A DNA stretch of 64,000 nucleotides, taken from a virus (lineage: Duplodnaviria > Caudoviricetes). The translations under genes and the position numbers were made by a program. Location of the stretch: IMG/VR virus record IMGVR_UViG_3300031867_000003, positions 138,176 through 202,175 of that record; one strand, written 5' to 3'. The notes beneath the pieces were generated by a model that was not told the origin of the DNA, did not search any database, and saw nothing but the letters and a program-made list of their open reading frames with translations. Positions within the stretch are counted from its first letter, which is position 1. The number at the start of each line of letters is the position of its first letter. This document shows, piece by piece, positions 1 through 64,000 of this stretch.

Positions 1-3000
1 ATTATCATAAGTTGGTGTTTCACCGTTTGCGGTTTCAACCAAAAGATTTCGAACTTCATTTTTTAATTGTCCAAATATTTTAGTGGACTTCACACCGAAT
101 TCATCACGAATGGCAGACGCTACCCTAGTTGTTTCTTTTTCTAAGTTTTGTTCATCAATTATAATATCGTCTATAGGCGACTCACTGGGTATACTTTTAT
201 CCCACATATTAGATATTTCATTAAAAGTATATCCAAGTTCTTTTGCTTTAGAATTAAATTGATCTATCGCGTCTGTAAACGGAAGATTTTTTTCTGTAAC
301 CTAAAATTCCAAGTCGTCTACTATAGACTACAAACTTTTTGGAGCCAACTTGGTCATATTTTCAAATTTCTAATGCGGCAAAATATCCTCGCCATTTTGT
401 GAAATCTTCTTCCAGGATCCAGATATTTCATCAAAAGCATATCCAACTGACTCGGCAAATTTTCTAACGGCCTCTTCACCTTTAATAGACTCCTTGGTTA
501 TTTGATCTAAGAAAGCACCATATCCGTCCGGAAGTTCATCCTCCGCCATTCCCATAGCATCTAAAATAGGCTATGTTCCCTCTGTGAATTTCAATATTTC
601 ACCATTTACACGACCATTTCTTTCACGTTCGGCTACAAGTTCTTCCTATCTTTGAGCTATATGAGATTTAAACTCATCCATTGCCGCATCATATTCTTTT
701 TGCCCAGTAGCAACGTCGGCTATTAGCTGATTTACAAAATCTTGATTTGCATCAGAATATCCCTCTATGGAGCGGATATCTTTTCCAAATGTTCGACGTC
801 TGTCGTCTGGGACGGCAACTGGTGAAACTGGAGCCCCATCAGAATCTCCAGCTTTATGATTTTCATCATCTATAGCATCGGCTGCCTCTTCAATCTTTTC
901 TGCCGTTTCTTTCCCAGATTCAGCAACTTTTTCTTTATTTACTTTCGCGAATTCTTCTTTATATGGGATTGCCTCTTTGGCGGACTCGCCCTCGGTTTTT
1001 ATTGCGTTTGCACCTTCGCGGAGAGAAGATAAGTCAATAGAAGATATGGTAGACTGAAATGTTGTGATAGATTTATTTAACTCATCAAAATTACCGGCAA
1101 TGCTTTCCCAATTAATATTTGATAATATAGAATCGTTACCACCTAAACTAAAAGCGTTCTATATAGCCTCTCCCATTTTTTCGGCGTTCTCAGCAACTTT
1201 CTGCATTGTTTCGTTAAGTTGCTCAAGAAATGATGGCGCTTTTGCGTCTTTCGGAAGAAGCCCCTTTGACATTACATTATGCAAATTGCCTATTGCATCT
1301 GTAAATAATTGGATTTGTTGTGTGTATTCTTTTACGGAATCGGATTGCCCAATTTCATCATCAGCTTTTATTCTGGTCTAACTCAACGTTTCAAGTAACT
1401 GGTCTTTTAACTTCTGTTTATCTTCAGGAGACTTTGTAATTTCTGCCTTTTCACGAATTCTTTTACTTATATATTTGAAATCCGTTGCCGGAAAATTTGA
1501 TTCCAACATTTGATCCCAAAATGAGTTTTCCCCTTTTCCGACACTTTCAGCGGTTCTCTATATAGAAGAGATGAATGCCATTATTTGTTTAATCTGGGTC
1601 TTTGAATCTGGTAATAGTTTAATTCTATCTGGATTAAACTATTCAACGAATTCCTAAACATTAGGGAACGCTTCCAAAAACCCGGAACTTCTTGGTGACT
1701 ATGCCATAATATTTGCTAAAAGCTATATATCACTAACATCTCCACCAAGCATACCTTCATCTTTTAATGATAATTTATATTTGTTTACGACGTCTAATAT
1801 ATTTTTATATGCTGCCTAATATCTTTCAGCCTAATTTAACCATTCTGTTTCTATATTTGCCTCAATTGCTGCGTCCGCTACATCGTCTTTAACATGCACA
1901 TTAAACTATTGTTCTTTTCTTGATGTGGCTCTCGAAAAATCCCACATTTCTCTATTAAGTTGCAATAATGATTTCTGATTATTTCTAGCTTTTTGGTTAG
2001 TACCTTCTCCAAATCTACCTATAGCATCAGATACCTAATTAACCACAGATAACAAAGACTAAAACTAACTAATTAACGGTTCTATTCCAGCGTCTGTATC
2101 TATTTGACCAAATGCAGAACTAATATTTGTTATTTCCGTATTTAAATTTTCTAGTGTATTAATCAACTATTGAATATTTTCCGTATTCCAAGACGTAGAA
2201 TCACCACTTGTAGCATGAATTTCTGAAGACATTTTTTCTTTTTTTTTATTAATATTTTCTATATGTTCCTCGGTATCATTTAAAGCCTATTCCGTTTCAT
2301 CTATATTTGGCATTTTTATTTTTGAAAAATCAAAATCATTAATAGCCTATTTAATATCATTAAGTGCATTTTTAAGTTCATTTAATGCGTTTGTTGCGGA
2401 AGTTATTTGTCCCTCATCAATTTTAAATGTTAGTCCATTACCATCTTCTCCGAGAGCATCTAGGGACTACGAGACTTTATCTATAATATTTTGAAATTTC
2501 TAAAACGTTCCGTCATCTTGAAATGCTTTCTTAATTTTGCCAATAGAATCGGCTACGCCGGATTCGGTCTCATCTTCAACTCTATCAGCCATCTGTTTGG
2601 ATGCCTCTAACTCCCTCTCAAGTTCTGCTCGCTGCTATTTTAATGACTTAACCTAGGACTTATTTATTTCATCTGGATTTCTTCCAAGATTCTATAAATT
2701 TTTATTTCTAACATCAACCAGTCTAGCCTATATGTCTTTATAGTTTTCAAACACGCCGGAATCTTTAATTATTCTGTTATCGGGGTTTAGAGCAGTTCTT
2801 AATTTTTTAGTAATATCAAATATTATTTGAGAAAAATCTTTATCGTCAAACCCTATTAACTAACTCAAGTCTCCGCCTTGACCCAAATATTTAAATAAAT
2901 TATCAATATAACCACGCAAATCACTTGCATTTTCCTTAGAAAATAGCCCGTCCAATTGAACATTTGATGTAGCAAGCTATTGTATCTTTCTATATCCTTG

Positions 3001-3444
3001 ACTATTAGAATCAAGTAAATCTCTTTGTATTTTCCTAAAATTATTTTTTGCCTAGTTAGCATTTTTAATTTGTTGATTTATGTTATCAATATCAAAACCG
3101 ATTACTTCCTCTGGTCTAACAGTTGTTTTTCCGGCTATCTGATTAACGGTTCTTCCAACATTTTCTAAATTGCTCTATACTTCTCGAAGAGAATTGCTAA
3201 GTTCGTCCATCCCTGCAACATTTAAACCAAATAAATCTTCGCCGTTCTATCCTTTATACATCTTTGTTACATTTTTAATCGCGGATTCAATGTCCTTAAT
3301 TGAGTCTAATATTTTTGATGTATCTATATCTGCATTAAATTTAATTGGTTTTTTAGCTCTTCTTTCCAATTCGTCTATTTTTTTAGTGCCACTATCATCA
3401 ACTTCAACTTTCAACGGCACAATCACGGTTTCAGTTTCTTTCAT
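1..3444 (-). CDS. N-terminal >1148 aa of a very large tape-measure-like/coiled-coil tail protein (code 15; runs off the left edge)
   Basis: One frame from ATG 3444 to position 1 has no TAA/TGA, only about 30 in-frame TAG (hand count). ORF-track pieces 3247..3444 and 370..555 are in this frame. The sequence looks helical and lies downstream of tail genes. TMP identity is inferred from size and position. Confidence 0.75.
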
Positions 3445-3458
3445 TATTACTCACCCCC

Positions 3459-3896
3459 TTATAAAATTCCATTTATATATTCAACAATTAAATCACTAAT
3501 AGGCGTAGATGTTGGTACATTTGCAAATGACCATCCACCAGCACCATTGGGTCTCGGTCCACCATGAACACCATAATTAACGGCTTTATCAAACGCATGT
3601 CCAGAATCACCTGGGTAAGTTGTACCCCATGGCGCCTCCCAAGAATTTACTCCCACCGTCCCAGAAGTAAAAGTATATACCAAATCACATCCTTCTATCC
3701 CGTGCCATCTTTCTTCCGGCTCTACTTCTGCAAAACTATCAAAACCAAAAACACGATCATAACTACCTGGACCACCAGAACCGTACCATTCTGCCACGGC
3801 ACCGCCAATAGCAGCAGGGATTTCTTCTTTTATTTTGTTTACCTATTCTTCGAGCGCAAGTTTTATTATCTAATCCGGTATAATATTTTTATTCAT
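3459..3896 (-). CDS. hypothetical tail-region protein (code 15, 2 in-frame TAG)
   Basis: ATG 3896 is in frame with ORF 3459..3797 once TAG is read through (MNKNIIPDQIIKLALEEQVNK...). Confidence 0.7.
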
Positions 3897-3946
3897 AAAT
3901 TGCACACCTACCTTAACGGTATATAATTATACCGCTCATGTTATTA

Positions 3947-4462
3947 TCAATTAAACGTGTTATCTAATATTGCATTCAATTTATCTAAATCTATTTTTTC
4001 AAAAATAGGATATAGTGTAGCTCCGATTAATTCCCCAAATCTTTCAACTTGTTTATTTATATAACTATGCGGCTCATATTCATTTGTTATCATGTCATTA
4101 CACTTCATATTAAGAATAATTTTGAACTCATTTAAATCTTTTTCATCAATCATAGACACAATATCATCAAGTGCCATAGATGCATCTAATTTATTATATT
4201 CATTAAGCCCATCCTTAAAATTTATATCAATATCCGTATACATATCTACAATACTTAAAAATGTAAACATATGTTTTGCAGTAGAATTAACTTTAAAATT
4301 CCTATTCTCATCATAATAAGAATTATTAATAATTATCTGAGATCGAACATCTTTTTCCTCAAGAGGGATATAAGATTTTACAATATGCTCTTTAACAAAT
4401 ACAATGCGCTTATCCGTTTCTTTACAATTATCATATAATTCCATAAATTCATCAAATTTCAT
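3947..4462 (-). CDS. hypothetical phage protein
   Basis: ORF with AAGGAG RBS before ATG 4462. Confidence 0.7.
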   Translation of the reverse strand: MKFDEFMELYDNCKETDKRIVFVKEHIVKSYIPLEEKDVRSQIIINNSYYDENRNFKVNSTAKHMFTFLSIVDMYTDIDINFKDGLNEYNKLDASMALDDIVSMIDEKDLNEFKIILNMKCNDMITNEYEPHSYINKQVERFGELIGATLYPIFEKIDLDKLNAILDNTFN

Positions 4463-5576
4463 AATATTTCTCCTTACAATCATCTACAGTAGTTACCGTA
4501 ATTTCTGTGTGCGGATTTTCTTTGTCATAGCCGATTATTTGAAAAAAAGAATTAAGATTTAAGCAGTTGGATTTATCTTCGACAATATTATTATTCTTAT
4601 GTTTTTTACTAAATTCCCAGTTGTCTATCCAACCGTAAATATCCTAAATGGAGTAATACAATTTTTCATCTATAATAATTAGTTTAGAATTTTCAACTGG
4701 ATATTGTTTTGAAAACAATTCTAATCTCAATTTAGATTTTTCATCCATCCATCCTTTAATTTCCAACCATAAATCATAATCGGGCAAATAAAAATCTGGC
4801 TAATAACTCGCAATACCTTTGATATTTTCATTAAAGAAAAAACGCTTATATTCATACTTCCACTAAATATTTAAACAATTTAAAACTCTGGCAATATTAG
4901 CCTCCCAAGAACTTCTAAAATATTGATTTAAGTCCTCACGTTTTCCACCTCTACATCTTGAATACGCATTTTCCGTTGTTCCATAACCTCTAGACTTTGC
5001 TCTTGTCTATACAGCCTTCATAGCTATGTTATGTTTCTCTTCATACGACATATTCGCAAATAATTGCTAATGAGTTTCGGACATCTTCTTTTTTGTTTCT
5101 TTATTATGATGTTTTCCAAGCATACCTCTAGAATGTCCGTTTTCTTTTTGATAATTCTAAGTAGCTAGTGACAATTTTTGTCTTACCTCATTTTGAAATC
5201 TCTCAGATTTGTGATATAAATCAACACCATTTTTCACTTTTTCAATAAACTCATCGGTTGCCTTTCTATTGCCATCTGTTAACCCAGCCTCTCTAGCAAC
5301 ACGTTGTATAGATATAATTGGTCTATTTATTTTTCTTGATAGAGTCTCAAGATTTAAATATTCGCCAGTATGGTCATTATAATAATCAATTATAATCTGT
5401 TTCTCGTTTTCCGTTATTGGTTTGGGAGCAAGCCAGTTTAATCCTAGTTTGGTTTTCATCCCTCTAATACTACCAGATGACCTATTTAAAACTTCACTAA
5501 TCTCCTAAACAGTTTTCCCCTAACTATATAATTTTACTAGTTTATCCTTTTCCTCATCTGTCCACTTTTTATCCAT
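4452..5576 (-). CDS. free-standing homing-endonuclease-like protein (HTH + NUMOD3-like + PD-(D/E)xK nuclease), code 15
   Basis: Continuous frame with TAG=Gln. Motifs: GMLGKHHNKETKKKMSE (NUMOD3-like), YFRSSWEANIARVL, YQPDFYLPDYDLWLEIKGW. Confidence 0.8.
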
Positions 5577-5595
5577 AAAAAACTCCTCTTAAAAA

Positions 5596-6033
5596 TTATA
5601 TTTCTTTAATATAAAATTCGGTTCTTGGATTATCTTTGTCATATCCACCAGTTATTGTAAGTTTTGTAAGATTAAGATAATTATCATCAATAATCATTTT
5701 GGATTCAGTAAACGCATCCATAAGCAGTTTAACCCCTCCAACGCAATTGTCTAAATCAAATCTTCTTCTCGTTGGCATATAAACTTTTACCTCAAGCTCG
5801 AACATATCTAAGCATAAATTTTCATATTCATAACGGTTTACTAACCACATTCCAAATTCTTTATATTTAGCTTTTAACGCGGCAATTTGAACCCTTTGTA
5901 AAATCAAAATCTGATTAAGAGTTGGCATTATAGGTCTATCAATAGGATTTTTTTTCGCCCTAGGATGGCATTTGAAATAATACTTGTTATATTCGTCAAC
6001 CAACTATTGGTCTATTATTATTTTGTATTCCAT
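5596..6033 (-). CDS. rusA: RusA-like Holliday junction resolvase (code 15)
   Basis: RRRFDLDN...KLLMDAF...IIDDN...DKDNPRTE motif set; ATG 6033 reached through one TAG. Confidence 0.8.
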
Positions 6034-6047
6034 TCAGTTTTCTCCTA

Positions 6048-6251
6048 TCAAACGGTCATAGAAAGCATTATATTGGCAATATCTCGCACACAATCTTTGC
6101 GACCAATATCTTTAACTATAGCTATGGCTAAATATGTTTCCCAATAATCAACAAAATGTTCGTCATCTTCAGTAACATCATCGCATCCCCAACGTCGCAC
6201 TACTTCATTAAACTTTTCACAAAATTCCAATATATTTTTACATTCTTCCAT
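6048..6251 (-). CDS. hypothetical protein
   Basis: Short ORF between the recombinase and rusA. Confidence 0.5.
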   Translation of the reverse strand: MEECKNILEFCEKFNEVVRRWGCDDVTEDDEHFVDYWETYLAIAIVKDIGRKDCVRDIANIMLSMTV

Positions 6252-6259
6252 AAACCGCC

Positions 6260-7264
6260 TCATTGTATTCCAAACATCTCATTTATTTTATCTTCGGTTT
6301 CATCCTTAAAATAGCCGGAAGTGGTAGTCAAATCAGAATGATGAGCAAATGCCTGGATTTGATCTAACTCAAATACCTTATTATTGCCATTTTCATCTTT
6401 AAGCCGGTCATCCCAACCTTTTTTCAACGCTTGGAGTCGGGAATGGCGACAACTATGAGGAAAAATATTTACTTCCTCTCCGCGAACTTCAGATAATATT
6501 TTACTAATACTAACAATCCTGTCATAAAGAGCTCCACAGTCAACTTCAGAAGCCGTTTCCCCATGTCCCTTAATCCACAAGGAATCTATTCCGTCATCTC
6601 CGCGCCATTCCAAATATTGCCTAATTAATTCCCTGGTGTCATTTAAATAAATAAGAGGAAACTGCTTTCCTCGCTTTCCTCTGACTATATTGGTTTTATT
6701 GCCTTCAAGAAGACCGTCTTTTTTAACTTGATAAACCTCATTGCGTCTCGCTCCAGAATCATACATCAATGACCACAACACAGCATCTTGCAGTCTACCA
6801 CGTTCAAGAAGAATATCTCGTGTTTTTACAAACTCTTCATATGTAAAGAAGAAATCATCATCATTGGTTTTGACCTTTTCATTCGGAACTCCGCGAACCT
6901 TTTTACTATAATTGATTTCATAATCATAATCGTCATCTTCTTCGCAAAAAGTCAACATTGAGTTAATAGAAGAGTGGAGACGATTGCATCTTGCCGGCGA
7001 CATTCCGGAATCGTCAAACCATATATTTAAACGTCTAAAATCTTTCTTTGTCATCTCAAGCACTGATTTATTATCAAAGTCCTCTAATATTTTAATAAAT
7101 ATTAATTTCAAATCATATCTGTAAGCATTAATGGTGTTAGGACTTTTTTTCTGCTGGCGAAGTTCCGTAAGGAAGTCTTCCATAATGGCTTTATTTTCTG
7201 GATTAACCTTGGCCCATTTTTCATCGGTATATATTCTATTATAAACTCCTCGGCTTCTAGCCAT
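6260..7264 (-). CDS. tyrosine recombinase (XerC/D-like; resembles the tail-region YomM-type recombinase of SPbeta-like phages)
   Basis: Catalytic residues SGARR, K, HSCRH, AHH, Y (TSGYF); GGAGG RBS. Confidence 0.85.
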   Translation of the reverse strand: MARSRGVYNRIYTDEKWAKVNPENKAIMEDFLTELRQQKKSPNTINAYRYDLKLIFIKILEDFDNKSVLEMTKKDFRRLNIWFDDSGMSPARCNRLHSSINSMLTFCEEDDDYDYEINYSKKVRGVPNEKVKTNDDDFFFTYEEFVKTRDILLERGRLQDAVLWSLMYDSGARRNEVYQVKKDGLLEGNKTNIVRGKRGKQFPLIYLNDTRELIRQYLEWRGDDGIDSLWIKGHGETASEVDCGALYDRIVSISKILSEVRGEEVNIFPHSCRHSRLQALKKGWDDRLKDENGNNKVFELDQIQAFAHHSDLTTTSGYFKDETEDKINEMFGIQ

Positions 7265-8446
7265 TTAATTATCACCTCCATAATTAGAATACATAATTAC
7301 ATTCCTACCATATTTAATTTCTGTACTGTATTCTAATTCTCCATTTTTTAATACTAAATCCCAGTCAATATTATTTTTCCTAAACTGTTCAATCTTAATT
7401 CTTAGGTCAATACTAGGATTATCAAGAATCTAATCCACATTGTTTTTTGTCAAATCACAAGGAAACAGAATATAATATATTAGTCCTCCACTACTTAATA
7501 AATGTTCTTTATATTTCAATTTCAATCTATACTTTTCTCTAGAATCGCTTTTATCAATAGGTTTATCCATATAATAATAATCTTTATATGCTTCTATTAT
7601 TCCGGGAATTTCAATATAAATCGTTTTCCCATGATATTTAATAACATAATCACAATTCATATTCCCGCTATAGCTATCTATAAAATCAGAATATTTTACA
7701 TCTCTAAAGTAATCTATTCCAAAAACTAATCCGCGAGACCTTAAGTACATAGATAATAAATATTCAAACTAACTTGTAGTTATCTCTCCATCATCAAACG
7801 AATATAATGTCCCTCTCCCTGCTATTCCAATTTCAAATCCATTATTTTTAATATATTCACCAAGTGTCTGATTATAATATTTTCTGCATGAATTTTGTAA
7901 ACATGCTATAGACGGAATGTTATCCAAAGAAGAAATAAATTTATCCGTAATATAAGGAATATTTTTCTACATAGCAACACTAAAAACATACTACATCGCT
8001 TTATTAAAACCTTCTATGTCCAAAGCCTTGGACATCATATCTTCTTGTATGATTTCCAATCCAATTTCTTCCTTCATTTTATTAAGAGAACCCCATACTT
8101 TATTTATATATCTTATTGATGGGACTAATGCCCCTAGATCCCTAAAGTCATCATAATACAAAGGTCTGCCTAATTCTTTTCTGTATTTTTTTATTCTTTC
8201 AATTGCTTCCTCTTTTGGCATTTTCATTGTAAACAATCCAGACCAATTTACAAAATCAGACCAACTTTTTACATTTGAATCCGGGCAATGCTTTACGAAC
8301 CATCTAGCATCAGGCAAATCATAAAATCTAAGTTTAGCATGTGAGATGTGTCTACGATTATTAATACTTTTTAATATAAAATCGTTCACATATAAATCAT
8401 ATTTGTTTAAATCAAATTTACGTGGAGACATTTTTTTCTTTTCCAT
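7265..8446 (-). CDS. free-standing homing-endonuclease-like protein (HE-associated repeat + C-terminal PD-(D/E)xK), code 15
   Basis: ORF pieces 7991..8467 and 7430..7750 join in frame through TAG. Motifs: PSIRYINKVWGSLNKMKEEIGL repeat and CDYVI...IYIEI. Confidence 0.7.
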
Positions 8447-8583
8447 ATTTATCATTCCTTTCAACAATGATTATCCTTTCACAAATAAAAGCGCAGAAGA
8501 GCAGTGAAAGGTTCTGCTCCCACTAGGTTAATTACTCCTAATGTTTCTGCGCAGATAATAAAAAATACCTATGACAGTATTAT

Positions 8584-8655
8584 TTATTCAGTGGGAAGAA
8601 TCTGTTTGATTAATTCCGGCGTTGTTATATTGTTATATACTGTTTTACGTCCTAT
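8584..8655 (-). pseudogene. orphaned 5' end of a tyrosine recombinase gene
   Basis: AGAAGGGAG RBS, then (I)GRKTVYNNITTPELIKQILPTE*, which resembles the N-terminus of 6260..7264 (MARSRGVYNRIYTDEKWAKVNPEN). Confidence 0.55.
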
Positions 8656-8833
8656 AACAGATCACTCCCTTCTCATAAAATTTAACTTTCATCAACCAAA
8701 TAATATTCTATGGTTAATGGTATTACCACAAATTCCGTATTAGTTTGGAAATCTTCCATATAATGCGTTTTGCGCCGCCCAGTGGCCACCAGTGCGTTTG
8801 CTAGTGGCCACCCGGCGTTGCCAGTGGCCGGGG

Positions 8834-9580
8834 TTAATCAGCCACTTTTCGTTCAATCATAACGATGTAGTGTTTCGTCACCCGCTTGAGCAACGAGTTG
8901 GATGATACCTCATCCTCCATCAGCATGGAGGGCCATGCCTTTGGCTCGCGCTGCGAGCAGATAATACAGCTCCTTGACAATTCATTCCGTTTTTCCAGGA
9001 TGTCATACAGAGCCTTGACTTCATCATCCTCTGTGATTGGGTGCAGAAGAAAGTCGTCCAGGATCACAAGATCAAGGTTAATGATCGCCTTTACCTTCTT
9101 CTGATACTGCTTGAATTCGATTTTTCTGGCCGCGGCAAGCTCACTTACGAGTTCATCGCAATGATAGTAACCTACACGATATTCCCGGCATGCTTCGGCA
9201 CCAAGCGCTCTCGCAAGATAGGTCTTTCCGCTATCAGAAGCCCCGAAGATACAAAGGTTCATGCCTTCCCGTACAAAATCCAACGACGAAAGCGTATGGA
9301 CGATATCCAACGGTTGGTACTGGCGCTCTTTGGAATCAACACACTGGTCAAGACAGCTGTCACTTCCTTTCAGTTTTGCCTTCTTCAGACGCGATGTATA
9401 GCGGTTTGTAATCGTTACGATATATTCGGCGTGAATGATAGTACTGATCAACTCCAGACGTCCTGTATTAACAAAGGCCGGCTGCTTATAAAGTGTTTCA
9501 AGCTCTGCGGCCATATGCGGCAGTTTCAGTTCATCCAGCTCCTCCAGGATTGACTTCAGCTCCTTTGCTCCTGTATTCAT
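8834..9580 (-). CDS. istB: IS21 helper AAA+ ATPase IstB
   Basis: Walker A GASDSGKT, Walker B LVILDD; ATGA overlap with istA. Confidence 0.95.
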   Translation of the reverse strand: MNTGAKELKSILEELDELKLPHMAAELETLYKQPAFVNTGRLELISTIIHAEYIVTITNRYTSRLKKAKLKGSDSCLDQCVDSKERQYQPLDIVHTLSSLDFVREGMNLCIFGASDSGKTYLARALGAEACREYRVGYYHCDELVSELAAARKIEFKQYQKKVKAIINLDLVILDDFLLHPITEDDEVKALYDILEKRNELSRSCIICSQREPKAWPSMLMEDEVSSNSLLKRVTKHYIVMIERKVAD

Positions 9581-11193
9581 TGCTGCGCCTCCTTTCCGGA
9601 CTGATCCGCGAGGGTACGGCTGCGATTCAGCAGTTTTTCCATGTCGGAGTAACTGCTGTCCATGATGTAGGAGCCTTCGTTCCGCTTTTTATTCTTATCG
9701 GTGTTGTAACCTTCAGAGCCAAGTTCTTCGGCTACCGCGCCAATGGTGGTTTTGATATAGGTGTAGGTCGTCCTCTCAGCAGCGAGAGCGCGCCTGCAAC
9801 ATTCCTCCAGGGCAGAGCGGCTGTACTTCTTTGTGAAGCCAAGAACGCCCACACAGAGCCTGTAGGTCTGAACTTCCAGCTTCCGGCTCTTCAGGATCCG
9901 CTTAATTACTTCCGTAGTGTTGCTGCCAACTGTGGATGCTTTCCGGATAAAGTAGGTGCTGTTCCATTCCGAAAAATCCTCGTAGTTTTTCGGCAGACGG
10001 CTGGAGTCTGTTTTCCATTCGCCTCTGTAGGTTGCCCGTGGCCATTCGATAATCAGTTCGCCTTCGAGACTGAAGATCTTGACAACGGAGGCAGTTGCAC
10101 GAATGATGACTTTTTTGTGCAGATACGCTTTGTCTACGCTATAATAAGCATTGTCAAAGCGGATGTGGAAGTCGCTTGACACCTTTGCCGTGGCCCTCTC
10201 CATGTAATGGTACTGCGTGGAGGGGAGCGGCATCAGCTCTTCCTTTTCTTCTGCCCAATAGTAGGAGCGGCAATGCTCCTTCTTCTTAAACGGAGCGTCA
10301 TTCAGCTCATCCAGCTTCTCCCAGAGGTCTTCATTGAACTGCTCAAGCGAGAAATATCTGCGTTCTTCCAGTTCATGGAAGAACCCTTTCTCGAGAATGC
10401 CAACCGCGTTTTCCACAGAAGATTTGAAACGGGGTTTCCGGACCTTGGCGGGAAGAATCACGGTGTGGTTGTGCTCCGCCCATTCTGCGTAGTCCTGATT
10501 CAGTTCCGGCTGTATCCAGTCCTTGTTTGCGATCACGGCCTGTTTGCAGTTATCGCAAACGACGATAGCGGGAACGCCGCCAAAAGCCTTCAACGCGTTG
10601 TTATTGACCTCGATCCACTGCATCTCCTTTGTGGATTCCATACCCTCAGCGTAGATGTACTGGGAATACGGAAGGATAGCAACAAATACGACGATCGGTG
10701 TGATCTCGCCGGTAAGACGGTTGATCAGATCAAATGTCTTGCCTGCAAAGTCGACTTCCATCGTCTGGGCGATCACGGCTGTAAAGTGTGCTGTTTCGTA
10801 GTTTTCCTCGCACCACTTGCCGAAGAGCTCACAGAACTGCCGGTACTGGTATGGTTTCTTCTCCTCGGCATTGCAGCGCTTGACATACCGGTCCCAGCAC
10901 ACCTGAAGCGTCATGTTCTTTCTTTCGTTCATGAGCTTCAGAACCTTCGGGTAGTCGGGGTACTCGTAGCTTTCATCTCGACCGCCTTCGCCCGGCACTT
11001 TGCCATACACCTTCATGGCAATTCCGGCGTTTGTGATCCCGGGCGGGAGTGGGAAGTCCAGATCTTCGCACTTTTCGAATGCGTGGATAAACTTCTGTAT
11101 CCCGGATTTGCTCATACCGGTTTGCCGGCTGATTTCTCTCACCGACAACTTGATCACGAAGTATTTGTTGAGAATGTCTCTGTAGTCTAGCAT
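9577..11193 (-). CDS. istA: IS21 DDE transposase IstA
   Basis: N-terminal HTH; EVDFAG, VCDNCK, KPRFKSSVEN motifs. Confidence 0.95.
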   Translation of the reverse strand: MLDYRDILNKYFVIKLSVREISRQTGMSKSGIQKFIHAFEKCEDLDFPLPPGITNAGIAMKVYGKVPGEGGRDESYEYPDYPKVLKLMNERKNMTLQVCWDRYVKRCNAEEKKPYQYRQFCELFGKWCEENYETAHFTAVIAQTMEVDFAGKTFDLINRLTGEITPIVVFVAILPYSQYIYAEGMESTKEMQWIEVNNNALKAFGGVPAIVVCDNCKQAVIANKDWIQPELNQDYAEWAEHNHTVILPAKVRKPRFKSSVENAVGILEKGFFHELEERRYFSLEQFNEDLWEKLDELNDAPFKKKEHCRSYYWAEEKEELMPLPSTQYHYMERATAKVSSDFHIRFDNAYYSVDKAYLHKKVIIRATASVVKIFSLEGELIIEWPRATYRGEWKTDSSRLPKNYEDFSEWNSTYFIRKASTVGSNTTEVIKRILKSRKLEVQTYRLCVGVLGFTKKYSRSALEECCRRALAAERTTYTYIKTTIGAVAEELGSEGYNTDKNKKRNEGSYIMDSSYSDMEKLLNRSRTLADQSGKEAQQ

Positions 11194-11528
11194 AGGCTAC
11201 CTCCTAATAAGAATCTCCATCGCTATAGGTGGGCGTTCTCATTATAGGAGATAACGGTATTCAAAACTCAATAAACCCGGCCACTCGCTCCGCTCCGTGG
11301 CCACTTACGGCCGCATAAGCGGCCACTGGGATCCGCCGTATGCAATATAATTCATAAGCACTATATCTGCGATATCTTTATCATATGTTTTAGTAGCCAA
11401 TTCAATATTAGTTACAATTTCCCATTTATGGTCATGTAATGAACGTAGATATACAGTTTTTCCTTCTGCATCAATGGAGGCTATTACATATTTATTTATA
11501 GTTTTTTCCAATTGCTTTCTCATAATAT

Positions 11529-12662
11529 TTATTTCCTTTTAATTCCTTTATTATTTATTAGTTTTAAATTATCAATAACATAGTCAATGTCTGATTGTGT
11601 CGTTTCATAATCTAGTGAAAATCGAATAGAAGCGTTTGCATCATCATCCGATAAACCGATCGCTTTCAGCACGTATGACGGTTCATCGGAATCTGAATTA
11701 CATGCGGATCCGGTAGAAACATAAATTCCACTCATATCTAACATTCGCAGTATCTGTTCTCCTCGACATCCCTTAAAACACACATTTAAATTTCCCGGTA
11801 ATCGATTATTAAAATCTCCATTAATAACTACGTTGTCGAATTCCTCTAAAAGCTTATTAGCAAAATAATTCCTTAAATAAAGAATGTTTGCCGTATCTTT
11901 TGAATTATTTAAATTCACAATTATATCAGCAATGCAACCAAAACCAACAATTGCCGGCACATTTTCAGTGCCAGAACGCTTGCCAAATTCTTGTCCTCCA
12001 CCATAAATAAGTGGTGATATATCTATCCCGTTTTTCACATATAGGAATCCTATTCCTTTCGGACCATGAACTTTATGAGCACTTACACTCATCATGTCAA
12101 TATTAAGTTTATTTACATCAATGGGAATATGACCATATGCCTGAACCGCGTCGGTGTGGAAGATTATATTATTTTGATGAGCAATTTCTCCAATTTCTCT
12201 TATTGGCTGAATAGTACCGATTTCATTATTGGCACTCATTATAGATATTAGTTTTGTGTTAGGAGTTATGGCATTTTCTACATCTTTAGGATTGACTATT
12301 CCACCATTATCAACCCCTATATATGTTACGTTAACACCTTTTTTCTCAAGTGCCCAGCACTTATTTAAAATAGCATGATGCTCTATTACACTAGTTATTA
12401 AATGATCGCCAGGTTCGAGAATACTCAATGCCCAGTTATCACTTTCTGTACCCCCGAACGTAAAATATATTTCTTCGGGAAAACAACTAATTGTTTTTGA
12501 TAAATTCTCCCTAGAAACATTTACAAGTTCTTTAGCTGCATTTCCGACCATATGAGTAGAAGAGGGATTACCATAATATCTAGAATATACACTGTACATT
12601 TCCTCTATTACTCCTTGATATGGTTTTGTTGTAGCCGCGTTATCTAAATATACTTCTCGCAT
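11529..12662 (-). CDS. iscS: cysteine desulfurase (IscS/NifS family)
   Basis: YLDNAATT, HTDAVQ, SAHKVHGPKG (PLP lysine), RSGTENV, STGSAC (catalytic Cys); AAGGAG RBS before ATG 12662. Confidence 0.93.
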   Translation of the reverse strand: MREVYLDNAATTKPYQGVIEEMYSVYSRYYGNPSSTHMVGNAAKELVNVSRENLSKTISCFPEEIYFTFGGTESDNWALSILEPGDHLITSVIEHHAILNKCWALEKKGVNVTYIGVDNGGIVNPKDVENAITPNTKLISIMSANNEIGTIQPIREIGEIAHQNNIIFHTDAVQAYGHIPIDVNKLNIDMMSVSAHKVHGPKGIGFLYVKNGIDISPLIYGGGQEFGKRSGTENVPAIVGFGCIADIIVNLNNSKDTANILYLRNYFANKLLEEFDNVVINGDFNNRLPGNLNVCFKGCRGEQILRMLDMSGIYVSTGSACNSDSDEPSYVLKAIGLSDDDANASIRFSLDYETTQSDIDYVIDNLKLINNKGIKRK

Positions 12663-12672
12663 AGTATTCTCC

Positions 12673-12909
12673 TTACGTAAGTTCATGCTTACACCATAAA
12701 TCAAAATATTTCTTGCTCTGCTCCCGATTAAAAATAAAACATAATATCGGGTCTCCTGTGTTAAAATCCACGCTTATATACAAATCAAGAAGTTCACATC
12801 CATGTTTTAAATATAAAGTGGCTTGTCTTACATTAACTATGCGGACGCCGTCCTATGGATAATAATCTTTTCCCGTTATATCTGAATGAATATCATTAAT
12901 GTCTCTCAT
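12673..12909 (-). CDS. small hypothetical protein (code 15, 1 TAG)
   Basis: MRDINDIHSDITGKDYYPQDGVRIVNVRQATLYLKHG...DLWCKHELT; absent from the code-11 track. Confidence 0.7.
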
Positions 12910-12940
12910 ACCTTTTATTCCTTCCTTAAAAAATCGTAAA

Positions 12941-12981
12941 AAAAGGGGACAACCACAAAACGAATGTGTAGTCGTCCCCTA
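12941..12981 (-). terminator. rho-independent terminator-like hairpin
   Basis: GGGGACGACTAC...GTGGTTGTCCCC followed by a T-run on the minus strand. Confidence 0.55.
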
Positions 12982-13036
12982 ATATGTGATCCGGTCATGC
13001 CGGTTCACTCCGTATCTTATAATCACATTCACTAAT

Positions 13037-13516
13037 TTATTTTGCCGCAAATTTTGGCTTAATCTTCTTATTCTGATAACTCTTATTTTGGTTATCATTC
13101 AGAGGTTTATTATCTTCAATAGTCTTATCGCCATCCGAAGATATCTCAGCTTCTTCATGTTTCACATCTGAGACTTCGGGATTAACTTCCGGTGTCTCAT
13201 TTTTTAACGCTGACATAATTGCCTTGGCATTAGTAGTATCAATCTGCTGAAGCTGATTAATCGCGTCTTTCACCCAATCCGGAAGCTTCTCAACATACTC
13301 TTTATCAAGCGTAAGTTCGCTAAGTCTAGCAGCTTCAATTTCCGGCTTAAGCCAATGATTTAAAAATCCAGCAGTAATATTGTAAATCTCTTTACATCTT
13401 TCAGAACAATATGCGTCCATCCAACGCGGTAATCTATCAAAGTCTGAGCAATTAGGGCAATACTGATATGTCGAAGAGCAAATAGTACACTGCCTTTCAA
13501 ATTTCTTTTTTGCCAT
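13037..13516 (-). CDS. Cys-rich hypothetical protein after the major tail gene
   Basis: CTIC...CPNC...CSERC motif; GGAGG RBS. Confidence 0.7.
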   Translation of the reverse strand: MAKKKFERQCTICSSTYQYCPNCSDFDRLPRWMDAYCSERCKEIYNITAGFLNHWLKPEIEAARLSELTLDKEYVEKLPDWVKDAINQLQQIDTTNAKAIMSALKNETPEVNPEVSDVKHEEAEISSDGDKTIEDNKPLNDNQNKSYQNKKIKPKFAAK

Positions 13517-13704
13517 TGTCGTTTCCTCCTTAGTAATCATAATTTTTCACTATATATAAAACGGATTATAAATACCGTATTCTTTTCAATATTAAATAAA
13601 ATAACGAATGTATGATTTAGTGCTTGATAATTAATTTAAAATGTTTTTTGAATAGAGCCGCCGGATTTGACCCCGGCGACCCCAGATTATTTATAAATAA
13701 TAAA

Positions 13705-14923
13705 TTATTCGTCTTCCTCGTCATCTTCAACAACATAGATGCTATAAAGTCTCTTATCAGCGTCGCAGTAAGAAACCTGAAGCTGTCCATTAAAGTCGAT
13801 AGTTTGGTTGTCGGAACTCAGTGACACTTCGCTTTCCGGCGATACCTGGAAGGACGGAATGTCGATATATGCTGCACGAAGTGTATCTGCGGAGCAAGGA
13901 TCGACACAAAGAACCTTGAGAATAAGACGGATAGTTCCCGGGAACTTATCAGCTTTATTAATCATCTCAACAGCACCAGCTGTTGCGGCTGTGCCGTCAA
14001 GTTCACGATCATAACGAATCATGTACTGAGTATAATCGTTGCTAAGCGGAAGAGTAAGAACTCCCGTCCCATCATCATAAGTAAACGTAGAAGCTGTAGC
14101 ACTACCACCAGTCTGGAATGCAGTACCAAGAGTACCGTTGTTCTCCATGCCATATACCTTCGGAGTGCCGGTTACATATTTAAGAGTAACTGTCGGACCA
14201 TTAGATGCCTTAGCAATTGTGATACCAGGTGCGGTAATTTTATGATTTGCAGTAGCCTCAATTTTACCGGAACCCGCTTCAGAACCAAGAATATTAAGAT
14301 TAATGAAAGCGTTAGTTGCGGTAAACTCACCAGTTTTTGCTCTCCAGAAACGTTTCACGAGGTTGCCGTCTTTATCGGTAACATCATTAGATTCTGCGGT
14401 AATATTAAGAGTAGCTTCCTAAAGCTAGGTGAGTGTATAGAGAACGTTGCCGTCAAAGTCTTCAGCAGTTGCGACCTGGATACGGTCAATAATCAAATCC
14501 TAGTTTTCTTAAAAAGAAAAATGTTCACATGGGGTCGCTAGTCCCATGTAGTTCTCAAATGAACTTCTTATTGTTTCCAATAAGTACAGACTATATCTTA
14601 TTCTACAGCATTACCTGTTTAGACCTAACCATTTCGAGAGTCAATAGCTTACTCCCTACTTTCTCTTATGAGAAATAGTCGTTGAACCTTACCTTACGGT
14701 CTTGGCTGCTGATTGCCCATTGTTAACGGTACTTAGGATTTAACCATATACCATATAGTAATTTTTTTCTACTTTCGTAGCTCTCACGTATATATCTATT
14801 AGATATTGCGTTGTAGCTTCACTATCTTTAGGGGTTCCCAGCAATTAGATTAGTTATTATAATTATGACATATACATATTTCTATATATGCTGACTAGAT
14901 TATTAATCAAGCTTGAATGCCAT
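13705..14923 (-). CDS. major tail (tube) protein, spliced: exon1 14923-14906, exon2 14499-13705; code 15
   Basis: Spliced product MAFKLD|DLIIDRIQVATAEDFDGNVLYTLTQLQEATLNITAES...KRFWRAK (270 aa), in frame with ORF 13705..14358. Tail identity is inferred from position and remembered family resemblance. Confidence 0.8.
14500..14905 (-). ncRNA. group I intron (406 nt, no ORF) in the major tail gene
   Basis: P AATTGCTGGGAA, Q AATCAGCAGC, R GTTCAACGACTA, S AAGATATAGTCT; exon ends in U with a U.G pair in P1 (CUUGAU/GUCAG); terminal G; P10 AAUC/GAUU; removal restores the frame. Confidence 0.92.
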
Positions 14924-14994
14924 AATACATTTCTCCTTTCATAATATTTTTTATCATTTTATTGTATTAACCGATTATTTCGGGTTATACCAAG

Positions 14995-15789
14995 TTATTT
15001 ATTATCACTATTTAAATCTCTCATAAAATTAAATGATTCCTTTGGAACTTTAGACATGTCCGCAAATCCACTCATACTACCGGCTAACAGCGCCCGTGTA
15101 TTTTCATAGATTTGTAAACGCTGCACAGAATCCATAAACACAACATAGTTAATATCCTTAAGCTACTCAAGATTGTACTTAAACCCGGGATGATTAATGC
15201 ATGCAGAAACTAACGGCAACAATGCGGAAGTAGGAGCATCCCCATCTTTTTTTTGACGAGCCAAATTCTGCTCATCCTCCCAAATAATTGCCTCCTTCGT
15301 CGCTTTACCTTTGGCTTTTTCAACCTTAGGATGAATGTTGAAAGCAGTGCGATAATACTCTGAAATTGTAGTATAATCCTCTTCGCTAATTTCTATATCA
15401 TCTGCGGCATCATAAAGAGTTACTACCTATGAATCAACCAGATTACCATCTTCATCCTCTTGCTAAACATTTTTGGCATATAAGTCGAATTTCTCCCAGT
15501 CTATGTCTCCAAATAATAATTTTGTAACCTCAGGAGTTTGACCTTTATACAACATAAGGAATAACTGATAATCTGTTATTTTATTCCAATCAACGCCAGC
15601 ATTCCAAAGTTGAAGCCGATATGTCGTTGGATTACTGACCCATATATTTAGCGAACTGTAAAATGAAATGTCCGCATCAGGCAAATAAAGGATGTCACCA
15701 ATTGTCGGAATATATAGTGTCATACCATTGCCGACTTCATACGGTAGTCCAAAATACATTTTTAATGGGTTGAATTTAAACTCGCCCAT
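14995..15789 (-). CDS. tail-region protein (code 15, 3 TAG)
   Basis: The frame of ORF 15463..15798 continues to TAA 14995 with TAG=Gln. Confidence 0.75.
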
Positions 15790-15790
15790 A

Positions 15791-16357
15791 TTAACCACCT
15801 ATTTTATTTACTACACGCGAAACATTGTCTTTGGTTTTAACAATGTCTTTGCCCATAACCATTTCGAACGTTATAGTGCGAGTAGCATAGTCATTATCCG
15901 TAACAGACGGCAAATCCGACAGCACATGACATTGTGTTCCAAATTTATTTGTCCAATTAAATAAATGTTTTATTCTGGCAGCAATTAAATCGTGACGAGC
16001 AATACCGGTAAGTTTTTCAATACCGTTCTTTTCTTCACAAAGTATATAGAAAATAATATCTACATACATAAGACTGTCATTGTATCGAGGGGTTTCTTTA
16101 AATTGCACCTCATAACAAATAAAATTCTACACATTGTGCTGAGTAGGATGAATCATGTAGTACGGAAGTATATTAACATCTAAATAATCGCTTGGGTCTG
16201 CATTCTCATCCTCAAGTTCCTTGTTGTTTAATAAATAAATAATCAAAGGATCATCTATGAGAGTTTTTTTAATAATTTCTTTAAAACGAATATTATTATC
16301 ATCCATTGTAATCTTATAGGCACGAAGTTCCTGAAGTTGTTCAGTTGTTAATTCCAT
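15791..16357 (-). CDS. putative tail-completion/terminator protein (code 15)
   Basis: ORFs 16127..16357 and 15791..16108 join through one TAG (HNVQNFICYEV). Confidence 0.7.
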
Positions 16358-16370
16358 AACTCATACCTCC

Positions 16371-19107
16371 TTACAACGCAATGATTTCAATTGGCAACGA
16401 AGCAATTATATCTTCGCCGTCAACTTTATATGTTACAGTAAGTATTTTGCCGATATACGAATCGTCTCCCAAGAACTTAACCTTAACATGATTATCTATT
16501 ACAGATAACGTCAGCAATTCTTGTGGAACAGAATTCCCGTCTATAGAAAATTCCCAAGTACCGGGAAGTGTATCTATCGACGTACCGTCTTCGTCGGCAA
16601 ATACCACGGTGAATGTTTTGGCAGAGCCGCCTATACGAATCTGCTGTTTACCTGAGCATGTAATTGTAGTAGTGGTAGTGGGAGTTGGGATAATATCATC
16701 TACCGGAACAGCCGGAGTAGGTTCTACTTCACTAGCTTTCCAATCCGCCCACCAAGCAACTACATTGCCATCAACATCATAATCAGCTTTAAGTGTATGT
16801 TGATTAGCAAGATCTTGCGCACAAGTAAAAATCGCAATTCCTTTAGAATTTGAACGATTTATTTTACTAATCTAAAATACGCGAGGTTCTGTTAATACGT
16901 TGGCATCTATCACCAAGTAAGTGTTATAATATAAATGTTCCGTATCACGATTTAACGGAAGACAGAACTAGGTCTAGTCTTCTGGTTGCTAAAATTTATA
17001 CATATACGTTACTTTATCAAGTCGTTAATTTGATAAAGAATTATTTAATTCATTTAAAAAAGCCAAATACTTAGAATGTTTTCTTTCTAAATATCTATTC
17101 GCATCATAGTATAACCAATCCATGATTTTTATTACATTCTTTTTGCTTAATGTTTGAAGAACGGATGTAATATCATTTTCCTCTGGATGAGCGAGTTGAA
17201 GACTTAAATTTACACCTAATTTATTTTGAAATATTTTATTAACACTATTACAAAAATCAAATGTAGATATTATCTTAAATCCACACCTTAAAAGCCCATT
17301 ATCTTGAAACGTATAAAAACTTCCGTCCCCGTCAAAATAACCCCTTATAAAATGTGAATGTAAAAAATCTGGAATGTCTGGGAACGTCAACATCAAACTT
17401 TTGTTTTGAACCATTCCTTGCTCTACTAAAGAATTTGATAAATGTTTACTTGATAGTTCTAAGCATATCTATGGTTTAACATTATCAGCTTTTATTAATC
17501 TATCTCCAATATACGAATCTCTTTTAATAATTTGTCGCAGTGGTCTATTAGATCCTATATCTTCACTAAATTTTTCTATTATTTCACGATCATCAATTTG
17601 TAAGTCTAAATGTATCGCATTCCTAGGAACATTATTACAACCATCCGCATACAATAATCCCAAGTAATATGCCTTATCTTGGGTATCTATTATATCAAAA
17701 TACTCTTCATTTAATGAATATTTTCTACGACCAGGATTCTTTATTCCTAGATTAATAAATAATTCAGATATAAATCTCTAGCTAACATTATTTTCTTCAG
17801 ATAATTTTTTAATAGATTTCCCAGACTTATATTCATCGATATGGTTATCAATATTCTCCAAAAACAATTTTCTATTGTATTTTGCATCTTTATTATACAT
17901 ATAATTAATCCTCCTTCAAAAGATATAATGTATGCTATAATAAAAACAGTAATTTTTATGTTGAAGGCATAAAAAAACGGTTTGCAACCCGCTGTCCTGT
18001 TTTTATTCAAAATGATTAAATAATTTTTCTTATACTTTCATATAAGATCGGACTATATCTTTAACCGCAATTGCGGTTACTTCCCACTGGACTTACTTGA
18101 GCCACTTAGTCTCTGAACTTTACCCTCATCAAGTCTTAGCTGCTGATTATCCAATATAATATATTTTTTGACTATCACGCTTAGATGTATCTCATTATTA
18201 CGTTGTAGTTATACTATCTCTAAGGAAGTTCCAGCAATTCAAGAAGTTTTCATCGTATTATTACTAATACGTGCGACTATTTCTAATCGAGCCATAATCC
18301 ACTCATTATGTTATCATAAGGCTTTTTATCCTTATCTCTTACTGTCGCCAGTAAGATCAGCATATGTTTTCTCCATATCATTAACTTGACTTAGGAGTCG
18401 GACACTCGTGGGAATATTATATTTATTCAATTCCTATGCGTTACAATACTTCGCAGCCTTTCGCTATCTGCGAAGTTATCTCGGCGTTGTCTACGAGAGA
18501 GTTCCACCGATTTTGCCCGATTTTCACTCATAAGTTTCCTTATAAGGCAACAATTTTTATTGTAAGAATTTTGGCTCCTGCTGACCCCAGGGAACTCATA
18601 ATATTTCCCATCTTTAATCCAGCGGAACACTTCGTCACAACGAAGTACTTCCCAAGTCGGAAACATATTTTCATCCCGGTCAGCTGTAGCAACCACTAAC
18701 CATCTACGGTATATGTCATCTTCTCCCTTTAGCCAAACATAAAGACCAACTGGATATCTAGCTCTATACCGCTTACCAAACACTTCTTCGTAATAATCAA
18801 CACCGCACTCATGACCTGGTCTAAACTAAATATGCATAGTCTATTCATCTTTTTGAAATGTCTTAGAACTATGTGCAATAAATTTCACATCTATAGGGGT
18901 TGGATTTGTATCCTCTTCCGGGTTAAATCCTTCAAGACGAAGTCTATTCTGCGGCGCGGTATGGTAGTAATCGAAGAAATATCCAACCTAATACTAAACA
19001 TCCTATGCAAACGTAGCATCCATGATTACATCACTTTGCTACTTCCTCGCCCTCCCCGGTACACTAATATTATTGTGCATTGCCTAAAAATCTCTGTAGG
19101 TAATCAT
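16371..19107 (-). CDS. head-tail/neck protein, spliced from 3 exons (19107-18559, 18303-18286, 17000-16371), about 398 aa, code 15
   Basis: Spliced junctions read ...RSQNSYN|SGLWLD|YKFQQPEDQTQFCLPLNRD...; all exons are multiples of 3; many in-frame TAG. Confidence 0.8.
17001..18285 (-). ncRNA. group I intron carrying a LAGLIDADG homing endonuclease
   Basis: P AATTGCTGGAA, Q AATCAGCAGC, R GTTCAGAGACTAA, S AAGATATAGTCC; P1 CGAU/GUCG; terminal G at 17001 (an in-frame alternative G at 17007 is possible). Confidence 0.92.
17025..17900 (-). CDS. intron-encoded double-motif LAGLIDADG endonuclease (code 15, 2 TAG)
   Basis: KAYYLGLLYADG and HFIRGYFDGDG motifs in one frame once TAG=Gln; GAAGGAGG RBS. 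Confidence 0.9.
18304..18558 (-). ncRNA. group I intron (255 nt, no ORF)
   Basis: P AAATCGGTGGAA, Q AACGCCGAG, P7 GCATA/TATGC; P1 CAAU/GUUG; terminal G; removal restores the frame. Confidence 0.85.
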
Positions 19108-19108
19108 A

Positions 19109-19441
19109 TCAATCACCTTCCTTTATTTTCATAATCTCCGCACCGGCATCGAGGATAAGCTTTCGGTAATTTTTAAAATCAAAACTTTCACTTAAATATT
19201 CGGATTTTGCCGACTCAAGGATACTCATTGTAAGCACCAGTTCCGGCGGTTCACACAAAATACCATTTAAACCATTTAATTTATATTGTAAGCTATGGAA
19301 TGCCTCCACAACATCAATATCTGGATATTCTTCCTTTGTATTCGGATCTACATAAAGCAACAGGAAGAAAATTGCCTTACGCAAAGAAATTTTAGTAGAA
19401 TGAATCTGGGCAGAAGAGTAGTGACCATACCGAGTTTTCAT
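19109..19441 (-). CDS. hypothetical head-tail region protein
   Basis: ORF translationally coupled to its neighbours. Confidence 0.7.
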   Translation of the reverse strand: MKTRYGHYSSAQIHSTKISLRKAIFFLLLYVDPNTKEEYPDIDVVEAFHSLQYKLNGLNGILCEPPELVLTMSILESAKSEYLSESFDFKNYRKLILDAGAEIMKIKEGD

Positions 19442-19902
19442 ACGGTATCAACTCCATTGATAACGGATAAACTATATCCATAATCTCGGATAAGCTTTCG
19501 AAGGTCTGTTTGAGCTTTGGCGTACATAGCATGAAGTTCGTTCATTTGAGTTGACTATGCATAAAACTTCTATTCACTGTTTGATATAAGTTGCGATGTC
19601 AACAACGTAGAATGATACCTAGGATCAAGCCATCGTTCAACCATCCCCAAAGCTAATACTTCCTCCACAAAATCTTTATCGGAATCCTCATCCAGGGAGT
19701 TCCGCAATTCATATTCTATCTCTTCTATATCTTCATCAAGCGTTATCGACTAAAAAAGCCTACGCACCATTGGTTTGGATAGCGTAGACTTCAAATAGCC
19801 GAGTAACATTTGTTTCACTAATTTTTCTTCTAATCCCGATGTCTCGTAATCTTTTACACGTAGGTAAAAGCGAGAATATATTTCATCAAATTCAGAGGTC
19901 AT
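19438..19902 (-). CDS. putative head-tail connector protein (code 15, 3 TAG)
   Basis: MTSEFDEIYSRF...NSEQKFYAQSTQMNEL...; GGAGG RBS; invisible in the code-11 track. Confidence 0.75.
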
Positions 19903-19917
19903 GGGATACCTCCTTTA

Positions 19918-20601
19918 TTAGATAAACTCTTTAATTCCGGTACCCAGAATATTGTCAATAATGACGAGTTTCTGCAAAGACGGATAGTTTTCATTGCGAA
20001 TCATATCCATTGCGGTATATTTAATAACTTCCTTGAATGTATTAGATGCTTCACTTAGCATTTTTTCAAATTCACTGTCGGATTTATCAAAAAACTCTTC
20101 CGGATAGTTAACGCCAAGGTATCTCTGATAAATAGCACCAATATCATGTTTCCACTGTTCACAAATATCAGGGTCTTCAATCATAATCATTCCATCGGTA
20201 ATAACCGGTTTCTGTCTCCATGACTGAAGATCCCTATATGTAACATATTCTAAATCGCCAAAATTAGGCCATTTGTATGTTACAATCTTATCAAGCCCAA
20301 CAGTTTCAAGATACCATGGGACAATACTTCTACATGGAATTAAATCGTCAGGTGCAAATTTCTTTATCTCTTTATTAGGGATAATTTTTTCTCGTTTTTT
20401 CGCCGGAGCCAACTTCGTTTCTATAAGTTCTTTACCGGCGACTGTTTTTGACTGAGTAGAAAAATAAGAAGTAGATTTTTCAATCATCTCGTCAGTTACG
20501 TTTTGCATATGACTAGAAACTTTAAAACCTTGAGATTTTAAATAATCTATAACATCCTTGTTTTTTACTCCAAGTTTTTTGGACAATTCGTTAACAATCA
20601 T
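19918..20601 (-). CDS. post-capsid protein with an N-terminal IF2_N-like domain
   Basis: MIVNELSKKLGVKNKDVIDYLKSQGFKVSSHMQNV matches the translation initiation factor IF-2 N-terminal motif (VxELAKELG...L...G..V.SHMS). Confidence 0.7.
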   Translation of the reverse strand: MIVNELSKKLGVKNKDVIDYLKSQGFKVSSHMQNVTDEMIEKSTSYFSTQSKTVAGKELIETKLAPAKKREKIIPNKEIKKFAPDDLIPCRSIVPWYLETVGLDKIVTYKWPNFGDLEYVTYRDLQSWRQKPVITDGMIMIEDPDICEQWKHDIGAIYQRYLGVNYPEEFFDKSDSEFEKMLSEASNTFKEVIKYTAMDMIRNENYPSLQKLVIIDNILGTGIKEFI

Positions 20602-20634
20602 CTTTATTCTCCTTGTAATCCTATATAGTCCTTA

Positions 20635-21741
20635 TTACTGATTATCCTCGATTACACCGAAGAGCTCATCAATAACAACACCGATGCCTTCATGATACCA
20701 GATTTCAGTATCCATAGTACGATCCTGATAAAACAAACCATCTTCACCGCGGCTTGCTACTTCTACGTCACCTTCGTTAACTCTTTTAATTGGCTTAAAA
20801 GAATCATCAATCGGAATAATAAAGATTTTCTTATTATCATTGGCAGTAAAGATAGAAGTGCGCGTCCCCTCTTCGTTTACACGATCAAGAACAAGACATT
20901 CATAACCTTCCCACATTCCAAGCATACCTTTAGTATGACGTTCGGTTTTCATTTCATTTGACCACATGGAATACGGAACAGTATTCTGAAGTTTCTGCAT
21001 AGCAACACGAGTACCAACGAGCATTACATCTTTACCCGTAACAGCCTTAACTGCTTCAATTTTATCAATAATAGAATCTTTACTTGCTTCAACAATAGCA
21101 ATGCTAGACTTCATATCAGCCGGAAGATAGGTATCAAGACTCATAAACGCGGTATAAAGAGCAGAGTAACGATGTTTTTCAATACTTGTATACATAAGAT
21201 TAATCATCTCCGCAAAGTCAACTTTGCCAAGCATAAATAATTCATAGTCTGTATATACTTTAATTACATACGGTGATGTATCAATGCTAAATGCCTTCCC
21301 AGGAAGAACTTTCTGACGCACTACATCATGATGATTTCCAGCCCATTTACTAACCTGAAGAAGGGCATTCGAATTCACATAAAACTGATTAATATCACCA
21401 CGAGCAATATTAACATCCTCAACGAGATCCATAAAACGAGCGTTACTAGAATCCCATCCAGAAACCATTTTATCCGCAAGGGTGTTCTCAATTACCGAAC
21501 AAATTTCAATACCGTGAGCTCTCCAGGCCTATCTACGCTGCATACGGGTTGCGTTTTTAAAATCGATACCTGTAATTTTATTAAACTGATTACGGATAAT
21601 CTCACTTGTTTCAGATTTAGAATACTTATTATAAATATTATTTGAAGCGTCCATCATAAGATCGTTAAAAACAAGCATATTTTCATAATTGTTATCAAAA
21701 TTAGCAACAACATTTGCACTAAAACATGTAATATCTCTCAT
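20635..21741 (-). CDS. major capsid protein (code 15; single TAG at 21529-21531)
   Basis: ORFs 21529..21741 and 20635..21468 join in frame (RMQRRQAWRAHG); 368 aa; follows the scaffold/decoration genes. Confidence 0.8.
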
Positions 21742-21765
21742 TATTTTCTCCTCCTTTCTTCAAAA

Positions 21766-22371
21766 TTAGTTATTATCCACGTTCTGAATTACATAAATAC
21801 GAACAAGGGTATAATAGTTGTTTGTATAAATGCTATGAACACGTCCAACAAAGCCATAGTTTGCCATTGTCGGAGCAGCTGCCTGAGCAACATATTTTCC
21901 GGTTCCATCAAGAACAACATATGCGTCCTCTTGTACATTGGTCTGAGAAGCAGCAGTAAACATGTTAAGAGATACTCCAAAAATATCTCCGTCATATTTG
22001 TCACCGACAACCTCATAAACCTTAGAATCCTGCCCAGCCTTATTGTAGAAGAATCCCTCGGATGCTTCATACTGGCTTCTCGCATCTTTAATAAGTGCGG
22101 GGGAACCAACAATACCGACTTTATCCTTAACACCGGCGATTGTAGCATAACGCTCCTGGAGACCTTTATCATTATGAGTGAAGTCCCCCACTTTTACCGC
22201 AACGGCATTATCTACCTAGATAGGTGTTCTTGTGATATTTGCGCCAGTACCGGTCTCAGTTACTACAAGGCAATCCCAGAGGTGTCCGGAAATCGATGAT
22301 TTTAAGAGGGAGGATTCGAAAATCCCATGAGTACCGCCGGCAAGTTCAGTTAAATTACTAAAAATAGCCAT
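21766..22371 (-). CDS. putative capsid decoration/cement protein (code 15)
   Basis: ATG 22371 with AGGAG RBS, one TAG, in frame with ORF 21766..22191; directly upstream of the MCP. Confidence 0.7.
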
Positions 22372-22429
22372 AACTATATTTTCTCCTTTCTTATTTTTTA
22401 TATAAAAAAATAATAGGCTAAATAACCTA

Positions 22430-23998
22430 TTACTAACAAACTAATTTTTCTTCTTCTATTTTTTGCCAAGTTAAACGAGTACCATCTGGAAGATGCCCAG
22501 ATGTTTTTCTACCATTTCTAAAATAATTAGTTATAGAAGCATGATACTTTTTATCGGCAGCGGAATATGAATCAAATATTTCTCCAGTCTCAACGCATAA
22601 AACCTTGTTTGGGATATTCCCCAACATCTTATATCCATGTTGGCGATTCAATTCAATTATCTCTTCTTTTGATTCTTTGATTAATCCGATTGCAGAAGCC
22701 TTATATAGCAATTCCCTCGCAGAATAATCGCTTATTCCTAAATCCTTACAAATCTGATACAAAGACTTCTCTTCATATGAATTCCATAAATCAGATACTT
22801 TTAATAAAATACTCTTTGAGGCAATTTTATCAATTTCGTCAAAATCAATACCAGACAAATCAAATATATTTGAAAGAATTGAATTTTTAATAGAATTTAT
22901 AATATAATCCCTTTTGTTTTTACTCCCATAATTATAATCAAGCCTAATAATTGTAAACCCATGTTGTATAGCCAAATCGTCTTTAATCATATCTTTAGCT
23001 ATGACATCCTTGGCAGTTTGACCAGACATATTATTGTCGCAATAATGAAAACCACCATCTACCTCAATAATATATTTAATATTATTATGGCAAAACATGA
23101 AATCATATCTCGATAAATCCACCCATTTAGGAATATATTGATACTCATATTTAATATTTAAACTATCAAGCATAGCCATTATAAAACGTTCCCCATAACT
23201 CGTTTTGTTACCACATAACTCACAACTAAACCCTCTCAATGAAACATTATTAACTAATCTTTTAAATTTATGTCCACAATCTGGACATAGCCACCATATT
23301 TTAACCCCAGAATTAGGCGTATACTTAAAAGCGTCCTGTGGTGAAAGCAAAAACTCTTCAAGGTCAGGTCTTAAAGTATGTATGTCATTAACATTGGTCA
23401 TAGGCCTAATTCTGACTTCAGGATTACATAAAGGACATAAACAATTGCCTTTATATAATAATGTCTGAATTGCTCGAGAGAAAACAGTCCCGCATATATT
23501 ATGTCTAATTCTCATTGTTTGATGAGCATTTTTATATTCGTCCAATGGAATATATTCATCCCCATACAAATCATAAAAACGTTTTAGAAATTCCTCGTTT
23601 GTTAATTTTTCCGAATTATAACAAATTGGGCATCCTTTCCCAGACATCACCTTACTAGGCGTAGTTTCTTTTTCATGCCCACACTCCAAATATTTAACTA
23701 ATATTGGAGTTTCATGATTTATATATTTACCAAGTATTTCATATCTGCCCGGATATCTATTCTCAATCTTTTCAACAAATTCATCGTGGGTCACCCTATA
23801 TAAATTCTGACAAATAGGACATCCAAACCCGCCTAAGAGATTCGACGGACGAACCTCATTTTCATGGCCACATTTATTATATTTAATTTTTACCTTAGTT
23901 TTTGCATTTATATAATCACCAATAATGGTATACGTGTCTGGATATTTTTCATTTAATTCATTTTGGAATTCTTCGGTTGTTTTCGCTTTTCTTGGCAT
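22430..23998 (-). CDS. free-standing zinc-ribbon repeat endonuclease (Vsr/DUF559-like nuclease domain)
   Basis: Repeated CGH...GCPIC modules and YDF...IIEVDGGFH; ends TAG-TAA-TAG. Confidence 0.8.
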
Positions 23999-24032
23999 TT
24001 TAATTATCTCCTTTCAAATAAAAAAAGAATCC

Positions 24033-24245
24033 TTAATTAAACTTAGGATTCTTGGTGTTTTTTACATATTTATGATTGACTTTTGGTCTTTGATCTAAAT
24101 ATTTTTTTAAATTATCCGTAAACAAAAACATCCAACACTCCCTATGAGTTTCTGGATGTGTTGTTTTTGCTATATATTTCTCCCCGATATTTTTTAATTC
24201 TTTACAAAGAGTGGGAGAATAGCAATAAAAAATATTAGTATTCAA
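24033..24245 (-). CDS. small DUF5659-like protein
   Basis: FYCYSPTL...WMF pattern; directly upstream of the endonuclease. Confidence 0.5.
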   Translation of the reverse strand: MNTNIFYCYSPTLCKELKNIGEKYIAKTTHPETHRECWMFLFTDNLKKYLDQRPKVNHKYVKNTKNPKFN

Positions 24246-24261
24246 TTAAAATTTACCTCTT

Positions 24262-25935
24262 TCATTTTTTGCTTCTCAGTAATCCATCGAGAAAACTTGT
24301 ATTATAATCAATTCTACCAAATGCAAAGAAATCTTTCTTCGGTTCTTCTTTCTTCTCGGAAGTATCCGCCGCAAAATTCAATTTTCCAGCCTTTGCATAC
24401 TGAAGCAGAATTGCGTCAGCCTTATCTTTGACCTCATCAACTGTAAGATTAAAATAATTCTCACGTTTCTTAAGATCTTCAAATTCCTGAGTACCAGCAA
24501 TACTTGTATAATCTACGGAATTAAGAACTTCAACCTTCTCGGGTTCAGATTCGTATTTAGCAAGTTTATCAGAAATATCGGAATAATTACTCTTCATAGA
24601 CTCAAGCTGAGCTTGTTCGTCTTTGCTTAAATACGTACAGAATACCTCTGTGCGATCTCCCTTTAAGGAATAAACATCCTTCTTTACTTGATATGACTGA
24701 CGGTAATGTTTACCATTCCAATAATCATGCATATACACGATTTTCTCATCATCCAGTGCGTCCACGTCATACCAGGCATTATCGCTTTCTCCGTAAGTGG
24801 AGTTCACAAGCTCATAAAGTGCGTTAAGTTTCTCCATTAACGTAGAAGAGAATGTCTTTACTTCACCGTTGAAAGAAACGGTTTTGTCGATACTATATTT
24901 TTTCTGCTGACCGTTATTAAGTACACCGTCATCAGTAACTACATCTTCCGGTTCTTCTTCCTCGGAATCGTCAGTGGTATCTTCTCCATCAAATTCATCA
25001 ACCACTTCGGGAGTTTCTTCGGTAACTTCTTCTTCCACTTTTCCAGAAGCTTCTGTGTCAGTAACCTGAGTTTCCTCATCAATGGTTTCATTTAATTCGA
25101 TGTTTTCTTCCTCAATAGTTTCATCTACTTTGTTTTCATCAAATTCCAAACCATGTTCCTCCTTTCTTTGGTCGTTATTTATATGATTATCAAGCTTATT
25201 CATAACAGCTTGCGTAATCTCGTCAATTAACTCTGCTTTATTAAACATAACAGAATTATTCTCGGCACTAAAATCAGCTATATCTAATCTGGCACCTTCC
25301 ATACCTTCTCCGATTTCTTCTCCGGAAACGGGATCTACTCCGAGCAATGTAGCTCCTAACACAACGACATCCTCGAGAATAAGTTCCTTCTCTTTTGAAT
25401 CGTAAGACATTTTATTTACGCCCAACTCAGCGGAAAGTTTTGTTCCACCCTTACGTTCAATAATATCGGCAGCAGCAGTGTAGTTTCTCGGAATTGCACA
25501 TTTTGCAAACAGATATTTTCTGTCTTCATGCTCAGAATCCTATTCAATATATGGTTTATCTGCGGTAAAACATCCTACTTGTTTTTCATAGTATGTAATA
25601 GAACCATCATCATTAAACTCAAAATCATGAGATGTAAAATCCAATTCTCCGTTTACATCTGTAAAATTTGCAAGAATCGGTTTATATGCAACAGTAGAAG
25701 CGCTATTCTTCAAACCTTCCTCCGTTAAATTTGACCGGTTTTTGTTGCGTCCACAATGCATGAGTTTAACTGTACCAAGCAATAAAGAATCATCTTCTGA
25801 TTCTTCTTTATCAAATACCGCCGGTACTTGTACGCTTAGCTGATACCCAGTCTATTTCGAATCAAAAGAATTGAAATTTTGCTATTCACAAAATTCAATT
25901 AAATTCTCTAATGTCAGAATTTTCTTCTTCAACAT
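24262..25935 (-). CDS. prohead protease/scaffold fusion (YonD-like), code 15
   Basis: ORFs 25540..25782 and 24262..25425 join via TAG; HCGRNKNRS and KLSAEL motifs, acidic scaffold-like C-terminal half. Confidence 0.75.
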
Positions 25936-25982
25936 ACTTCCTCCCTTCTTTTTAGAATTTCTCTCCAAAGAATAGGAGAGTA

Positions 25983-26165
25983 TCAAAATGTTATTTTATT
26001 TGTAAAATTTACCTTCATACTGTCATCAGCAGAAAACATTAAATTGGTATTATTAATAAATACCCACTGAGTGCCTTCCTTTGGAAGTTCTTCATAGCCG
26101 AGTTCTCGCAACTTCTCGGCGGTTTCTTCATCAGATGTATGAATAAAAAATTGTTTATCCTTCAT
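25983..26165 (-). CDS. small hypothetical protein
   Basis: MKDKQFFIHTSDEETAEKL...; AGGTG RBS. Confidence 0.65.
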   Translation of the reverse strand: MKDKQFFIHTSDEETAEKLRELGYEELPKEGTQWVFINNTNLMFSADDSMKVNFTNKITF

Positions 26166-26169
26166 AATA

Positions 26170-26394
26170 TCACCTACAAACATCATTAATTATGTCGGCA
26201 GTTTTCGTAAGTTCTTCACGGGTCTTTTCACTAAACCCAGCGTCGGCAACTAATGCCTACGCAAGATATAGACAAAAGTTTAGAAGAAATTCATCCTCTA
26301 CATCAGTAGTAGATTCATCACCATTAAATATCTTATCTGATATTTGATTATATTTTTCTATACACTCGGTTGTATTCGGGTAAAAATTTTTCAT
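26170..26394 (-). CDS. hypothetical protein (code 15)
   Basis: Frame continues through TAG 26257 to TGA 26170. Confidence 0.55.
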
Positions 26395-26510
26395 TATCCT
26401 TTTTATCTCCTTATTTATTCTTTTTTTAATTATCATAATCACAGAATAGGAGAGGGGTTAGGACACCTCTCCGTATAAAGTTTGTAACTCCTTATATTAT
26501 TCTGTGTGAG

Positions 26511-26827
26511 CGGCGGAGTTGGGACTTGCACCCAAACCGACGGGCTCAGAACCCTGTAGTTTTCTTACCACATTATGTTTCCATAACCGAATATTATTCG
26601 TTGTAGTCTGGGACATCTCATTACCATATTTAATAATATATTAAACTTAGGTAGAAGCTCTATGTCCTCCACACATTTATAAGATATAATAATCTTAATT
26701 TAGCTCGGGATTGCCATATACAAAACGTACTTAGGTGTTCCCCGAATTAGGCTTCTTTTCAATTGTATTTTTCAACACAATGCTCCAAAACATCAGAGAC
26801 TACCTGTGCTGCTTACACCACTCCGCT
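26511..26827 (-). tRNA. amber suppressor tRNA (anticodon CUA) split by a group I intron; exon1 26827-26795, exon2 26563-26511
   Basis: Spliced 86-mer: AGCGGAG TG GTGT AAGCA GCAC AG GTAGT CTCT|AAA ACTAC AGGGTTCTGAGCCCGTCGGT TTGGG TGCAAGT CCCAA CTCCGCC G. It has a perfect 5-bp anticodon stem and the loop CU-CUA-AA. Confidence 0.85.
26564..26794 (-). ncRNA. group I intron (231 nt) inside the anticodon, between positions 35 and 36
   Basis: P AATTCGGGGAA, Q AATCCCGAGC, P7 GGACAT/ATGTCC; P1 CUCU/GGAG with U.G at the splice site; P10 GUUUU/AAAAC; terminal G. Confidence 0.88.
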
Positions 26828-26919
26828 AAAACAATAAATTAAATTATTAACGCAATGCCACGTTAAATCCATCAAATAAAATAATAGAGCGGGAGATTAG
26901 TCCCGCTCTAAATTACTAA

Positions 26920-27327
26920 TTATAAATATTTGTCATAAAATTCATCATTAACTAAATCAACAACTTTATCAAGAATATCAAGGTTTTTAATGGCATCATT
27001 TAATTCTTTATAAAGATATCTATTCGGAACAGGATTATGTGCTACGTCTCCATAGACACGAAAATCATGCTCTGCACAATCTACAAAAGATTCACATTCA
27101 GTTTCATCTATATTATAAAATACTACGCCAACTGTCTCTTCATATTTCCCGGTAGAATCATTATATTTGCAAATCAAATAATTATCATCTGGATAATCTG
27201 TAGACTTAAACCATGATATAATTTCATCACCTGGTTCATTATCACAACTATAAATAACATCATAATCAACACGATAAACCGCACCACATATACTTAATAT
27301 ATTATTTAGTTTTAGAATTTTATACAT
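26920..27327 (-). CDS. hypothetical protein
   Basis: ORF with AGGAG RBS, followed by the hairpin GAGCGGGA...TCCCGCTC. Confidence 0.65.
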   Translation of the reverse strand: MYKILKLNNILSICGAVYRVDYDVIYSCDNEPGDEIISWFKSTDYPDDNYLICKYNDSTGKYEETVGVVFYNIDETECESFVDCAEHDFRVYGDVAHNPVPNRYLYKELNDAIKNLDILDKVVDLVNDEFYDKYL

Positions 27328-27353
27328 TCACTTCTCCTTTTATATCCTTTAAT

Positions 27354-28934
27354 TTACGCAATTGTACTGCCCGTATTTCTACTTCTTTCAGCACTACCGC
27401 TTAAATCATCATCGTCCGACCTAGGTCTTCCGACCGTGTTACTGGAAGTATTATAACTTGATTTCAAAGGTTTCATCATATCTTTGATACCAATAGCATT
27501 CTCAAACCTAATCTTGTTAATTGCCTTATACGGTGTTCCTTCAATAACAGATAAATAGTCCAATGCCGGACCACCTAATGTTGCGGAATCTTTATATCTT
27601 TGGATATAATCATCCTCATTAAACCAGGTTATTCTCAATATCTCAAAGATATACCCCTTAGATATATTTTCCGCAATATAAAAATTCAGCCAAGATTCCA
27701 ACCTATTTACCCAGACCCACACATTTGATTGATCCGCAAGCTGAGCAAATTTAATAGCTAGATTAGAAGTAGAATTTCCACCGGACACAACTGTTTGTGT
27801 TAATCCGCTGTTGGAAAACAGATTATTTATAGATTTCGCTAATGCATCTGTATCCGACGCATGTGACGTATCATTAAACGTAATTTTATCAATGTCGAAC
27901 GGAGCAGTAATAACACCGACCAAATCCGGCACTGACTGTTCCTCAAGCTGTCGAAAATAATTAACCATCTCCATTGAGATAGCAAAATCATCAACATCCC
28001 CGCTGTTACCATTATCCACTAACGGTATCTTATTCACAATCAAAGCATAATTCTCAAGTTCTGTTTTAGATTGAAGAATCTGCTGCAAATCAAGTAAATC
28101 TAATAAATCCGTAAACAGCGGAAGAAAATATGGCAATGGGAACGAGAACTCATCTTCCGGACCAATCAATAAAACACAACATTTTTCAGGCGGTAATCTA
28201 AACCATTGATAATCACGTCCGCCATCCTTATATGAACGGTATCCGTTAATAAATACCTCATCCCAAGTTGCATAACTTCCTTGCCCATCAACTCCGAGAA
28301 CAAACTCACTGTTGTTAGCAGCGTCAAAAAATGCAGCATTAAAATATACGACCCATTCTCCATACTCATTTTTTCCGACTATTCTGCAATATTGAACGTC
28401 TAGCGGCATTAAAAAAGTTCTTCCTTGTTTATTCTCATAAACGTACCCAGCATAAAATCCGTCACGGATTGCAAGATATAGTGCGGTATACATATCTTTC
28501 TTCAGACTAAACTTGTCAAAAGTCTCGAGTACTTTTTGATAACCCTTGAGCGCCTTATCCACATCTATCTCTTCGGCTAAATCATTTGCTTGAGTAATTG
28601 TATAATAGAACAACGGCATCGCCGCCATATACATAATCATCTTTTGATACAACATTGAATTCCTAACTAAAAATCTCGAAATTTCTCGAAGAGTATCTTG
28701 ATTGTTAGCCGGAGACTAAACATATGTTTTTACGAGATCTTTAGTATATTGCGTGAAAGTTCTGTTTACAGACCTAGTGGCATTACGCTGAAGAATTTCT
28801 TCCATCTTGGCAAATGTCATCGTTTGCGCACGATCACGCTTATAAGAAAAATCCTCCACATCCGCGGGGATTGTAGTTATTTTAGTTTCATTATTTTTGG
28901 GGCCGCCGTCAGCGGTTTTCTTTCTTGTTGCCAT
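27354..28934 (-). CDS. portal protein (YonE-like), code 15
   Basis: ORFs 28716..28934 and 27354..28655 join via one TAG; LREISRFL motif, C-terminal GRP; follows the terminase. Confidence 0.8.
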
Positions 28935-28949
28935 ACGGCACCTCCTTCA

Positions 28950-30707
28950 TTATTTAAATCTGGTTACTTTTCTAGGTTGGCGGAATGTAAATTGAGAGAA
29001 TAGAGAGTTTATATCTTGGTTTTTCGGTCTCAACTTTAACTCCAACTAACACGCACACCAATAATTATAAGCAATAGAAGAGTAACGGTCTTTACGCATA
29101 CCTGACTATTCTTTAACTTTAATGTTACCATTCTTAACCTCATGATCGAGTTTAATTAATTCATACTCTGCCATAGTTGTTTGCAAATACGGCATCTTTA
29201 TATATGCCTAATCAGTCGGAGAGAGTTTGGAATAGGGTTTATATAATTTTACCAATTCCTCTTCACATTCTTGTTCTGAAATAAGAAAGCTAATTCTACC
29301 ATTCTATATTCCATTTCTAAGCAATACACATATTTCGTTATTGAAAGTTGCACCAGCTTTTACTGACCAAACAACTTTATTTGCATCTTTAACTTTACAT
29401 CTAATAGCCATGTCTTCATCATTAATGCACGTTAACGCTTTATATGTTTTTCCAGTCGAAGAATCATATTGATCCTTACAAATAAAATCGAAAATTCCAA
29501 TTCCTAGTCCTCCTGTATCAACCACTAAGTCAGTGCATTTGTATTCATAGAAATAACGCATAACAATAATCCCAAGTTCGTCAGTTGTTAACCCTTCGAA
29601 AGTTTCTCCGTAAACTACATTTGAATGATAACTTATGTCATCCTACTGAATCGCACTATTGATATATAATGCAGCTGCGTCATTCTTCTTTTTCTTTGTT
29701 GATCCCATAAGAGCTACGTCAACAGAAAGAATTCGTTTTTCTGTTGCAGAAACATCGGGGACTTTGATTTTATCATTATAGAATTTTAGTGGTAATAAGG
29801 CGTTTTTGATTTTTCTCTATTTATTTATCTCTTCCCACTTAAAGAGATTATCACCATCATCTCCGACCCACATACATTCCATTTCCATAGTAAAAGCAAG
29901 TTCATTAAAGTCAGCTTCTGATTTTTCATCCATTACTTGATCTTTGGACAAAAGACCTTCTTTGATGCTTAATTGATATGGTAGTCCACAGCAAAAATAT
30001 CTCTTAGTGTCATCGAAAAAATTAACCACATATGCTTGTAACTTTTTCCATGCCCATGAACTTTTAAAATAAGCACTACTCATATATATTTCTTTATTTC
30101 TTTCTTGCAGATGAGAATACTCTGGCTTATTTAAATATCCCGGCTATCTAGGACTCGTTAAAAATTTACGAATAACCAAATTCAAAATAGTCTCATCAAC
30201 CATACGAAACTCATCAACTACAATGATATTCGCTCTAGCACCACGAGCATTATCTGTACTAGTTCTTGTTGTAATCCAAGAACCATTTTTAAACATAATA
30301 ATTGCATCATTCTATCCTATGTTACATTTTTCTATTTCAGTACATAAGATAGGAGACATTTTCATTAGTTCATCCTGTATTTTTAACAATACTCCATTTG
30401 CCTATTTAAGAGTACCGGAACAAACAACAATCTTACTACCAGGATATAATATACATCTTACAACACAAAAGAGCGCAGTAAGCCAACTTTTTGACATACC
30501 CCTTGCGGCAATAAACATAAAGTAATTATAATGCATCATCGCCCATATTAATATCTTCTAAAAAAGCTTAAGGTGTATGCCTAATACTTCTTCAACAAAC
30601 CGCTCTGGATTTGCACGATAATAAGCTGCTCTAAAAGCAACTGTCTACATTATTTTCTGTTCTTTGTCCTGAGCAATTTCACGAACAGATTTCTTTTTTT
30701 CAGCCAT
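28950..30707 (-). CDS. terminase large subunit (YonF-like), code 15
   Basis: AARGMSKS (Walker A), [13 protein letters not shown] (Walker B), [22 protein letters not shown]; TAGs fall at expected Gln sites (LKLFQKILI, TLKQA, PRQPGY). Confidence 0.9.
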
Positions 30708-31762
30708 CACAATTCCTCTGTGGTTCCGAATATCTGATCAAATAGAGTTTCGGAATCTGTATCTTCATCGTATTGTGGTTTATCAACTGTGTATTTTTTG
30801 ATAAACTTTTCATACGTATGAGAAAATGCATTTTTTAGTCCCATCATACGAGACATATGACCTTTAAAAAATACATCAAGATAAAGTCCTATTTTATTAA
30901 CTGAACGAAATTCTTCGTCAGGCTCAGGAATAGGTTTTTCATTTTCCCATTTTTGTATCAACTGCCCAAATGTTTTAGCCTCTGTAAGTGCATTGGAATT
31001 ATTTTGATTAGGTTTTAATGACATACTCCCCATTAAATCTTGAAGCGTTTTATCTAATTCCTTTGTATCTTTACCAGCCTTTTGGGCCTTATCTATATCT
31101 AGTTCTTTAAAGCATATACGTTTAAATAATATTTCTTGTGCCTTATTTTCACAAGCATAACGCTTTATCCAATCTTGATATTCTGTCTCTAAAAAAATTA
31201 AATCAGAATTTGTATACCCATCACCAAATCGTTTTTTGGCTTGTTTCAGAGTTCTAGAATTTTCGTTTATCTCTTCCTCATCTTTATCGAGATAATCAGG
31301 GGGAAATTCTGAGTCTCTCCAGCTTTTATTTTTATACTGAAACAGACTTTTTACCATTACGATATACTGACTCCATGCGGTTCCTCTATGTTTATCTTGT
31401 ATATCCTCAGAGGTAGACGAAACAGCAGATTGATATAAAGAATCAATATAGGGCAAATCCATCATTCTAAGTACATCCATTGTTTTATCCCGATTATCAG
31501 TATATTGATTCGTTTTCTTATCATAATCACAAGCCATTTTAATTAAACATTTTTTGCAAATTGGAAACAGCCCACTTGAGTAACTTTTATCCGAATAAAA
31601 AGCATCGGTATTGTGGAACTCATTACATTTTGGACATAGAAATACATCCCCATTTATTATGCGATTATAATCCTTAGCTAATTTATTATATTCTTGTCTA
31701 ACCTAAGCGACCCCAGTTTTTCTAATTTCCTCCTCTGTAAGTGCTTGTTTTAATCTAATCAT
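30707..31762 (-). CDS. putative terminase small subunit (YonG-like, CxxC zinc finger), code 15
   Basis: CPKC...CKKC; TFGQLIQKWENEKPIPEPD; immediately upstream of TerL. Confidence 0.65.
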
Positions 31763-32892
31763 AAAATACCATCCTTTTTATCATAACTCCACTTATATCC
31801 TTTATAACTATCTATAATACCCTTGCAACAATCACTTATGTTGCTCATATTAAATCCATCAACTACAACATCGGATAATCTATTATATGTTTTAATTAGT
31901 ACCCCATCCAAATCCAGTTGTAATATTTTTCCACGATATCTTTTTCTAATAGTATTACATAACTCATAACATTTTTCAGGAGTAAAATAATCTAAATCTT
32001 CCTCATAACAAAATACAAATCCCTTTACTGTATTTCTTTTCCTCTGACAACATTCCCTAACCATCCTAATATGAAAACCACTCCGTGTAACATCATGCAT
32101 AGAATCATACATTTTTACAATAGCCCCATTTTCATCTAATTGAACAACCCTTTTAGCCTTCATCCTATTATGTACATTATTTATATATTCTAGATATTCA
32201 TCTGTTAATATATAATAATCATCCTCATAAATATAAATATAACCATGAGACACCAAAGTCCCATTAGTCCTTGATCTTATTGGATTATATCCTAATTCTA
32301 ATCTCGCTATTTTACACGTTTCCCATTTTTTAAGAATATTCCCAGATAAATCACACTGTAGTACAGGTGCAACTTTTCTTTCATCAAAATACCACTGCAA
32401 GCTGTCAAAGCCATGATAGTCTTCTAAGAAACAAAATATATATTTGTCTACCCTCTTTATTTTTTTATGCACACATAAATATATTGCGCTAGGATCTATA
32501 TTTAGTTCTCTGGCGGCCTGCGGGACATTGTTCCATTCTTTAATTAGGTTTCCAGACAAGTCAAATTGTAATACTACATGTATACACGAAGTACCTTGCC
32601 CTCCAAGAGTATTATTGTACCCATTACAATCAACAAATCCGTGATATGTCCTTAATCTATCTATCCAATATATTTCTTTTTCGTCTAATTCATTTTCATT
32701 ACATAATTCAATAATGGAAAAATCAAATTTATTTTCACCATGCTTATTCCACGAACTCTACAGATGACTATTCCCATGTTGATTCTTATTTAACAGCCTT
32801 TTATGGTCTTTCCATCTTCTGTTAATATCAACAGCTTGACCAACATACATTTTCCCATTATCCAAATTAGTAATTTTATAAATTCCAGTCAT
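31759..32892 (-). CDS. GIY-YIG homing endonuclease with NUMOD1-like repeats, code 15
   Basis: MTGIYKITN...MYVGQA...RRW...H; HLQSSWNKHG has TAG at the conserved Gln; repeated VLQ.DL.G..IK modules. Confidence 0.9.
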
Positions 32893-32988
32893 AACATTCC
32901 TCCTTTTCATAACAAAAAAGAGAGGGAGTGATTTCCCTCTCTAAGCAGTTATTCCGTCAGAATGTAGCCAGTATCATCACTGGTAAAT

Positions 32989-33057
32989 AGAATATGTACG
33001 ACTCGAACGTCTCCCCTTCGTCCCAGGCGAAGTGTGCTACCATTACACCACATACTC
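32989..33057 (-). tRNA. tRNA-Pro(TGG)-like, atypical
   Basis: GAGTATG TG GTGT AATGGTA GCAC A CTTCG CCTGGGA CGAAG ... TTCGAGT ... CATATTC; weak T stem, C33. Confidence 0.6.
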
Positions 33058-33138
33058 TAAAATAATAAATTTCACCACGGGAATCGAACCCGAAGCAGAA
33101 GAGTAGTAGTTACTCTCCCGCGTACCAACCTAAACAAA

Positions 33139-33240
33139 TCAATGTGTTATTAATTTAACAACATTGCAAAATGCAACCGTCATACTCCAGCCACCAAGAA
33201 CAGCTACAAGGTTGCAAATAATTTTGTCACGTAGGCGCAT
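33139..33240 (-). CDS. 33-aa hydrophobic peptide
   Basis: AAGGAGGTG RBS; MRLRDKIICNLVAVLGGWSMTVAFCNVVKLITH. Confidence 0.55.
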   Translation of the reverse strand: MRLRDKIICNLVAVLGGWSMTVAFCNVVKLITH

Positions 33241-33415
33241 AAACTCACCTCCTTAAAAATCAGCTTTCCAAAAGTTGACCTATAAGTCAAAAATTGGAAT
33301 CAGATATAACATCTGGAAATTATATCAAAAAGCAGACGACATTTCTGATTCCAGAAATTATTTATATTTAAATATATACTTTAATAAAACGACAAAATCG
33401 CCATAAGATAACTCT

Positions 33416-33973
33416 TTATCTTTTTTGTTTTATTTCTTGAAACTGAATCTTTGCCCATATGGAGTCTTCATAAAACTTTATAATCCAAGGCTCAAATTCA
33501 ATACCTCTACACAATATAAACGGATTTACAGTAATCCATTTTTGCCCGCCACGTACATGAAATCCAATAACATCCTTATCTTTTAAAGAATTCATTATTT
33601 TCCTCAATGTATCATACTTCATATTTCTTATTTCGGCTAAGTCCTTAATCGACAAAGCTTTACCACGAGCATCTCCGTTTTTTCTTAAGACGCAATCACC
33701 ATAGCAAACAAAATGTATAAGAAATATTAAAGTAGCGACTTCTGGATTTGTAAGTCTTTTATCCAATTCTAATTCAACCCCTCTGAACAATTTAGAGAAA
33801 GTATATTCTGTCATAAACGGAATGCGTTCATCTTCCTCGGCATTATCCGGTACGGATTCTTCAATAATTATCCTATAATTCTTATTTTCTTCCGGCTCAA
33901 TTATTTCACCAGTCTAGTCATTAAATACTTTTCCCAAATTATTTAATACGGTTCTCTTAGTTTTATTTTTCAT
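33416..33973 (-). CDS. RepL-like winged-HTH protein (code 15)
   Basis: N-terminal DQTGEI (TAG read-through), HTH, VNPF motif. Confidence 0.6.
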
Positions 33974-34078
33974 AATCCTCATCCCTTCTCCATCCGATTA
34001 TTAAAATCAGCGGAATAGGACACTCGGATGATAAATGTCCCCATAAGGCTCATGACTTCCTCATGTTTATCCGCAAAG

Positions 34079-34152
34079 TAGCGAGGGTTGGCTCTGCCCC
34101 AACGATCTCCAGAACATGACTCTGGCGAGATGACTGACTTCTCTACCTCGCA
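34079..34152 (-). tRNA. tRNA-Met(CAT)-like, atypical
   Basis: Full cloverleaf TGCGAGG/CCTCGCT, GAGA/TCTC, CCAGA-GTCATGT-TCTGG, GTTGG/CCAAC; 1-72 mismatch; non-canonical T loop GGCAGAG. Confidence 0.65.
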
Positions 34153-34238
34153 TTAATAGTAGCGTATAACCATTACTTAGCTACTACCGTGGTGCGCATC
34201 CACAAGTTTTAGGAATAACGGCTTTGTCAGCCAAAAAA

Positions 34239-34827
34239 TTACCAACCCAAAAAGTCAGTATTGATAATATCTCCAATCATACCTCTATCAAGGAATTTAG
34301 TCCCCTTATATCTAAATTGATGGCGACCGGTTTCATCCTAAAAGCAGAAGCAAAATCCGTGATTATCCTCGTCTATACACAGAGAATGATGTGGACCATG
34401 CTCATCACTCTGAATAAGCCTATTACCTTCCTCATCAAACTCCGGCTCACCGATAATCATTGGGAATACATCGCCCTCAACGTGAGGATAATCCTCAATA
34501 TAATCATAAGCGTACTCGGCAGCAATAAAATAATAGTCCGCCTCACAGTATACGAGCATCTTATCTCCCACATATTTCTCGGGGTCTGTAAACGCCGGCT
34601 GTACCAAAATAGTACGTTCGTCAATGCTAATAATATACGGCCCATTATCTTCTTCGGTAAACTCGGAACAATCGCTAAGTTCGCAGCCGAAGCGGATTCC
34701 AATATTGATGAAATCCCTAGCATCGTCGTAATCGGCGATAATCGGCGATAATTGCAAATCTCAGTTCATCGTCCCAATAATCATTAAAGAAACAATCAAC
34801 GTCTCTAATAATTTCAACATTTCTCAT
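34239..34827 (-). pseudogene. acidic hypothetical gene frameshifted by a 10-bp tandem duplication
   Basis: ATCGGCGATA x2 at 34731-34750; deleting one copy joins ATG 34827 to ORF 34338..34757, which reads through TAG to TAA 34239. Confidence 0.65.
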
Positions 34828-34872
34828 AATAATCCATCCTTTTAATCATAGCGGTCAAGTTAGGCAAATTCA

Positions 34873-36090
34873 TCATTGCTTAAACTTAACATCATATATA
34901 CAATCAAGGCCTTCATTCTCATCGATAACAAGAACAGTCTGCTCGGGGTAGTTATTTAGTCGCTTACTTATTGCAAACGAATCAGTACCGGACAAACAGC
35001 CGGTTTGCACAACTTTAACGTTGCTCCTGGTCATATAAGCATTGGTGTGTCGATGACCGAGGAGAATTAAATCCCACTTAATTCCTGTCAACTGATTAAG
35101 GTTATCAATGACATTATCCGGGGTATCTTTGTCGCCATGGACAAATGCCACATTCATACCGCGAACGGCAAACATCGCAATACCTTGTTCAATGTCATTA
35201 GTATGGAAAGTAACATTCTTAAAATTCTGAAGTTTAGCACTCAAGAACGGAATCACCAAATTATCAAAATTCTCATGATCGAGACTTTCTTTAATGTTTG
35301 GAGTAATTCGTGAGTGATTCCCGGGCGCCACATATACATTTACTTCATTAAATCGGTAACTAAGTGCCGCAATAAAATCTGCAACATAATCCATCACCAT
35401 AAGAAACTGGTCAATCAAATCTTGATTATTCTCGATACGGAGAGTGGAATGAATAATTCCCGATAGCATCTCAGATAGTAGTACGTAGGCGTTCTGACAA
35501 CCATGAATAAGTTGTATCTCAAATATACGGTCAAGGTAATGGTTAAGTCGTCTTTTTAACACATCCTCGTTGTACTCATTCCAAAAATTCTTAATCTCGA
35601 GACCGGCATGGACATCGGATAACGGAATAATCATATCTTTATCAGAAGTAATAGTGCCATGAAAACGAGCATTGTCCTCGTACTCCAGAGCGCGAGAATC
35701 CGCAGCATCAGTAATAGAACGAACAAACTGCTCCATATAGGATTCCTTCCGCGCTTGTTCGCGGAGTAATCGCCTATACTCATTACGCTCATCGCGCACC
35801 TTGACACGTTCTTTCTCCAGTTCTCGGCGAAGTTCGCGCAGCTCCTCGGCGTCCGCCGATTGAGTAGCGTCACCGAAATCCTCGCGGAATTTACGAACCA
35901 GTGCATACTTCTTCCTAAAAACTGAATCCGTAACATACTCGTCCGGGTTATCATTGAGTTCTTTATTAATACACTCGGCCAACTCGGGCCAAGTCATATC
36001 AATAAGTCCTTCATATTTTTTATCCCCCAGTCGGGTAATATACTGGAGTTCTGTTTCTCCGGGTAAACGTTTGGTAATTTGTTCAATCAT
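34873..36090 (-). CDS. calcineurin-like metallophosphoesterase (YonJ-like)
   Basis: SDVH, GNH, HGD, GHRH motifs after a coiled coil. Confidence 0.8.
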   Translation of the reverse strand: MIEQITKRLPGETELQYITRLGDKKYEGLIDMTWPELAECINKELNDNPDEYVTDSVFRKKYALVRKFREDFGDATQSADAEELRELRRELEKERVKVRDERNEYRRLLREQARKESYMEQFVRSITDAADSRALEYEDNARFHGTITSDKDMIIPLSDVHAGLEIKNFWNEYNEDVLKRRLNHYLDRIFEIQLIHGCQNAYVLLSEMLSGIIHSTLRIENNQDLIDQFLMVMDYVADFIAALSYRFNEVNVYVAPGNHSRITPNIKESLDHENFDNLVIPFLSAKLQNFKNVTFHTNDIEQGIAMFAVRGMNVAFVHGDKDTPDNVIDNLNQLTGIKWDLILLGHRHTNAYMTRSNVKVVQTGCLSGTDSFAISKRLNNYPEQTVLVIDENEGLDCIYDVKFKQ

Positions 36091-36107
36091 TAATTACCTC
36101 CCGATAA

Positions 36108-36329
36108 TCATTCCTCATCTTCAAAGGAATCCGTCAAATCCATCTCGTCCTTAGTAGAAATACTCACATCAATAGCCTCGCCACGGAACGGCTTAAAACA
36201 ATCTAGAATAGAAATTGTCTTAGATTCAGCGTCACCATTAATATACTCAAGAGTGGTACCATCTGCGGAAAGAGTACCTTTAATATTGAACTTAGAATTG
36301 ACAAGTTTCTTGTATTTATAATTCTGCAT
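36108..36329 (-). CDS. small YonK-like protein
   Basis: Size, position and IKGTL...F.GEAIDVSI pattern. Confidence 0.5.
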   Translation of the reverse strand: MQNYKYKKLVNSKFNIKGTLSADGTTLEYINGDAESKTISILDCFKPFRGEAIDVSISTKDEMDLTDSFEDEE

Positions 36330-36356
36330 AATTTATTTCTCCTTTTAATCCATCAA

Positions 36357-36659
36357 TTATTTCTTCACAGATACGCCGGAAGTTTTCGCAGCGTAATCCT
36401 TCGCACTTCTAATAGAAGCAAGCAGTATATCCATTGCCTGAGTCGGCTTAAACCCGGCCTTGGTCAACGCATCATATTTCTTCTTATAATTAGTGGCTTC
36501 AACCGCATAGTATTCATCGTTGCCGACCAAGTCTTTATACATACCAAAGAGTTCTCCGGCAGCGGAATAAATAATCGGTTTTGCCGCTTTGATAACCCCG
36601 GTAACCACGGAGTTAATTTCATCCGGGTTGGTCATCAATGCTTGTAATAATTCTTCCAT
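36357..36659 (-). CDS. hypothetical protein
   Basis: ORF with AAGGAG RBS. Confidence 0.65.
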   Translation of the reverse strand: MEELLQALMTNPDEINSVVTGVIKAAKPIIYSAAGELFGMYKDLVGNDEYYAVEATNYKKKYDALTKAGFKPTQAMDILLASIRSAKDYAAKTSGVSVKK

Positions 36660-36731
36660 AATCCTTGTATCTCCTTAAAAAAATACTGCGGAAATCCCCA
36701 CCCCTGAAATCTCCGCAGTTATATCAATATA

Positions 36732-37346
36732 TTAAGCAAGTACCTCATCAATTGTAATATCTTCACCAATTATCTTGTCAACGACGCCAAGTTCTTTAGC
36801 ACGATCTGCGTACATATAAAGCTCAACGTCATAATGTTCATCATAAAATTGCTCGTCCATGTTAGTACGGTTAAGAACAAATTGTTTTGCTCGGTCTTCT
36901 GCGGAGGAGAAAAAGCTCATTACTTCCTTCGCTTTTTTTGTACTGTTTGCAATACTTATGGAACCATCGTGCTGCAAAAAGATACTATTAGAGAAGGCCA
37001 CGCGCTCATGACAAGCCAAGAATATATGATAGCAAGCAGACGCAACCAAAGATAACCCAATGCCGATAACCGGCGTCTTACTCTGGAGAATAACATCCGC
37101 AACATTCTGTGAGACGAACGTATCCCCACCGACACTACTAAAGAATATTTTGATCGGTTTACGCTTATCTACCGGGATATCAACGTCATCCATATTCCAT
37201 TTGAGAATATACATCACAACGTTTTCTACCATGTTATCATCAACTTCTTCATTAAAAACGAGAATTCTTTTATTTAAGAACTCTCGATATAATTCATCAT
37301 ATGTGTCCGACTGAGAGCCGGAAATCGGCAGTATTAAATCATTCAT
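36732..37346 (-). CDS. clpP: ClpP-like protease
   Basis: RIL...KPIKIFFSSVGG...VASA (Ser)...LQH (His)...AKELGVVDKI. Confidence 0.8.
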   Translation of the reverse strand: MNDLILPISGSQSDTYDELYREFLNKRILVFNEEVDDNMVENVVMYILKWNMDDVDIPVDKRKPIKIFFSSVGGDTFVSQNVADVILQSKTPVIGIGLSLVASACYHIFLACHERVAFSNSIFLQHDGSISIANSTKKAKEVMSFFSSAEDRAKQFVLNRTNMDEQFYDEHYDVELYMYADRAKELGVVDKIIGEDITIDEVLA

Positions 37347-37370
37347 ATATAATCCCCCGTTAGTTATTAA

Positions 37371-37670
37371 TCATTCCTCACTCATTGCCTTGAGACGAGC
37401 CTCGACCTCACGGCGAACACGCTCTTCAAAATCGGCCTCACGGTCCTGGCGACGACGCTTCATAATTTCATCAAGGTCTTTTTCCAGTTCGGGGGTTTTC
37501 TCAAAAACAAAAACTGACCGTTTGTGGTCAGCATCATTTCTGTCAGCCTTAAGATGGGTAATTCTATGCCCCTTATCAAGAAGTTCATTAGCTATTGCAG
37601 CTTTTCTTATTATTTTACCTTCAACTGTTTCATCATTCGTATTTTGATTAATTGTATTAATTGTTAACAT
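37371..37670 (-). CDS. DUF5659-like small protein
   Basis: IANELLDKGHRITHLKADR...SVFVFEKT. Confidence 0.55.
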   Translation of the reverse strand: MLTINTINQNTNDETVEGKIIRKAAIANELLDKGHRITHLKADRNDADHKRSVFVFEKTPELEKDLDEIMKRRRQDREADFEERVRREVEARLKAMSEE

Positions 37671-39028
37671 TATTCCTTATTCTCCTTTTTAATTTCTTCA
37701 TATGAAAAAAATGTGTTATGGTGTGTTTTTTGACGCCCGAGACAAACGTCACTCACAGCTTTATGATTATACTTACCGTTTGTCTTTCTTTCCACATCAA
37801 TACAAGAGTCATAAACACCGATTAAATTATAATCCAAATCATAAGCATAAACTTTACGTCTATTTTTTACGGACGGATTATTATTATAAACATTTCGCTT
37901 TCTTTCAGCTATAAAATCATAATCAATTTCCCCATTTTCATATGCATCTTGCAAAAAAATTTTTACCCTTCTCTTACTTCTGTGAAGAGCTTTTGCAATT
38001 TCAACATAATCAGATTCTGGATTATTACTTTTGTAATCCATTATTTCCTTCAATATCTTATCCTTTTCCGTTATATAAATAGACTGCGCAAATTTACGAT
38101 ATTTATCTTTATCCGTTTTTAATAATCCAAGCTTATCCGCTTTAAGGATATAGTCACGAAATGTATGAAATCCAATATTTAACAATTTAGCCCCATCTTC
38201 TTGAGATATACCGCCATCAAATAGTTTAATGGCTTCTAAAAAATTAGATTTATTCGCAGCTATTTCGCATTCAGTCCAGTTAACATCAGAATCGCTAAAG
38301 TTTAATATCTATGGGAGAGAAGACTCTAATACAGATTTTTTAATATATTCTAAGTCGGAAAACGCACAGTCTAACTCTACATAATTTTCAATGCCATTTA
38401 AAATGGCTTTCTCTCTTTTTTCTTTATCGTTTTCTTTTTGCTCTTCCAAAGACCTCATATAATTAACTTGTTCAAAATGTTGTCTCCCGTGATTTTCTAT
38501 TATTAAATTATAATCTGGAATATATTGATCATAACGTTTTGTTGGGCTCCATTCAAAAATATGTTCTGGTCTAAATTCGACATTTAATTGTGTTAACATA
38601 TTCCTAATAAATTTATTAGGATAACTTATCCCATCGGAACATATAGGGCATGAAAAACCATAAGTATGTAATTCCGAAACGACAATTTCTTTCACATGTC
38701 CGCAATTAGGGCATTTTACTTTGATTCTTTTATTTGACTTAGGTCTTACGTTGTCTCCATCCTTAGGGTTTAATAAATATTTGGTTAAATCCGGTCTTAA
38801 AGTATTTAAATCATTGCAACCCGGAAGTACCTTCCTGCCAGAACAAACTGGACATCCATTTTTTAATCTGAGAAGTTGATCCGGTTTTCTTAAAAATTCA
38901 AAACCATCATTTAAACATCTTACTTTAATAGGCACCTTTGAATTTACATACTCCGATAACACCTAAATATTTGGATGTTTCTTTTTTAATCGTTCCACAA
39001 ATTCTTCATGAGTTAATAATTTTCCCAT
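37670..39028 (-). CDS. free-standing zinc-ribbon endonuclease with NUMOD1-like C-terminus (code 15, 2 TAG)
   Basis: ORFs 38309..38962 and 37670..38185 join via TAG; GCPVC, CPNCGH, YD...IIENHGRQH. Confidence 0.8.
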
Positions 39029-39062
39029 CTCATCAGTCCTTTCTTTATAGTACTTTCATTAT

Positions 39063-39233
39063 TCATTTATTATGAGATAACTCCTTCAAATCATTAATAA
39101 ACTTTTCAGTCACCTCAAAATAAAAAATAGTTGCACCTCTCCGATTTTTATCAGGTTGAAGGTCAACTATTTTATTACCCTTTCTAACTAATTGTTTCGC
39201 AGTATATCCATTAAATATTGGTTTTGTTTCCAT
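39063..39233 (-). CDS. DUF5659-like small protein
   Basis: AKQLVRKGNKIVDLQPDK...TIFYFEVT; similar to 37371..37670. Confidence 0.55.
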   Translation of the reverse strand: METKPIFNGYTAKQLVRKGNKIVDLQPDKNRRGATIFYFEVTEKFINDLKELSHNK

Positions 39234-39249
39234 ATATTCAAATCCTTTA

Positions 39250-40455
39250 TTATTCAAATAACTTAGCAAACAATTTACTTGTTTCACTTCGAACATCTTC
39301 CTCTAAATAAATACAAGCAAATTTAGGATTGCCTCGTAATTCCAAACTCATTTTATTAAGCGCATTATTCTTTGTCGGATTAATGACACTTTGTTTATAG
39401 TCACCATTGTAAAAAACCCGAGAATTTTCGCCGACACGAGTACCGATTAATCGTATCTGCTTTTCTGTTAAATCCTCGGCTTCATCTACAACAATTACGC
39501 TATTGTTATAAGTGCGACCCTTAATAAAATACGGAGTATTAGCTTCGATTACTCCGCGCTGAATTAATGATTCAAGTTCAAATTCTCCTCCGTCTAATTG
39601 ATCGGCAAAGGGCAGTAAGAAGTCATAAATTTTGTCTAGTTTCTCACCTGGTAAATAGCCGACTGCCTCACCCTCCGAAATAACCTCGCGAAGTGCAACT
39701 ATCTTAGATTGCCATCCCTTTTCTTGAATAGCATAAGTAGCCATACAAGTACTTAGTCTGGATTTTCCAGAGCCGTAGCCACCTAATATTGAAGCTATAG
39801 TAATGCTTGGATTATTCAATATGTCCAATCCACATCTCTGGAGAGAATTCTTACCTTTGATATATTTTGACGGTGGCAGCTTCAACGGTACAAACATCGA
39901 ACCGTCAAACCGCATTTCCTTAATTGAATCGTCATCTGTATTATTAATAATGATATACTCATTCGTATACCATTTAGAATAGTCTAAGTTATTCATATAG
40001 TTATTAATATACTCGGTATCCCCGGTAATCTTAACGTATCCCTTATAAATTTCATCCTGATGTTCAAATTCCTCAACGTCTAAACCAAACACTTGCTCGG
40101 CAATTACACGACATCCCACATCAAAAGTAATAAATTTAATAGGAGTTACATTGGTAGAATACCAAGACGCACACGCACAAATAATATTATCCGGCGTTTC
40201 GGGTATATTGTAAGAATTGATTAATTCCCTAATGGAATTATTATAGACAATGACCTCATATCGGTCTTTGTGATCGTTTAAGAATCGGATTGCTTTACGA
40301 GCCGCCGAACGAACATCATCTGTCTTGGAACGGCTATTTTTAATTTCTTCGAGCTCAAACAATGTTTTATCAGAAATAACAAACTCAACATCTGAGAAAT
40401 AATCCGGATTCTCAATCAACACATTAGTATCTAGGAATAGTTTTGCATCGCCCAT
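39250..40455 (-). CDS. phoH: PIN-PhoH (PhoH2-like) protein
   Basis: LDTNV PIN domain; GGYGSGKS, GYLPG, KGRT, VDEAE, GDYKQ. Confidence 0.9.
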   Translation of the reverse strand: MGDAKLFLDTNVLIENPDYFSDVEFVISDKTLFELEEIKNSRSKTDDVRSAARKAIRFLNDHKDRYEVIVYNNSIRELINSYNIPETPDNIICACASWYSTNVTPIKFITFDVGCRVIAEQVFGLDVEEFEHQDEIYKGYVKITGDTEYINNYMNNLDYSKWYTNEYIIINNTDDDSIKEMRFDGSMFVPLKLPPSKYIKGKNSLQRCGLDILNNPSITIASILGGYGSGKSRLSTCMATYAIQEKGWQSKIVALREVISEGEAVGYLPGEKLDKIYDFLLPFADQLDGGEFELESLIQRGVIEANTPYFIKGRTYNNSVIVVDEAEDLTEKQIRLIGTRVGENSRVFYNGDYKQSVINPTKNNALNKMSLELRGNPKFACIYLEEDVRSETSKLFAKLFE

Positions 40456-40485
40456 ACTATAAGCCCCCTTGCGGTAATATAATTA

Positions 40486-40671
40486 TTATCTGGTAAATGT
40501 AGTTACATTCTTGGAATTCCTATATTCCTCAAGTAACCGTATAGACTTTGGCGATGTAGTTAAGTAATAAACCTTAGCCCGACTTTTATGAGTCGCACTG
40601 CTCATATGGATATCTTGACCACGATTTTTACTTCTTAAAAATTTTGCCTCATCAGCAGAAATTTTAATCAA
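40486..40671 (-). CDS. small hypothetical protein
   Basis: TTG-start ORF MIKISADEAKFLR. Confidence 0.55.
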   Translation of the reverse strand: MIKISADEAKFLRSKNRGQDIHMSSATHKSRAKVYYLTTSPKSIRLLEEYRNSKNVTTFTR

Positions 40672-40762
40672 ATATTTTCACATCCTTATAATATATTTTT
40701 GATTTTACAAAAAAAATAAAGGGAGCGCAACAACACTCCCTTTAATAAATAATCAAATAAAA

Positions 40763-41038
40763 TTATGCGTTAACAGCTTCCTTTACGCTTGCACCAAATT
40801 TTACCTTCGGCGCTTCTTTAGCCGGAATAGCAAGAGGTTCGCCATTCTGCGGATTGCGTCCGGTATAAGCGTCTTTGTGAACCGTGTAGAACTTCATCCC
40901 CGTAAACGGAGTAACACCGTCCTCGGTCTTCATAGCTTCTACAATGGCCTCACCGACACCGACAAGGACTTCTTTCATATCCTTCTGAGAAAGATTACAC
41001 TTTGCTGCACACAGTTTTACAAAATCAAGTTTCTTCAT
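40763..41038 (-). CDS. hup: HU-like DNA-binding protein (YonN-like)
   Basis: GRNPQNGEPLAIPAKEAPKVKFG; AGGAG RBS before ATG 41038. Confidence 0.9.
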   Translation of the reverse strand: MKKLDFVKLCAAKCNLSQKDMKEVLVGVGEAIVEAMKTEDGVTPFTGMKFYTVHKDAYTGRNPQNGEPLAIPAKEAPKVKFGASVKEAVNA

Positions 41039-41202
41039 AATATAGTTCTCCTTTTTTTTCCTTAATATAATTGTATAATTGAATTTACGCCATTCTCGGC
41101 AATATAGCGTAAATGTAGTAAACATAAGGGTTTGCGATCCCTCATAAATGCTTGAATGGGGAAATTGCAAAATTTCACGTATTTACTGGAATTTTAAGCA
41201 TT

Positions 41203-43869
41203 TCACTTTTTCTTATGTGACCCCACATCAGGCGGTAATTCCCTTAAAAAACAAGACAAAAATAGCTTTGGATTAACTTCATACAATACCTTCAGAAGTA
41301 TCGATCTGTTCTTATCCGTTTTTCTCGATAGCTTGGCAGAGTTATTTTTAACCGCCGTCGAAAGAAGGAATGCCCGGTTAATCAGATAACATACCAAATC
41401 TCTGTAATTAGTAGATAGGCGAATTTGCCTAATATCATTTATTAACTCATCAAAGTCACTTCTAATAAGAAGAAACTCCTTGTCATATTCCCCAGTATAT
41501 ATATATTCTTCTCTAATACTCGCATAGTATCTAATAGAGTACCTCTCAATCCACTCCTCGACCTTGCGACTTTGTTTTCTATCACCTTTGTATTTGATAT
41601 GTTCCATAAAATCCCATAAGCCGACTGCATCTTGCCGGTAACTCATCTTGTTCAATTTTAAGTCCGCCAAATAATTCATAGGGCAGTGAAGATCGGGATT
41701 GATTTTTTCCTTATTAAAATTTTTCTTAATGTTAAGCCAAAACTTCGGATAACCATTGGTATCTATGTCCATATCTTTCTGAATACGGGCGATCTCATCC
41801 GAAATAGAAATATCAAATTGGCGCTTCGCAGAATCAATAGCCGCTTGGGCTATAACGCTAAGGATTGCCACATAGTCATCATATTTTCTATCATGGAACG
41901 TATAGGAATAAGTCTGGGCAAGCTGGGCAAGGTTTGATGACAATCCTATGTCAAGCTGCGATTTTGCCAGGGCATTATCAATCGCCGCATAATCGTCCAT
42001 AGTATTGTTGTATTTATTAGTGTCTTTAGGGATATTGTTAACAATAGTGGGATAACTTCTGTAACAATACTCTGCGTGACGAACAATATCCGGTTGATTG
42101 GTTACATACATTGAGTCGCTGTCCTGATCGCTCCCATTGTTACGATCTTGACAATCTGTACCAATCATATTAATAGCAATAATCTGATCACTAAACTTGA
42201 AGTATTTTTTCATCCTATCATCATAATGATTATGTAAATATGACATATTGAATTTCCCGTTGAACGGACTGCGAAATCCCGCCAGATATTCACCGTCATC
42301 AAATCGACTGGTATAACATTGAATGGTACCTTGTTCTTTAAGCAACGTAGTATCAAGGTCAACATCATCCGGATTTCCGGTAGCACCATATAATAGCATT
42401 GCATATGGAGAACCGACAATAACCAAGTTGTCAGCATTCTGAATTAGTTTGCCACTTTTGGCATTGTTTGCATATTCACGTATGATTCGACTTTTCCGCT
42501 CCCTAAAATATGAACATCTTACAAACTCCGGATTCCATTCACACAACGCCAACAATACGTTATAATCATTAGCGAAGTTAATGTTATGGCGGAGATAATC
42601 GAAAAATACTTCATTATCATTTTTTAGCTGTTGAATATAATTAACTGTCTCCGCGCATACGGCTTTCATGGTTGCTTCGTCCAATGAGTTCGTCATTTGA
42701 TACGACATTCGCTGCACCTTACCCAATTTACTGGGATGAGAATACTTCACCACGCCAAATTTGCAGCCGTTAGACTCCACCCATCGACACCAATAATCAT
42801 ATGAAAGGTCAAACTTAATCCACTTGACAGCATTATTAGTAGTTATTAATTCTATATCTTTAACATAATGGTCATTACCCCAGATATCCTTGACGGTATA
42901 CGTAGAATAATCCTCGCCGTGTTTCTCACACCAATCTCGGAAAAATTGCTTTATATTTGCATGAAACGCTGCCATTTTGGTAAAATGATGTCTCAACAAT
43001 ACATATCCATTCGCCCACTCCGGAAACACTGAATCATCAATTAACGCCTGACCGTCAAACAATTCGTTACTTAGTTCGTACTCATCTAGCCATTTTGCAT
43101 AACAATGCCGACGACTATCAGTTTCTATAGTGACAACATCTCGCGTAAAATACCGCTTTACATCATTAAGAACCAGTATATTTCTCGGATTGATAGTTGC
43201 GTAACCGACAATCCCACTGGCAACCAACGGAGCATAAGCAGATATCTCTACAATTGGGGCATTGGTACTCGGCAATTTAATTCCCATGTAGAGAAAGTTT
43301 CGTGCTTTATCAAACAACTCATCACGAATAAACATACAACTACCTTTTTTAGCTTTGCCCGTGGAGCGGAAGAGCATTTTGTAGTGAATAGTTTCTTCCT
43401 TATATATAGTACCGTCTTTTTTTCGCGATACATACTTTACGTCAACACCATTGTTATAATAGTCACTACGAACCTTATCTTTTAGTCGCCGAGTATATTG
43501 ATCCTTATTCTCATAGGTAGCTTCGAATAATTGATTGAGTTTGGCGATTTTATTCTTAGCCTTAGCAATCAAATATTGGTCATCTTTGGCTACGGCGCTT
43601 CGGTATTCATTGCGAGCACCCTTCAGTGTTTTATATAAGTGATCGATTTCATCCCGGTAAGATCTGGTTTTAAAGTTAAACTCCAAACCAATCACATCCC
43701 GTGTCGCTCCGCTATTACTAACATATAGCCCGTTCTCCATTAAAAAGTCGAGGAACAAGCTATTTACCAACATTGCCCGTTTGTATTCAAAATGATCACG
43801 TAATCCTAAATTGTACTCGTAATTTGTACTAGCTTCTATATTTTTAATTTCAACTCCGTACTCGCTGAT
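41203..43869 (-). CDS. yonO: YonO-like single-subunit DNA-dependent RNA polymerase
   Basis: FRSTGKAKKG, FDGQAL, RSP, NGSDQDSD (DxDxD metal motif), AIDSAK; synteny with HU as in SPbeta. The frame is open 32 codons above ATG 43773 to an ATC behind GAGGGGG. Confidence 0.85.
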   Translation of the reverse strand: MSEYGVEIKNIEASTNYEYNLGLRDHFEYKRAMLVNSLFLDFLMENGLYVSNSGATRDVIGLEFNFKTRSYRDEIDHLYKTLKGARNEYRSAVAKDDQYLIAKAKNKIAKLNQLFEATYENKDQYTRRLKDKVRSDYYNNGVDVKYVSRKKDGTIYKEETIHYKMLFRSTGKAKKGSCMFIRDELFDKARNFLYMGIKLPSTNAPIVEISAYAPLVASGIVGYATINPRNILVLNDVKRYFTRDVVTIETDSRRHCYAKWLDEYELSNELFDGQALIDDSVFPEWANGYVLLRHHFTKMAAFHANIKQFFRDWCEKHGEDYSTYTVKDIWGNDHYVKDIELITTNNAVKWIKFDLSYDYWCRWVESNGCKFGVVKYSHPSKLGKVQRMSYQMTNSLDEATMKAVCAETVNYIQQLKNDNEVFFDYLRHNINFANDYNVLLALCEWNPEFVRCSYFRERKSRIIREYANNAKSGKLIQNADNLVIVGSPYAMLLYGATGNPDDVDLDTTLLKEQGTIQCYTSRFDDGEYLAGFRSPFNGKFNMSYLHNHYDDRMKKYFKFSDQIIAINMIGTDCQDRNNGSDQDSDSMYVTNQPDIVRHAEYCYRSYPTIVNNIPKDTNKYNNTMDDYAAIDNALAKSQLDIGLSSNLAQLAQTYSYTFHDRKYDDYVAILSVIAQAAIDSAKRQFDISISDEIARIQKDMDIDTNGYPKFWLNIKKNFNKEKINPDLHCPMNYLADLKLNKMSYRQDAVGLWDFMEHIKYKGDRKQSRKVEEWIERYSIRYYASIREEYIYTGEYDKEFLLIRSDFDELINDIRQIRLSTNYRDLVCYLINRAFLLSTAVKNNSAKLSRKTDKNRSILLKVLYEVNPKLFLSCFLRELPPDVGSHKKK

Positions 43870-44202
43870 TTATACCGCCCCCTCAGTGGATAAACCAAAT
43901 AAATAATCATACAGTTCTTCCGGCGATTTCATAGAACGCTTAACACCATGCGGATCGGTATATTCCTGATTGGTTTTACCGCGCCCATAGTTTTTCTCCA
44001 GACAAAATGTGGTCACCGCATTAAAATCGGCATCTTCCGGAATGAGTAGCTTAAGCAATCTTAACATTGCGTCGTTATTATCCGGTTCAATTAAATAACC
44101 GTCCACATTATGTTTTTTGTATAAACTGTTTTTTGCATTTTGATAATCATCAATACGGGCCATTGACTCAATCGCCGTTACAAAATCTGATTTAGTTATC
44201 AA
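43870..44202 (-). CDS. hypothetical protein (paralogue of 44192..44545)
   Basis: Shared ..K..F...I..M and LYDYL motifs. Confidence 0.7.
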   Translation of the reverse strand: MITKSDFVTAIESMARIDDYQNAKNSLYKKHNVDGYLIEPDNNDAMLRLLKLLIPEDADFNAVTTFCLEKNYGRGKTNQEYTDPHGVKRSMKSPEELYDYLFGLSTEGAV

Positions 44203-44545
44203 TAGTATTTCTCCCCTTATTTTTATCCATCATCATTATCAAGTAATCATACAAAGCCCCCGCGGTGTTGAGCGGGTACTCTTCTCCGTCAACAACGTTT
44301 TTAAATTCGCCGCCATAATACTTGCCGAAATCCAACTCAAAACAAAACCAACTTATGACTTCCAGCTTATCATCAAACATTGCCTCAAGAACATCAGCCA
44401 ATTTAAACACACAATTTTGCGGACACCAATCAACATAATACCCATCGGAAAATTCCCGTCCGGCTTCATTGATAGCATCATCAAAGCGGATTGTTTGTTC
44501 CATAGCAGATATGGTCGCAAGAAAAGCTTCCTTATTTAATAGCAT
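44192..44545 (-). CDS. hypothetical protein
   Basis: ISWFCFELDFG...LYDYL phage motif. Confidence 0.7.
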   Translation of the reverse strand: MLLNKEAFLATISAMEQTIRFDDAINEAGREFSDGYYVDWCPQNCVFKLADVLEAMFDDKLEVISWFCFELDFGKYYGGEFKNVVDGEEYPLNTAGALYDYLIMMMDKNKGRNTIDN

Positions 44546-44558
44546 GGATAATTCCCCC

Positions 44559-45323
44559 TTACTGCTTATACTTCTGAATTATATGACGGACACAACCTCT
44601 TACCAAATCCGCACCGGAAATTTGCGGAGACGGTTGTGATGGTACTTCGCCAGACATATTTTCATACACGTTGGTGACCACCTTTTTCATTTCGACGTCA
44701 GTGAAATTCCCCTTGAGCTTATTACACGTCGGATGAACGGCACGGAGATTGTCTATATTATTTGTACCGCCGCGAGACAGCGGTATTATATGGTCGATAG
44801 AGTATGAAAATCGACTCAACGGTTTTCCGCAAATCTCACATGTATTGTTGGACCTACGGTACACTTCTTCTCTGATAGCTTTGGGAATAAGTACTCGTTC
44901 CGATGAATTCATCCCGGAGAATTTATCAGGGTCAGAAACGGGATTTTTAACCGTAGTGACTTTTCCCATCTGTTTTGCGTGGCGAAATTTATCATCAATA
45001 ACCACTCGTAAGTCTCGGTCAATATAATCAAGCACCGACTCCATGTGAGAATATGCTTCTTCCGGTGTGGAAAATACTCTGGCTTTCTTGATATCATTAA
45101 CGGTAGTATCATCATTACTCAAAAATTTCATTCTGGTAGTAACGACATAATCATTGCCCTTGGATGAGGTTCTGGTTCTATACCACATGTAAGAATCCGG
45201 CGAACGATTAACAGCCTTCTGGGCATCTACCAATTTCATATGGGTCGCCCCGGACGGGGTAGGGGCAAATTGCCCGATACCTCGCAAGAATTGAATGTTA
45301 TTAGCTATATAGTATTTATTCAT
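44559..45323 (-). CDS. HNH endonuclease
   Basis: CEICG...IDHIIPLSRGGTNNIDNL...CNKLKG. Confidence 0.9.
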   Translation of the reverse strand: MNKYYIANNIQFLRGIGQFAPTPSGATHMKLVDAQKAVNRSPDSYMWYRTRTSSKGNDYVVTTRMKFLSNDDTTVNDIKKARVFSTPEEAYSHMESVLDYIDRDLRVVIDDKFRHAKQMGKVTTVKNPVSDPDKFSGMNSSERVLIPKAIREEVYRRSNNTCEICGKPLSRFSYSIDHIIPLSRGGTNNIDNLRAVHPTCNKLKGNFTDVEMKKVVTNVYENMSGEVPSQPSPQISGADLVRGCVRHIIQKYKQ

Positions 45324-45338
45324 AATGATTAATCCTCC

Positions 45339-46385
45339 TTACTTAGTTGCCGCAAGTTCCTGGAGTGCATTTACCAGGGTGGGGTATTTACTGACTGCGA
45401 ACCATACGTTGCAACTGCCGATATTGAATTCATCATGAATCTGAGAAACAATATCTGTCTCACTCATATTGGTGGCTTGCAGAATCTGACGAAGAATTTT
45501 GTGGTACTGAACTCCGGACGGACGAGAAGCACCGGTAATCTTTTTAATCAGTGTGGAAATATCAGCAGGGCACCTGTGGGATTCCGCATAGCCCACTTTC
45601 GGCGATTTTGCCTTAATACTTTCTACAGATTTAACATAATTCTTATAGTGAATATTATTAATACGTTTCTCCACACTAAGACGAAGAGCATCAGAGTTCG
45701 CACACATCTTGATAATATCTGCGGTAGAATCAATCTTTTTATACTGGGAGAGAAGCTCCGTCACATCATAATGATCTACCCTTTTCATGTCGGAATAAAG
45801 AATCTCATAGAATTCATCGGTAGTTTTGCAACCAGTTTCCAGACACTTTGTGCAAGCAATCCCATCAATCCTTTTGATCCACATAGTTTTATCATTCTCG
45901 TCAAAAGTGGAGTAGAATAACCCGTTAACATCTATGGGTTTATTAGCTGAAGAGAATGCCTTCTCGGTTTTGGCGGCATTTACATAAATAGCTTTGGCAA
46001 TAGTGTCCGGAGCGGTTTTGTTTGATTCAACCAGCTTATTGAGCGCTAATTCCTGATGTTTCTGAGAAAAACATAAATCCTGAATGCACTTAGCAATATC
46101 AGCATTTGATTTCGCAAAAGTACTCATCCCGTCGGCAATTTTATTAAATGCATTAGTCTGGTGACCAAGAACAAGCATCATGTCCTGTATATTCTCCGAA
46201 AATTTTTTTAATTCAGATACTGTTGAGTTAAGAGACTTGATTGCTTCTTTTGTCTGCGTGAGTGATTCAATAACGGCATTCTTTTCCGGGACTCCCAAAA
46301 TCTCACGGAATGTAGCAAGTTCATCATGAGTAAGAGAAGAAGCAGCAGTAGTCGCCGGTGTGAAGGTGCTTTCAGTTGTGCTCAT
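45339..46385 (-). CDS. hypothetical coiled-coil protein
   Basis: 348-aa ORF, GGAGG RBS. Confidence 0.7.
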   Translation of the reverse strand: MSTTESTFTPATTAASSLTHDELATFREILGVPEKNAVIESLTQTKEAIKSLNSTVSELKKFSENIQDMMLVLGHQTNAFNKIADGMSTFAKSNADIAKCIQDLCFSQKHQELALNKLVESNKTAPDTIAKAIYVNAAKTEKAFSSANKPIDVNGLFYSTFDENDKTMWIKRIDGIACTKCLETGCKTTDEFYEILYSDMKRVDHYDVTELLSQYKKIDSTADIIKMCANSDALRLSVEKRINNIHYKNYVKSVESIKAKSPKVGYAESHRCPADISTLIKKITGASRPSGVQYHKILRQILQATNMSETDIVSQIHDEFNIGSCNVWFAVSKYPTLVNALQELAATK

Positions 46386-46432
46386 AGTATTCCTCCAAAT
46401 TTAATAAATAATTAATTGCATATAGTTGTTAG

Positions 46433-47329
46433 TTACTCAACATCAATTATAGTAGGTGCTTTAAAGCGCTTAAGAACATCTTCCGCAGCGCAAATAACTT
46501 TAGTACAAGCGTCAATTATATGGGTGCCGCATAAGTTGTCTTGATTGTTAATAACCAAATCATCATACAGCATTGGCGCGAGAACGGTGTCTATATAAGT
46601 CTTGGTTGCTTGCCAGAATGTATATGCAACGTTGGCATCGCGACCCTCGGCGGATGTGCTGCGGTTGCGTAGAATTTCAACTTCCTTTTTATAAGTAGCT
46701 AATTCGCTGCGAAGGTATTCGATTTCGGCAGATTCGCCGGGTTTATTATCATAATCTGTGATGTTGGACAATGTCTTTTCCAATGAGGATATCTTAGTCT
46801 TCAATTTATTAATCTGGGAATCTTTCTGCTGAAGTTGCTCATCCTTTTTCTTCAGTTCCTTATCATGGGCTTTGATTTGTCTCATCACATCAGATTTGGT
46901 TACAAGTTCTCCGGCTGCAAGTTTATCCCTAACTACCTGATCAACAACTTCCGGGTTCTTAGCCATTCGCTGATAATCAGACGCTTCGTCCTTGGAGTAA
47001 CCCATCTCGGCAATTGCTTCAGATTTAGTTTCAAAATTCGATGCACCTCGAAGTTTGAAATCATCGCTCCTTCTGTCACCGCCGCTGGCTTTCGGCATTT
47101 CTTTTAATATCTCGCCGATGCGCTGTTCTGCCGTAATAACGGCCACTGATAATTCTTGAGCTTCTTTGAGTGTTTGCTCATGAATAGCCTGGGCATCTGA
47201 AAATCTGTTGATAGTTCTTAGTTTCAATCGGTAGGCATTAAGCTTTGACTTATTAATAAGAAGAAACTGTGTAAGATCTACGAGAGTATCCGGAAGTTGT
47301 TGAGGAGTATAGGTGATTAATTCGGCCAT
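46433..47329 (-). CDS. hypothetical DNA-binding/coiled-coil phage protein
   Basis: AEQRIGEILKEMPKASGGDRRS motif. Confidence 0.7.
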   Translation of the reverse strand: MAELITYTPQQLPDTLVDLTQFLLINKSKLNAYRLKLRTINRFSDAQAIHEQTLKEAQELSVAVITAEQRIGEILKEMPKASGGDRRSDDFKLRGASNFETKSEAIAEMGYSKDEASDYQRMAKNPEVVDQVVRDKLAAGELVTKSDVMRQIKAHDKELKKKDEQLQQKDSQINKLKTKISSLEKTLSNITDYDNKPGESAEIEYLRSELATYKKEVEILRNRSTSAEGRDANVAYTFWQATKTYIDTVLAPMLYDDLVINNQDNLCGTHIIDACTKVICAAEDVLKRFKAPTIIDVE

Positions 47330-47455
47330 GGCATTATATCCCTTCTGTTTAATAAATAATCAATAAGTTGTTACGCTACTAATACGGTGGCGGCAGTTGA
47401 TAGCGGAAAATTCTCATAGCTGATACCTCCTGGGTAAAATTATCTCGGTAGGTTA

Positions 47456-47484
47456 ACTATAGCATAGTGATTTACTTATGTCAA
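47456..47484 (-). promoter_or_regulatory. sigmaA/70 promoter
   Basis: TTGACA-17bp-TATAGT with extended TG. Confidence 0.75.
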
Positions 47485-47509
47485 GCGGATTTAATAAATA
47501 ATTAGTAAA

Positions 47510-48358
47510 TTAATTACAATAGTAGGATTTGATTACGGCATTCACATACTTCCTAATCGCCGTAATTGCTTCATTATCCGAAATAACATCCGGTACAAAA
47601 TCCACACTGAACCATTTATAGCGTAGATAATTAAATACAATCAAATCTTCTTTATTGATAGTGAAATTATGGTAGGCGAGGAATTGCTCAAGTACAGAAT
47701 TAAGCGAATAATCCGGGGTGTATGTAGCTTGTGATGGATCGCCGTTAGTCAAATTAATTCTACATAAGGCGTCAGGAATCATTGTTTCATAAACCGAGTA
47801 AGAAACTCCATACACACTGAATAATTTACGAAGTAAATAATTAAATTCGGCAACTTGGACCTTCCTAAATAACTCAAATGGTTTCGCTGGGATAACGCCG
47901 TATAATTTGTAACCAATATAGTATAAGCCGCCGCGATCGGCAAAATTCTTCTCACGACCAAATTTGCCGGAGTATGGATAATCCCAATATTCATCCGACC
48001 AGGTTAACTTATGATAGATGGCATCATAATTACAGAACTTATTCTTCAGAAGTCCTACATCATGTGTGGAGATTTTCAGCGTTTCCACCAGATCGATGTT
48101 GCCGAGAATCCGCAGCGTATAATTCGCGAGATAATCCATATATTCACAGCCACGAGTTCTGGATTTTCTTATCATCTTACAGAATTCATTCTGAGTTAAG
48201 ATTATATCACGGTATCTCTTAAAGTACCACATCATGTGCGGAATGTCGGCGGTACGATTAGCCTGGATGAAATCCGGATAATATAGCTTGATTATCTCGG
48301 CTTCGGAGTTGTCTCGGACAAGGATTATTGTAGGGGTAGTAGTGGTAGTATTGTTCAT
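47510..48358 (-). CDS. hypothetical protein
   Basis: 282-aa ORF, AAGGAGG RBS. Confidence 0.7.
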   Translation of the reverse strand: MNNTTTTTPTIILVRDNSEAEIIKLYYPDFIQANRTADIPHMMWYFKRYRDIILTQNEFCKMIRKSRTRGCEYMDYLANYTLRILGNIDLVETLKISTHDVGLLKNKFCNYDAIYHKLTWSDEYWDYPYSGKFGREKNFADRGGLYYIGYKLYGVIPAKPFELFRKVQVAEFNYLLRKLFSVYGVSYSVYETMIPDALCRINLTNGDPSQATYTPDYSLNSVLEQFLAYHNFTINKEDLIVFNYLRYKWFSVDFVPDVISDNEAITAIRKYVNAVIKSYYCN

Positions 48359-48549
48359 ATAGTTTCCTCCTTATTAATTAGTAGCTACTAATTGGTAGTT
48401 ATGTGAATGTGTGAAAAATCGGGGGTATTTTGGCACGATTTTTCACAGTGTGAAAATAACTGCACAAATTCACATAAGCAAGATACATATTGTTGTGTCC
48501 AAAAAAATCCAATTTTGTCTCAAGTGTGACTGAGAGAGCACATGGGGGT

Positions 48550-48664
48550 GCTACTGTGAGGGAACACCCCTAAATTTGGAGTTAACTCGCTAATCCATAT
48601 AATCATTGGAAAAAATCAGCATGTCCAATAAATGGGACGCTACTGTGAGGGAACACCCCTAAAT
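48550..48664. repeat. 26-bp perfect direct repeat x2
   Basis: GCTACTGTGAGGGAACACCCCTAAAT at 48550-48575 and 48639-48664. Confidence 0.9.
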
Positions 48665-48792
48665 CGCATTTTCCCCAATGAATTAGCCCGTTTGAAGTCG
48701 ATTTTTTCGATTTAAACCCTCTATAGTCTTATCAGTAGTGACCAACTTCCGGAAGGCACTATCTTTTTTCTCGTGGTCTTAATTCTACAATA

Positions 48793-49380
48793 TCACCTAT
48801 CTAAAGAATTAGCCTTTAATAATTCTTCCCAGCCGCTGTTTTGATAGAATGAATGGACGGGAGTCAATATATTGGTTCCCCTGAAATAAACATACGGATT
48901 GACGGTGTATACAATGTTTTTGCCTTCGTCGGTACCACTCAATTCCGCAAGGATATTCCCAGTCTCATGTTTACCGATTATGCCTTTGTTTTTTAATGAA
49001 GACATAATTTTTCTTACGTAGCCGTATTTGTGGCCGTGAATTTCAGCGAGATCCTTTAGGGTAAGAATGTCTGAATTGCGGTTTTGAGTACGGCGGATTA
49101 TACAGTCTTCGTATGATATGTGCGGAGTCAGACAAATCGTAAATTTGAATTCGGGCTGCGTAAGGTATTTCTCCAGGAGTGGAACTACTTCATCATATAT
49201 TTTGACGAATGATTTTTCTTTATTAAAGTCAAGAACGTGGTTATTAACATAATCAAACTGCGATTTTCTGGTGATATTTACTCGGTCACCGGGAAAATAT
49301 TGGTTGACGATTTCGCCGGTGGTGTTATCTACTACTGAGAATCTGGGGATAGTGTTGGTGGTTGGTTCGTTATTATTCAT
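48793..49380 (-). CDS. RepL-like winged-HTH protein
   Basis: VDNTTGEI, FVKIY, HTH, YTVNPYVYFRG. Confidence 0.65.
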   Translation of the reverse strand: MNNNEPTTNTIPRFSVVDNTTGEIVNQYFPGDRVNITRKSQFDYVNNHVLDFNKEKSFVKIYDEVVPLLEKYLTQPEFKFTICLTPHISYEDCIIRRTQNRNSDILTLKDLAEIHGHKYGYVRKIMSSLKNKGIIGKHETGNILAELSGTDEGKNIVYTVNPYVYFRGTNILTPVHSFYQNSGWEELLKANSLDR

Positions 49381-49580
49381 TGAGTCATCTCCTTATTTAA
49401 TAAATAAATTATTAGGTATTATTCTTAGATTAGTTCGGTTACTACCGGGAGGTACAACTCGGAACGTTGGAACAACGTTCCTCGCCTTAATCCTATTTGT
49501 TCGCTACGCTCCTAATAGGATTAAGGGAAGCGGTAAAAATTAAAAAAAATTTTGTTCGCCATTAGTTATTTATTAAATAG

Positions 49581-49609
49581 AGTGTATCATACTATATTAG
49601 TTTTGTCAA
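49581..49609 (-). promoter_or_regulatory. sigmaA/70 promoter (leftward arm)
   Basis: TTGACA-17bp-TACACT with extended TG. Confidence 0.7.
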
Positions 49610-50431
49610 CGGCAGATTTTGGGGGATATTGTTCGCATTAAGGGTTATAACTAACCATCGGACTTCCTTACGTAATTAGGTACAAGGGTTTATTAGCTGA
49701 GAAATATGGATATGAGTGTTGATTAGCTGCGGGATTTTTCGAGGCGGAAGGTATTGGGGTGGTTATCCGCTCCGGGAATTTACTTGTTTCGGTCGCAAAT
49801 AGAGGTTGTGATCCGCAATAGGAGCGTAAGCGACCGAGGACTCGGCAATAGGTAATTTATCTGGAGGATTTATCTGGAGGAAGTAAATTAGGGATTATAT
49901 ATAAGGAAGTTGGGTATTGAAGATATGGGGTATGGGATTGGTTATCCGCAATTAGGTTGTGAGCGGGCGCATACCGGGCTTTATCCGCACTACGGATGGT
50001 ATTGGCGCCCTTTGTGGGGTAGTAAGGGTGATTTTTTTTAGGTCGGCATATTATTTGCTGTAATGGTGGGGGTGGGGAGTGGATATATTAAGTGATTGAG
50101 GTACTATCCGGATGTGGAAGGTAATATTGGAGATGATTGGGTGAGGATTATCAAACTCGAGGATTTATATGAGGTCAGTTATTATATGAGGAGAAAAATA
50201 AGTGAGTAAATTATTGTATTGGTAGTACTGGATTTATTTAGGGATTGTGGGGTGGGACGATATTGGGGGCGATGAAGGAGTGTGGAGTGGAGAGATAGTT
50301 CTAGATTAGGGATTTATTGGGGTCAGATTTTTTTGGTAGTGTGTTGGTGAAGCAGCGTCCCCAAAACCAAGCGGATTTGAGCGAAAAAATGCTGAAAAAT
50401 GGGGCTATTTTTGCCAAAAAATAACTATTTA

Positions 50432-50460
50432 TTGACAAAACCACTTGGCAATTATATGAT
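50432..50460 (+). promoter_or_regulatory. sigmaA/70 promoter (rightward early arm)
   Basis: TTGACA-17bp-TATGAT with an AT-rich UP element. Confidence 0.8.
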
Positions 50461-50763
50461 TTGACCATAGTCAACGGCGACAGTCGCCGGGGGCTTGTTT
50501 CACAAATAGGCGTACATGATACCGCGGTTTACAGTGGAAGGTGTAAAGACTTCAACGAAGGTTTACACCATATCGACGGGGGATGCAATCGCACAAACTG
50601 CCACTATAAACACCTTATACATAAAATTGTTTCAACCGGTGGTTGAGACAATGTTTTACCTTTATTCAGTGCATCAAATCCGCCCGGTTTGGTGTACTGG
50701 AATAAGGGCAAAACAAAGCCCGGTAAAAATCAATTTTTTCTATTAAGAAGGGAGAAAAAAAAC

Positions 50764-51486
50764 ATGAATAACACAATTAGTATTACTTCTCACAACAAGG
50801 ACTTTAACAAAGTAAATCGTGATTTTTTAACACCGTCCTTTGTAATTGACTCCGGTACTTTCCAAAAGGAAGTACAAAACACGGTTTATTATTTCGAGTG
50901 CGTAAAGATGATGCACCAGTTAGACGCGGAGTCTAACAAGGATAAAGACGACCGGGACGAAGAAAAAATCCGGGAGTTAGGAGCAAGGATTAACGCTCTG
51001 TCGGATTATAACAAGGGTGATTATGTATCCGTTGTTTACGCCTTTTCAATGGGCATTGTTTCCGGCACGGTCGGTATTGCCGGATTTGATAATCTGTTTT
51101 CAGATGTCAAGACGTACGGCGAACAATACACCGGCGTTGAGTCTTGGAGTGACGACCGGAAAAAAGCGTTTACGGCTATTAAAACAGCTTGTAATAATTT
51201 ACTCGCATGGAAGTTTAATTTAAACCAAATCGACGCCGGCCGGGGGATTTACAAAACGTTTGTTCCCGAAATGTCAAGCCGAGCCGTCGAAATGTTTATT
51301 AACGCGGTATACGGCGTTGACGGTCGGGGAAGTGCCGGAAAGAAGGACGAAAAGATTTTCGGCATTAAGCGCCGGGCGATGAAAAAAGAACGGGCGTTTA
51401 TCCTTCTTTGTGCCTCCATGTTTAAAAAATACGGTTGCGAGATTGGAAGTACCTCCAGAACAAAGGTTGTTGATTTCATCATGTGA
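50764..51486 (+). CDS. hypothetical early protein
   Basis: AAGGGAG RBS, ATG 50764; followed by a terminator. Confidence 0.7.
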   Translation: MNNTISITSHNKDFNKVNRDFLTPSFVIDSGTFQKEVQNTVYYFECVKMMHQLDAESNKDKDDRDEEKIRELGARINALSDYNKGDYVSVVYAFSMGIVSGTVGIAGFDNLFSDVKTYGEQYTGVESWSDDRKKAFTAIKTACNNLLAWKFNLNQIDAGRGIYKTFVPEMSSRAVEMFINAVYGVDGRGSAGKKDEKIFGIKRRAMKKERAFILLCASMFKKYGCEIGSTSRTKVVDFIM

Positions 51487-51494
51487 TACACACA

Positions 51495-51523
51495 GCACCG
51501 GGCTAATTGCCCGGTGCTTTTTT
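51495..51523 (+). terminator. rho-independent terminator
   Basis: GCACCGGGC-TAATT-GCCCGGTGC-TTTTTT. Confidence 0.8.
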
Positions 51524-51619
51524 ATTGCACGAAAAAAGGACCGGACGCCGGGCAGGCGTTTAACTCCGGTTCTTTTTTGATGCAATAAAATATTATTCAG
51601 ACGATAGGAGAACAAAGCT

Positions 51620-52306
51620 ATGAAACCATGCAATCAAACTAAAGATTTTTCGTGTACTCTTTTCGGCGAAACTCTGCCGAAATATGAATTTTACGGGCGT
51701 GTTGACGGTACTACATACCGGGCGGATTATTTCACCGGGCGTCTTTTAATCCGCGATACAAAGCGCAACATCTGGAAGTCGTCCACACTTGAAAAGAACG
51801 CCCGTATATATAACGCTGTGAAGGCGTATATCAAAGAGCACGGGATTCTCGGCGATCACGTCGAAATTTGTCATCATCGGCAAGCCGAGAAAAAAGAAGC
51901 GTTCTACCGCACCAAGACATTTGAACGCCGTTGCCGTGTCGAACGTGACCGTGAAATCATGGAGTCCGCGCCGGTAATGCGCAAATCGACAATCAGTGCA
52001 TTTGGTGCTGCTGCGCACGATTATGACAGCAGTCGCCGGCGTGTCGCAGTTGAGACCGACCATATTTTCGAACTTGACGGATACCGCGGTATATCCGCAG
52101 ACGAGCGAGATCGGGGATATTCTCAGCCGTTCGAAATGGGACAGAGTACTTCCGGTACTGCCGGCAAATATACACGTTCCGGATTTGAAACCCGGGACGG
52201 GCTAAAGGTCGCCCAGAATAAAATCAGACCGGAGAAAAAGCCGGTCAAACGTGAGAAATTAATAATTAGGGTAAACGGCAAAATCGTTTACTCTGAGGAA
52301 AACTAA
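51620..52306 (+). CDS. hypothetical early protein
   Basis: AGGAG RBS, 228-aa ORF. Confidence 0.7.
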   Translation: MKPCNQTKDFSCTLFGETLPKYEFYGRVDGTTYRADYFTGRLLIRDTKRNIWKSSTLEKNARIYNAVKAYIKEHGILGDHVEICHHRQAEKKEAFYRTKTFERRCRVERDREIMESAPVMRKSTISAFGAAAHDYDSSRRRVAVETDHIFELDGYRGISADERDRGYSQPFEMGQSTSGTAGKYTRSGFETRDGLKVAQNKIRPEKKPVKREKLIIRVNGKIVYSEEN

Positions 52307-52317
52307 TAACATAACAA

Positions 52318-52351
52318 GCGGTTACTCATTCCGGTGAGTAGCCGTTTTTTT
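52318..52351 (+). terminator. rho-independent terminator
   Basis: GCGGTTACTCA...TGAGTAGCCGT-TTTTTT. Confidence 0.75.
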
Positions 52352-53784
52352 ATGCCCAAATAAACGAGGTGAAAAATGATAAAAAATAATTTATACGCTC
52401 TTTTTACCTAAAGCGCACACGCCACAAGTGCGCCGCGACAAAAATAGTGTGTGGTGGGCTACGGACGTGCCAAACGTTCGACTTGTTATCACACGCAAGG
52501 ATTGCGCCGGAAGATTATCCTTTCAGGCATAGTGTGTCGTGGTGGTTCCACGCAATATTAACCTGTCGGTCCGGTAAACCGATGAAACTAGCCACAAACC
52601 GGAACTACCAAATCCGGTTAATAGTGTTGGGCGGTCGCCTTGTGTAGGTATACATACACGAGGATTCCCGAAACGTGGATTAGCTACCCACGGGGCAAAC
52701 GACCGTCTTTTTTCATGAAGAAAAGTGGCTTTGATTATCCGCAAGTTATCCACGCAGTAGGACTCGCGCCGGGTTCAATCCCCGGGCGTGGATTTTGTAA
52801 CCCATCAACCACAGCTATCACCCGGAAGCTGACCGGGATACCAACAGCACGGCACTATGAGTAACGCCACCTTTAGTAAACGTATGGATGAAGTCCGCCT
52901 TAACGAAGGACTTCTCGATTTATGGGACATTCTCGACAGCTTTGCTCCGGGGATGTATTGCTACGACCCGTGTTATGAGTGTAACGTGGTAAGTGCGGAA
53001 TTTTTGGCTCGTCTGCCCGAATTCCGCAAGTGGGCAAAAGCCCGGGGATTGCGTTGGTTCCGTACATGGGAACAGCGCGAGGAGTGGCTCAATAGCTGAA
53101 TTTATCTGCCTATGTGCAGATACCAGACCGTGAATACATTCGCAGTTTGGTATGTGCGCATAGTCCGTAACCGATACGGTTTATCCCATACGGTTACACT
53201 ATGAAACCACGCACAGAAAGAAGGTGAGAACTATGCTCACCCTTCAACAGCTTATGGACGGAACGTTCAAGTTAACCCTGGATCTCACCGTCGGCAAGAA
53301 TCACGTCATTAGAACGTGGTACTTTGTCAAGGTCGAACCGTCCACCGCAGAACCCGACCCTCACGGGGAAAAGTTCCGGTGGAAAATAAAGGTTGACTAA
53401 CTCCGTCCAAACCGGGGAGTGTGGGAGTAATCCTATGCTCCCTTTGCTGTTGATAAAGTAACCGGATAACTGCCCTGTCCGCAACCTAGATCACCGCTCA
53501 TGGATTAGCTACGTGCAATCTGTGGGTGCGTTGGGGGGTTATGCGAGGGGTTAATTACTACGAAGGGGGTTATTCCCATGAAAAGAATGCGCTTAGAGGA
53601 CGGTTCTGTCCTTATTGTTAAATTGCTCCATCGTGAGCAAAAGCACCTATTTACCATCACTGACCGCACTACTATGAAATGTGTGGTTAAGTCACTCACA
53701 GAATTAGAAGCCGACCAATACCGCGATCGCGGTTACTGGGTCGAATGATGAACTATTAAATATAATACACAAGGAGGAATCACT

Positions 53785-54057
53785 ATGGCTATTCGTAAAA
53801 CAACGGTAAAGAACACTGACACTATTAACTACAATGTCATCGAGAACTGCGGAGTAGTTGCGCCACGTAAGGGTGGATACGCTCTGGAACTCCGCTATAT
53901 CTCTTGGAACGATAGAGAGCCGGTATACGATCTCCGCCCGTGGAAGGTTAACGATGAGGGTGAGGAAATCTGTGGTAAAGGTATCACACTTTCCGGCGAG
54001 GAACTGGAGTCCATCGGTAATCTGATTGCAACACTTGCGGAAGGAGGCGAGGCATAA
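53785..54057 (+). CDS. YdbC/PC4-like ssDNA-binding protein
   Basis: ELRYISWNDREPVYDLRPW...GKGITL. Confidence 0.8.
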   Translation: MAIRKTTVKNTDTINYNVIENCGVVAPRKGGYALELRYISWNDREPVYDLRPWKVNDEGEEICGKGITLSGEELESIGNLIATLAEGGEA

Positions 54058-54292
54058 TGGCAATCATTAGAATGATAAACAATGGCAAAGAAATCACGTT
54101 CCGGGTGTTTTCTGACGGAACATATATTATAGGTACAAACACAACGTTGTGCCATGATTTTGCGGACGCTTATATTCAACTCCGCGAAGTCGGGTTCGTT
54201 GAGGTAAAGTGATATTGCTATTCATAGCTAGACTATGCTCATAAGGCATCTTGTGGGCATAGATGTGGTTATGAACCGCAAATAAAACAATC

Positions 54293-57200
54293 ATGGAGGA
54301 ATATATCATGGGAAGAACATTGTACTTCGAGGGTGCTGGATGTGAAGGTACCAACGTAAATGATGTTGAGAACTGCCGTATCAGAACGGCATTCCGCACC
54401 GATGACGGAAGGGAATTCTATTTGGAACTCTTTTCCGGCTGTGAGAATTACCACCGGTATGACGCACCGCCGGGAGCCGTGAAAAAAGGATATGAGCGTG
54501 ACTATTACTACACTTGCTCGGACATGATCGTTGTAGATTTCTGCTTTGAGATCCACAATGGAAACGGAGATTGCAATACATACATCCACCCTATTGAACG
54601 CAAGAGAACCGGTTTGTCCTACACCAAGGCAAACATCCTCAAGCTAGTAAACGAGAATCTCGGATGTAGCTTTACGGATATGGTTGCTCTGCCCTGGTTA
54701 GCCGGATACCGTGTACATTCCGGCAATCCCAAACGGAAATATAATCTGATGGATGATTATACCGACATTCCGGAACGTACCGCAGAGCGAAACCGCATCT
54801 ATCATGAGGTCGCTCGTGACTATTTTAACCGGATTTACCAGTCCCACATCAAGGCAAATCCGCGAGTAGCTCGTCTACTTAGCAAGTACGAGACCTGGAG
54901 TCTTGTAAAGTGCACCGATAAAACAATTACAATCCGTTCTCATACGTACAAAGAACTGATTGATGATGCGGAGCGTGTCCATACATTCCGCGTTAATTAT
55001 TAAGAAGGGAGATGAGCTTATGCCTCCGCAGATAGTAACGAAAAAGGACGCATACGAAGCCGGCGGATACCGGGAACGCTATGCAATGGATAACGGTACA
55101 ATGGAAATCCGCACGGTAAACGGACACCGCTTGTGGATTTTCCGCTACTCAAAGGCAAATTCGTACCAGGATGCAAATGGTGCGACGTTCGATTGTAAGG
55201 AAAGGAAGTGGATCGGATAATGGCACTATTCGGCTTAGGCTTAATCATTGGCTGGCTCATCGGAGCTGTCATGATTGGTTTAGAATTCCAGAGAGAAAGT
55301 ATTAGCCTCAAGGGAAAGCGAGGTGGTAAATGTGGCTGATAAATTATTAAAGTACTGCTTAAAGAAACCATACTTCAAGCTAATGCAAACCTACAATGAT
55401 GTATACTGGGCGGTAAAGAAAACCGCCGTAAACTTCCTCTATGATACATTCTGTGATGAGGAAGTTCTGGAACCGGCACTGCTCCGGAAAGTAACCGATA
55501 TGATTCTCTCACTCAAGGGAAACGTAGCCAATTAACTAATAACAAAAAACTAATTATTAAATAAGCGAAAGGATAGGTGTGTATTATGACGAATAAAGAA
55601 GCAGTAAAGCAGATGGTAAAAGTTTTTGGTTTCGATTCCGTAATGGAAATGGTGGAAACCGTCCGGGATGAAATCCACGAGGAAGAGAAGAAGTACCAGC
55701 GGATAATTTCGCCGTATGAGTACAGTAGCACCGGACGTCAGGGGAACAGAGAAAAAGTTGTTTACCCAAATTGGGTGGAGGAAACCTACAATAAGGTACT
55801 TTCCCAAACAGGGATTGGATGCCATACTTATGGAAGCGGTGGTTCCAGGGGGTTAAAAATAACATATCCGTCGTTTGCGAAATACGTTATTTACACCTGT
55901 AATGACAACGGAATCACGTTGTCAAACATCCTTGAGGTGTTGGTGTCCGCTCCGGCTTGGTGTACCGGACACGGAATTACTCGTTCTCGTATGGAACTCG
56001 TATTCCATATCCTTGTACTTCATAGGGAAAGCACCGGGGCTGTTAAAGAGGAGTTAAAGAAACTCCTCAACAAGTATGACCCGGTTGCACTTAAGGTGTT
56101 CGCAAACGCCGATGATGATTACCGTCATACGTTGAACTACGAAGCGAAAATGATCGCATTCGCGGAGAAGAAGGTTCTGGAGAACATCCGCGAAGAGAAA
56201 CCGCGCTTCGAAGTGGTTGCCTAATCCTTGTGATTAGATAAAGCCGGTGATCCCATACCTCGCCGGCTTCAATGTAACCATAAGGTAAAATAATTTATAA
56301 GGAGATAACACCATGAAACTAAAAATCTTGTTACCCGAGATTGAGCGGCGCTATTCGCTCTACGTCAAGGATACCGAGTTCCGGTACTTCCTCTCAGAGG
56401 GAAAGGCAAATCATTGGTATGTAAAGGACTTCGCAACCTGGGCAGCGAATATCCTCAAGAACGCATTGTTCCGCCCGGAAGAAATCTGTGAGTGGTACAA
56501 AACCTATGAGTGCAATGACACGCATATTACAACGGTATTCAAGCATTTTATCAAAGAAAGGGGAATCATCTAATGGCAGCGAAATCAATTAAGGTAAGTA
56601 AGTGTAATGACAAACGCAAGTGCTTCGCCAAGGTGTTCGGCGGTTGCATGGCACTTGACACCACATATCCCGAGGGAAAGCAGTGCCCATTCTGCAAACC
56701 CACGAGAAATATCACAAATGGTAAAAAATACTCTTGACAAAGAGAAACTCTTGATTATAATTAATTATTAAAGGAGCGTGGCACTATGAAAAAAATATAT
56801 GCCAACATTATGATTGCCAAGGTATATAGTAATATCCTTGGCGAACTTAAAAAGAAACTCGTCATCTTCACTGACGGAAAGGTGTTTGAGGGTGCGCTGT
56901 TCTGGCCTATGGATTCCGACGATATGATTATGGAAGTTGTTTCCGTAGTCCATGCCGAAGGAAGTCCGTGGCAAGTTATCCTTAATGCATATGGCCTCCT
57001 CAAGGCAAACGGAATGCTTGCCAAGGATGACAAAACGTTACTGACAATGCTCCACTGGCAGCACGTCAATGGATTCTCCGAAGAGATGTTCATTGATGCT
57101 TATGGGGCAGAGAATGATACGGAGTATTTAGCCAAGGAGAGAGGAGATAATACCTATGTGGGAACTCCATATTAAAGATCAGTATGGGCAGATTGCCCAG

Positions 57201-59980
57201 ATTCAAAAAGAAACCCCGTCAACCGCAACTCCGGTGTACGATTCCATCACACCGAAAAACAAATGTGGTTATAACGATGCAAAGCTTACCGTCGGCTATT
57301 CAGTCGAATGGTTGCCGGAAGAGAACTCCGCGGCTTATGAAAACTCCCAGAAAGATACCGGTGGTCCAGACCCTTGGGAGTTAATGAATGAATACCAGAC
57401 GGATTCGCTTGGATTAGCTATCCGCCAGTTACTTCTCCGCACATTAGATCCACATGCCGACATGGCAAAGCTGTTCATGTGGATTACCACCGAGGACGGA
57501 CACCATGGGGCAGAAGCCACAACGGAAATCCCCGGTGACACAGTTCCGATGCTACGGAACATGGTCCAGGAGAATATTAATAAGCGAATTGACTCGCTTG
57601 AGAAAACTGTTGATAGCCTGGAAAAGGAGCTTGTATTGTACAAGTCATTTATTAAAAAGTATAACGGTGAAAAACTGTTTGACGAGTTCAGAAAGGAGAC
57701 TGAATAATGACAACAAAGCAAATCGCTCGCAACAGAGGAGCAAGACCGATGACTTGCGTGGATACTTTGTGTTGCAAAGCCTACAGTAACCCGGCGAAAA
57801 TCAAATGGAAACGTCAGTTCCGGTCATTGGCTCGGGACTTTCTGCTGACTGAAGTGGTTATTGATTCCATTATTTATGATGTGGAATCCGCAGCTAAGGC
57901 AAACGAGGGTAACAACGTCCGCTACGAAAAAGCACGTCAGAAAATGCTGAGAGCGGTGTTTGGATAATTTATTAAGGAGGTAGATACTATGAAACTTTAC
58001 TATGAGGAGACATACGGCAACTACTATGATGTAGATGCCGACAACCCCGAGGCCGCCGAAAAGGAATTACTCCGCTTAATCGGCGAAGGCAAAGAAAATG
58101 GCCCCGATCAGTGTGAGAACAGTGTGGTCGTTCCGCTCATTGGTAACGGAAAGCCGGACTTCCAGATTATGGGCGGACGAATCGACACCATGAGTGAAGA
58201 TGAAAAGAAGTTCTACTTGTGGCATCTACTCCGCTACTACTATAAACCACGGCTTATTGCTGACAAGGAAAAGTACGCCGGTAATCACGATACGGTTGAT
58301 ATGATTGATTCGCTACTCAATAAGGTAGACAAGATTGATACTCTTCTCTGCTATGAAATTTATTAAAGGAGGATGTCTATGAGTCAGATTGAATCCAAAG
58401 GAATCCGGTTCATCCGCTACTTCGGCGGACTGGTAGCCGGCAATCCAGAGAGAATTGAAATCCACACCTGTTGTGACGTTCTTATGGTTAATAACCCAGA
58501 GGATGTTGCACTGGTAAATAGTTTGGTTAAAGAAGCCAAACGGCTCAAGGTAGATACAAACAGCTACCTTGAGTACAAGCTGGTTGAAGAACATGATTGG
58601 TAGGAGGTAGCCATTATGACAAGAGAAGATATCAGATCCAACGTTGAGGGAATGGTTGAGAAGGCAATCGAAAATATATTTCTCAACATGCAGTATAGCC
58701 TGAATGTTACCGATGGGTTCATTGACCCGTGGGATTCATATAAGTTGGATGTAAAGGAATCGGAAATCACAGAAATGATTACCGACATACTTCTTAATCA
58801 GCCAAGAGAGGAGGAATACTGATGTATTGGCGAGTAGTTCTTGACTACGGAAACCGCCGGGAATATGTCCCCGTTCATTCCTCGGAGTTCGCGGCAAATT
58901 TAATCGCTAAGAACTACCGATTACTTGCCAAGGCAAACGGTGATACTGTAACCGTGATTACGGTTGAAAAGGTCATGGTTATCAATAACATCATTAGAAA
59001 TGTAGGGTGAGGTGATATTATGTTGAGATATTTGGTGACCTACAAAATTGAGGGAGAACTTAAAGACCCACAGATCTATACTAGCAACCAGATTTTTAAT
59101 ACCATGGATATGGATGATTGCTATGATGTGGAAATTGACCGCATCTACTTAATCTCCGCAGCTACTGCACCCATTGAGTGCAAATTCAAGGGAACTTGGT
59201 GTTGCAAAGATGAGGACGGCAGATGGGACGCACTCCGTATGGAGATTGTAGATAAAGAAACCGGTGAAGTTTACTCGGTCGGTCGCGGAACCGATCATTA
59301 AGGAGGGACACTGCGATGAGTAGAATTTATAAGGGAAAAATCAACTACACTATAAAGCCGACGCATCCAGATAAAGACTATGTCGTTGGCGGATGGAAAC
59401 CCGATAAGGTTTATTCATTTGAGGATGAATATAGATTTTCAGATTATTGCACTAATAACGAAGCAATGGAGATTATTAAAGACGATCTTCGACTGGTAGC
59501 CGGAGGTGGTTACAACTGGAATCACATTGATAATATTGAGTTTGTAATTAAGGAAGTGATATAATGCTGAGCATAGAATTTCAGCAACGGATTTATGAAG
59601 CCTACAAAGCAAACTGCGAAAATACCGTCCAGCATGGGCAGTACGAATATGCGATAGCAACAAATAGCTGTTGTACCATCCACACTTGGATAGTCCGACG
59701 GAAACGGATTAACCGCCCGGGAGGTGAGTGGCACTGGTTACAACCGCTTGACTTATCAATTTATTAAATGAGGTGATGGGTTATGATAAAACGCAAACTT
59801 ATTCAGTACATTGTAACACACATTGAGCCGGAAACAGCAACTCGGCTCAATCAGTTCCTCAAAGACCACGATCCTTACGAATATAGGGATAACGAAATGT
59901 CCCTCGACAAGGTAAAAGAAATGGATTGTGACACAGTCATTAACTATTTGTTAGATGTAATCGAAGAAATGGAGGACTAA
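54293..59980 (+). other. array of about 17 small co-oriented hypothetical early genes (e.g. 54293..55003, 55577..56224, 56313..56573, 56786..57175, 57156..57707, 57989..58366, 58373..58603, 59020..59301)
   Basis: Tightly packed ORFs, most with strong AGGAGG-type RBS; no internal TAG. Confidence 0.7.
56734..56761 (+). promoter_or_regulatory. internal sigmaA/70 promoter
   Basis: TTGACA-16bp-TATAAT upstream of 56786..57175. Confidence 0.65.
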
Positions 59981-59982
59981 TT

Positions 59983-60594
59983 ATGATTAACAAAGTTATT
60001 AACGTAAACGAGAACCACCCGATGCACGACAAGCTCATGAATATGATGAACAACACGACCGATGAGAATCTCATCATCGTAGCGCGCAGCTACAAGAACC
60101 GCAAAAATGATGCTATTGAACCGATTGAAGTAAAAAATGGTATTTACTTCTATGTTGCATACAATCTCGACGGTGCGCTTGCATTTCCGGCAAATGTAAC
60201 TCCGATGCAAATCGTCATAGCGAAATCCAATATGGCGGAGAAAGCTAGACTTGGCACAATGTTAGACGCACAGCTGACAGTTGGCGGTTTTGGTAGGTTT
60301 ATGAAACACGTAGACGAGTTCACTGCCTGGGATGAGCCGATGATATTGCTTACTACCGACGAACTTGCGAATGGTGCAGGAATTTTGTTAAACAAGTATG
60401 TTTTGTCAACTATCAAAGAGAAACTCGGAGATTACTACATCCTTCCGAGTAGCATCCATGAGTTACTCATTGTTCCGGCTCACATGATGAGTATCCTTGA
60501 TGCAACCGAAATGGTTGTGGGAGCAAACAGAGACGCTGTAACAGATGATGTGTACCTCGCTGACAGGGCATTCCATGTTGACGAGTGGCTTTGA
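59983..60594 (+). CDS. DUF5688-like protein
   Basis: NGA.ILL...LGDYYILPSSIHELLIVP...MV..AN. Confidence 0.7.
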   Translation: MINKVINVNENHPMHDKLMNMMNNTTDENLIIVARSYKNRKNDAIEPIEVKNGIYFYVAYNLDGALAFPANVTPMQIVIAKSNMAEKARLGTMLDAQLTVGGFGRFMKHVDEFTAWDEPMILLTTDELANGAGILLNKYVLSTIKEKLGDYYILPSSIHELLIVPAHMMSILDATEMVVGANRDAVTDDVYLADRAFHVDEWL

Positions 60595-61004
60595 TAAAAG
60601 TCGGATTTGAAGGGAGATGATAGCGTGAGAATTATTAATTGTAGTATTCCGAATTGCGTTCCTGAATATAACCGTAGTCGCTTCGAAGATGAAGCCCACG
60701 AAGCGGAGAAGGAATTCGAACGGTTGACCTGGTACGAAAAGAACAAAGCATACCGCCGGCAGAAATATATCGAAGGTTGCAATGAGTTGCGCTTCTATAC
60801 TAGCGTATGCGTGGATTGCCCATACGGGGAGGAAGCGATGCCGGAAAGCGAAATGGACGATATGCCCACTATGATTTGCAGCAATTGGAAAAGCTGTCCG
60901 GTGTACCGCAAAGATGTAGACGAACATTTCCCGACAACATCATGGGAAGAATATTGTAGCTGGCACGAAGAGTACGTTGAGAAGCTTAAGAAGGGAGAAG
61001 CGGA

Positions 61005-61310
61005 ATGGTGAAAGAAAGAGAATACGTAATCTACATGGCACCAATGAGTGTGAGTTACACATTCAGAGATTTTGAATGTGCCATGAAACACGGATGGAAG
61101 ATGAGCGATTACGTTCCGGTTTGGCGAGGAACAATATCAAGCGAAACGGTAAATGGTGCGCTTGAAAAACTGTTCGTCATATTCAATACAGATGAACGTC
61201 CGTCTCAGTATTGCGGAAGATCGTTAAGTATGTCGGATGTTGTAGTACTTGATGGGATTCCATACTACTGTGACGACATTGGATGGAGTGAATGCTCAAT
61301 TGATTATTAA
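61005..61310 (+). CDS. YodL-like protein
   Basis: LEKLF..FN..RP..Y.GRSLSMSDVVVL...YYCD.IGW. Confidence 0.8.
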   Translation: MVKEREYVIYMAPMSVSYTFRDFECAMKHGWKMSDYVPVWRGTISSETVNGALEKLFVIFNTDERPSQYCGRSLSMSDVVVLDGIPYYCDDIGWSECSIDY

Positions 61311-61328
61311 ACGAAAGGAGACTACCAC

Positions 61329-64000
61329 ATGAGAGTAACAACATACCGTAACAAGAGAAACCCTCACAAACTCCTCGATGTCAAGCATACCGCCGACCGT
61401 CACTACATGTGGCGGCAGCGGATAGTGTTTGATAATGGAGTAGCCAATCCTGTCGGCACTCCCCAGGGTGGATTTCGCCGGCAGAATAAGGCAACTATAG
61501 ACGAGGTTCTGAAAGATTATAAGGAGTGGTAACTATGGAGAATAATTCAGTCAGAATCAAGGTAGGTCAGACCTACACGGTCGGTAATGATTCGACAATT
61601 ATTTGGGAGTGGACATACAAAGGAAATGCACTCATCAGAGAAAGAATTATTGGGTACTACCACGGAGTACCTAATGATAATGACTTACGTGAATTTGCGT
61701 ATGGCGGAGTTGATGGACTGCTTGACGTAGATGATGTAGAGTTTGAATTTGAAGGGAGATAAATCATGGATTACGAAAAAGAAATCGAAGATAGTATCAA
61801 AGAAGCGATTAAAAATAATAGTTACATCGAAGCTGATTATGATGAAGATGTTCTTTTCCCGGAGGTAGAAGATGTCCAGACATTCGAAGAGGCAGACTTA
61901 TTAACAATGGATAATGGAGTTGTGGTCGACCTCAAAGACGGGACAAGAGTTTACTTGACAATTCAGGCATACAAATAAGGGGTGATTACATGACATTTAG
62001 AGATAGCGAAATAAACCAGATAGAAATCGACATGAATACATTATGGCTTTATGATGAAGAACAGCAAAGGGTGGTGGTTGATTTTTATCCAGGCTATTCA
62101 ATACGGAGACGAGTGCTAGATTTTCTCGGCTTGGATTTAGATAACGTGTTTACTGACATGTGGCTTGATGCCACGGCAATGATTGACCCGGAACGCCGGA
62201 TTGTAACGGGACTGTACTTCGAAGTTCCGCTTGATGAGTATAACGGGATGCCGCCAACGGAATTGTCACTGTTGATTACTAACTATCCTGAGGGTAAGTT
62301 GTTCTTCGACCGCCTGATGGAAAGCAGCAACGGCGCACTTGAAGATTTTATTAAAGAGTATAATGGTAGCATTAAACAGCCGAAGTTGACAGAATCCACT
62401 TACAAGACGGCATTGTGTGGCTAATGAAAACCGAGTTTAATCAAACAACGATTTGAAGGGAGAATGAACTATGATTAAAGATATTATTATGGATCTTATT
62501 GCAGACAACAAAGAAAATATGCACTATGTGTTAAATGAATATGACGAGGGATATACAGACGGATATCATGATGCGTTGGTAGATTTAATGAATAAACTGG
62601 GCATTGAACATAATGAGGAAATTATTAACCAGTAATAAAACGGTTATTTCATTAGTAGTATAGATACAACATATAGTATTTAAATAGAAAAAGGAGATAC
62701 AAGATATGGTAAAACTTACAGAACTTGGCAAGGCAGAAGTCAACACTTACATCCGTGAAGCAGAAGCCAAACGAAAAGAAATCCTCGATGCAAGAATTGA
62801 TACCGCCGATGGCACGTGGCTTCCCAACGAGGATGATATCTTGATGGATATTGAACACTTTGAGGAAGATGGAGAGTACTGCAATGGATGGGGAGTAACG
62901 GATAACTACAATGCAGATTATCCGCTCTATCTGAAACGTGGTGTCCATTACAACTGATAAAAGATAGGTTTGATGAAGGGAGAACGCACATGAAAAATGA
63001 ATTGGTGATCTGGATTGACGGCACTATGTCATATATTTATTTCAAGACAAATCAGACCAAGGCCGAAGATGCTCTTGCAGAATTTGATACATTAATGGAT
63101 CGGATTGGCGTGGATACATGCAATGTAGGCATCTCTGAGATTGAATTAAGAGATGCAAATACAAATGAAACTATTGATAAAGTTGTGTACTAATAAACAG
63201 CTTTTACAGAAGGGAGATAAAGCCAATGATCGAATGGATTCTTCAGTTGGAAGGTCAGAATATGTTACAAGTTCATTATTCAAGTGGATATGACCGTTAT
63301 ATATTCCCCGATGGTTATGGAAACTATGAAACAAATATGACACGACCGCAGCGGAATTTCATGGATAATTCCATAAAAGTAGAAATGCTTAATGCAGATG
63401 GTTGGTATAGAAAATTCTATTACTGGTTGGATAAAGATAATCCAAATAAAGGAATCATGTCACAGGTTAGAATTAAAAATCAGTTGTATGGAAATCGTTA
63501 ATTATTAAAAGGAGATGGTGTTATGAAATTATATTGGCCGATGGCAATTATTGTAACAGACGATGGCCCCGATCAGTTATTCACATATGATTGCGCATTA
63601 ACGTTTGAAAAGGCAGAGAAAGTATTCGATATTTGGGAGAATGATTATAAATATAAAATCGCCGCCCGATGGATTGATGTTGATAATGATGGAATTAAAG
63701 ATAGGTCATTCAAGAGAATTAATCTTGAAGCTGTAAAGGAACTGTGGGAACAGTTTGGAGATGTACCTATGAATCCCGAAACAGAATGTATTGAAACATA
63801 TTGGGGGAGTTTGCTGTGGAGCGAACATTTCCGTCCAGGTACTCACAGAGAAGAGATTTGGCACTGGTTCGAAGATACTTTTGATATTAGTGTTGCGGAA
63901 GATTTGATGTGATAATACAGCTTTTATAGGAGGAGAACAGTTATGAATGAATTAAAAATTGAATTCAGTAACGAAAGTTTTTTATATTTTAAAACCAACA
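61329..64000 (+). other. further small hypothetical early genes (61329..61532, 61766..61978, 61990..62424, 62706..62957, 62990..63193, 63226..63501, 63523..63912 and a partial ORF)
   Basis: Co-oriented ORFs with RBSs, TAA/TGA stops. Confidence 0.7.

Follow-up and report, generated by a model that had tools for sequence, protein, structure and literature searches.

The question raised by this locus is whether TAG serves as a sense codon in the late genes of a phage related to SPbeta, which amino acid it specifies there, and how it is decoded. The window analysed, i.e. the whole stretch of 64,000 nucleotides, belongs to a gut or rumen phage genome of 202 kb (CheckV completeness 100%). A sequence-only reading had proposed that TAG is reassigned to glutamine (code 15) across the minus-strand late genes at window positions 1-39028. 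That phages use code 15 in their late genes is well established from earlier work; here it is found in a new lineage, and the more original detail is a suppressor tRNA split by an intron.

Extent of the TAG recoding

Stop-to-stop frames of 150 codons or more were used to determine the minus-strand coverage of window 1-39028. This coverage increased from 0.49 under the standard code to 0.83 with TAG as a sense codon, compared to 0.54 with TGA and 0.60 with TAA as sense. The suggested comparison of coding density under codes 11 and 15, carried out with these frames, revealed that code 15 fuses the minus-strand pieces into full-length genes. At 39029-64000, the coverage gain from TAG as sense was the smallest, compared to TGA and TAA.

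TAG was confirmed as a sense codon in the minus-strand late genes of 1-39028. Where about 20 recoded genes had been estimated, 24 with at least one in-frame TAG were counted, and all six motifs quoted earlier were present with TAG at the starred position: LKLF*KILI, TLK*A, and PR*PGY in TerL, HL*SSWNK inside a Pfam GIY-YIG protein, and YTLT*L and KFYA*. All recoded genes end in TAA or TGA, as had been stated, and TAG as a stop is nearly absent genome-wide. The description of the genes as led by ribosome binding sites held in part, with a Shine-Dalgarno-like 4-mer 5' of the first start codon in 29 of 41 (a crude test). Similarly, recoding does cover 1-39028, but window base 1 is not the left edge of the block, which reaches ~55 kb further left and comprises ~94 kb (genome 83,309 to 177,203), with 1-39028 as its right end. 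In-frame TAGs make up 26% of the glutamine codons of the block. Within 1-39028, the stretches 6263-7264, 8837-12704, and 34224-37670 (YonJ-like exonuclease and small genes) are free of TAG; in-frame TAG is likewise absent from the early genes and the YonO-like polymerase. The features are as follows (window coordinates unless stated otherwise).

1-3444, minus strand: tape-measure gene, 3' part; 32 in-frame TAG; tblastn match to SPbeta yomI, E 2e-20
genome 134129-141619, minus strand: tape-measure gene, whole; 2497 aa, 57 TAG
4452-5576, minus strand: endonuclease/resolvase-like gene, probably mobile; 8 in-frame TAG
6263-7264, minus strand: YomM-like integrase homologue; TAG-free though inside the recoded block
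7265-8467, minus strand: HNH-repeat domain gene; 4 TAG
8837-12704, minus strand: TAG-free island of 43-45% G+C; transposase and class-V aminotransferase
9580-11220, minus strand: transposase; lone TAG in frame, within a possible N-terminal extension
11532-12704, minus strand: class-V aminotransferase, in the TAG-free G+C-rich island
13705-21741, minus strand: head and tail structural genes; 1-7 TAG apiece
13705-14496, minus strand: virion structural protein, within the head/tail gene block
17025-17900, minus strand: LAGLIDADG-like endonuclease, within the head/tail gene block
20635-21741, minus strand: capsid-region protein, within the head/tail gene block
22430-23998, minus strand: HNH/DUF4379 homing-endonuclease-like gene; one TAG, directly before the stop
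24262-25986, minus strand: structural gene at the YonD position; 3 TAG
27354-28934, minus strand: portal protein; 1 TAG; phrog_2739, E 2.8e-84
28950-30710, minus strand: large terminase TerL (YonF-like); 11 TAG
30707-31762, minus strand: YonG-like gene; 1 TAG
31759-32910, minus strand: GIY-YIG homing endonuclease; 1 TAG (in HL*SSWNK)
32987-33059, minus strand: tRNA-Pro(UGG)
34873-36090, minus strand: YonJ-like exonuclease; TAG-free
37670-39028, minus strand: homing-endonuclease-like gene (DUF4379, NUMOD1); 2 TAG; rightmost gene bearing TAG
41203-43773, minus strand: YonO-like single-chain RNA polymerase; without TAG; lies immediately beyond the recoded block

It is very improbable that TAG is not reassigned and that its occurrences are genuine stops in pseudogenes under decay, errors of assembly, or points of sporadic read-through. 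Nothing specific favours such an explanation, as the genes are merely fragmented under code 11, whereas the 307 in-frame TAGs of the block stand against zero in-frame TAA or TGA across 67 long genes, and a cognate tRNA(CUA) is encoded. Reading frames keep their homology to relatives straight across the TAG codons, and TAG positions recur in independently assembled relatives.

Glutamine as the meaning of TAG

The alignment of homologues at TAG columns, which the sequence-only reading had set as a test of its assignment, yielded mostly glutamine codons rather than random residues. Opposite the window TAG columns in 48 related loci, CAA/CAG accounted for 35% of the codons, TAG for 7.6%, and the next codon, GAA, for 5.9%. 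The log-likelihood of the TAG residue in these loci was -1849 for Gln, followed by His (-2348); Thr reached -2583, and Ser, Tyr, and Leu were all lower than Thr. Among conserved TAG columns, standard-code homologues have Gln in five of nine, Ser in one, and neither Tyr nor Leu in any. Three TerL columns were regarded as invariant glutamine positions, namely column 51 (Gln in 32/32 standard-code homologues), column 103 (33/33), and column 555 (29/32). Furthermore, TAG and CAA/CAG replace each other at the same columns among recoded relatives. The proposed glutamine meaning of TAG in the late block is thus supported by the homologue codons, the TerL columns, and these swaps.

The recoded relatives, about a dozen, group in a single subclade that is nested within a set of relatives using the standard code. 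Of the loci fetched, the recoded L005, L007, L021, L023, L026, and L042 carry tRNA(CUA) genes, and L040 was the only apparently standard-code locus with such a gene. L005, the closest relative, and L071 have different tRNA(CUA) bodies with the same split site between CUCU and AAA, and the suppressor of L042 has a class I, Gln-like body.

Suppressor tRNA and group I intron

A predicted amber suppressor tRNA (CUA) is encoded at window 26827-26510 (minus strand), inside the late block and just downstream of the portal gene. The sequence-only reading had mentioned neither this tRNA nor the full reach of the recoded block.

26510-26563, minus strand: suppressor tRNA 3' exon; AAA-ACUAC..., long variable arm, T arm, G73; CCA not encoded
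26564-26794, minus strand: group I intron, 231 nt; splits the anticodon between CU and A; Rfam RF00028, sub-threshold
26795-26827, minus strand: suppressor tRNA 5' exon; ends ...GUAGU-CUCU; intronless copy at L023:5674-5762

The intron interrupts the tRNA between U35 and A36, and the spliced sequence was recognized by ARAGORN as an 87-nt tRNA(cta). The splice junction is fixed by a near-identical, intronless copy at the same syntenic place in the recoded relative L023. In the unspliced whole genome, ARAGORN and Rfam RF00005 found no CUA tRNA; the suppressor is invisible to both because of its intron. The latter matched Rfam RF00028 with 29.7 bits (E 2.9e-5), below the curated gathering score of 50. 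It displays the group I hallmarks of a U that precedes the 5' splice site and pairs with a guide G, a terminal G, and a conserved structured core, and 20 of 50 predicted pairs are compensatory. Homologous introns were found in tRNA-Leu(UAA) and other suppressor tRNAs. Based on these features, the element is predicted to be a self-splicing group I intron.

The bacterial GlnRS identity set consists of G73, a weak 1:72 pair, G2:C71, G3:C70, G10, U35, G36, A37, and U38, and the bacterial serine set is given in the same source (PMC9976931). G73, an unpaired A1.C72, G2:C71, G10, U35, and A37 are present in the suppressor, while G3:C70, G36, and U38 are replaced by C3:G70, A36, and A38. A36 is common to every amber suppressor. 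On paper, the long variable arm, G73, C72, and G2:C71 are as close to serine identity as to that of glutamine, if not closer. These are determinants of SerRS, which ignores the anticodon, and a class II-shaped suppressor of this kind could suggest that TAG, though a sense codon, stands for serine (or tyrosine or leucine). We consider such a reading improbable. It conflicts with the codon columns and likelihoods described above, relatives with other tRNA bodies, including the class I body of L042, swap TAG and CAA/CAG, and the suppressor lacks C11:G24 and has an unpaired 1:72. For glutamine acceptance there is a precedent, in that an amber tRNA-Ser was turned to Gln acceptance through changes in the acceptor stem (PMC9976931).

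The suppressor has a D loop without GG and the T loop UGCAAGU; because of these oddities, its predicted function is assumed. A search of IMG/VR with the unusual T arm retrieved L023 as the sole true homologue, and the other matches were ordinary phage tRNAs or tRNA-like elements sharing the T loop. With L023 as the only close homologue found, the tRNA body has no covariation support. No match to the L023 suppressor was obtained by blastn among GenBank phages. Three tRNA-like hits with insertions (genome 12087-12168, 12891-12981, and 14050-14141) had loops without CUA and were set aside; L072, found via the intron motif, was rejected as a suppressor, being tRNA-Arg(UCU). Around the suppressor tRNA, sigma-70 promoter hits were no more numerous than in shuffled sequence, and a terminator-like hairpin upstream of it (26910-26885) was the only feature that stood out.

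Searches of the complete genome revealed no genes for a release factor, GlnRS/GluRS, or PylS. There is very little probability that TAG encodes pyrrolysine or that the host itself uses code 15 without a phage-driven switch. The label "Pyl" is given by ARAGORN to any CUA tRNA, but a PylS gene is lacking, the long variable arm is not Pyl-like, and the TAG columns correspond to glutamine. In a code-15 host, the complete avoidance of in-frame TAG by the early phage genes would be needless. No bacterium is known to read TAG as glutamine.

Two codes by gene class and comparison with known systems

We regard it as highly probable that this phage reads its genes in two codes depending on their class, with TAG as glutamine in the late block, decoded by the phage's intron-split CUA tRNA after charging by the host. 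The early genes and the YonO-like polymerase would be read correctly under the host's standard code. In the late block of minus-strand structural, packaging, and homing-endonuclease genes, decoding of TAG would depend on the phage tRNA, whose mature form would exist only after transcription and self-splicing. As the phage is without a synthetase, a host enzyme must charge the suppressor, and host GlnRS is the most likely candidate given U35, G73, the unpaired A1.C72, and G2:C71. The suppressor would presumably compete with host RF1. Late proteins would be truncated until it accumulates, so that virion and lysis functions would be confined to the late phase and the recoding would have a regulatory role. 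Simple timing, with the tRNA first and the late genes after, is weakened by the location of the tRNA inside the very block it must translate. More tentatively, and with less than even confidence, we propose that the code switch depends on a class II-shaped suppressor with glutamine identity via the unpaired 1:72 and G73, made only after a mobile intron from tRNA-Leu(UAA) splices out.

The search for a host by MAG binning provided three related contigs only, all phage-sized or short, one of them in an Absconditabacterales bin that was taken as mis-binning. The Lachnospiraceae MAGs holding related contigs carry glnS at 714-720 bits, and this binning hints at a Lachnospiraceae host.

Standard-code annotation fragments about half of the genome, including terminase, portal, tape-measure, and tail genes, and the genome must be annotated with table 15. 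The lineage places recoding in a phage family that has SPbeta as its laboratory model and YonO as a polymerase devoted to late genes; therefore, it is testable whether the polymerase regulon equals the recoded regulon. The recoded subclade among close standard-code relatives, with its TAG/CAA/CAG swaps, provides a natural series for the onset of a code change. The intron-hidden suppressor is a concrete example of why suppressors escape detection in many recoded phages. If the tentative proposal above applied generally, intron-split or non-canonical suppressors would explain part of the ~60% of TAG-recoded phage genomes without a found suppressor, and splicing would be an extra step on which late translation depends.

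The label of an SPbeta-like YonO phage was supported. TerL is 44% identical to SPbeta YonF over 94% of its length, and an 856-aa protein of the same length class and position as YonO shares 24% identity with it over 322 aa (E 3e-11). Homologues of YonF, YonG, YonJ, YonN, YonO, YomM, and YomI share order and strand with their SPbeta counterparts, so that yonO-yonN-yonJ-yonG-yonF-yonE...yomM...yomI is conserved. YonO transcribes the late operon of SPbeta from upstream of yonK (Forrest et al. 2017, PMC5467207). In both phages, the late block is located downstream of the polymerase gene, and the recoded block begins at the place homologous to the SPbeta late-operon start. Unlike the 202 kb window phage, SPbeta has 134 kb, infects Bacillus, and follows the standard code; none of its 2205 aligned codons was an in-frame TAG.

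Group I introns are known from bacterial tRNA anticodon loops, the classic case being tRNA-Leu(UAA). The same intron family occurs there after U34, in this genome and in other phages, likewise with a U preceding the splice site, a G ending the intron, and a guide paired with the exon end. The window intron, in contrast, resides in an amber suppressor one base later (after U35), and its guide is GGAG for CUCU instead of GAG for CUU.

That code 15 is known in gut phages had been stated correctly (Borges et al., 10.1101/2021.08.26.457843; PMC9523058; PMC10607447). It has been described for crAss-like and Lak phages and the Garnet, Amethyst, Jade, Sapphire, and Agate clades (10.1101/2021.08.26.457843; Peters et al., PMC9523058). 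As in these phages, the structural and lysis (late) genes use TAG as sense and the early genes are standard-compatible, early and late being assigned in the window phage from SPbeta homology only; a phage suppressor tRNA and a patchy code within clades are shared as well. Its size of ~200 kb is within the range given for Jade and Sapphire. Compared by description, it differs from the named clades in its SPbeta-type TerL, gene order, and YonO-like RNA polymerase, and from code-15 gut phages in being without RF2. An intron-split state of the suppressor is not described in Borges et al. (10.1101/2021.08.26.457843).

The siphovirus-type phAss-1 (proposed Phassvirus, OQ749652; Babkin et al. 2023, PMC10607447), which its authors compared with Spbetavirus, likewise has TAG as glutamine in TerL, portal, tape-measure, and tail genes, encodes no aminoacyl-tRNA synthetase, and has a predicted host in Clostridia. 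Its suppressor of 91 nt has a long variable arm and shares 88% identity with the type in the relatives L007, L021, and L005. It differs in its suppressors without an intron, its genome of 136 kb, the lack of a detected YonO homologue, and its TerL, which is 26% identical to the window TerL, compared to 44% for YonF.

Extent and meaning of in-frame TAG

TAG recoding in the late region of this phage is real and goes far beyond chance. On the minus strand of 1-39028, table 11 yielded a series of short frames that table 15 merged into long genes, 24 of them TAG-bearing, and coverage by stop-to-stop frames of ≥150 codons rose from 0.49 under the standard code to 0.83 with TAG as sense, compared to only 0.54 with TGA and 0.60 with TAA as sense. 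The sequence-only reading had proposed sense TAG over this range and holds; its six quoted peptide motifs were all found, with TAG at each starred position. In 39029-64000, TAG gave the least gain of the three stops made sense. The window covers bases 138,176-202,175 of one IMG/VR phage contig (202,175 bp, complete by CheckV). Across this whole contig, the effect was limited to ~80-177 kb, and the bins at 120-140 kb went from 0.00 to 0.90-0.94 coverage (250-codon threshold). The recoded minus-strand block occupies genome positions 83,309-177,203 (~94 kb). Of its 29,642 codons, 307 are in-frame TAG, which makes up 26% of the Gln-type codons there. The left limit first proposed is only the window edge. 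Immediately left of this block, outside the window, a few plus-strand frames at genome 73630-76395 and 80949-81512 are open only if two TAGs each are read through; because these frames need TAGs, recoding may exceed the minus-strand operon.

All code-15 frames were translated with X at TAG and aligned with related loci in tblastn searches, 48 loci at first and 53 later (SPbeta, Lysinibacillus phage LC76P1, Mammaliicoccus phage phi6255, one contig from human faeces, and 44 from IMG/VR). At TAG columns, the relatives most often carried CAA (21.6%) and CAG (13.4%), followed by TAG (7.6%) and GAA (5.9%). Per-residue substitution profiles on the same alignments gave Gln the best log-likelihood (-1849 vs. 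-2348 for His, ~500 log units). At conserved TAG columns (≥80% conserved in ≥5 standard-code homologues), the residue was Gln in 5/9, Glu in 2/9, Ser in 1/9, and Lys in 1/9; genuine Gln columns scored 24/36 in this test. In TerL, the standard-code homologues have Gln at TAG columns 51 (32/32), 103 (33/33), and 555 (29/32), where recoded relatives swap TAG and CAA/CAG freely. The signal was weaker with three distant standard-code references alone, Gln being commonest at 11/46 and equal to Asn in likelihood. Overall, the alignments support the proposed reading of TAG as Gln.

Gene content of the late block and its right flank

The main features are as follows (window coordinates).

1-3444, minus: tape-measure frame with 32 in-frame TAGs (whole protein: 2497 aa, 57 TAGs)
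4452-5576 and 7265-8467, minus: further homing-endonuclease-type genes
6263-7264, minus: integrase-like gene, YomM homologue, TAG-free
8837-12704, minus: G+C-rich island (43-45% G+C vs. ~33% around)
17025-17900, minus: LAGLIDADG-like endonuclease, TAG-containing
22430-23998 and 37670-39028, minus: HNH/DUF4379 endonucleases, TAG-containing
27354-28934, minus: portal (phrog_2739, E 2.8e-84)
28950-30710, minus: TerL, 44% identity with SPbeta YonF across 94% of the protein
31759-32910, minus: GIY-YIG endonuclease, TAG-containing
41203-43773, minus: YonO homologue, 856 aa (E 3e-11, 24% over 322 aa), no in-frame TAG

The description as an SPbeta-like YonO phage is upheld by the TerL and YonO matches and by the SPbeta gene order, which is kept for homologues of YonG, YonJ, YonN, YomM, and YomI. 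No in-frame TAG occurs in the YonO-like, PhoH/PIN, and YonN-like genes or in anything right of them. The structural and lysis genes of SPbeta form a single operon, transcribed by YonO from upstream of yonK (PMC5467207), and the recoded block starts at the homologous place. From this synteny, we infer that the YonO-transcribed and the recoded genes are the same set. The YonO homologue of the closest relative, a 205-kb genome, lies in two pieces (G001:C1:112777-115673) with three TGA and one TAA in the first match; this may reflect an intron, the insertion of an element, or breakage of the gene.

The homing-endonuclease-type genes dispersed in the late block number at least six (GIY-YIG, HNH/DUF4379, LAGLIDADG-like, endonuclease-VII-like), and most contain TAG; the mobile elements therefore follow the late code of the phage. 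The integrase-like gene, amid the recoded structural block, would be translatable without the suppressor. The G+C-rich island contains the gene of a transposase with a Mu-transposase C-terminal domain (phrog_1157) plus a class-V aminotransferase or cysteine-desulfurase-like gene; its only in-frame TAG lies in what may be an N-terminal extension. The island has the look of DNA that entered the recoded tail region recently, from a source using the standard code.

An intron-split suppressor tRNA

Standard tRNA searches of the whole genome returned Met, Gly, Gln(UUG), and Pro only, with no CUA, and the genome contains no release-factor, GlnRS/GluRS-type, or PylS gene. The suppressor tRNA is split by a 231-nt insert:

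26827-26795, minus: 5' exon, ending ...GUAGU-CUCU
from 26563, minus: 3' exon, beginning AAA-ACUAC

The joined exons form an 87-nt tRNA with anticodon CUA in the loop CUCUAAA (ARAGORN), a long variable arm, an A1.C72 mismatch, and G73. The splice junction is fixed to the base because recoded relative L023 has an uninterrupted version of this tRNA, contiguous across CUCU|AAA, at the corresponding position downstream of the portal. The insert scored 29.7 bits (E 2.9e-5) with Rfam's group I intron model, which falls short of the curated cut-off, 50. The comparison with L023 gives stronger support than this score. U precedes the first base of the insert, G is its last, and GGAG pairs with exon CUCU, placing U.G at the splice site; in a five-intron alignment, 20 of 50 predicted pairs show compensatory changes. 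The same intron family also interrupts tRNA(CUA) bodies of two further, unrelated kinds at CUCU|AAA (L005, the closest relative, and L071) and occupies the classical site of tRNA-Leu(UAA) here (genome 11589-11902) and in other phages.

The latter tRNA (genome 11553-11952, outside the window; L049:553-952) is called Phe(GAA) by ARAGORN. Placing its intron by the group I rules, behind a U and with G as the last intron base, instead yields tRNA-Leu(UAA) with 314 nt inserted after U34; in its 3' half, this intron shares 76% identity with that of the suppressor. Three further tRNA-model matches outside the window (genome 12087-12168, 12891-12981, and 14050-14141; 31-36 bits) have 10-25 extra nucleotides in the anticodon or D region; they did not pass as normal tRNAs in ARAGORN, and CUA is not among their anticodons. 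In tRNA arrays of unrelated phages, tRNA-like elements without a normal anticodon arm (L062:~460-550 and L065:~8200-8290) have the same unusual T arm as the suppressor, TTGGG-TGCAAGT-CCCAA, and resemble it in the acceptor stem.

On paper, the long variable arm, G73, C72, and G2:C71 fit the serine identity set, while U35, G73, unpaired 1:72, and G10 fit that of glutamine (both listed in PMC9976931, where changes at 1:72 and 3:70 let an amber tRNA-Ser accept Gln). Gln is preferred over Ser because the coding evidence decides; the charging enzyme is one we infer. At least three other suppressor bodies occur among the relatives, including a class I tRNA-Gln-like one (L042) and a 91-92-nt type shared with phAss-1; in all of them, 1:72 is weakly paired or mismatched and base 73 is G. 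The tRNA-Gln(UUG) of this phage likewise has G73, with A1:U72. Related contigs occur in Lachnospiraceae MAG bins, and those genomes contain glnS, which hints weakly at such a host.

Relatives and known systems

In-frame TAG is present in 12 of the IMG/VR or GenBank loci retrieved as relatives and absent from 39 others over 600-5000 aligned codons. In the TerL tree, recoded loci form one subclade, including two short standard-looking contigs, nested within standard-code relatives; L004 and phAss-1 are recoded separately. One relative (L040:4061-4147) has an 87-nt tRNA(CUA) despite no in-frame TAG in 1866 aligned codons. It looks tyrosine-like because of G1:C72 and A73, and may represent a suppressor carried by a phage without recoding or ahead of it. 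Four standard-code relatives (L024:8828-8901, L025:2213-2286, L027:8829-8902, and L029:820-894) carry, ~1.1 kb upstream of TerL, tRNAs with abnormal-size anticodon loops (ARAGORN; 4-base 'atta' or 2-base anticodons).

TAG-to-Gln recoding of phage late genes, suppressor tRNAs, and patchiness within clades are established (10.1101/2021.08.26.457843; PMC9523058; PMC10607447). A non-exhaustive literature search found no suppressor tRNA described as interrupted by a group I intron. Recoded phage phAss-1 was compared with Spbetavirus by its authors (PMC10607447), but its TerL is only 26% identical to the one described here, and no YonO homologue was found in it. The recoding finding is correct and its interpretation supported: this is an already-known kind of recoding in another phage, whose most interesting details are its suppressor tRNA, of odd shape and split by an intron, and its link to a putative late polymerase of YonO type.

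Follow-up and report, generated by a model that had tools for sequence, protein, structure and literature searches.

The question raised by this locus is why RNA of one branched architecture should occur four times in a single phage, each time shortly ahead of an open reading frame (ORF), and what it does to the genes that follow. The source is a TAG-recoded phage of the cattle gut with a genome of 202 kb, of which a stretch of 64,000 nt (hereafter, the window) was studied. An initial annotation had proposed a shared architecture at four minus-strand sites (S1 to S4), with a closing stem P1 around two hairpins, P2 and P3. This P1/P2/P3 junction was the minimum-energy structure at 4/4 sites, with RNAfold energies of -27.1, -18.3, -24.5 and -24.0 kcal/mol and z-scores of -4.2, -3.5, -4.7 and -2.9 for S1, S2, S3 and S4, respectively. 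Judged by fold, the four leaders are one RNA family with a closed three-way junction, in which S2 is placed by architecture only. Unless stated otherwise, the features located below lie on the minus strand, and the ORFs downstream of the four sites are intact only when TAG is read through.

The S1 junction (8491..8552) is closed by P1 GCGCAGA/UCUGCGC and carries the P2 loop AG-UAAUUA-A and the P3 loop AACCUUUCA. It is followed by two boxes: GUGAAAGG (8475..8482), an 8-nt complement of the P3 loop situated 8 nt past P1, and UGAAAGG (8457..8463), placed at the Shine-Dalgarno (SD) site within the loop of a small hairpin, AUCAUU/AAUGAU. The ORF behind them (7265..8446) encodes 393 aa with four in-frame TAG codons. 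The S2 junction (17939..18007; P2 loop G-UUGCAA-A, P3 loop CCUUCAA) begins 22 nt beyond a group I intron core (18029..18306; Rfam RF00028, 80.6 bits), and its box UUGAAGG (17913..17919) overlaps the SD sequence GAAGGAGG of a LAGLIDADG homing endonuclease gene (17025..17900; 291 aa, two in-frame TAG; phrog_4645, E 2e-51). Two homing endonucleases had been proposed downstream of the copies; the one at S2 is borne out by this assignment, and the S1 ORF has only an HNH_repeat match under the Pfam cut-off.

The S3 junction (26440..26506) has the P2 loop AG-UUACAA-A, one change from UUGCAA. The small ORF noted after one of the copies is present here (26170..26394; 74 aa, one TAG, no family), and its ribosome-binding site (RBS) repeats the 8-mer AUAAGGAG from the 5' arm of P2. 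Orthologues of S3 in two related phages, G001 and G002, carry the perfect UUGCAA and a compensatory change from G-C to A-U in P3; in the copy in the window, the perfect palindrome and the loop complement have both been lost. The S4 junction (34010..34074; P2 loop AAG-UCAUGA-G, P3 loop AUCAUCC) is followed by the boxes UCGGAUG (33991..33997), complementary to CAUCCGA, and GGAUGA (33979..33984), which is complementary to UCAUCC and spans the first AUG. The ORF downstream (33416..33982; 188 aa, one TAG) belongs to no Pfam or PHROG family, and neither resource supports the "RepL-like" gene of the initial annotation. In the G002 orthologue of S4, P1 and P3 are identical, the P2 stem differs and the palindrome is UGAUCA. 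A leader-peptide reading, with an SD-like AGGAG in P2 and then a start codon, was also considered and fits S4 only, by eye.

Two copies had been described as directly following tRNA genes. S3 does so, starting 4 nt after a suppressor tRNA-CUA that is interrupted by a group I intron of 231 nt (26510..26827; ARAGORN with introns, weak RF00028 match). S4 starts 5 nt after a tRNA-like cloverleaf recognized by its fold (34080..34151; anticodon CAU, atypical D and T loops), which was not called by ARAGORN or Rfam in the window; its G002 orthologue is called as tRNA-Met.

Conservation and membership of the family

Compensatory changes were found in P1, P2 and P3; with such changes in all three helices, the RNA structure is conserved, as had been supposed. 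Across 14 distinct sequences all three helices covary, with double changes in 21 of 23 pairs and 95.7% paired cells, pair counts that are somewhat inflated since the alignment (A7) was fitted to the model. The covariation score reached 0.656 versus 0.241 in shuffles (0/500), and slid controls gave at most 0.23. A covariance model (R1) built from the S3 and S4 orthologues only, with S1 left out, recovers S1 (39.3 bits, E 1e-7) together with a copy in an unrelated phage. Models R1 and R2 miss S2, its orthologue and the further copy S5, also when the window was searched with filters switched off; these three are grouped with the others through architecture and loop features only, and S2, missed by the covariance models, belongs through its architecture. 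Between S2 and its G002 orthologue, 24/24 pairs are kept, with eight double changes. An exact search with the S4 P3 pattern returned G002 as the sole match, and a search with the 14-mer AGGAGTTGCAAACC returned mostly chance matches, the real ones being L122 and L126 only.

The leader is found in unrelated uncultured phages as well as in the clade of TAG-recoded cattle-gut phages to which the present one belongs; taken together, its copies head LAGLIDADG, GIY-YIG, HNH and unknown genes. The proposal that it travels with mobile genes agrees with its place ahead of nucleases of three families and with its position at cassette breakpoints. Covariation, the three unrelated nuclease families and the unrelated phages suggest a general solution passed from one gene to another. 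Protein-based searches of IMG/VR revealed no relative of the S1 ORF or the S4 ORF.

With regard to novelty, the whole window was compared with Rfam 15 at gathering thresholds, yielding a tRNA, two group I introns and nothing else, and permissive Rfam scans of all four sites gave only chance matches, far under threshold. No family matches any of the four sites, in keeping with what had been expected of a new element; ribozyme and tRNA-like readings were rejected in the same way, with no hammerhead, twister, HDV-like or other Rfam match at any site. The int-alpA RNA (Rfam RF02996) is likewise a small orphan structured RNA near mobile-element genes, and its model gave no match at E <= 10 in the present genome or three relatives (G000, G001, G002 and G004; 35.8 bits being needed), nor did it turn up in the permissive scans of the four sites. 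A literature search found no published description of a three-way-junction leader with an RBS-matching loop. By comparison with known systems, this leader, absent from Rfam, appears to be new in architecture, with a function that would resemble that of the T4 I-TevI hairpins.

P3-loop complementarity and its probable effect on nuclease translation

Homing endonucleases need small and well-timed synthesis, and to our knowledge the control of their amounts by phages has been shown by a few T-even examples only. In the leaders described here the P3 apical loop is pyrimidine-rich, and its match spans the SD sequence together with three to four gene-specific flanking bases, or the AUG itself, with the RBS lying 10-50 nt past the closed junction. 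Complementarity between the P3 loop and the downstream RBS region had been claimed for S1, S2 and S4, and was recovered at lengths of 8, 7 and 7 nt; complements of at least 7 nt occur in 2.4% of 1304 local folds taken from the genome for a generic three-way-junction-like shape. The P3 loop of S3 in the window and that of its G002 orthologue lack an RBS complement; in both, the RBS finds its match in the 3' arm of P2 alone. It also counts against a pairing role that any CCU-rich loop matches any SD in part. The proposed complementarity co-varies both among orthologues and among unrelated members: the loop/box pair CCUUCAA/UUGAAGG of S2 becomes CUCCUAA/UUAGGAG in its orthologue, L163 has CCCUUUC/GAAAGGG, and L202 has a 12-nt match across the AUG. 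Overall, cognate loop/SD-AUG complements average 7.6 nt versus 4.9 nt for non-cognate ones (0/100,000 permutations).

The best explanation, which we consider reasonably likely, is that a portable structured 5' leader of ~65 nt comes as a unit with homing-endonuclease-type genes, and that pairing between its loop and the RBS holds nuclease translation low. The long-range pairing of the P3 loop would compete with the 30S subunit, in cases such as S1 through a loop-loop kiss where the SD occupies the loop of a small hairpin, and would keep nuclease synthesis down on read-through transcripts; P1 and its U-rich tail may additionally stop some transcription. The leader most likely restricts the amount of enzyme made. 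The initial annotation had framed this as a translational "OFF" pseudoknot. Most members carry two complementary boxes, and since the junction-proximal, non-RBS box is often the better match, a plain OFF pseudoknot may be an incomplete description of the RBS block, and the loop may normally be kept off the RBS.

RNA structures that sequester the RBS control I-TevI, I-TevII, I-TevIII, segB and mobE (PMC2988022). The hairpins of these T-even homing endonuclease genes (including Aeh1 mobE) are likewise situated directly upstream of the homing-endonuclease ORF and complementary to the SD region, and their assumed purpose, to limit or delay nuclease synthesis, is the same as that proposed here (PMC2988022). 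Nonetheless, they consist of a single local hairpin with the RBS in its stem, whereas here an apical loop would reach the RBS past a closed junction; an RBS within the stem of a stable local hairpin was not found, that of S1 lying in a hairpin loop. A late promoter within the T-even hairpins relieves them; no such promoter is known in these leaders, which add a hairpin with a palindromic loop and, often, two target boxes. The resulting design would be compact and programmable, as a new P3 loop would retarget the module to a new RBS.

The palindromic loop of P2

The P2 palindromes TAATTA, TTGCAA and TCATGA are present as annotated, and the S3 copy is imperfect (TTACAA), as had been stated. The loop stays a 6-nt palindrome despite sequence change (TAATTA, TTGCAA, TCATGA, TGATCA), usually in the format AG-N6-A, and UUGCAA is common to S2, the S3 orthologues, S5 and L126. 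Unpaired purines flank the palindrome as AG...A in S1, S3, L126 and the S1-like group, as AAG...G in S4 and as G...A in S2. Among model-validated members, the palindrome is one base off only in S3 and L197; a 6-nt palindrome in the first loop occurs in 2.5% of the 1304 generic local folds mentioned above.

With its conserved AG-(6-nt palindrome)-A loop, the P2 hairpin would be a separate module, one that could pair with another copy of the same hairpin, and P2-mediated dimerisation is plausible from the loop sequences. The kissing partners could be two copies of one mRNA or different nuclease mRNAs. A fuller version, in which P2 really serves for RNA dimerisation, leaders that share a palindrome kiss, and the dimer chooses between the decoy box and the RBS, strikes us as rather unlikely. 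The closest known format is that of the retroviral DIS (HIV-1 SL1), where an apical-loop 6-nt palindrome is also flanked by unpaired purines (PMC5874298). The DIS, however, belongs to a viral genome and not to a phage mRNA leader and has no homology to P2; several P2 palindromes are all A-U (UAAUUA), and the likeness is one of loop format. If P2 dimerises and the dimer directs the P3 loop, nuclease translation would track transcript concentration, making this a natural concentration-sensing mRNA leader in phages, and the DIS-like loop may be a natural instance of bacterial mRNA-mRNA pairing.

Other explanations for the leaders

The U-rich sequence after P1 in most members (UUUUAUUU in S1, UUUUAUUAAG in L126, UUAUUUU in S5) would also fit a branched intrinsic terminator or insulator, where P1 and the U-tract halt transcripts that run in from the tRNA or structural gene upstream, and the nuclease gene is transcribed from its own promoter only. 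S2 has a U5 run within and after P1, and P3 of S5 with its U-tract resembles a classic terminator. Yet the U-tracts are weak at S3 and S4, a terminator scan (itself uninformative) flagged 0/4 P1 stems, and polar termination within an intron or operon would hurt the phage. A terminator could do without a gene-specific loop complement or a palindromic loop, and we regard this explanation as quite unlikely.

Secondly, the elements lie exactly at homology breakpoints. The cassette of S4 and its ORF (818 bp; 33259..34076), with breakpoints placed by blastn, is not present in the related phage G001, and its insertion or deletion starts 2 nt ahead of P1; S3 is retained between different upstream tRNA-CUA genes and different downstream genes; S1 borders an integrase module that has been replaced; and S1-type leaders that are almost identical stand ahead of different nuclease genes. 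These observations would suit a module boundary or recombination linker acting at the DNA level, conserved by repeated recombination and not by RNA function. The model for such a linker would be the PeSL cassettes of T4-type phages, attributed to Arbiol, Comeau and Krisch in 2010, which reportedly combine an early promoter with a simple stem-loop. Like the leader, PeSLs are small structured modules with a regulatory role that lie beside variable ORFs and delimit modules; unlike PeSLs, the leader forms a three-way junction whose loop matches the RBS, and no promoter was recognized in it (the sigma-70 scan was uninformative). However, the stems covary rather than keep their sequence, G-U pairs occur, the fit is strand-specific (the model scores 80 bits on the minus strand versus 25 on the plus strand), and an RBS-matching loop is a feature of RNA. 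A boundary role without RNA function is very unlikely, although it could coexist with one. The leader does mark mobile-cassette boundaries, an aid to the annotation of recoded, intron-rich phage genomes.

An equally improbable alternative is a processing or stability element, either a nuclease cleavage site that sets the nuclease mRNA free from the tRNA or intron RNA upstream, or a protection of the mRNA 5' end. It would agree with the start of S3, S4 and the G002 copy of S4 at 2-5 nt past the 3' end of a tRNA or tRNA-like structure, and with the T-arm-like sequence that precedes L126; other members, on the other hand, are preceded by an intron core, by a terminator or by protein-coding genes, and the gene-specific loop complement is left unexplained.

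As to how often such folds arise by themselves, an RNALfold scan for loose three-way-junction topologies gave 1090 clusters in the genome and was dropped as a detector for being too unspecific. A strict compact-junction descriptor, a direct stem search, found 14 matches on both strands of the 202-kb genome, S1-S4 all included, versus 4.8 on average over 25 dinucleotide shuffles, and six versus 0.56 at <= -21 kcal/mol, counts that are weak on their own because the descriptor was designed post hoc from the known sites. Chance folds in AT-rich spacers, picked by eye, would draw on these common loose topologies and on the post hoc descriptor, and are scarcely credible in view of the orthologue covariation, the recovery of S1 by R1, the permutation test and the palindromic N6 present in 16 of 63 matches of a loop-free pattern search versus ~1 expected. 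A further P2-like hairpin had been reported at 52674-52692; its minus-strand fold lacks significance (z -0.2), and the segment belongs to a different, plus-strand structure at 52629-52708.

A conserved leader structure and its family

The leader is a conserved, strand-specific RNA structure, situated on the minus strand of the window at S1 (8491-8552), S2 (17939-18007), S3 (26440-26506) and S4 (34010-34074). At all four sites the three-way junction claimed in the initial annotation is indeed the minimum-energy structure (z-scores -2.9 to -4.7): a closing stem P1 of 5-11 bp encloses two hairpins, P2 (5-7 bp, loop of 8-10 nt) and P3 (7-9 bp, loop of 7-10 nt), with next to no unpaired bases at the junction. 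Since loosely defined three-way topologies are abundant in the genome, a strict compact descriptor was written; over the two genome strands it gives 14 matches, S1-S4 included, where shuffles give 4.8 (6 against 0.56 for strong folds only). Because it was devised after the sites were known, comparison is the real test.

Relatives were found via the portal protein, two of them close (G001, 190 kb; G002, 132 kb) and others more distant. Both close relatives keep S3; their P2 loop holds UUGCAA without a mismatch, and a G-C pair of P3 has become A-U by compensatory change. The S4 orthologue of G002 has identical P1 and P3, a different P2 stem, and the palindrome UGAUCA instead of UCAUGA. The S2 orthologue of G002, 70% identical and upstream of a homologous LAGLIDADG gene, retains 24 of 24 pairs with 8 double changes (0-1 in slid controls). 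A fifth locus, S5, lies upstream of an HNH gene in G001 and G002. A covariance model trained on S3 and S4 orthologues only (R1) recovers S1 at 39 bits and, at 28 bits, the L126 copy, which comes from an unrelated phage. Searching IMG/VR for the fixed P2 stem with six free loop bases yielded 63 stretches, the hexamer being palindromic in 16 (about 1 expected); a second model, R2, recognised the full element in ten, nine of them palindromic and one (L197) one base off. These S1-like leaders have the P2 and P3 loops and the RBS hairpin in common with S1, and precede different genes (GIY-YIG, several zinc-finger nuclease-type ORFs). When 14 distinct sequences are aligned by fitting to the model, 95.7% of cells are paired, and both sides have changed in 21 of 23 pairs. 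Covariation scores 0.656, where shuffles score 0.241 (0/500 reach the observed value) and slid controls never exceed 0.23. The covariation that had been proposed as a check is found here as well as in the S2 pair. S2, its orthologue and S5 are missed by R1 and R2 and are assigned to the family only for their architecture, UUGCAA loop and loop-RBS match.

Loop complementarity and putative role

The leader carries a gene-specific complement to the initiation region. With CCU or UCC present in every P3 loop, some complementarity to the SD is expected; the match reaches beyond the SD into gene-specific flanks and varies with them, as in S1 (CCUUUCAC with downstream GUGAAAGG), S2 (CCUUCAA/UUGAAGG), the S2 orthologue (CUCCUAA/UUAGGAG), S4 (CAUCCGA/UCGGAUG), S3 of G001 (UCCUAG/CUAGGA) and L163 (CCCUUUC/GAAAGGG), and in L202 it extends over 12 nt and covers the AUG. 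Among ten members the complement averages 7.6 nt for cognate and 4.9 nt for non-cognate combinations, and the observed cognate sum was reached by none of 100,000 permutations. The complementarity previously proposed holds for S1, S2 and S4, the S3 copy of the window having no loop match. The 8-mer AUAAGGAG in the P2 5' arm of the latter recurs in its RBS, which could therefore pair with the 3' arm of P2. When S4 is folded together with its start region, an alternative structure is preferred, with that region paired to the 3' side of P2. Most members possess two complementary boxes, the first 7-20 nt beyond P1, the second at the SD or AUG, a layout suggestive of switching, with the RBS and a decoy site as alternative targets; the second box of S1 falls in a predicted hairpin loop, so a loop-loop kiss is possible.

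By masking the RBS, the P3 loop would limit nuclease translation, much as RNA structures sequester the RBS of I-TevI, I-TevII, I-TevIII, segB and mobE (PMC2988022). A terminator, recombination-linker or processing role is also possible, perhaps in addition to the main one. No Rfam family matches the leader sites, and no description of the element was found in the literature; we rate the structure as new and its kind of regulation as already known. Identity with Rfam int-alpA was considered and fails in this phage.

The P2 loop usually reads AG-(6-nt palindrome)-A, and its palindromes differ while keeping self-complementarity (UAAUUA, UUGCAA, UCAUGA, UGAUCA; UCGCGA and UUUAAA elsewhere). This layout fits the general plan of dimerisation loops in retroviruses, where conserved purines flank a hexanucleotide palindrome (PMC5874298). 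The uneven flanks (2 bases 5', 1 base 3'), covarying stems and G-U pairs speak against reading it as a symmetric DNA operator. On its own, the P2-type hairpin (AUAAGG-AG-N6-A-CCUUAU) is present in other phages with different surroundings, N6 being palindromic in L150, L154 and L159 (UCGCGA, UUUAAA) and non-palindromic in L165/L172/L203 (UCUCAA), which suggests a stand-alone module.

Mobile genes, cassette boundaries and tRNAs

The window forms the final 64 kb of a 202-kb IMG/VR phage record present in bovine gut metagenomes. Minus-strand genes, including portal, terminase, structural and exonuclease genes, run from ~49 kb down to 1, and group I introns and homing-endonuclease genes are densely packed among them; TAG read-through is required for intact ORFs in many late genes and in all four ORFs behind S1-S4. 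The leader is associated with mobile nuclease genes and cassette boundaries. An 818-bp cassette (S4 and its ORF) is missing from G001, the break lying 2 nt before P1, S1 borders an integrase module that has been replaced, and the gene 3' of S3 in G001 encodes a GIY-YIG endonuclease. As for the initial gene assignments, 'RepL-like' is unsupported, and the S1 ORF bears a weak likeness to endonucleases.

A short direct repeat, GCUGAUUUU(U)AA, marks the cassette edges, just 3' of the S4 junction (33979-33997, minus strand) and at the cassette 3' end (33259-33275, minus strand). In the stretch 6260-8594 (minus strand), homology with G001/G002 ends within the N-terminal codons of an integrase gene, the remainder of which gives way in the window to S1, a 393-aa ORF and another integrase (only 28% identical). 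An IS21-family element (~8763-11250, minus strand; istA 9577-11193, istB 8834-9580) of 43-45% GC, against ~33% in its flanks, is absent from the corresponding locus of both relatives. Ahead of the HNH/NUMOD gene that follows tRNA-Pro lie two separate hairpins (32911-32990, minus strand), the second G+C-rich and terminator-like with a U-tract; these have neither closing stem nor loop-RBS match, so the leader is not on every endonuclease gene here.

Upstream of S3, at 26510-26827, ARAGORN in its intron-permitting mode calls a tRNA-CUA gene interrupted by a 231-nt intron, while G001 and G002 have an intron-less tRNA-CUA-like gene instead (L001 ~5815-5894; L003 ~5390-5468; anticodon arm CGCGG-CUCUAAC-CCGCG), uncalled by ARAGORN because of its atypical T loop; the suppressor tRNA is swapped between phages, the S3 leader after it being retained. 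The S4 orthologue of G002 lies directly 3' of a gene called tRNA-Met by ARAGORN. Its 78% identical counterpart in the window, a CAU-anticodon cloverleaf (34080-34151, minus strand), is overlooked by ARAGORN and Rfam because the D loop lacks GG and the T loop reads GGCAGAG, and could be either a tRNA in decay or a specialised one.

Other junctions of the genome

Another compact three-way junction directly precedes a gene start beyond the window (104998-105073 of the phage's own genome, minus strand); its first loop holds an 8-nt palindrome (GUCGCGAC), and its second has no RBS match. The hairpin at 52.67 kb, initially noted as P2-like, belongs to a different, plus-strand structure: a strong three-way junction (52629-52708). 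It folds at -35.1 kcal/mol (z -3.5), its loops contain the palindromes GUAUAC and UAGCUA, and U6 comes after it. The leader models do not match this junction, and it looks like a branched terminator. The plus-strand sequence at ~52755-52795 resembles a tRNA 3' part (T arm CCGGGUUCAAUCCCCGG); as tyrosine recombinases are encoded by the phage, it might be what is left of an attachment site.

Follow-up and report, generated by a model that had tools for sequence, protein, structure and literature searches.

The window analysed here, a 64,000-nt stretch of a phage genome of 202,175 bp (G000; CheckV completeness 100%), carries on its minus strand a split tRNA gene (26827-26511, letters read directly). 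The evidence supports its identification as a tRNA of the amber-suppressor type, whose anticodon, CUA, is predicted to be assembled only once a group I intron has been removed. The unspliced transcript should be unable to decode, and therefore the ribozyme step would be obligatory. We consider it probable that a working UAG-to-Gln suppressor gene has been invaded here by a small, ORF-less, tRNA-type group I intron that is mobile or selfish and is spliced constitutively.

The two halves of the gene together make up a tRNA in which no CCA end is encoded. The 5' exon contains the 5' strand of the acceptor stem (A1 opposite C72), the D arm and the 5' strand of the anticodon stem, GUAGU, after which it ends in CUCU (C32 U33 C34 U35). 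The 3' exon starts with AAA (A36 A37 A38) and continues with ACUAC, the 3' strand of the anticodon stem, followed by a long variable arm, the T arm (loop UGCAAGU) and the 3' strand of the acceptor stem with the discriminator G73. The 231-nt insert lies inside the anticodon, between nt 35 and 36 (U35 / A36). An initial annotation, made from the letters alone, had located both halves and the insert correctly, and its letter strings are reads of the minus strand. When the exons (about 86-87 nt) are ligated in silico, ARAGORN calls a tRNA with a cloverleaf and the anticodon CUA, and its intron mode returns exactly the split gene, as tRNA(cta) with a 231-nt intron. The ligated anticodon loop, C-U-C-U-A-A-A, has 7 nt, with U33 present and a purine at 37, which is the loop (CU-CUA-AA) that the annotation had proposed; a natural intron-less allele, described below, agrees with it.

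Standard scans are blind to this gene, as had been anticipated. Default ARAGORN on the window returns only a tRNA-Pro, and the split tRNA gene gives nothing in Rfam at gathering thresholds, at which the matches in the window are the tRNA-Pro and two other group I introns. A local search of 701 nt with the group I model RF00028, a check suggested at the outset, does find a match at the intron (E = 1.4e-5), with a score of 29.7 bits that stays below the gathering score of 50. The features of the locus and of its surroundings are collected in Table 1.

Table 1. Features in and around the split tRNA(CUA) gene, in window coordinates.
Feature	Position	Strand	Basis
Large terminase (TerL), 11 in-frame TAG codons	28950..30710	(-)	Used to infer TAG = Gln
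Portal gene, 1 in-frame TAG, upstream neighbour of tRNA	27354..28934	(-)	phrog_2739, E = 2.8e-84
Terminator-like hairpin between portal gene and tRNA	26885..26910	(-)	
tRNA(CUA) 5' exon	26795..26827	(-)	ARAGORN intron mode; same as 5' part of the L017:5675-5760 allele
Group I intron, IC3-like, 231 nt, without ORF	26564..26794	(-)	RF00028, helix map, family covariation, exact absence in L017
Internal guide sequence	26783..26791	(-)	Direct reading; changes with exon in relatives
P2 hairpin, GAAA tetraloop (L2)	26762..26781	(-)	All 10 pairs with double changes across members
P3 5' strand AGAAGC, partner 26658-26653	26751..26756	(-)	5/5 pairs compensatory, 100% paired
P4-P5 domain, 11-nt-type GAAA-tetraloop receptor (CCUAAG / UAUGG) in P5	26704..26746	(-)	Helix map, covariation; receptor read directly
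P6 hairpin	26680..26697	(-)	Helix map; variable among relatives
P7 5' strand GGACAU, partner 26616-26611 (AUGUCC)	26662..26667	(-)	100% paired, 3/6 pairs with double changes
P8 hairpin with second CCUAAG/UAUGG receptor	26623..26652	(-)	Helix map, covariation
P9.0 (ACUAC/GUGGU) enclosing P9 (26600-26588) and P9.1, GAAA loop (26586-26573)	26567..26607	(-)	Helix map, covariation
tRNA(CUA) 3' exon	26511..26563	(-)	ARAGORN; L017 allele
Conserved three-helix element directly 3' of tRNA	26441..26508	(-)	Same architecture, compensatory changes, after L028 tRNA

The position of the junction is given by nature itself. Contig L017, located by an 18-nt T-arm pattern, carries at 5675-5760 an intron-less allele that runs uninterrupted through CUCUAAA and differs from the predicted ligated exons at 1 of 86 nt, in the variable loop. 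This allele scores 36.0 bits against the Rfam tRNA model, above the gathering score of 29. Gene order at its locus is as in G000, with TerL (72% identical, 12 in-frame TAGs) and the portal gene (41% identical) preceding the tRNA. Because the intron-less allele is only one nucleotide away from the predicted spliced product, the splice junction may be regarded as settled in silico, and comparison of the two alleles shows that the 231 nt were inserted (or lost) precisely between U35 and A36, in a suppressor tRNA that is otherwise conserved. A comparable pair is found in other relatives, in which an intron-less tRNA on L015 agrees in anticodon and variable arm with the split gene of L028 once the exons of the latter are ligated; ARAGORN in intron mode miscalls the L028 gene as Leu(aag), and the L015 tRNA reveals the true join.

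The group I hallmarks pointed out in the initial annotation (P1 with a U.G pair, P10, P7 and the terminal G) are present, and P2 to P6, P8, P9.0, P9 and P9.1 could be placed as well. In P1, GGAG (26786-26783) pairs with the exon CUCU, which puts U35.G (U26795.G26786) at the splice site, and in P10, GUUUU (26791-26787) pairs with AAAAC of the 3' exon. The terminal (omega) G is 26564, a boundary fixed by the intron-less allele of L017. P7, expected to be the guanosine-binding helix, forms a pseudoknot with P3. Toward the 3' end, P9 has a different sequence in each family member with its pairing always kept, and the sequence of P9.0 equals that of the tRNA anticodon stem. The two GAAA loops, L2 and L9.1, have their counterparts in two CCUAAG/UAUGG receptors, one in P8 and one in P5, a peripheral architecture that we take to be that of Azoarcus-type (IC3) introns. 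The intron of L028 has no P8 receptor, and its L2 is GUGA instead of GAAA.

Covariation within a family of related introns substantiates this map. Two motifs conserved in the intron served as patterns for scanning viral, metagenome and genome contigs, by which further family members were found; their exon joins were rebuilt with ARAGORN by keeping the solution with a 7-nt anticodon loop, and L010 was checked by hand. From an alignment of five members, RNAalifold recovered P2, P3, P4, P5, P8, P9.0 and P9.1, and P7 was then added as a pseudoknot before pairs were counted. Over the 46 pairs, 92.6% of cells are paired; with the partners displaced by 1-3 columns the figure is 34-39%. Double changes, affecting both sides, occur in 28 of the 46 pairs, and none of 500 shuffles reached the observed values. 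P3, P4, P7 and P8 are paired in all five sequences. On this comparative evidence the 231-nt insert has the predicted structure of a true group I intron and belongs to a family that inhabits phage tRNA genes.

The hosts of the family are phage tRNA-Leu(UAA) genes in the majority, together with tRNA-Ile(UAU), tRNA-Arg(UCU), tRNA-Lys(UUU) and CUA tRNAs; one Leu(UAA) member lies in a Gastranaerophilales (Melainabacteria) MAG contig. G000 itself has a second split tRNA, a tRNA-Leu(UAA) with a 314-nt intron (L001:11553-11952), and the 3' half of that intron aligns plainly with the suppressor intron; the Leu intron, too, has no gathering-level match in Rfam. The intron in the tRNA-Arg(UCU) gene of L010 carries an HNH endonuclease ORF. 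This gene had itself been a candidate for a further suppressor by its 3' exon, which starts CUAA; it was rejected on its 5' exon, which shows tRNA-Arg(UCU). Throughout the family the guide follows the exon. It is GGAG with CUCU in the suppressor introns of the window and of L028 and GGA in L009, and, in the introns of the Leu, Ile and Arg tRNAs, GAG facing CUU; P10 likewise adapts to the 3' exon, with GUUUU/AAAAC in the window and UAU/AUA in L011. Such tracking would be expected of functional introns adapted to their sites.

A search for split CUA tRNAs in other code-15 phages, which the initial annotation had called for, was productive. In all, four distinct CUA tRNAs split at 35/36 were found. 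In addition to that of G000, they comprise one in a complete genome of 205 kb, where it directly follows the portal gene (G001/L028, 196-nt intron), one that was met three times (L009, also as L036 and L050, 253-nt intron) and one with a 673-nt intron (L048). The three ORF-less suppressor introns measure 196-253 nt. The exact 26-nt pattern of the 3' junction had no match in metagenome contigs, in which a looser family pattern gave 24 loci. Four loci found with a relaxed pattern in viral contigs (L023-L026) were discarded as false positives in coding sequence, and blastn of the locus against GenBank phages gave no match. A tree of the last 115 nt of the introns has only one well-supported branch and does not give the number of times that CUA tRNAs were invaded.

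Among the relatives of this phage the intron comes and goes. It occupies both the Leu and the suppressor tRNA in G000, the suppressor only in G001, and the Leu tRNA only in the L013/L016 contig. The close relatives L014 and L016 (portal 98% identical) have at the same portal-downstream site an intron-less CUA tRNA unrelated to that of the window, which in L014 escapes Rfam and is detected by ARAGORN only at -ps95. L017 has its intron-less CUA tRNA at the portal-downstream locus, and L015, also a more distant relative, is intron-less too. The four contigs with intron-less suppressors (L014, L015, L016, L017) have TAG as their only in-frame stop. In all, three unrelated CUA tRNAs occur at the portal-downstream site. 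Intron-plus and intron-minus alleles of the same tRNA, by which a mobile intron is recognised, are represented by the window and L017 and again by L028 and L015; the window intron has no ORF, and its mobility is suggested by this pattern of presence and absence.

A suppressor is needed in this genome by its coding sequences. Reading TAG as sense merges the late genes into long ORFs, one of which, a frame of 1148 aa, contains 32 TAGs. At the 11 TAG sites of TerL, Q occupies 795 of 1320 cells (60%) in an alignment of 120 standard-code homologues, as against a background of 4.1%; it is the majority residue at 8 of the 11 sites and nearly invariant at three. Because Q is enriched at these sites in standard-code homologues, the reading TAG = Gln is supported, and the earlier claim that the surrounding virion genes need TAG as Gln is borne out by TerL. 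Charging of the tRNA with Gln would follow solely from such alignments of codon sites. The tRNA itself is an odd Gln acceptor, with a long variable arm, A1 opposite C72, a small D loop without GG, and G55. Among the determinants classically recognised by GlnRS are a 1:72 pair that is weak or mismatched and the base G73; when the type-II su+3 tRNA-Tyr amber suppressor is mutated in this way, it accepts Gln. Both features recur in all the CUA tRNAs seen (window/L017, L028, L014, L009, L015) and likewise in the phage's own tRNA-Gln(UUG), and may be taken as a lead toward Gln charging.

The split gene appears to be the only tRNA of G000 fit for this task. Neither ARAGORN (default, 90% stringency) nor Rfam finds another CUA tRNA in the whole genome, and a phage-encoded release factor, GlnRS or GluRS, as possible helpers of a code switch, were not found in G000 either. 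G001, which is complete and TAG-recoded, has the intron-split CUA tRNA as its sole one. A weak CUA-bearing tRNA-like element at 33068-33140(-), adjoining the tRNA-Pro, is reported by ARAGORN only at -ps85 and has no Rfam tRNA match even at E <= 10. Its T arm is canonical. With A33, C37 and a weak, G.U-rich acceptor stem we regard it as an unlikely decoder, and in L014/L016 it co-occurs with a normal suppressor. A second, intron-less suppressor, which had been named beforehand as an observation that would speak against gating by the intron, has no credible candidate in the genome, this element being an improbable one. Judged from these searches, the split gene is the sole credible suppressor in G000, where "sole" is not absolute given the 33068-33140(-) element.

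The gene had been described as lying between portal and scaffold. The upstream neighbour is indeed the portal gene; the downstream gene (24262-25986), the supposed scaffold, has no Pfam match and belongs to a PHROG family of unknown function. The three-helix element that follows the tRNA is possibly a terminator or a processing site. It was also considered as a theta/HDV-like ribozyme and set aside, as by eye it consists of three simple helices, not a double pseudoknot, and Rfam gives no match for such a ribozyme near the tRNA. By its TerL, which is nearest to those of SPbeta/phi3T-type Bacillus phages (44% identity), the phage is SPbeta-like, and a crAss-like affiliation was rejected on the same grounds. 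Homing endonucleases and introns are numerous in the genome.

On the reading that we favour, invasion of a working suppressor gene by a selfish intron, a primary transcript would be made from within the late virion-gene block. The intron would fold, its guide forming P1 with C32-U35, where U35.G marks the splice site, and P10 with A36 to C40; guanosine would then attack after U35, and the exons would be ligated. Only the ligated product would have the CU-CUA-AA loop and decode UAG. Splicing is most likely an obligatory maturation step of the sole credible suppressor, and a constitutive one. Group I splicing needs just guanosine and Mg2+, which are always present. The selfish intron would persist by sitting in an essential, conserved site and splicing itself out. 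Self-splicing, constitutive kinetics and the mobility of the window intron are what we infer from sequence comparison. The family does not appear to be tied to suppressors, because Leu and suppressor tRNAs carry it in a mosaic and recoded relatives have intron-less suppressors. As to timing, the position of the suppressor in the late block, after a terminator-like hairpin, would be a simpler source of it than splicing.

The initial annotation had gone further and proposed that splicing gates a switch of the genetic code, the intron keeping the suppressor inert, timing the switch and sparing the host its toxicity. On such a model read-through of TAG, and with it the expression of virion and lysis genes, would be delayed. 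An anticodon that would exist only after splicing is in keeping with such a gate, as are the two recoded genomes of ~200 kb in which the intron-split CUA tRNA is the only credible one, the recurrence of the arrangement in four distinct sequences, and the ribozyme-linked maturation of suppressors already proposed for theta ribozymes (PMC10879173). One may also speculate that the identity of P9.0 with the anticodon-stem sequence could allow splicing-incompetent pairings. However, the gate is dispensable, since TAG-recoded sisters of the same gene order use intron-less suppressors (L014, L016, L017), and the same intron family resides in sense tRNAs, including the phage's own tRNA-Leu(UAA), for which a gate would be superfluous. 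No sign of a regulatory input is apparent for a reaction whose requirements are constitutive, group I introns of tRNAs, such as that of Azoarcus, self-splice efficiently (PMC13168695), and transcriptional timing is already supplied by the late-block position. With relatives equally recoded by intron-less suppressors, we consider the proposed timer and toxicity shield unlikely. A version in which splicing is rate-limiting or conditional, through slow folding, competition between P9.0 and the anticodon stem, or a phage or host factor, and sets the time and the strength of UAG re-reading, seems to us quite unlikely as well; if true, it would amount to a ribozyme-controlled genetic-code switch, gained in some lineages and replaced by transcriptional control in others.

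The intron might, on the other hand, benefit the phage otherwise than as a timer, by protecting or stabilising the locus: it could prevent other tRNA alleles from recombining with the gene or replacing it, destroy the target of a homing endonuclease or yield a useful intron RNA. Allelic replacement is evident from the three unrelated CUA tRNAs downstream of the portal gene, and homing endonucleases and introns abound in the genome; neutral gain and loss of selfish introns predicts the same pattern, though, and we hold a benefit of this kind to be very improbable. Least probable of all is a dead or decaying gene, in which the intron is no longer spliced, the interrupted tRNA survives as a relic, and the reading of TAG falls to the 33068-33140(-) element, to a divergent tRNA that went undetected or to a host factor. 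The tRNA of L014 illustrates how far a divergent CUA tRNA can escape detection, the element beside the tRNA-Pro does have its canonical T arm, and the Rfam score of the intron is below threshold. Decay is nonetheless hard to reconcile with a locus in which the core helices, the U.G pair, the terminal G, both tetraloop-receptor pairs and the exon-matched P1 and P10 are all intact, and whose exons differ from the L017 allele at a single nucleotide, pointing to selection or to a very recent insertion. The element meanwhile suffers from its A33, C37 and poor acceptor stem, from the lack of an Rfam tRNA match and from its company with a normal suppressor in L014/L016.

If a constitutively spliced, invaded suppressor is what the locus represents, the whole of a phage's late proteome can hinge on a step catalysed by a ribozyme, and group I introns of the tRNA type are, as a family, in circulation among the tRNA genes of phages. 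Searches for tRNAs that allow for introns should bring hidden suppressors to light, to the benefit of code calls and gene prediction in such phages. Alleles with and without the intron occur in nature, so that the question of regulation can be tested directly, and a compact suppressor intron with two tetraloop-receptor pairs may interest RNA engineers.

A full-text literature search of incomplete coverage brought up no report in which a suppressor anticodon is split by a group I intron, and the initial annotation knew of none either. Code-15 phages are known to have intron-less tRNA(CUA) genes and TAG-to-Gln recoding in late genes, and recoding and suppressors do not always coincide in them (Borges et al. 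10.1101/2021.08.26.457843; Yutin et al. 2021, PMC7886860); phages with TAG reassignment and no detectable suppressor tRNA have been reported (PMC7886860, PMC12386605). In contrast to the intron-less code-15 suppressors, those of the present lineage are hidden, by the intron (G000, G001) or by divergence (L014/L016), which lends a concrete explanation, within this lineage, to the earlier idea that suppressors counted as missing may merely be concealed. In recoded gut phages, theta (HDV-like) ribozymes adjoin suppressor tRNAs and have been proposed to take part in the code switch (Kienbeck et al. 2024, PMC10879173). They share with the present case a ribozyme physically coupled to the maturation of a suppressor tRNA in code-15 phages, but they cut the 3' trailer, outside the tRNA, whereas here a group I intron lies inside the anticodon and no decoding would be possible before ligation. 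Lak megaphages (Devoto et al. 2019, PMC6784885) and jumbo phages (PMC13037316), as far as the available portions of these reports go, have unclassified introns in sense tRNAs (Tyr, Thr). They too are TAG-recoded gut phages with tRNA introns that bacterial-mode scans miss, and those portions describe neither an assignment to group I nor a split suppressor anticodon.

The closest likenesses are found among bacterial and plastid tRNA introns. The IC3 introns of Azoarcus tRNA-Ile(CAU) and Agrobacterium tRNA-Arg(CCU) are similarly of ~200 nt, free of an ORF and placed in the anticodon loop, with a short P1 of 3-4 exon pairs. In the Azoarcus type, GAAA tetraloops in L2 and L9 are presumably matched by receptors in P8 and P5, as here. 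The likeness drawn here is one of architecture; RF00028 gives only 29.7 bits in the window, and self-splicing has been shown for the Azoarcus intron; the size and site of Azoarcus-type tRNA introns are documented (PMC13168695). The tRNA-Leu(UAA) intron of cyanobacteria and plastids (U34/A35) is also a small group I intron in the anticodon loop of a type-II tRNA, inserted after the U of the P1 U.G pair, and the same arrangement, with an intron homologous to that of the suppressor, exists in G000 in its tRNA-Leu(UAA) at L001:11553-11952. The suppressor intron differs from it in that it sits in a tRNA for a stop codon, at 35/36 and not 34/35, has a guide re-matched to CUCU, and is found in a phage instead of a cell or plastid.

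Directly 3′ of the split suppressor tRNA(CUA) lies a conserved structured element in which two hairpins are enclosed by an outer 9-bp helix, and an element with this architecture, bearing compensatory changes, also comes after the tRNA(CUA) genes of three relatives, one split like the suppressor (L028) and two intron-less (L014 and L016). Nothing in Rfam matched this element. Within the intron, the strands of P9.0, the helix enclosing P9 and P9.1 (ACUAC/GUGGU; 26603-26607 and 26567-26571, minus strand), have the same sequence as the tRNA anticodon stem (GUAGU/ACUAC; 26799-26803 and 26556-26560), an identity that would allow alternative exon-intron pairings. It may have arisen by chance, because the P9.0 motif is present across the whole family of homologous introns in phage tRNA genes.

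Features in the window, elsewhere in the same genome (L001, L007) and in other contigs
Feature	Location	Strand	Remark
Conserved structured element	window 26441-26508	-	directly 3′ of suppressor tRNA
Group I introns (Rfam-level)	window 18029-18306; 14567-14918	-	
Group I introns (Rfam-level)	L007 4064-4328; 7214-7494; 15170-15455	-	
Free-standing homing-endonuclease-like genes	window 22430-23998; 31759-32910	-	HNH / GIY-YIG PHROG matches
tRNA-Leu(UAA) with 314-nt group I intron	L001:11553-11952	+	same genome, outside window
HNH endonuclease ORF, 182 aa	L010:5496-6044	+	within family intron of phage tRNA-Arg(UCU) gene
Weak tRNA-like element	window 33068-33140	-	9 nt upstream of tRNA-Pro
Highly divergent tRNA(CUA) without intron	L014:6099-6171; same locus in L016		
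Two odd tRNA-like genes	L001:12087-12168; L001:14050-14141		early tRNA cluster

The L014/L016 tRNA(CUA) departs from the canonical form in its D and T loops and carries A1:U72 and G73. Neither default ARAGORN nor the Rfam tRNA model detected it, and such divergence constitutes a second route by which suppressors escape detection. Conserved in L014/L016, the weak element upstream of tRNA-Pro shows CUA where the anticodon would lie and its T arm is canonical, but its acceptor stem is poor and it carries A33 and C37; it may represent a pseudo-tRNA or else serve as a processing signal. One of the odd genes of the early cluster has a 17-nt anticodon loop, and the other combines a 25-nt D-loop insertion with a 4-nt anticodon loop. 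As for the genome ends, the first 100 nt of the 202,175-bp contig (C1:1-100) recur at C1:201498-201597, about 680 nt before its end, which may reflect terminal redundancy or assembly overlap; in IMG/VR this record counts as linear.

Five group I introns recognizable at the Rfam level lie in this genome's late (virion) gene region, and the homing-endonuclease-like genes are found close to the suppressor locus, within the structural block. Some members of the suppressor's intron family appear to be actively mobile, as suggested by the HNH ORF carried in the L010 intron. A 210-nt member interrupts a tRNA-Leu(UAA) gene on a Gastranaerophilales MAG contig (L054, CALUUV010000169.1); either the family has a cellular host here, in the Melainabacteria, or the contig is phage sequence that was mis-binned. 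The phage's own tRNA-Leu(UAA), not called by default ARAGORN and wrongly called Phe(gaa) in its intron mode, likewise contains a homologue of the suppressor intron, inserted at the classical U34/A35 site.

Follow-up and report, generated by a model that had tools for sequence, protein, structure and literature searches.

Two coding regimes in a cattle-gut phage genome that encodes a distant homologue of the YonO RNA polymerase

Two coding regimes are found within a single phage genome: one arm, which encodes the virion proteins, requires TAG as a sense codon, and the region that encodes a YonO-like RNA polymerase is intact in code 11. The source contig is a complete phage genome of 202,175 bp from cattle gut (CheckV completeness 100%), and the window analysed here, 64 kb in length, is its final part. 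On balance we lean, if only slightly, towards a jumbo phage that resembles SPbeta and infects standard-code Firmicutes; in this phage TAG would change from stop to Gln during infection and late transcription would be of the YonO type. A code switch with standard-code early and recoded late genes is of a published kind (Borges et al.; Mgcod); the fresh angle here is its tie to a YonO-type polymerase.

The virion arm extends over 94 kb of the minus strand, with positions 1 to ~33,000 lying in the window. Its coding density rises from 0.606 under code 11 to 0.926 when TAG is read as sense, compared to 0.68 and 0.77 under the control reassignments of TGA and TAA, respectively. The arm holds 294 TAG per 27,294 codons, and TAG makes up 26.7% of its Gln codons. 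As a separate observation, among the 52 ORFs of this arm that reach 150 aa, 13 lack TAG, which counts against a code switch.

The sequence-only reading had described PhoH, HU, the polymerase and every other gene from 39250 to 64000 as intact in code 11, and we find the same: no gene in this region requires TAG as sense, and the code-11 coding density of the minus-strand block 39250-49380 (0.867) is the same with TAG as sense. The seven ORFs of at least 150 aa in this block comprise 2,634 codons with 80 CAA/CAG and no TAG; by simple calculation, the probability of finding no TAG among 80 Gln codons at a share of 26.7% is ~1e-11. To the right of the block lies a plus-strand arm:

50689..63912, plus strand: small-gene arm, probable early accessory genes of no known family; code-11 ORFs tile the strand and all are intact

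A PHROG/Pfam search with 12 proteins of this arm returned no match except DUF5688. The few TAG-containing ORFs in 49.4-64 kb lie on the wrong strand, are 5' extensions, or are non-coding-looking frames fitting no gene. Outside the late arm TAG is also nearly unused as a stop (5/140 ORFs), and in the early arm beyond the window in-frame TAG occurs in two selfish genes, an HNH endonuclease and a transposase.

Base composition does not account for this pattern. In-frame TAG amounts to 10.8 per 1000 codons in the late arm versus 1.1 in the early arm, and the TAG share is 0.24-0.30 versus 0.03-0.09 in every GC bin. Because out-of-frame TAG is equally frequent in the two arms, at 15-17 per 1000 codons, and mean gene GC genome-wide is equal as well (0.380 versus 0.379), this frame-specific and GC-binned test rules out GC content alone, an explanation that the earlier reading had named as potentially fatal. 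We regard it as very improbable, and already largely refuted, that the pattern is an artefact, whether of a chimeric contig in which a recoded phage is joined to one with the standard code or of a host reading TAG as Gln, with the TAG-free part being due to chance or foreign DNA. The plus-strand arm of the window does have a higher GC (0.42-0.48) than the late genes of the window (0.32-0.37), as a chimera might; however, the equal genome-wide gene GC and the CheckV completeness argue against one, and the junctions and layout are repeated in independent assemblies (G001, L001, L004). A TAG-reading host, in turn, is at odds with early genes that employ TAG as a real stop and with a bacterial-type IS21 element without TAG (both described below).

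The pattern is confirmed as real and conserved in relatives. The same two-code pattern is seen in G001, a relative of 190 kb and 98% completeness whose polymerase is 92% identical: its TAG share is 0.22-0.36 across most of the interval 40-120 kb, where a single 10-kb bin falls to 0.11, and 0.00 at 120-130 kb, the polymerase block. The code boundary is the same in L001 and L004, and a further relative, L005, uses the standard code throughout.

The virion arm includes the following genes, of which TerL and capsid, compared with their homologues, show TAG to correspond to Gln:

1..3444, minus strand: giant ORF, first 1,148 codons, 32 TAG in the window
20635..21741, minus strand: major capsid protein of the Pfam YonB family with an HK97 fold; its only TAG is codon 71 of 368
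27354..28934, minus strand: portal, single TAG at codon 73 of 526 (phrog_2739, E=2.8e-84)
28950-30710, minus strand: large terminase (TerL), 11 TAG (PHROG match)
30707-31762, minus strand: YonG-like gene, 1 TAG (PHROG match)

A relative verified as TAG-free, and thus of standard code, has CAA/CAG at 8 of the 11 TAG positions of TerL, and TAG interchanges with CAA/CAG in the TerL columns shared with a recoded relative. The capsid TAG falls in a Gln column that is invariant among homologues (PF27364); the AlphaFold model of this protein (pLDDT 80.5) retrieves many phage capsids as well as encapsulins in Foldseek. In the portal, the phrog_2739 match covers residues 39-520 and therefore spans the TAG codon. 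That capsid and portal carry one TAG each near the 5' end was thus read correctly from the sequence. For the giant ORF the predicted count of about 30 TAG in 1148 codons was likewise close, but a PHROG search gave no match for it and its identity as a tape measure is not established. In full, this ORF has 2,497 codons and 57 TAG, and the giant tail proteins carry 55-57 TAG each.

A host that itself uses the standard code is very probable, and code 15 in the host, which the sequence-only reading had named as a refuting possibility, was examined on the basis of these elements:

8834..11193, minus strand: IS21-type insertion sequence in the late arm, TAG-free, GC 0.43-0.45
9577-11193, minus strand: IstA transposase of this element (PHROG transposase, E=9e-50)
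8834-9580, minus strand: IstB ATPase of this element (DnaC-like match)
58373..58603, plus strand: 76-codon gene with a true TAG stop; this stop and the AGGAGG ribosome-binding site of the following gene overlap
ATG near 58615 to 58822, plus strand: the next gene, in the same frame, its AGGAGG overlapped by the preceding TAG stop

The standard-code host is indicated by the TAG-free early genes, the TAG-free IS21 element, the true stop at 58603 and the standard-code relative, whose TerL is 70% identical. Positions 58373-58822 had been the one good candidate for a single TAG-reading gene and were rejected as such: in the relative L007 the downstream gene alone is conserved, with homology beginning at AGGAGG-TAG, and there are two genes, the first stopping at TAG.

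Recoding begins beyond a conserved boundary at ~33 kb, which consists of a tRNA-Pro and a terminator and is separated from PhoH by a further TAG-free block:

32942-32919, minus strand: terminator after tRNA-Pro, at the TAG-free/TAG-using boundary
32987-33059, minus strand: tRNA-Pro(UGG), part of the boundary element 32919..33059
34873-36090, minus strand: YonJ-like SbcD exonuclease, TAG-free (PHROG matches)
36732-37346, minus strand: ClpP-like prohead protease, TAG-free (PHROG matches)
37670..39028, minus strand: HNH homing endonuclease with 2 in-frame TAG, an insertion in the TAG-free block (phrog_4538, phrog_559)
39250..40455, minus strand: PIN-PhoH ATPase, TAG-free (Pfam PhoH E=1.5e-32, PIN_4 E=2.3e-13; phrog_2765 E=5.7e-76)

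The tRNA-Pro marks the same code boundary in L003, L004 and G001. The small ORFs between protease and exonuclease (34873..37346) are TAG-free, as are the exonuclease and protease genes of relatives, to which Pfam YonJ_N and CLP_protease are assigned, and the homing endonuclease is missing at its site in the gene order of G001. The TAG-free stretch proposed earlier is therefore real, but it does not start at 39250: PhoH, protease and exonuclease are TAG-free past the HU terminator, here and in relatives, and with the exception of the inserted HNH endonuclease the stretch reaches leftward to ~33 kb.

The polymerase lies in the TAG-free minus-strand block, together with the following elements:

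40486..40671, minus strand: conserved 61-codon ORF starting with TTG, at the position of SPbeta yonK; the block ATAAGGATGTGAAA ahead of it is conserved too
40717..40744, minus strand: strong intrinsic terminator ending the polymerase-HU operon, a 12-bp stem then T8
40763..41170, minus strand: HU-like DNA-binding protein, yonN counterpart, TAG-free (Pfam Bac_DNA_binding E=3.8e-17)
41203..43773, minus strand: YonO-like single-chain two-barrel RNA polymerase, 856 aa, no TAG, catalytic D549-x-D551-x-D553
44559..45323, minus strand: HNH endonuclease-domain protein, TAG-free (Pfam HNH E=2.8e-13)
47456..47484, minus strand: sigma-70-type promoter-like site upstream of the operon ending in polymerase and HU (TTGACA, 17 nt, TG-TATAGT; 11/12)
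49581..49609, minus strand: sigma-70-type promoter-like site at the head of the TAG-free minus block (TTGACA, 17 nt, TG-TACACT), a consensus match only

Fold, motif, sequence and gene order establish that the 856-aa protein is a real, if distant, homologue of YonO. QDE-1 and RDR2 are the top Foldseek matches (E=1e-10), followed by gp66 of crAss phage phi14:2; 24 homologues all retain DxDxD unchanged; BLASTP matches YonO_1 of the SPbeta-like phage Goe11 (E=3e-11); and hhalign gives a probability of 84% against YonO, with DqDsD aligned to DnDGD of YonO. The TAG-free YonO-like gene recognized earlier is thus present, although its length is 856 codons and not the ~890 first given. The sigma-70-type sites and the terminator after HU are consistent with early transcription of the polymerase operon by host RNA polymerase, which is probably how it is made. 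The adjacent HNH gene is also found in L001, L002 and L004, and L001 and L004 share the 61-codon ORF with its block ATAAGGATGTGAAA.

Gene order follows that of SPbeta (yonO, HU, yonJ, yonG, TerL, portal and YonB-type capsid), and the arrangement in Goe11, with yonO directly followed by yonN and then yonJ, is the same as in this phage; the 61-codon ORF and the 61-aa ORF of Goe11 have no sequence similarity. Genes neighbouring these loci in relatives belong to the Pfam YonV, YonJ, YonG, YonB, YonD and YomW families. SPbeta YonO transcribes a late operon that starts upstream of yonK, just downstream of the HU-like yonN (PMC5467207). The equivalent start here would be at ~40.7 kb, after HU, and this does not match the TAG boundary at ~33 kb; either the intervening genes constitute a 'middle' unit of their own or transcription does not fully parallel that of SPbeta. 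A search for a late-arm-specific promoter motif found none.

The reading we favour would proceed as follows. Genes needed first and lacking TAG (the plus-strand accessory arms and the minus block from 49.4 to 33 kb) could be translated by the naive host, the latter supplying the YonO-like polymerase, HU, PhoH, protease and exonuclease; host RNA polymerase would probably make the polymerase operon, given its sigma-70-type promoters and own terminator. The YonO-like enzyme, judging by homology and the gene order shared with SPbeta, would then transcribe the long minus-strand virion arm, including a conserved suppressor slot that comes directly after the portal region and is preceded by a terminator hairpin:

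26510..26827, minus strand: suppressor tRNA(CUA), mature length 87 nt (ARAGORN)
26564-26794, minus strand: group I intron, 231 nt, between anticodon positions 35 and 36 (Rfam RF00028)
26885..26910, minus strand: terminator-like hairpin immediately before the suppressor tRNA; relatives retain it, with one G-C pair replaced by A-T in a compensatory change

With the suppressor available, in this phage after splicing of the intron, TAG would be read as Gln, allowing completion of terminase with its 11 TAG, of portal and capsid with a single TAG apiece, and of the giant tail proteins. Of the cascade first proposed, the two regimes, the YonO homologue and the probable standard-code host hold; the boundary at 39250 does not, and the splicing gate lacks support. 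The terminase and portal genes precede the suppressor gene, all three being on one strand, and their mRNA would therefore appear ahead of the tRNA or along with it, which speaks against the switch. The suppressor itself is class II tRNA-like with a long variable arm, a shape unusual for Gln that likewise counts against it.

An unlikely but by no means negligible explanation is that the suppressor is early or constitutive, for example from its own promoter, and that TAG has drifted into genes that tolerate weak read-through or are translated when suppressor is plentiful, genes of immediate need being purged; the layout would then record expression timing without controlling it. A stepwise path of this kind was proposed by Borges et al. 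Consistent with such drift, the TAG share is fairly uniform (~0.27) in most late genes regardless of GC, the choice of Gln codons written as TAG differs between close relatives, and one family spans standard code to recoded. A read-through cost would also fit the low share in high-copy proteins (capsid 1/10, portal 1/21) and the high share in giant low-copy ones. However, the sharp boundary is kept across relatives with polymerases 62-92% identical, and TAG at invariant Gln sites of essential proteins implies strict suppressor dependence. Moreover, the suppressor slot lies within the late arm behind the conserved hairpin, and no sigma-70-like site was found at the tool's threshold between hairpin (26885) and tRNA (26827).

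The intron bears on the earlier proposal that splicing, and not transcription alone, is an evolved gate that times the code switch and unlocks virion proteins, to which we give little credence. The match to RF00028 (29.7 bits, E=1.1e-5, local search) is under the gathering score; the intron has a 5' splice site of the U.G type and ends in G, and it splits the anticodon as C-U / A, so a functional suppressor is impossible before splicing. In addition, TAG lies in the first quarter of 11 of 15 single-TAG late genes (Kolmogorov-Smirnov p=0.001; small numbers), a 5' skew that fits selection for an early block, but it comes from few genes and some 5' TAGs may precede the real start codons. Self-splicing of group I introns usually takes place during transcription, which leaves no obvious delay. 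L010 has an intron-free allele of the same tRNA, with the exon junction exactly as predicted, and in G001, identical in its two-code layout, the slot is occupied by another CUA RNA that likewise lacks an intron, a group I intron being found inside the polymerase gene instead. These three observations indicate that the introns behave as sporadic mobile elements, and at least two further group I introns lie within virion genes of the window. The suppressor intron is thus most likely a mobile passenger needing removal, not an evolved timer, and splicing as a regulatory gate is unsupported.

Finally, TAG could serve as a lock on lysogeny in a temperate phage, blocking translation of virion and lysis genes from leaky prophage transcripts, with the boundary reflecting silencing and not lytic timing. 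Borges et al. suggest such a role in recoded prophages, and by YonJ and YonO the closest cultured relatives belong to the temperate SPbeta-like phages that infect Bacillus, Staphylococcus and Clostridioides. A further candidate feature is present:

6260-7264: tyrosine recombinase gene

We nevertheless find this explanation improbable: this phage showed no attachment site, repressor or arbitrium system, the contig, of metagenomic origin, represents a free viral genome, and the recombinase gene is next to an IS element and may be part of mobile DNA. Such a lock is in any case compatible with the code switch that we favour, the two not being exclusive.

Open reading frames (ORFs) were called in two ways, with TAG as stop (code 11) and with TAG as a sense codon, and a greedy gene set was assembled over the whole genome. 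The contig (202,175 bp), of which the window forms the final 64 kb, is linear according to IMG/VR and 100% complete according to CheckV. A search of sequencing runs located the stretch in DNA runs from cattle-gut and other gut metagenomes and listed no RNA run with it. The genome falls cleanly into three parts: a minus-strand late arm (genome 83.3-177.2 kb, that is window 1 to ~39,000), a minus-strand block at window 39250-49380, and plus-strand arms. More specifically, the late arm holds 52 ORFs of at least 150 aa, which contain 294 in-frame TAG in 27,294 codons; these TAG are spread over 39 of the 52. The seven ORFs of at least 150 aa in the minus block (2,634 codons) use CAA or CAG 80 times and TAG never, and the plus-strand arms are essentially without TAG. 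Reading TAG as sense raises the coding density of the late arm from 0.606 under code 11 to 0.926 and its median ORF from 120 to 267 aa; the control reassignments reach densities of 0.68 (TGA as sense) and 0.77 (TAA as sense). The block at 39250-49380 has a density of 0.867 with TAG as either stop or sense. As a stop codon, TAG is almost unused elsewhere in the genome (5 of 140 ORFs).

This two-code pattern is not caused by base composition. GC content alone, which the sequence-only reading had itself raised as a competing explanation of TAG usage, does not explain it in either a GC-binned or an out-of-frame comparison. Mean gene GC is 0.380 in the late and 0.379 in the early class, and out-of-frame TAG is equally frequent in both (15-17 per 1000 codons), while in-frame TAG occurs at 10.8 per 1000 codons in late and 1.1 in early genes. 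In every one of four GC bins, TAG makes up 0.24-0.30 of glutamine codons in late genes and 0.03-0.09 in early genes. The residual TAG of early genes lie mostly in 5' extensions produced by longest-ORF calling.

Inspection of all TAG-containing frames of 49.4-64 kb upholds the earlier statement that every gene in 39250-64000 is intact under code 11. The only such frame that looked real, 58373-58822, was rejected as a recoded early gene: a relative shows it to be two genes parted by a true TAG stop. Its 76-codon first gene ends with a TAG inside the AGGAGG ribosome-binding site of the in-frame next gene, and an active suppressor would yield a read-through fusion of both proteins.

The individual late genes agree largely with the earlier reading. 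The giant ORF at the left edge of the window, for which about 30 TAG in 1,148 codons had been reported, has 32 in the window; it has no PHROG match, and its proposed identity as a tape measure is thus not confirmed. Portal and capsid have one early TAG each, as described, at codons 73 and 71. Among late genes with a single TAG, the codon lies within the first quarter in 11 of 15 (Kolmogorov-Smirnov p=0.001), which hints at selection for an early block, given a small sample in which some start codons are uncertain. Recoded codons are limited to late, structural and selfish genes, and the early genes can be read in the host code. Neither a phage release factor nor a Gln/Glu-type (class 1c) tRNA synthetase was found in the genome. 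High-copy proteins (capsid, portal) have a low TAG share, giant proteins and the terminase a high one.

The meaning of TAG was read from the terminase gene (28950-30710), whose 11 TAG fall in columns that are mostly glutamine across 120 homologues. Because part of the homologue protein collection had itself been translated with TAG as glutamine, only relatives with checked DNA were relied on. The TAG-free terminase (TerL) gene of one such relative, P0213, has CAA or CAG at 8 of the 11 TAG sites. A recoded relative, P0124, has TAG opposite CAA of the present phage and vice versa; this interchange needs two base changes and therefore reflects synonymous usage and not recent mutation. Furthermore, the sole TAG of the capsid gene lies in an invariant glutamine column. 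Judged from these alignments, TAG is glutamine, despite the class II look of the suppressor tRNA. Serine, leucine or tyrosine, to which that look and its G73 could point, were rejected in view of the invariant glutamine columns and the CAA/CAG interchange.

The code boundary had been placed at 39250, which proves ~6 kb too far right: recoding starts past a tRNA-Pro and its terminator. The features around the boundary, and the genes that depart from the general pattern, are as follows.

Features at the code boundary and exceptions to the two-code pattern (window coordinates unless stated)
40763-41170: HU gene
40744-40717, minus: strong terminator downstream of HU
39250-40455: PIN and PhoH gene
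37670-39028: HNH homing endonuclease gene with two TAG, missing from that place in the 190-kb relative G001
32987-33059, minus: tRNA-Pro, the boundary marker, with a terminator after it at 32942-32919
8834-11193: IS21-type element (IstA and IstB) inside the virion arm, TAG-free, GC 0.43-0.45 and above its surroundings
6260-7264: tyrosine recombinase gene, late arm, near the IS21 element, TAG-free
genome 14724-15731 and 74487-75737 (L009:725-1732 and L008:1488-2738), outside the window: TAG-bearing selfish genes (HNH endonuclease, transposase)

Past the HU terminator the order is a 61-codon ORF, PhoH, the HNH homing endonuclease, a ClpP-like protease and a YonJ-like exonuclease, and all of these except the HNH endonuclease are TAG-free here and in relatives. 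The tRNA-Pro stands at the same code boundary in the related stretches L003 and L004 and in G001. A 188-aa ORF at 33416-33982 has a TAG at codon 23 that may or may not belong to the real gene, and its positional counterpart in G001 is not homologous. Just upstream of the tRNA-Pro, 33070-33135 (minus) contains a T-arm-like GGGTTCGATTCCCG and may represent the remains of a tRNA or a non-canonical tRNA missed by ARAGORN. Directly past the HU terminator, a block at 40672-40716, ATAAGGATGTGAAA, and the 61-codon TTG-start ORF (40486-40671) are common to the related stretches L001 and L004. The block occupies the expected place of an SPbeta-type late promoter, but it may be only a ribosome-binding site. 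The 61-aa ORF was rejected as a yonK homologue: position supports that identity, and sequence similarity is missing.

The selfish genes of the early arm carry their TAG within the profile matches themselves, and they seem to be kept silent up to the code switch. Late-strand genes without TAG include the IS21 element, the recombinase, the protease and the exonuclease; the IS21 element and the recombinase fit a recent arrival from a standard-code host. Indirect indications of a standard-code host are the IS21 element without TAG, the true TAG stop at 58603, a standard-code relative, and cultured relatives that infect Firmicutes.

The YonO-like polymerase encoded upstream of HU (856 aa, 41203-43773, minus) is one of more than 3,000 metagenomic proteins of its family and matches no Pfam model. 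Its AlphaFold model (pLDDT 79.7, pTM 0.73) retrieves with Foldseek QDE-1 (5fsw_A, E=8.8e-11), RDR2, crAss phage phi14:2 gp66 (E=1.7e-4), P74 gp62 and P32 gp64. The predicted structure has the two double-psi beta-barrel fold, as in QDE-1/RDR and multisubunit RNA polymerases. The three aspartates of the DxDxD metal-binding motif (D549, D551, D553) are invariant across 24 homologues. Against YonO_1 of the SPbeta-like Bacillus phage Goe11, hhalign gives a probability of 84% (E=7e-6, 390 columns) and places DxDxD on DnDGD; pairwise BLASTP gives E=3e-11 with 24% identity over 322 residues. A tblastn search with the polymerase against the phage collection did not reach SPbeta, and the relationship to YonO is thus distant.

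The gene neighbourhood is also SPbeta-like. The order yonO, HU-like yonN, yonJ, yonG, terminase, portal and YonB (by the Goe11 annotation) is recognizable, and neighbouring genes in relatives belong to the Pfam families YonV, YonJ, YonG, YonB, YonD and YomW. The protein at 20635-21741, of the YonB family, adopts the HK97 capsid fold and has homologues with PF27364, and the portal is phrog_2739. For plus-strand genes, PHROG and Pfam returned a single DUF.

Compared with SPbeta YonO (PMC5467207), the enzyme is likewise a single-chain two-barrel protein with DxDxD, and in both phages yonO and HU-like yonN are followed on one strand by the late genes for YonJ, YonG, terminase, portal and a YonB-type capsid. 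SPbeta, in contrast, keeps to the standard code in its whole genome and lacks a suppressor, while the present phage is recoded and has one; its genome is 202 kb as against 134 kb, and it has PhoH and a protease between HU and yonJ that SPbeta does not. We infer the function of the enzyme here from this likeness to YonO, and by homology and gene order it probably transcribes the minus-strand arm.

The layout is conserved in relatives. G001 (189,811 bp, 98% complete, polymerase 92% identical) has a TAG share of 0.22-0.36 in most 10-kb bins of its minus arm at 40-120 kb, with one bin at 0.11; the share is 0.00 in the polymerase block at 120-130 kb and near zero in the plus arms. L001, whose polymerase is 64% identical, and L004, with an 89% identical terminase, have the same boundary. 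L005, whose terminase is 70% identical, is in the standard code from end to end, unlike the recoded L001, L004 and G001, so both codes exist within one family. The polymerase gene itself is intact in the window, while the copies of G001 and L004 are split after residue 547, two before the catalytic DxDxD. The insert in G001 (~270 nt) matches the group I intron model at 45.4 bits (E=2e-10).

Loci recorded for split polymerase genes
G001:C1:125324-125601 (L019:5355-5606)
L004:3001-3258
L006:4182-5486

Goe11 yonO is likewise in two pieces, around an intervening ORF.

ARAGORN finds a single CUA tRNA in the genome; an insert of 231 nt separates its anticodon positions 35 and 36. The same locus in relatives has other occupants.

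Occupants of the suppressor slot
26510-26827, minus: tRNA(CUA) of the window, with the insert
L010:5674-5762: intron-free allele of the 87-nt tRNA(CUA), on an IMG/VR contig of 8,970 bp
G001:C1:112929-113002 (the same as L018:12929-13002), minus: slot RNA, hand-read as a class I tRNA with A1-U72, G2.U71 and G73

The insert scores 29.7 bits against the Rfam group I intron model RF00028 (gathering threshold 50; E=1.1e-5 in a 551-nt search), and it is not matched by that model in a whole-window search at the gathering threshold. It shows a U.G 5' splice-site pairing (CUCU with GGAG) and a terminal G. At the exon junction the allele in L010 reads GTAGTCTCT followed directly by AAAACTAC, exactly as predicted for the spliced product. 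This allele keeps the long variable arm with one base change, and it also keeps the upstream terminator-like hairpin with a compensatory G-C to A-T change. In G001, identical flanks enclose a different 72-nt RNA with a CUCUAAC loop, which RNAfold folds as a cloverleaf with an energy no better than shuffles. Both ARAGORN and the Rfam tRNA model miss this RNA, and it is not upheld as a confirmed tRNA; it stays a hand reading.

The occupant of the slot thus varies among relatives between an intron-containing tRNA, an intron-free tRNA and a different tRNA-like RNA, and the slot seems to accept exchangeable suppressor cassettes. Intron presence varies at conserved sites while the two-code layout is constant, which indicates that introns come and go in the lineage. 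The proposal that splicing unlocks virion proteins as a regulatory step therefore lacks support: the allele in L010 has no intron, and the slot of G001 holds a different RNA while the layout there is unchanged. The intron must be spliced out for the suppressor to form, and nothing suggests a role as regulator.

Several further features of this region were recorded. The suppressor has a class II look (a 13-nt variable stem-loop with extra bases), a length of 87 nt, G73, an A1.C72 mismatch, a 5-nt D-loop without GG and the T-loop TGCAAGT. The phage also has a tRNA-Gln(UUG), but this is not an obvious parent of the suppressor. Candidate routes for charging are GlnRS, by way of the CUA anticodon, G73 and the weak 1:72 pair, or a GluRS/GatCAB route. 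A small inverted repeat around TAATGCGTT (TAACG...CGTTA in the window) is conserved in the gap between hairpin and suppressor (26828-26884, and the counterparts in L010 and G001); it could be a processing or promoter element. Two further group I introns on the minus strand score above the Rfam gathering threshold, at 14567-14918 (61.2 bits) and 18029-18306 (80.6 bits), each between virion-arm ORFs that resemble the halves of a split gene.

Group I introns occur in bacterial tRNA anticodon loops, in cyanobacterial tRNA-Leu(UAA) and others. The present insert resembles these in its anticodon-loop position, its U.G 5' splice site with internal guide and its terminal G; it differs in interrupting a phage amber suppressor, in lying between positions 35 and 36 and in its Rfam score of 29.7 as against 50 bits. 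In recoded gut phages, theta (HDV-like) ribozymes adjoin suppressor tRNAs and have been proposed as a trigger of the code switch (PMC10879173). Both systems couple a catalytic RNA to suppressor tRNA maturation, the present one by a putative group I intron inside the anticodon loop and not by a flanking cleavage ribozyme. Because the group I intron is missing from relatives, a dedicated regulatory role is again argued against.

The general idea that early genes are in the host code and late genes are readable after a suppressor appears is already published. Earlier papers describe early genes in the standard code, recoding of structural and lysis genes and of homing endonucleases, phage suppressor tRNAs and rapid shifts of code between relatives (10.1101/2021.08.26.457843; 10.1101/2022.06.29.495998; PMC10607447, on Phassvirus). 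Recoded intron endonucleases and clades that contain both codes have also been reported (10.1101/2021.08.26.457843), as has block-wise dual coding (the Mgcod preprint, 10.1101/2022.06.29.495998). The present phage shares with the phages of Borges et al. (10.1101/2021.08.26.457843) the restoration of coding density by TAG as sense, the alignment of TAG with glutamine, a phage tRNA(CUA), recoded structural genes beside host-readable early and replication genes, recoded homing endonucleases, and close relatives that differ in code. Like most published recoded phages, it encodes no release factor or class 1c synthetase. It differs from the phages of Borges et al. in belonging to an SPbeta-like lineage with a TAG-free YonO-type polymerase directly upstream of the recoded arm, and in having its suppressor in a conserved late-arm slot, split by a putative group I intron in the present genome. 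The named clades of that paper include some of roughly 150-200 kb with Firmicutes as hosts. A phage RNA polymerase is mentioned 0 times in that paper (10.1101/2021.08.26.457843), and an incomplete literature search found no case of recoding tied to a YonO-type polymerase or of a phage suppressor tRNA carrying a group I intron.

The cascade put forward earlier, in which host RNA polymerase makes the YonO-like enzyme and this enzyme transcribes the late arm with its suppressor, is partly supported, while the two-code observation on which it was built is confirmed. Two near-consensus sigma-70-type promoters with extended -10 (49609-49581 and 47484-47456), together with the HU terminator, make a host-transcribed polymerase operon plausible. 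In SPbeta, YonO is needed for 37 late genes that form one operon starting just after yonN, and YonO is without the flap domain used in hairpin-dependent termination (PMC5467207). Between the hairpin at 26910-26885 and the tRNA there is no sigma-70-like site, so the suppressor probably comes from read-through or from another promoter type. It is conceivable that a YonO-type enzyme would selectively read through this hairpin, since the flap domain is missing. We hypothesize, while holding it improbable, that the code switch could be hard-wired to the polymerase switch, with the terminator stopping host RNA polymerase and the YonO-type enzyme reading through. If this were true, only cells already making the phage polymerase would gain the new genetic code, a feed-forward lock that would join a minimal ancestral-type RNA polymerase to a code change, with tRNA self-splicing as a third requirement here. 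Several observations fit a simple cascade poorly: the tRNA is preceded by the terminase and portal genes, TAG is absent from 13 of the 52 large late ORFs, and the late operon presumably starts ~7 kb away from the code boundary.

The case is a conserved and statistically clear two-code phage genome within the SPbeta/YonO lineage, whose cultured relatives (Bacillus, Clostridioides, Enterocloster) are genetically tractable. To the published idea the locus adds a testable wiring diagram with three elements: a single-chain polymerase operon that is TAG-free and has host-type promoters, a code boundary conserved at the tRNA-Pro and its terminator, and a conserved suppressor slot behind a hairpin within the late arm. 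The natural variation of the slot occupant helps to tell functional parts of the switch from selfish passengers.

A late-promoter motif was sought by k-mer enrichment over 28 late-arm intergenic regions, which gave AT-rich words only. The word ATTAATTATTAAA was rejected as a late promoter, being found mostly at early plus-arm gene starts. In the form (A/T)ATTAATTATTAAA it stands at gene starts at window 46416 (minus) and 56760 (plus), with some 20 further copies elsewhere in the genome, and is followed a few bases on by a ribosome-binding site or a TTGACA-like -35 box. Possibly it marks a module boundary or is an element associated with promoters.
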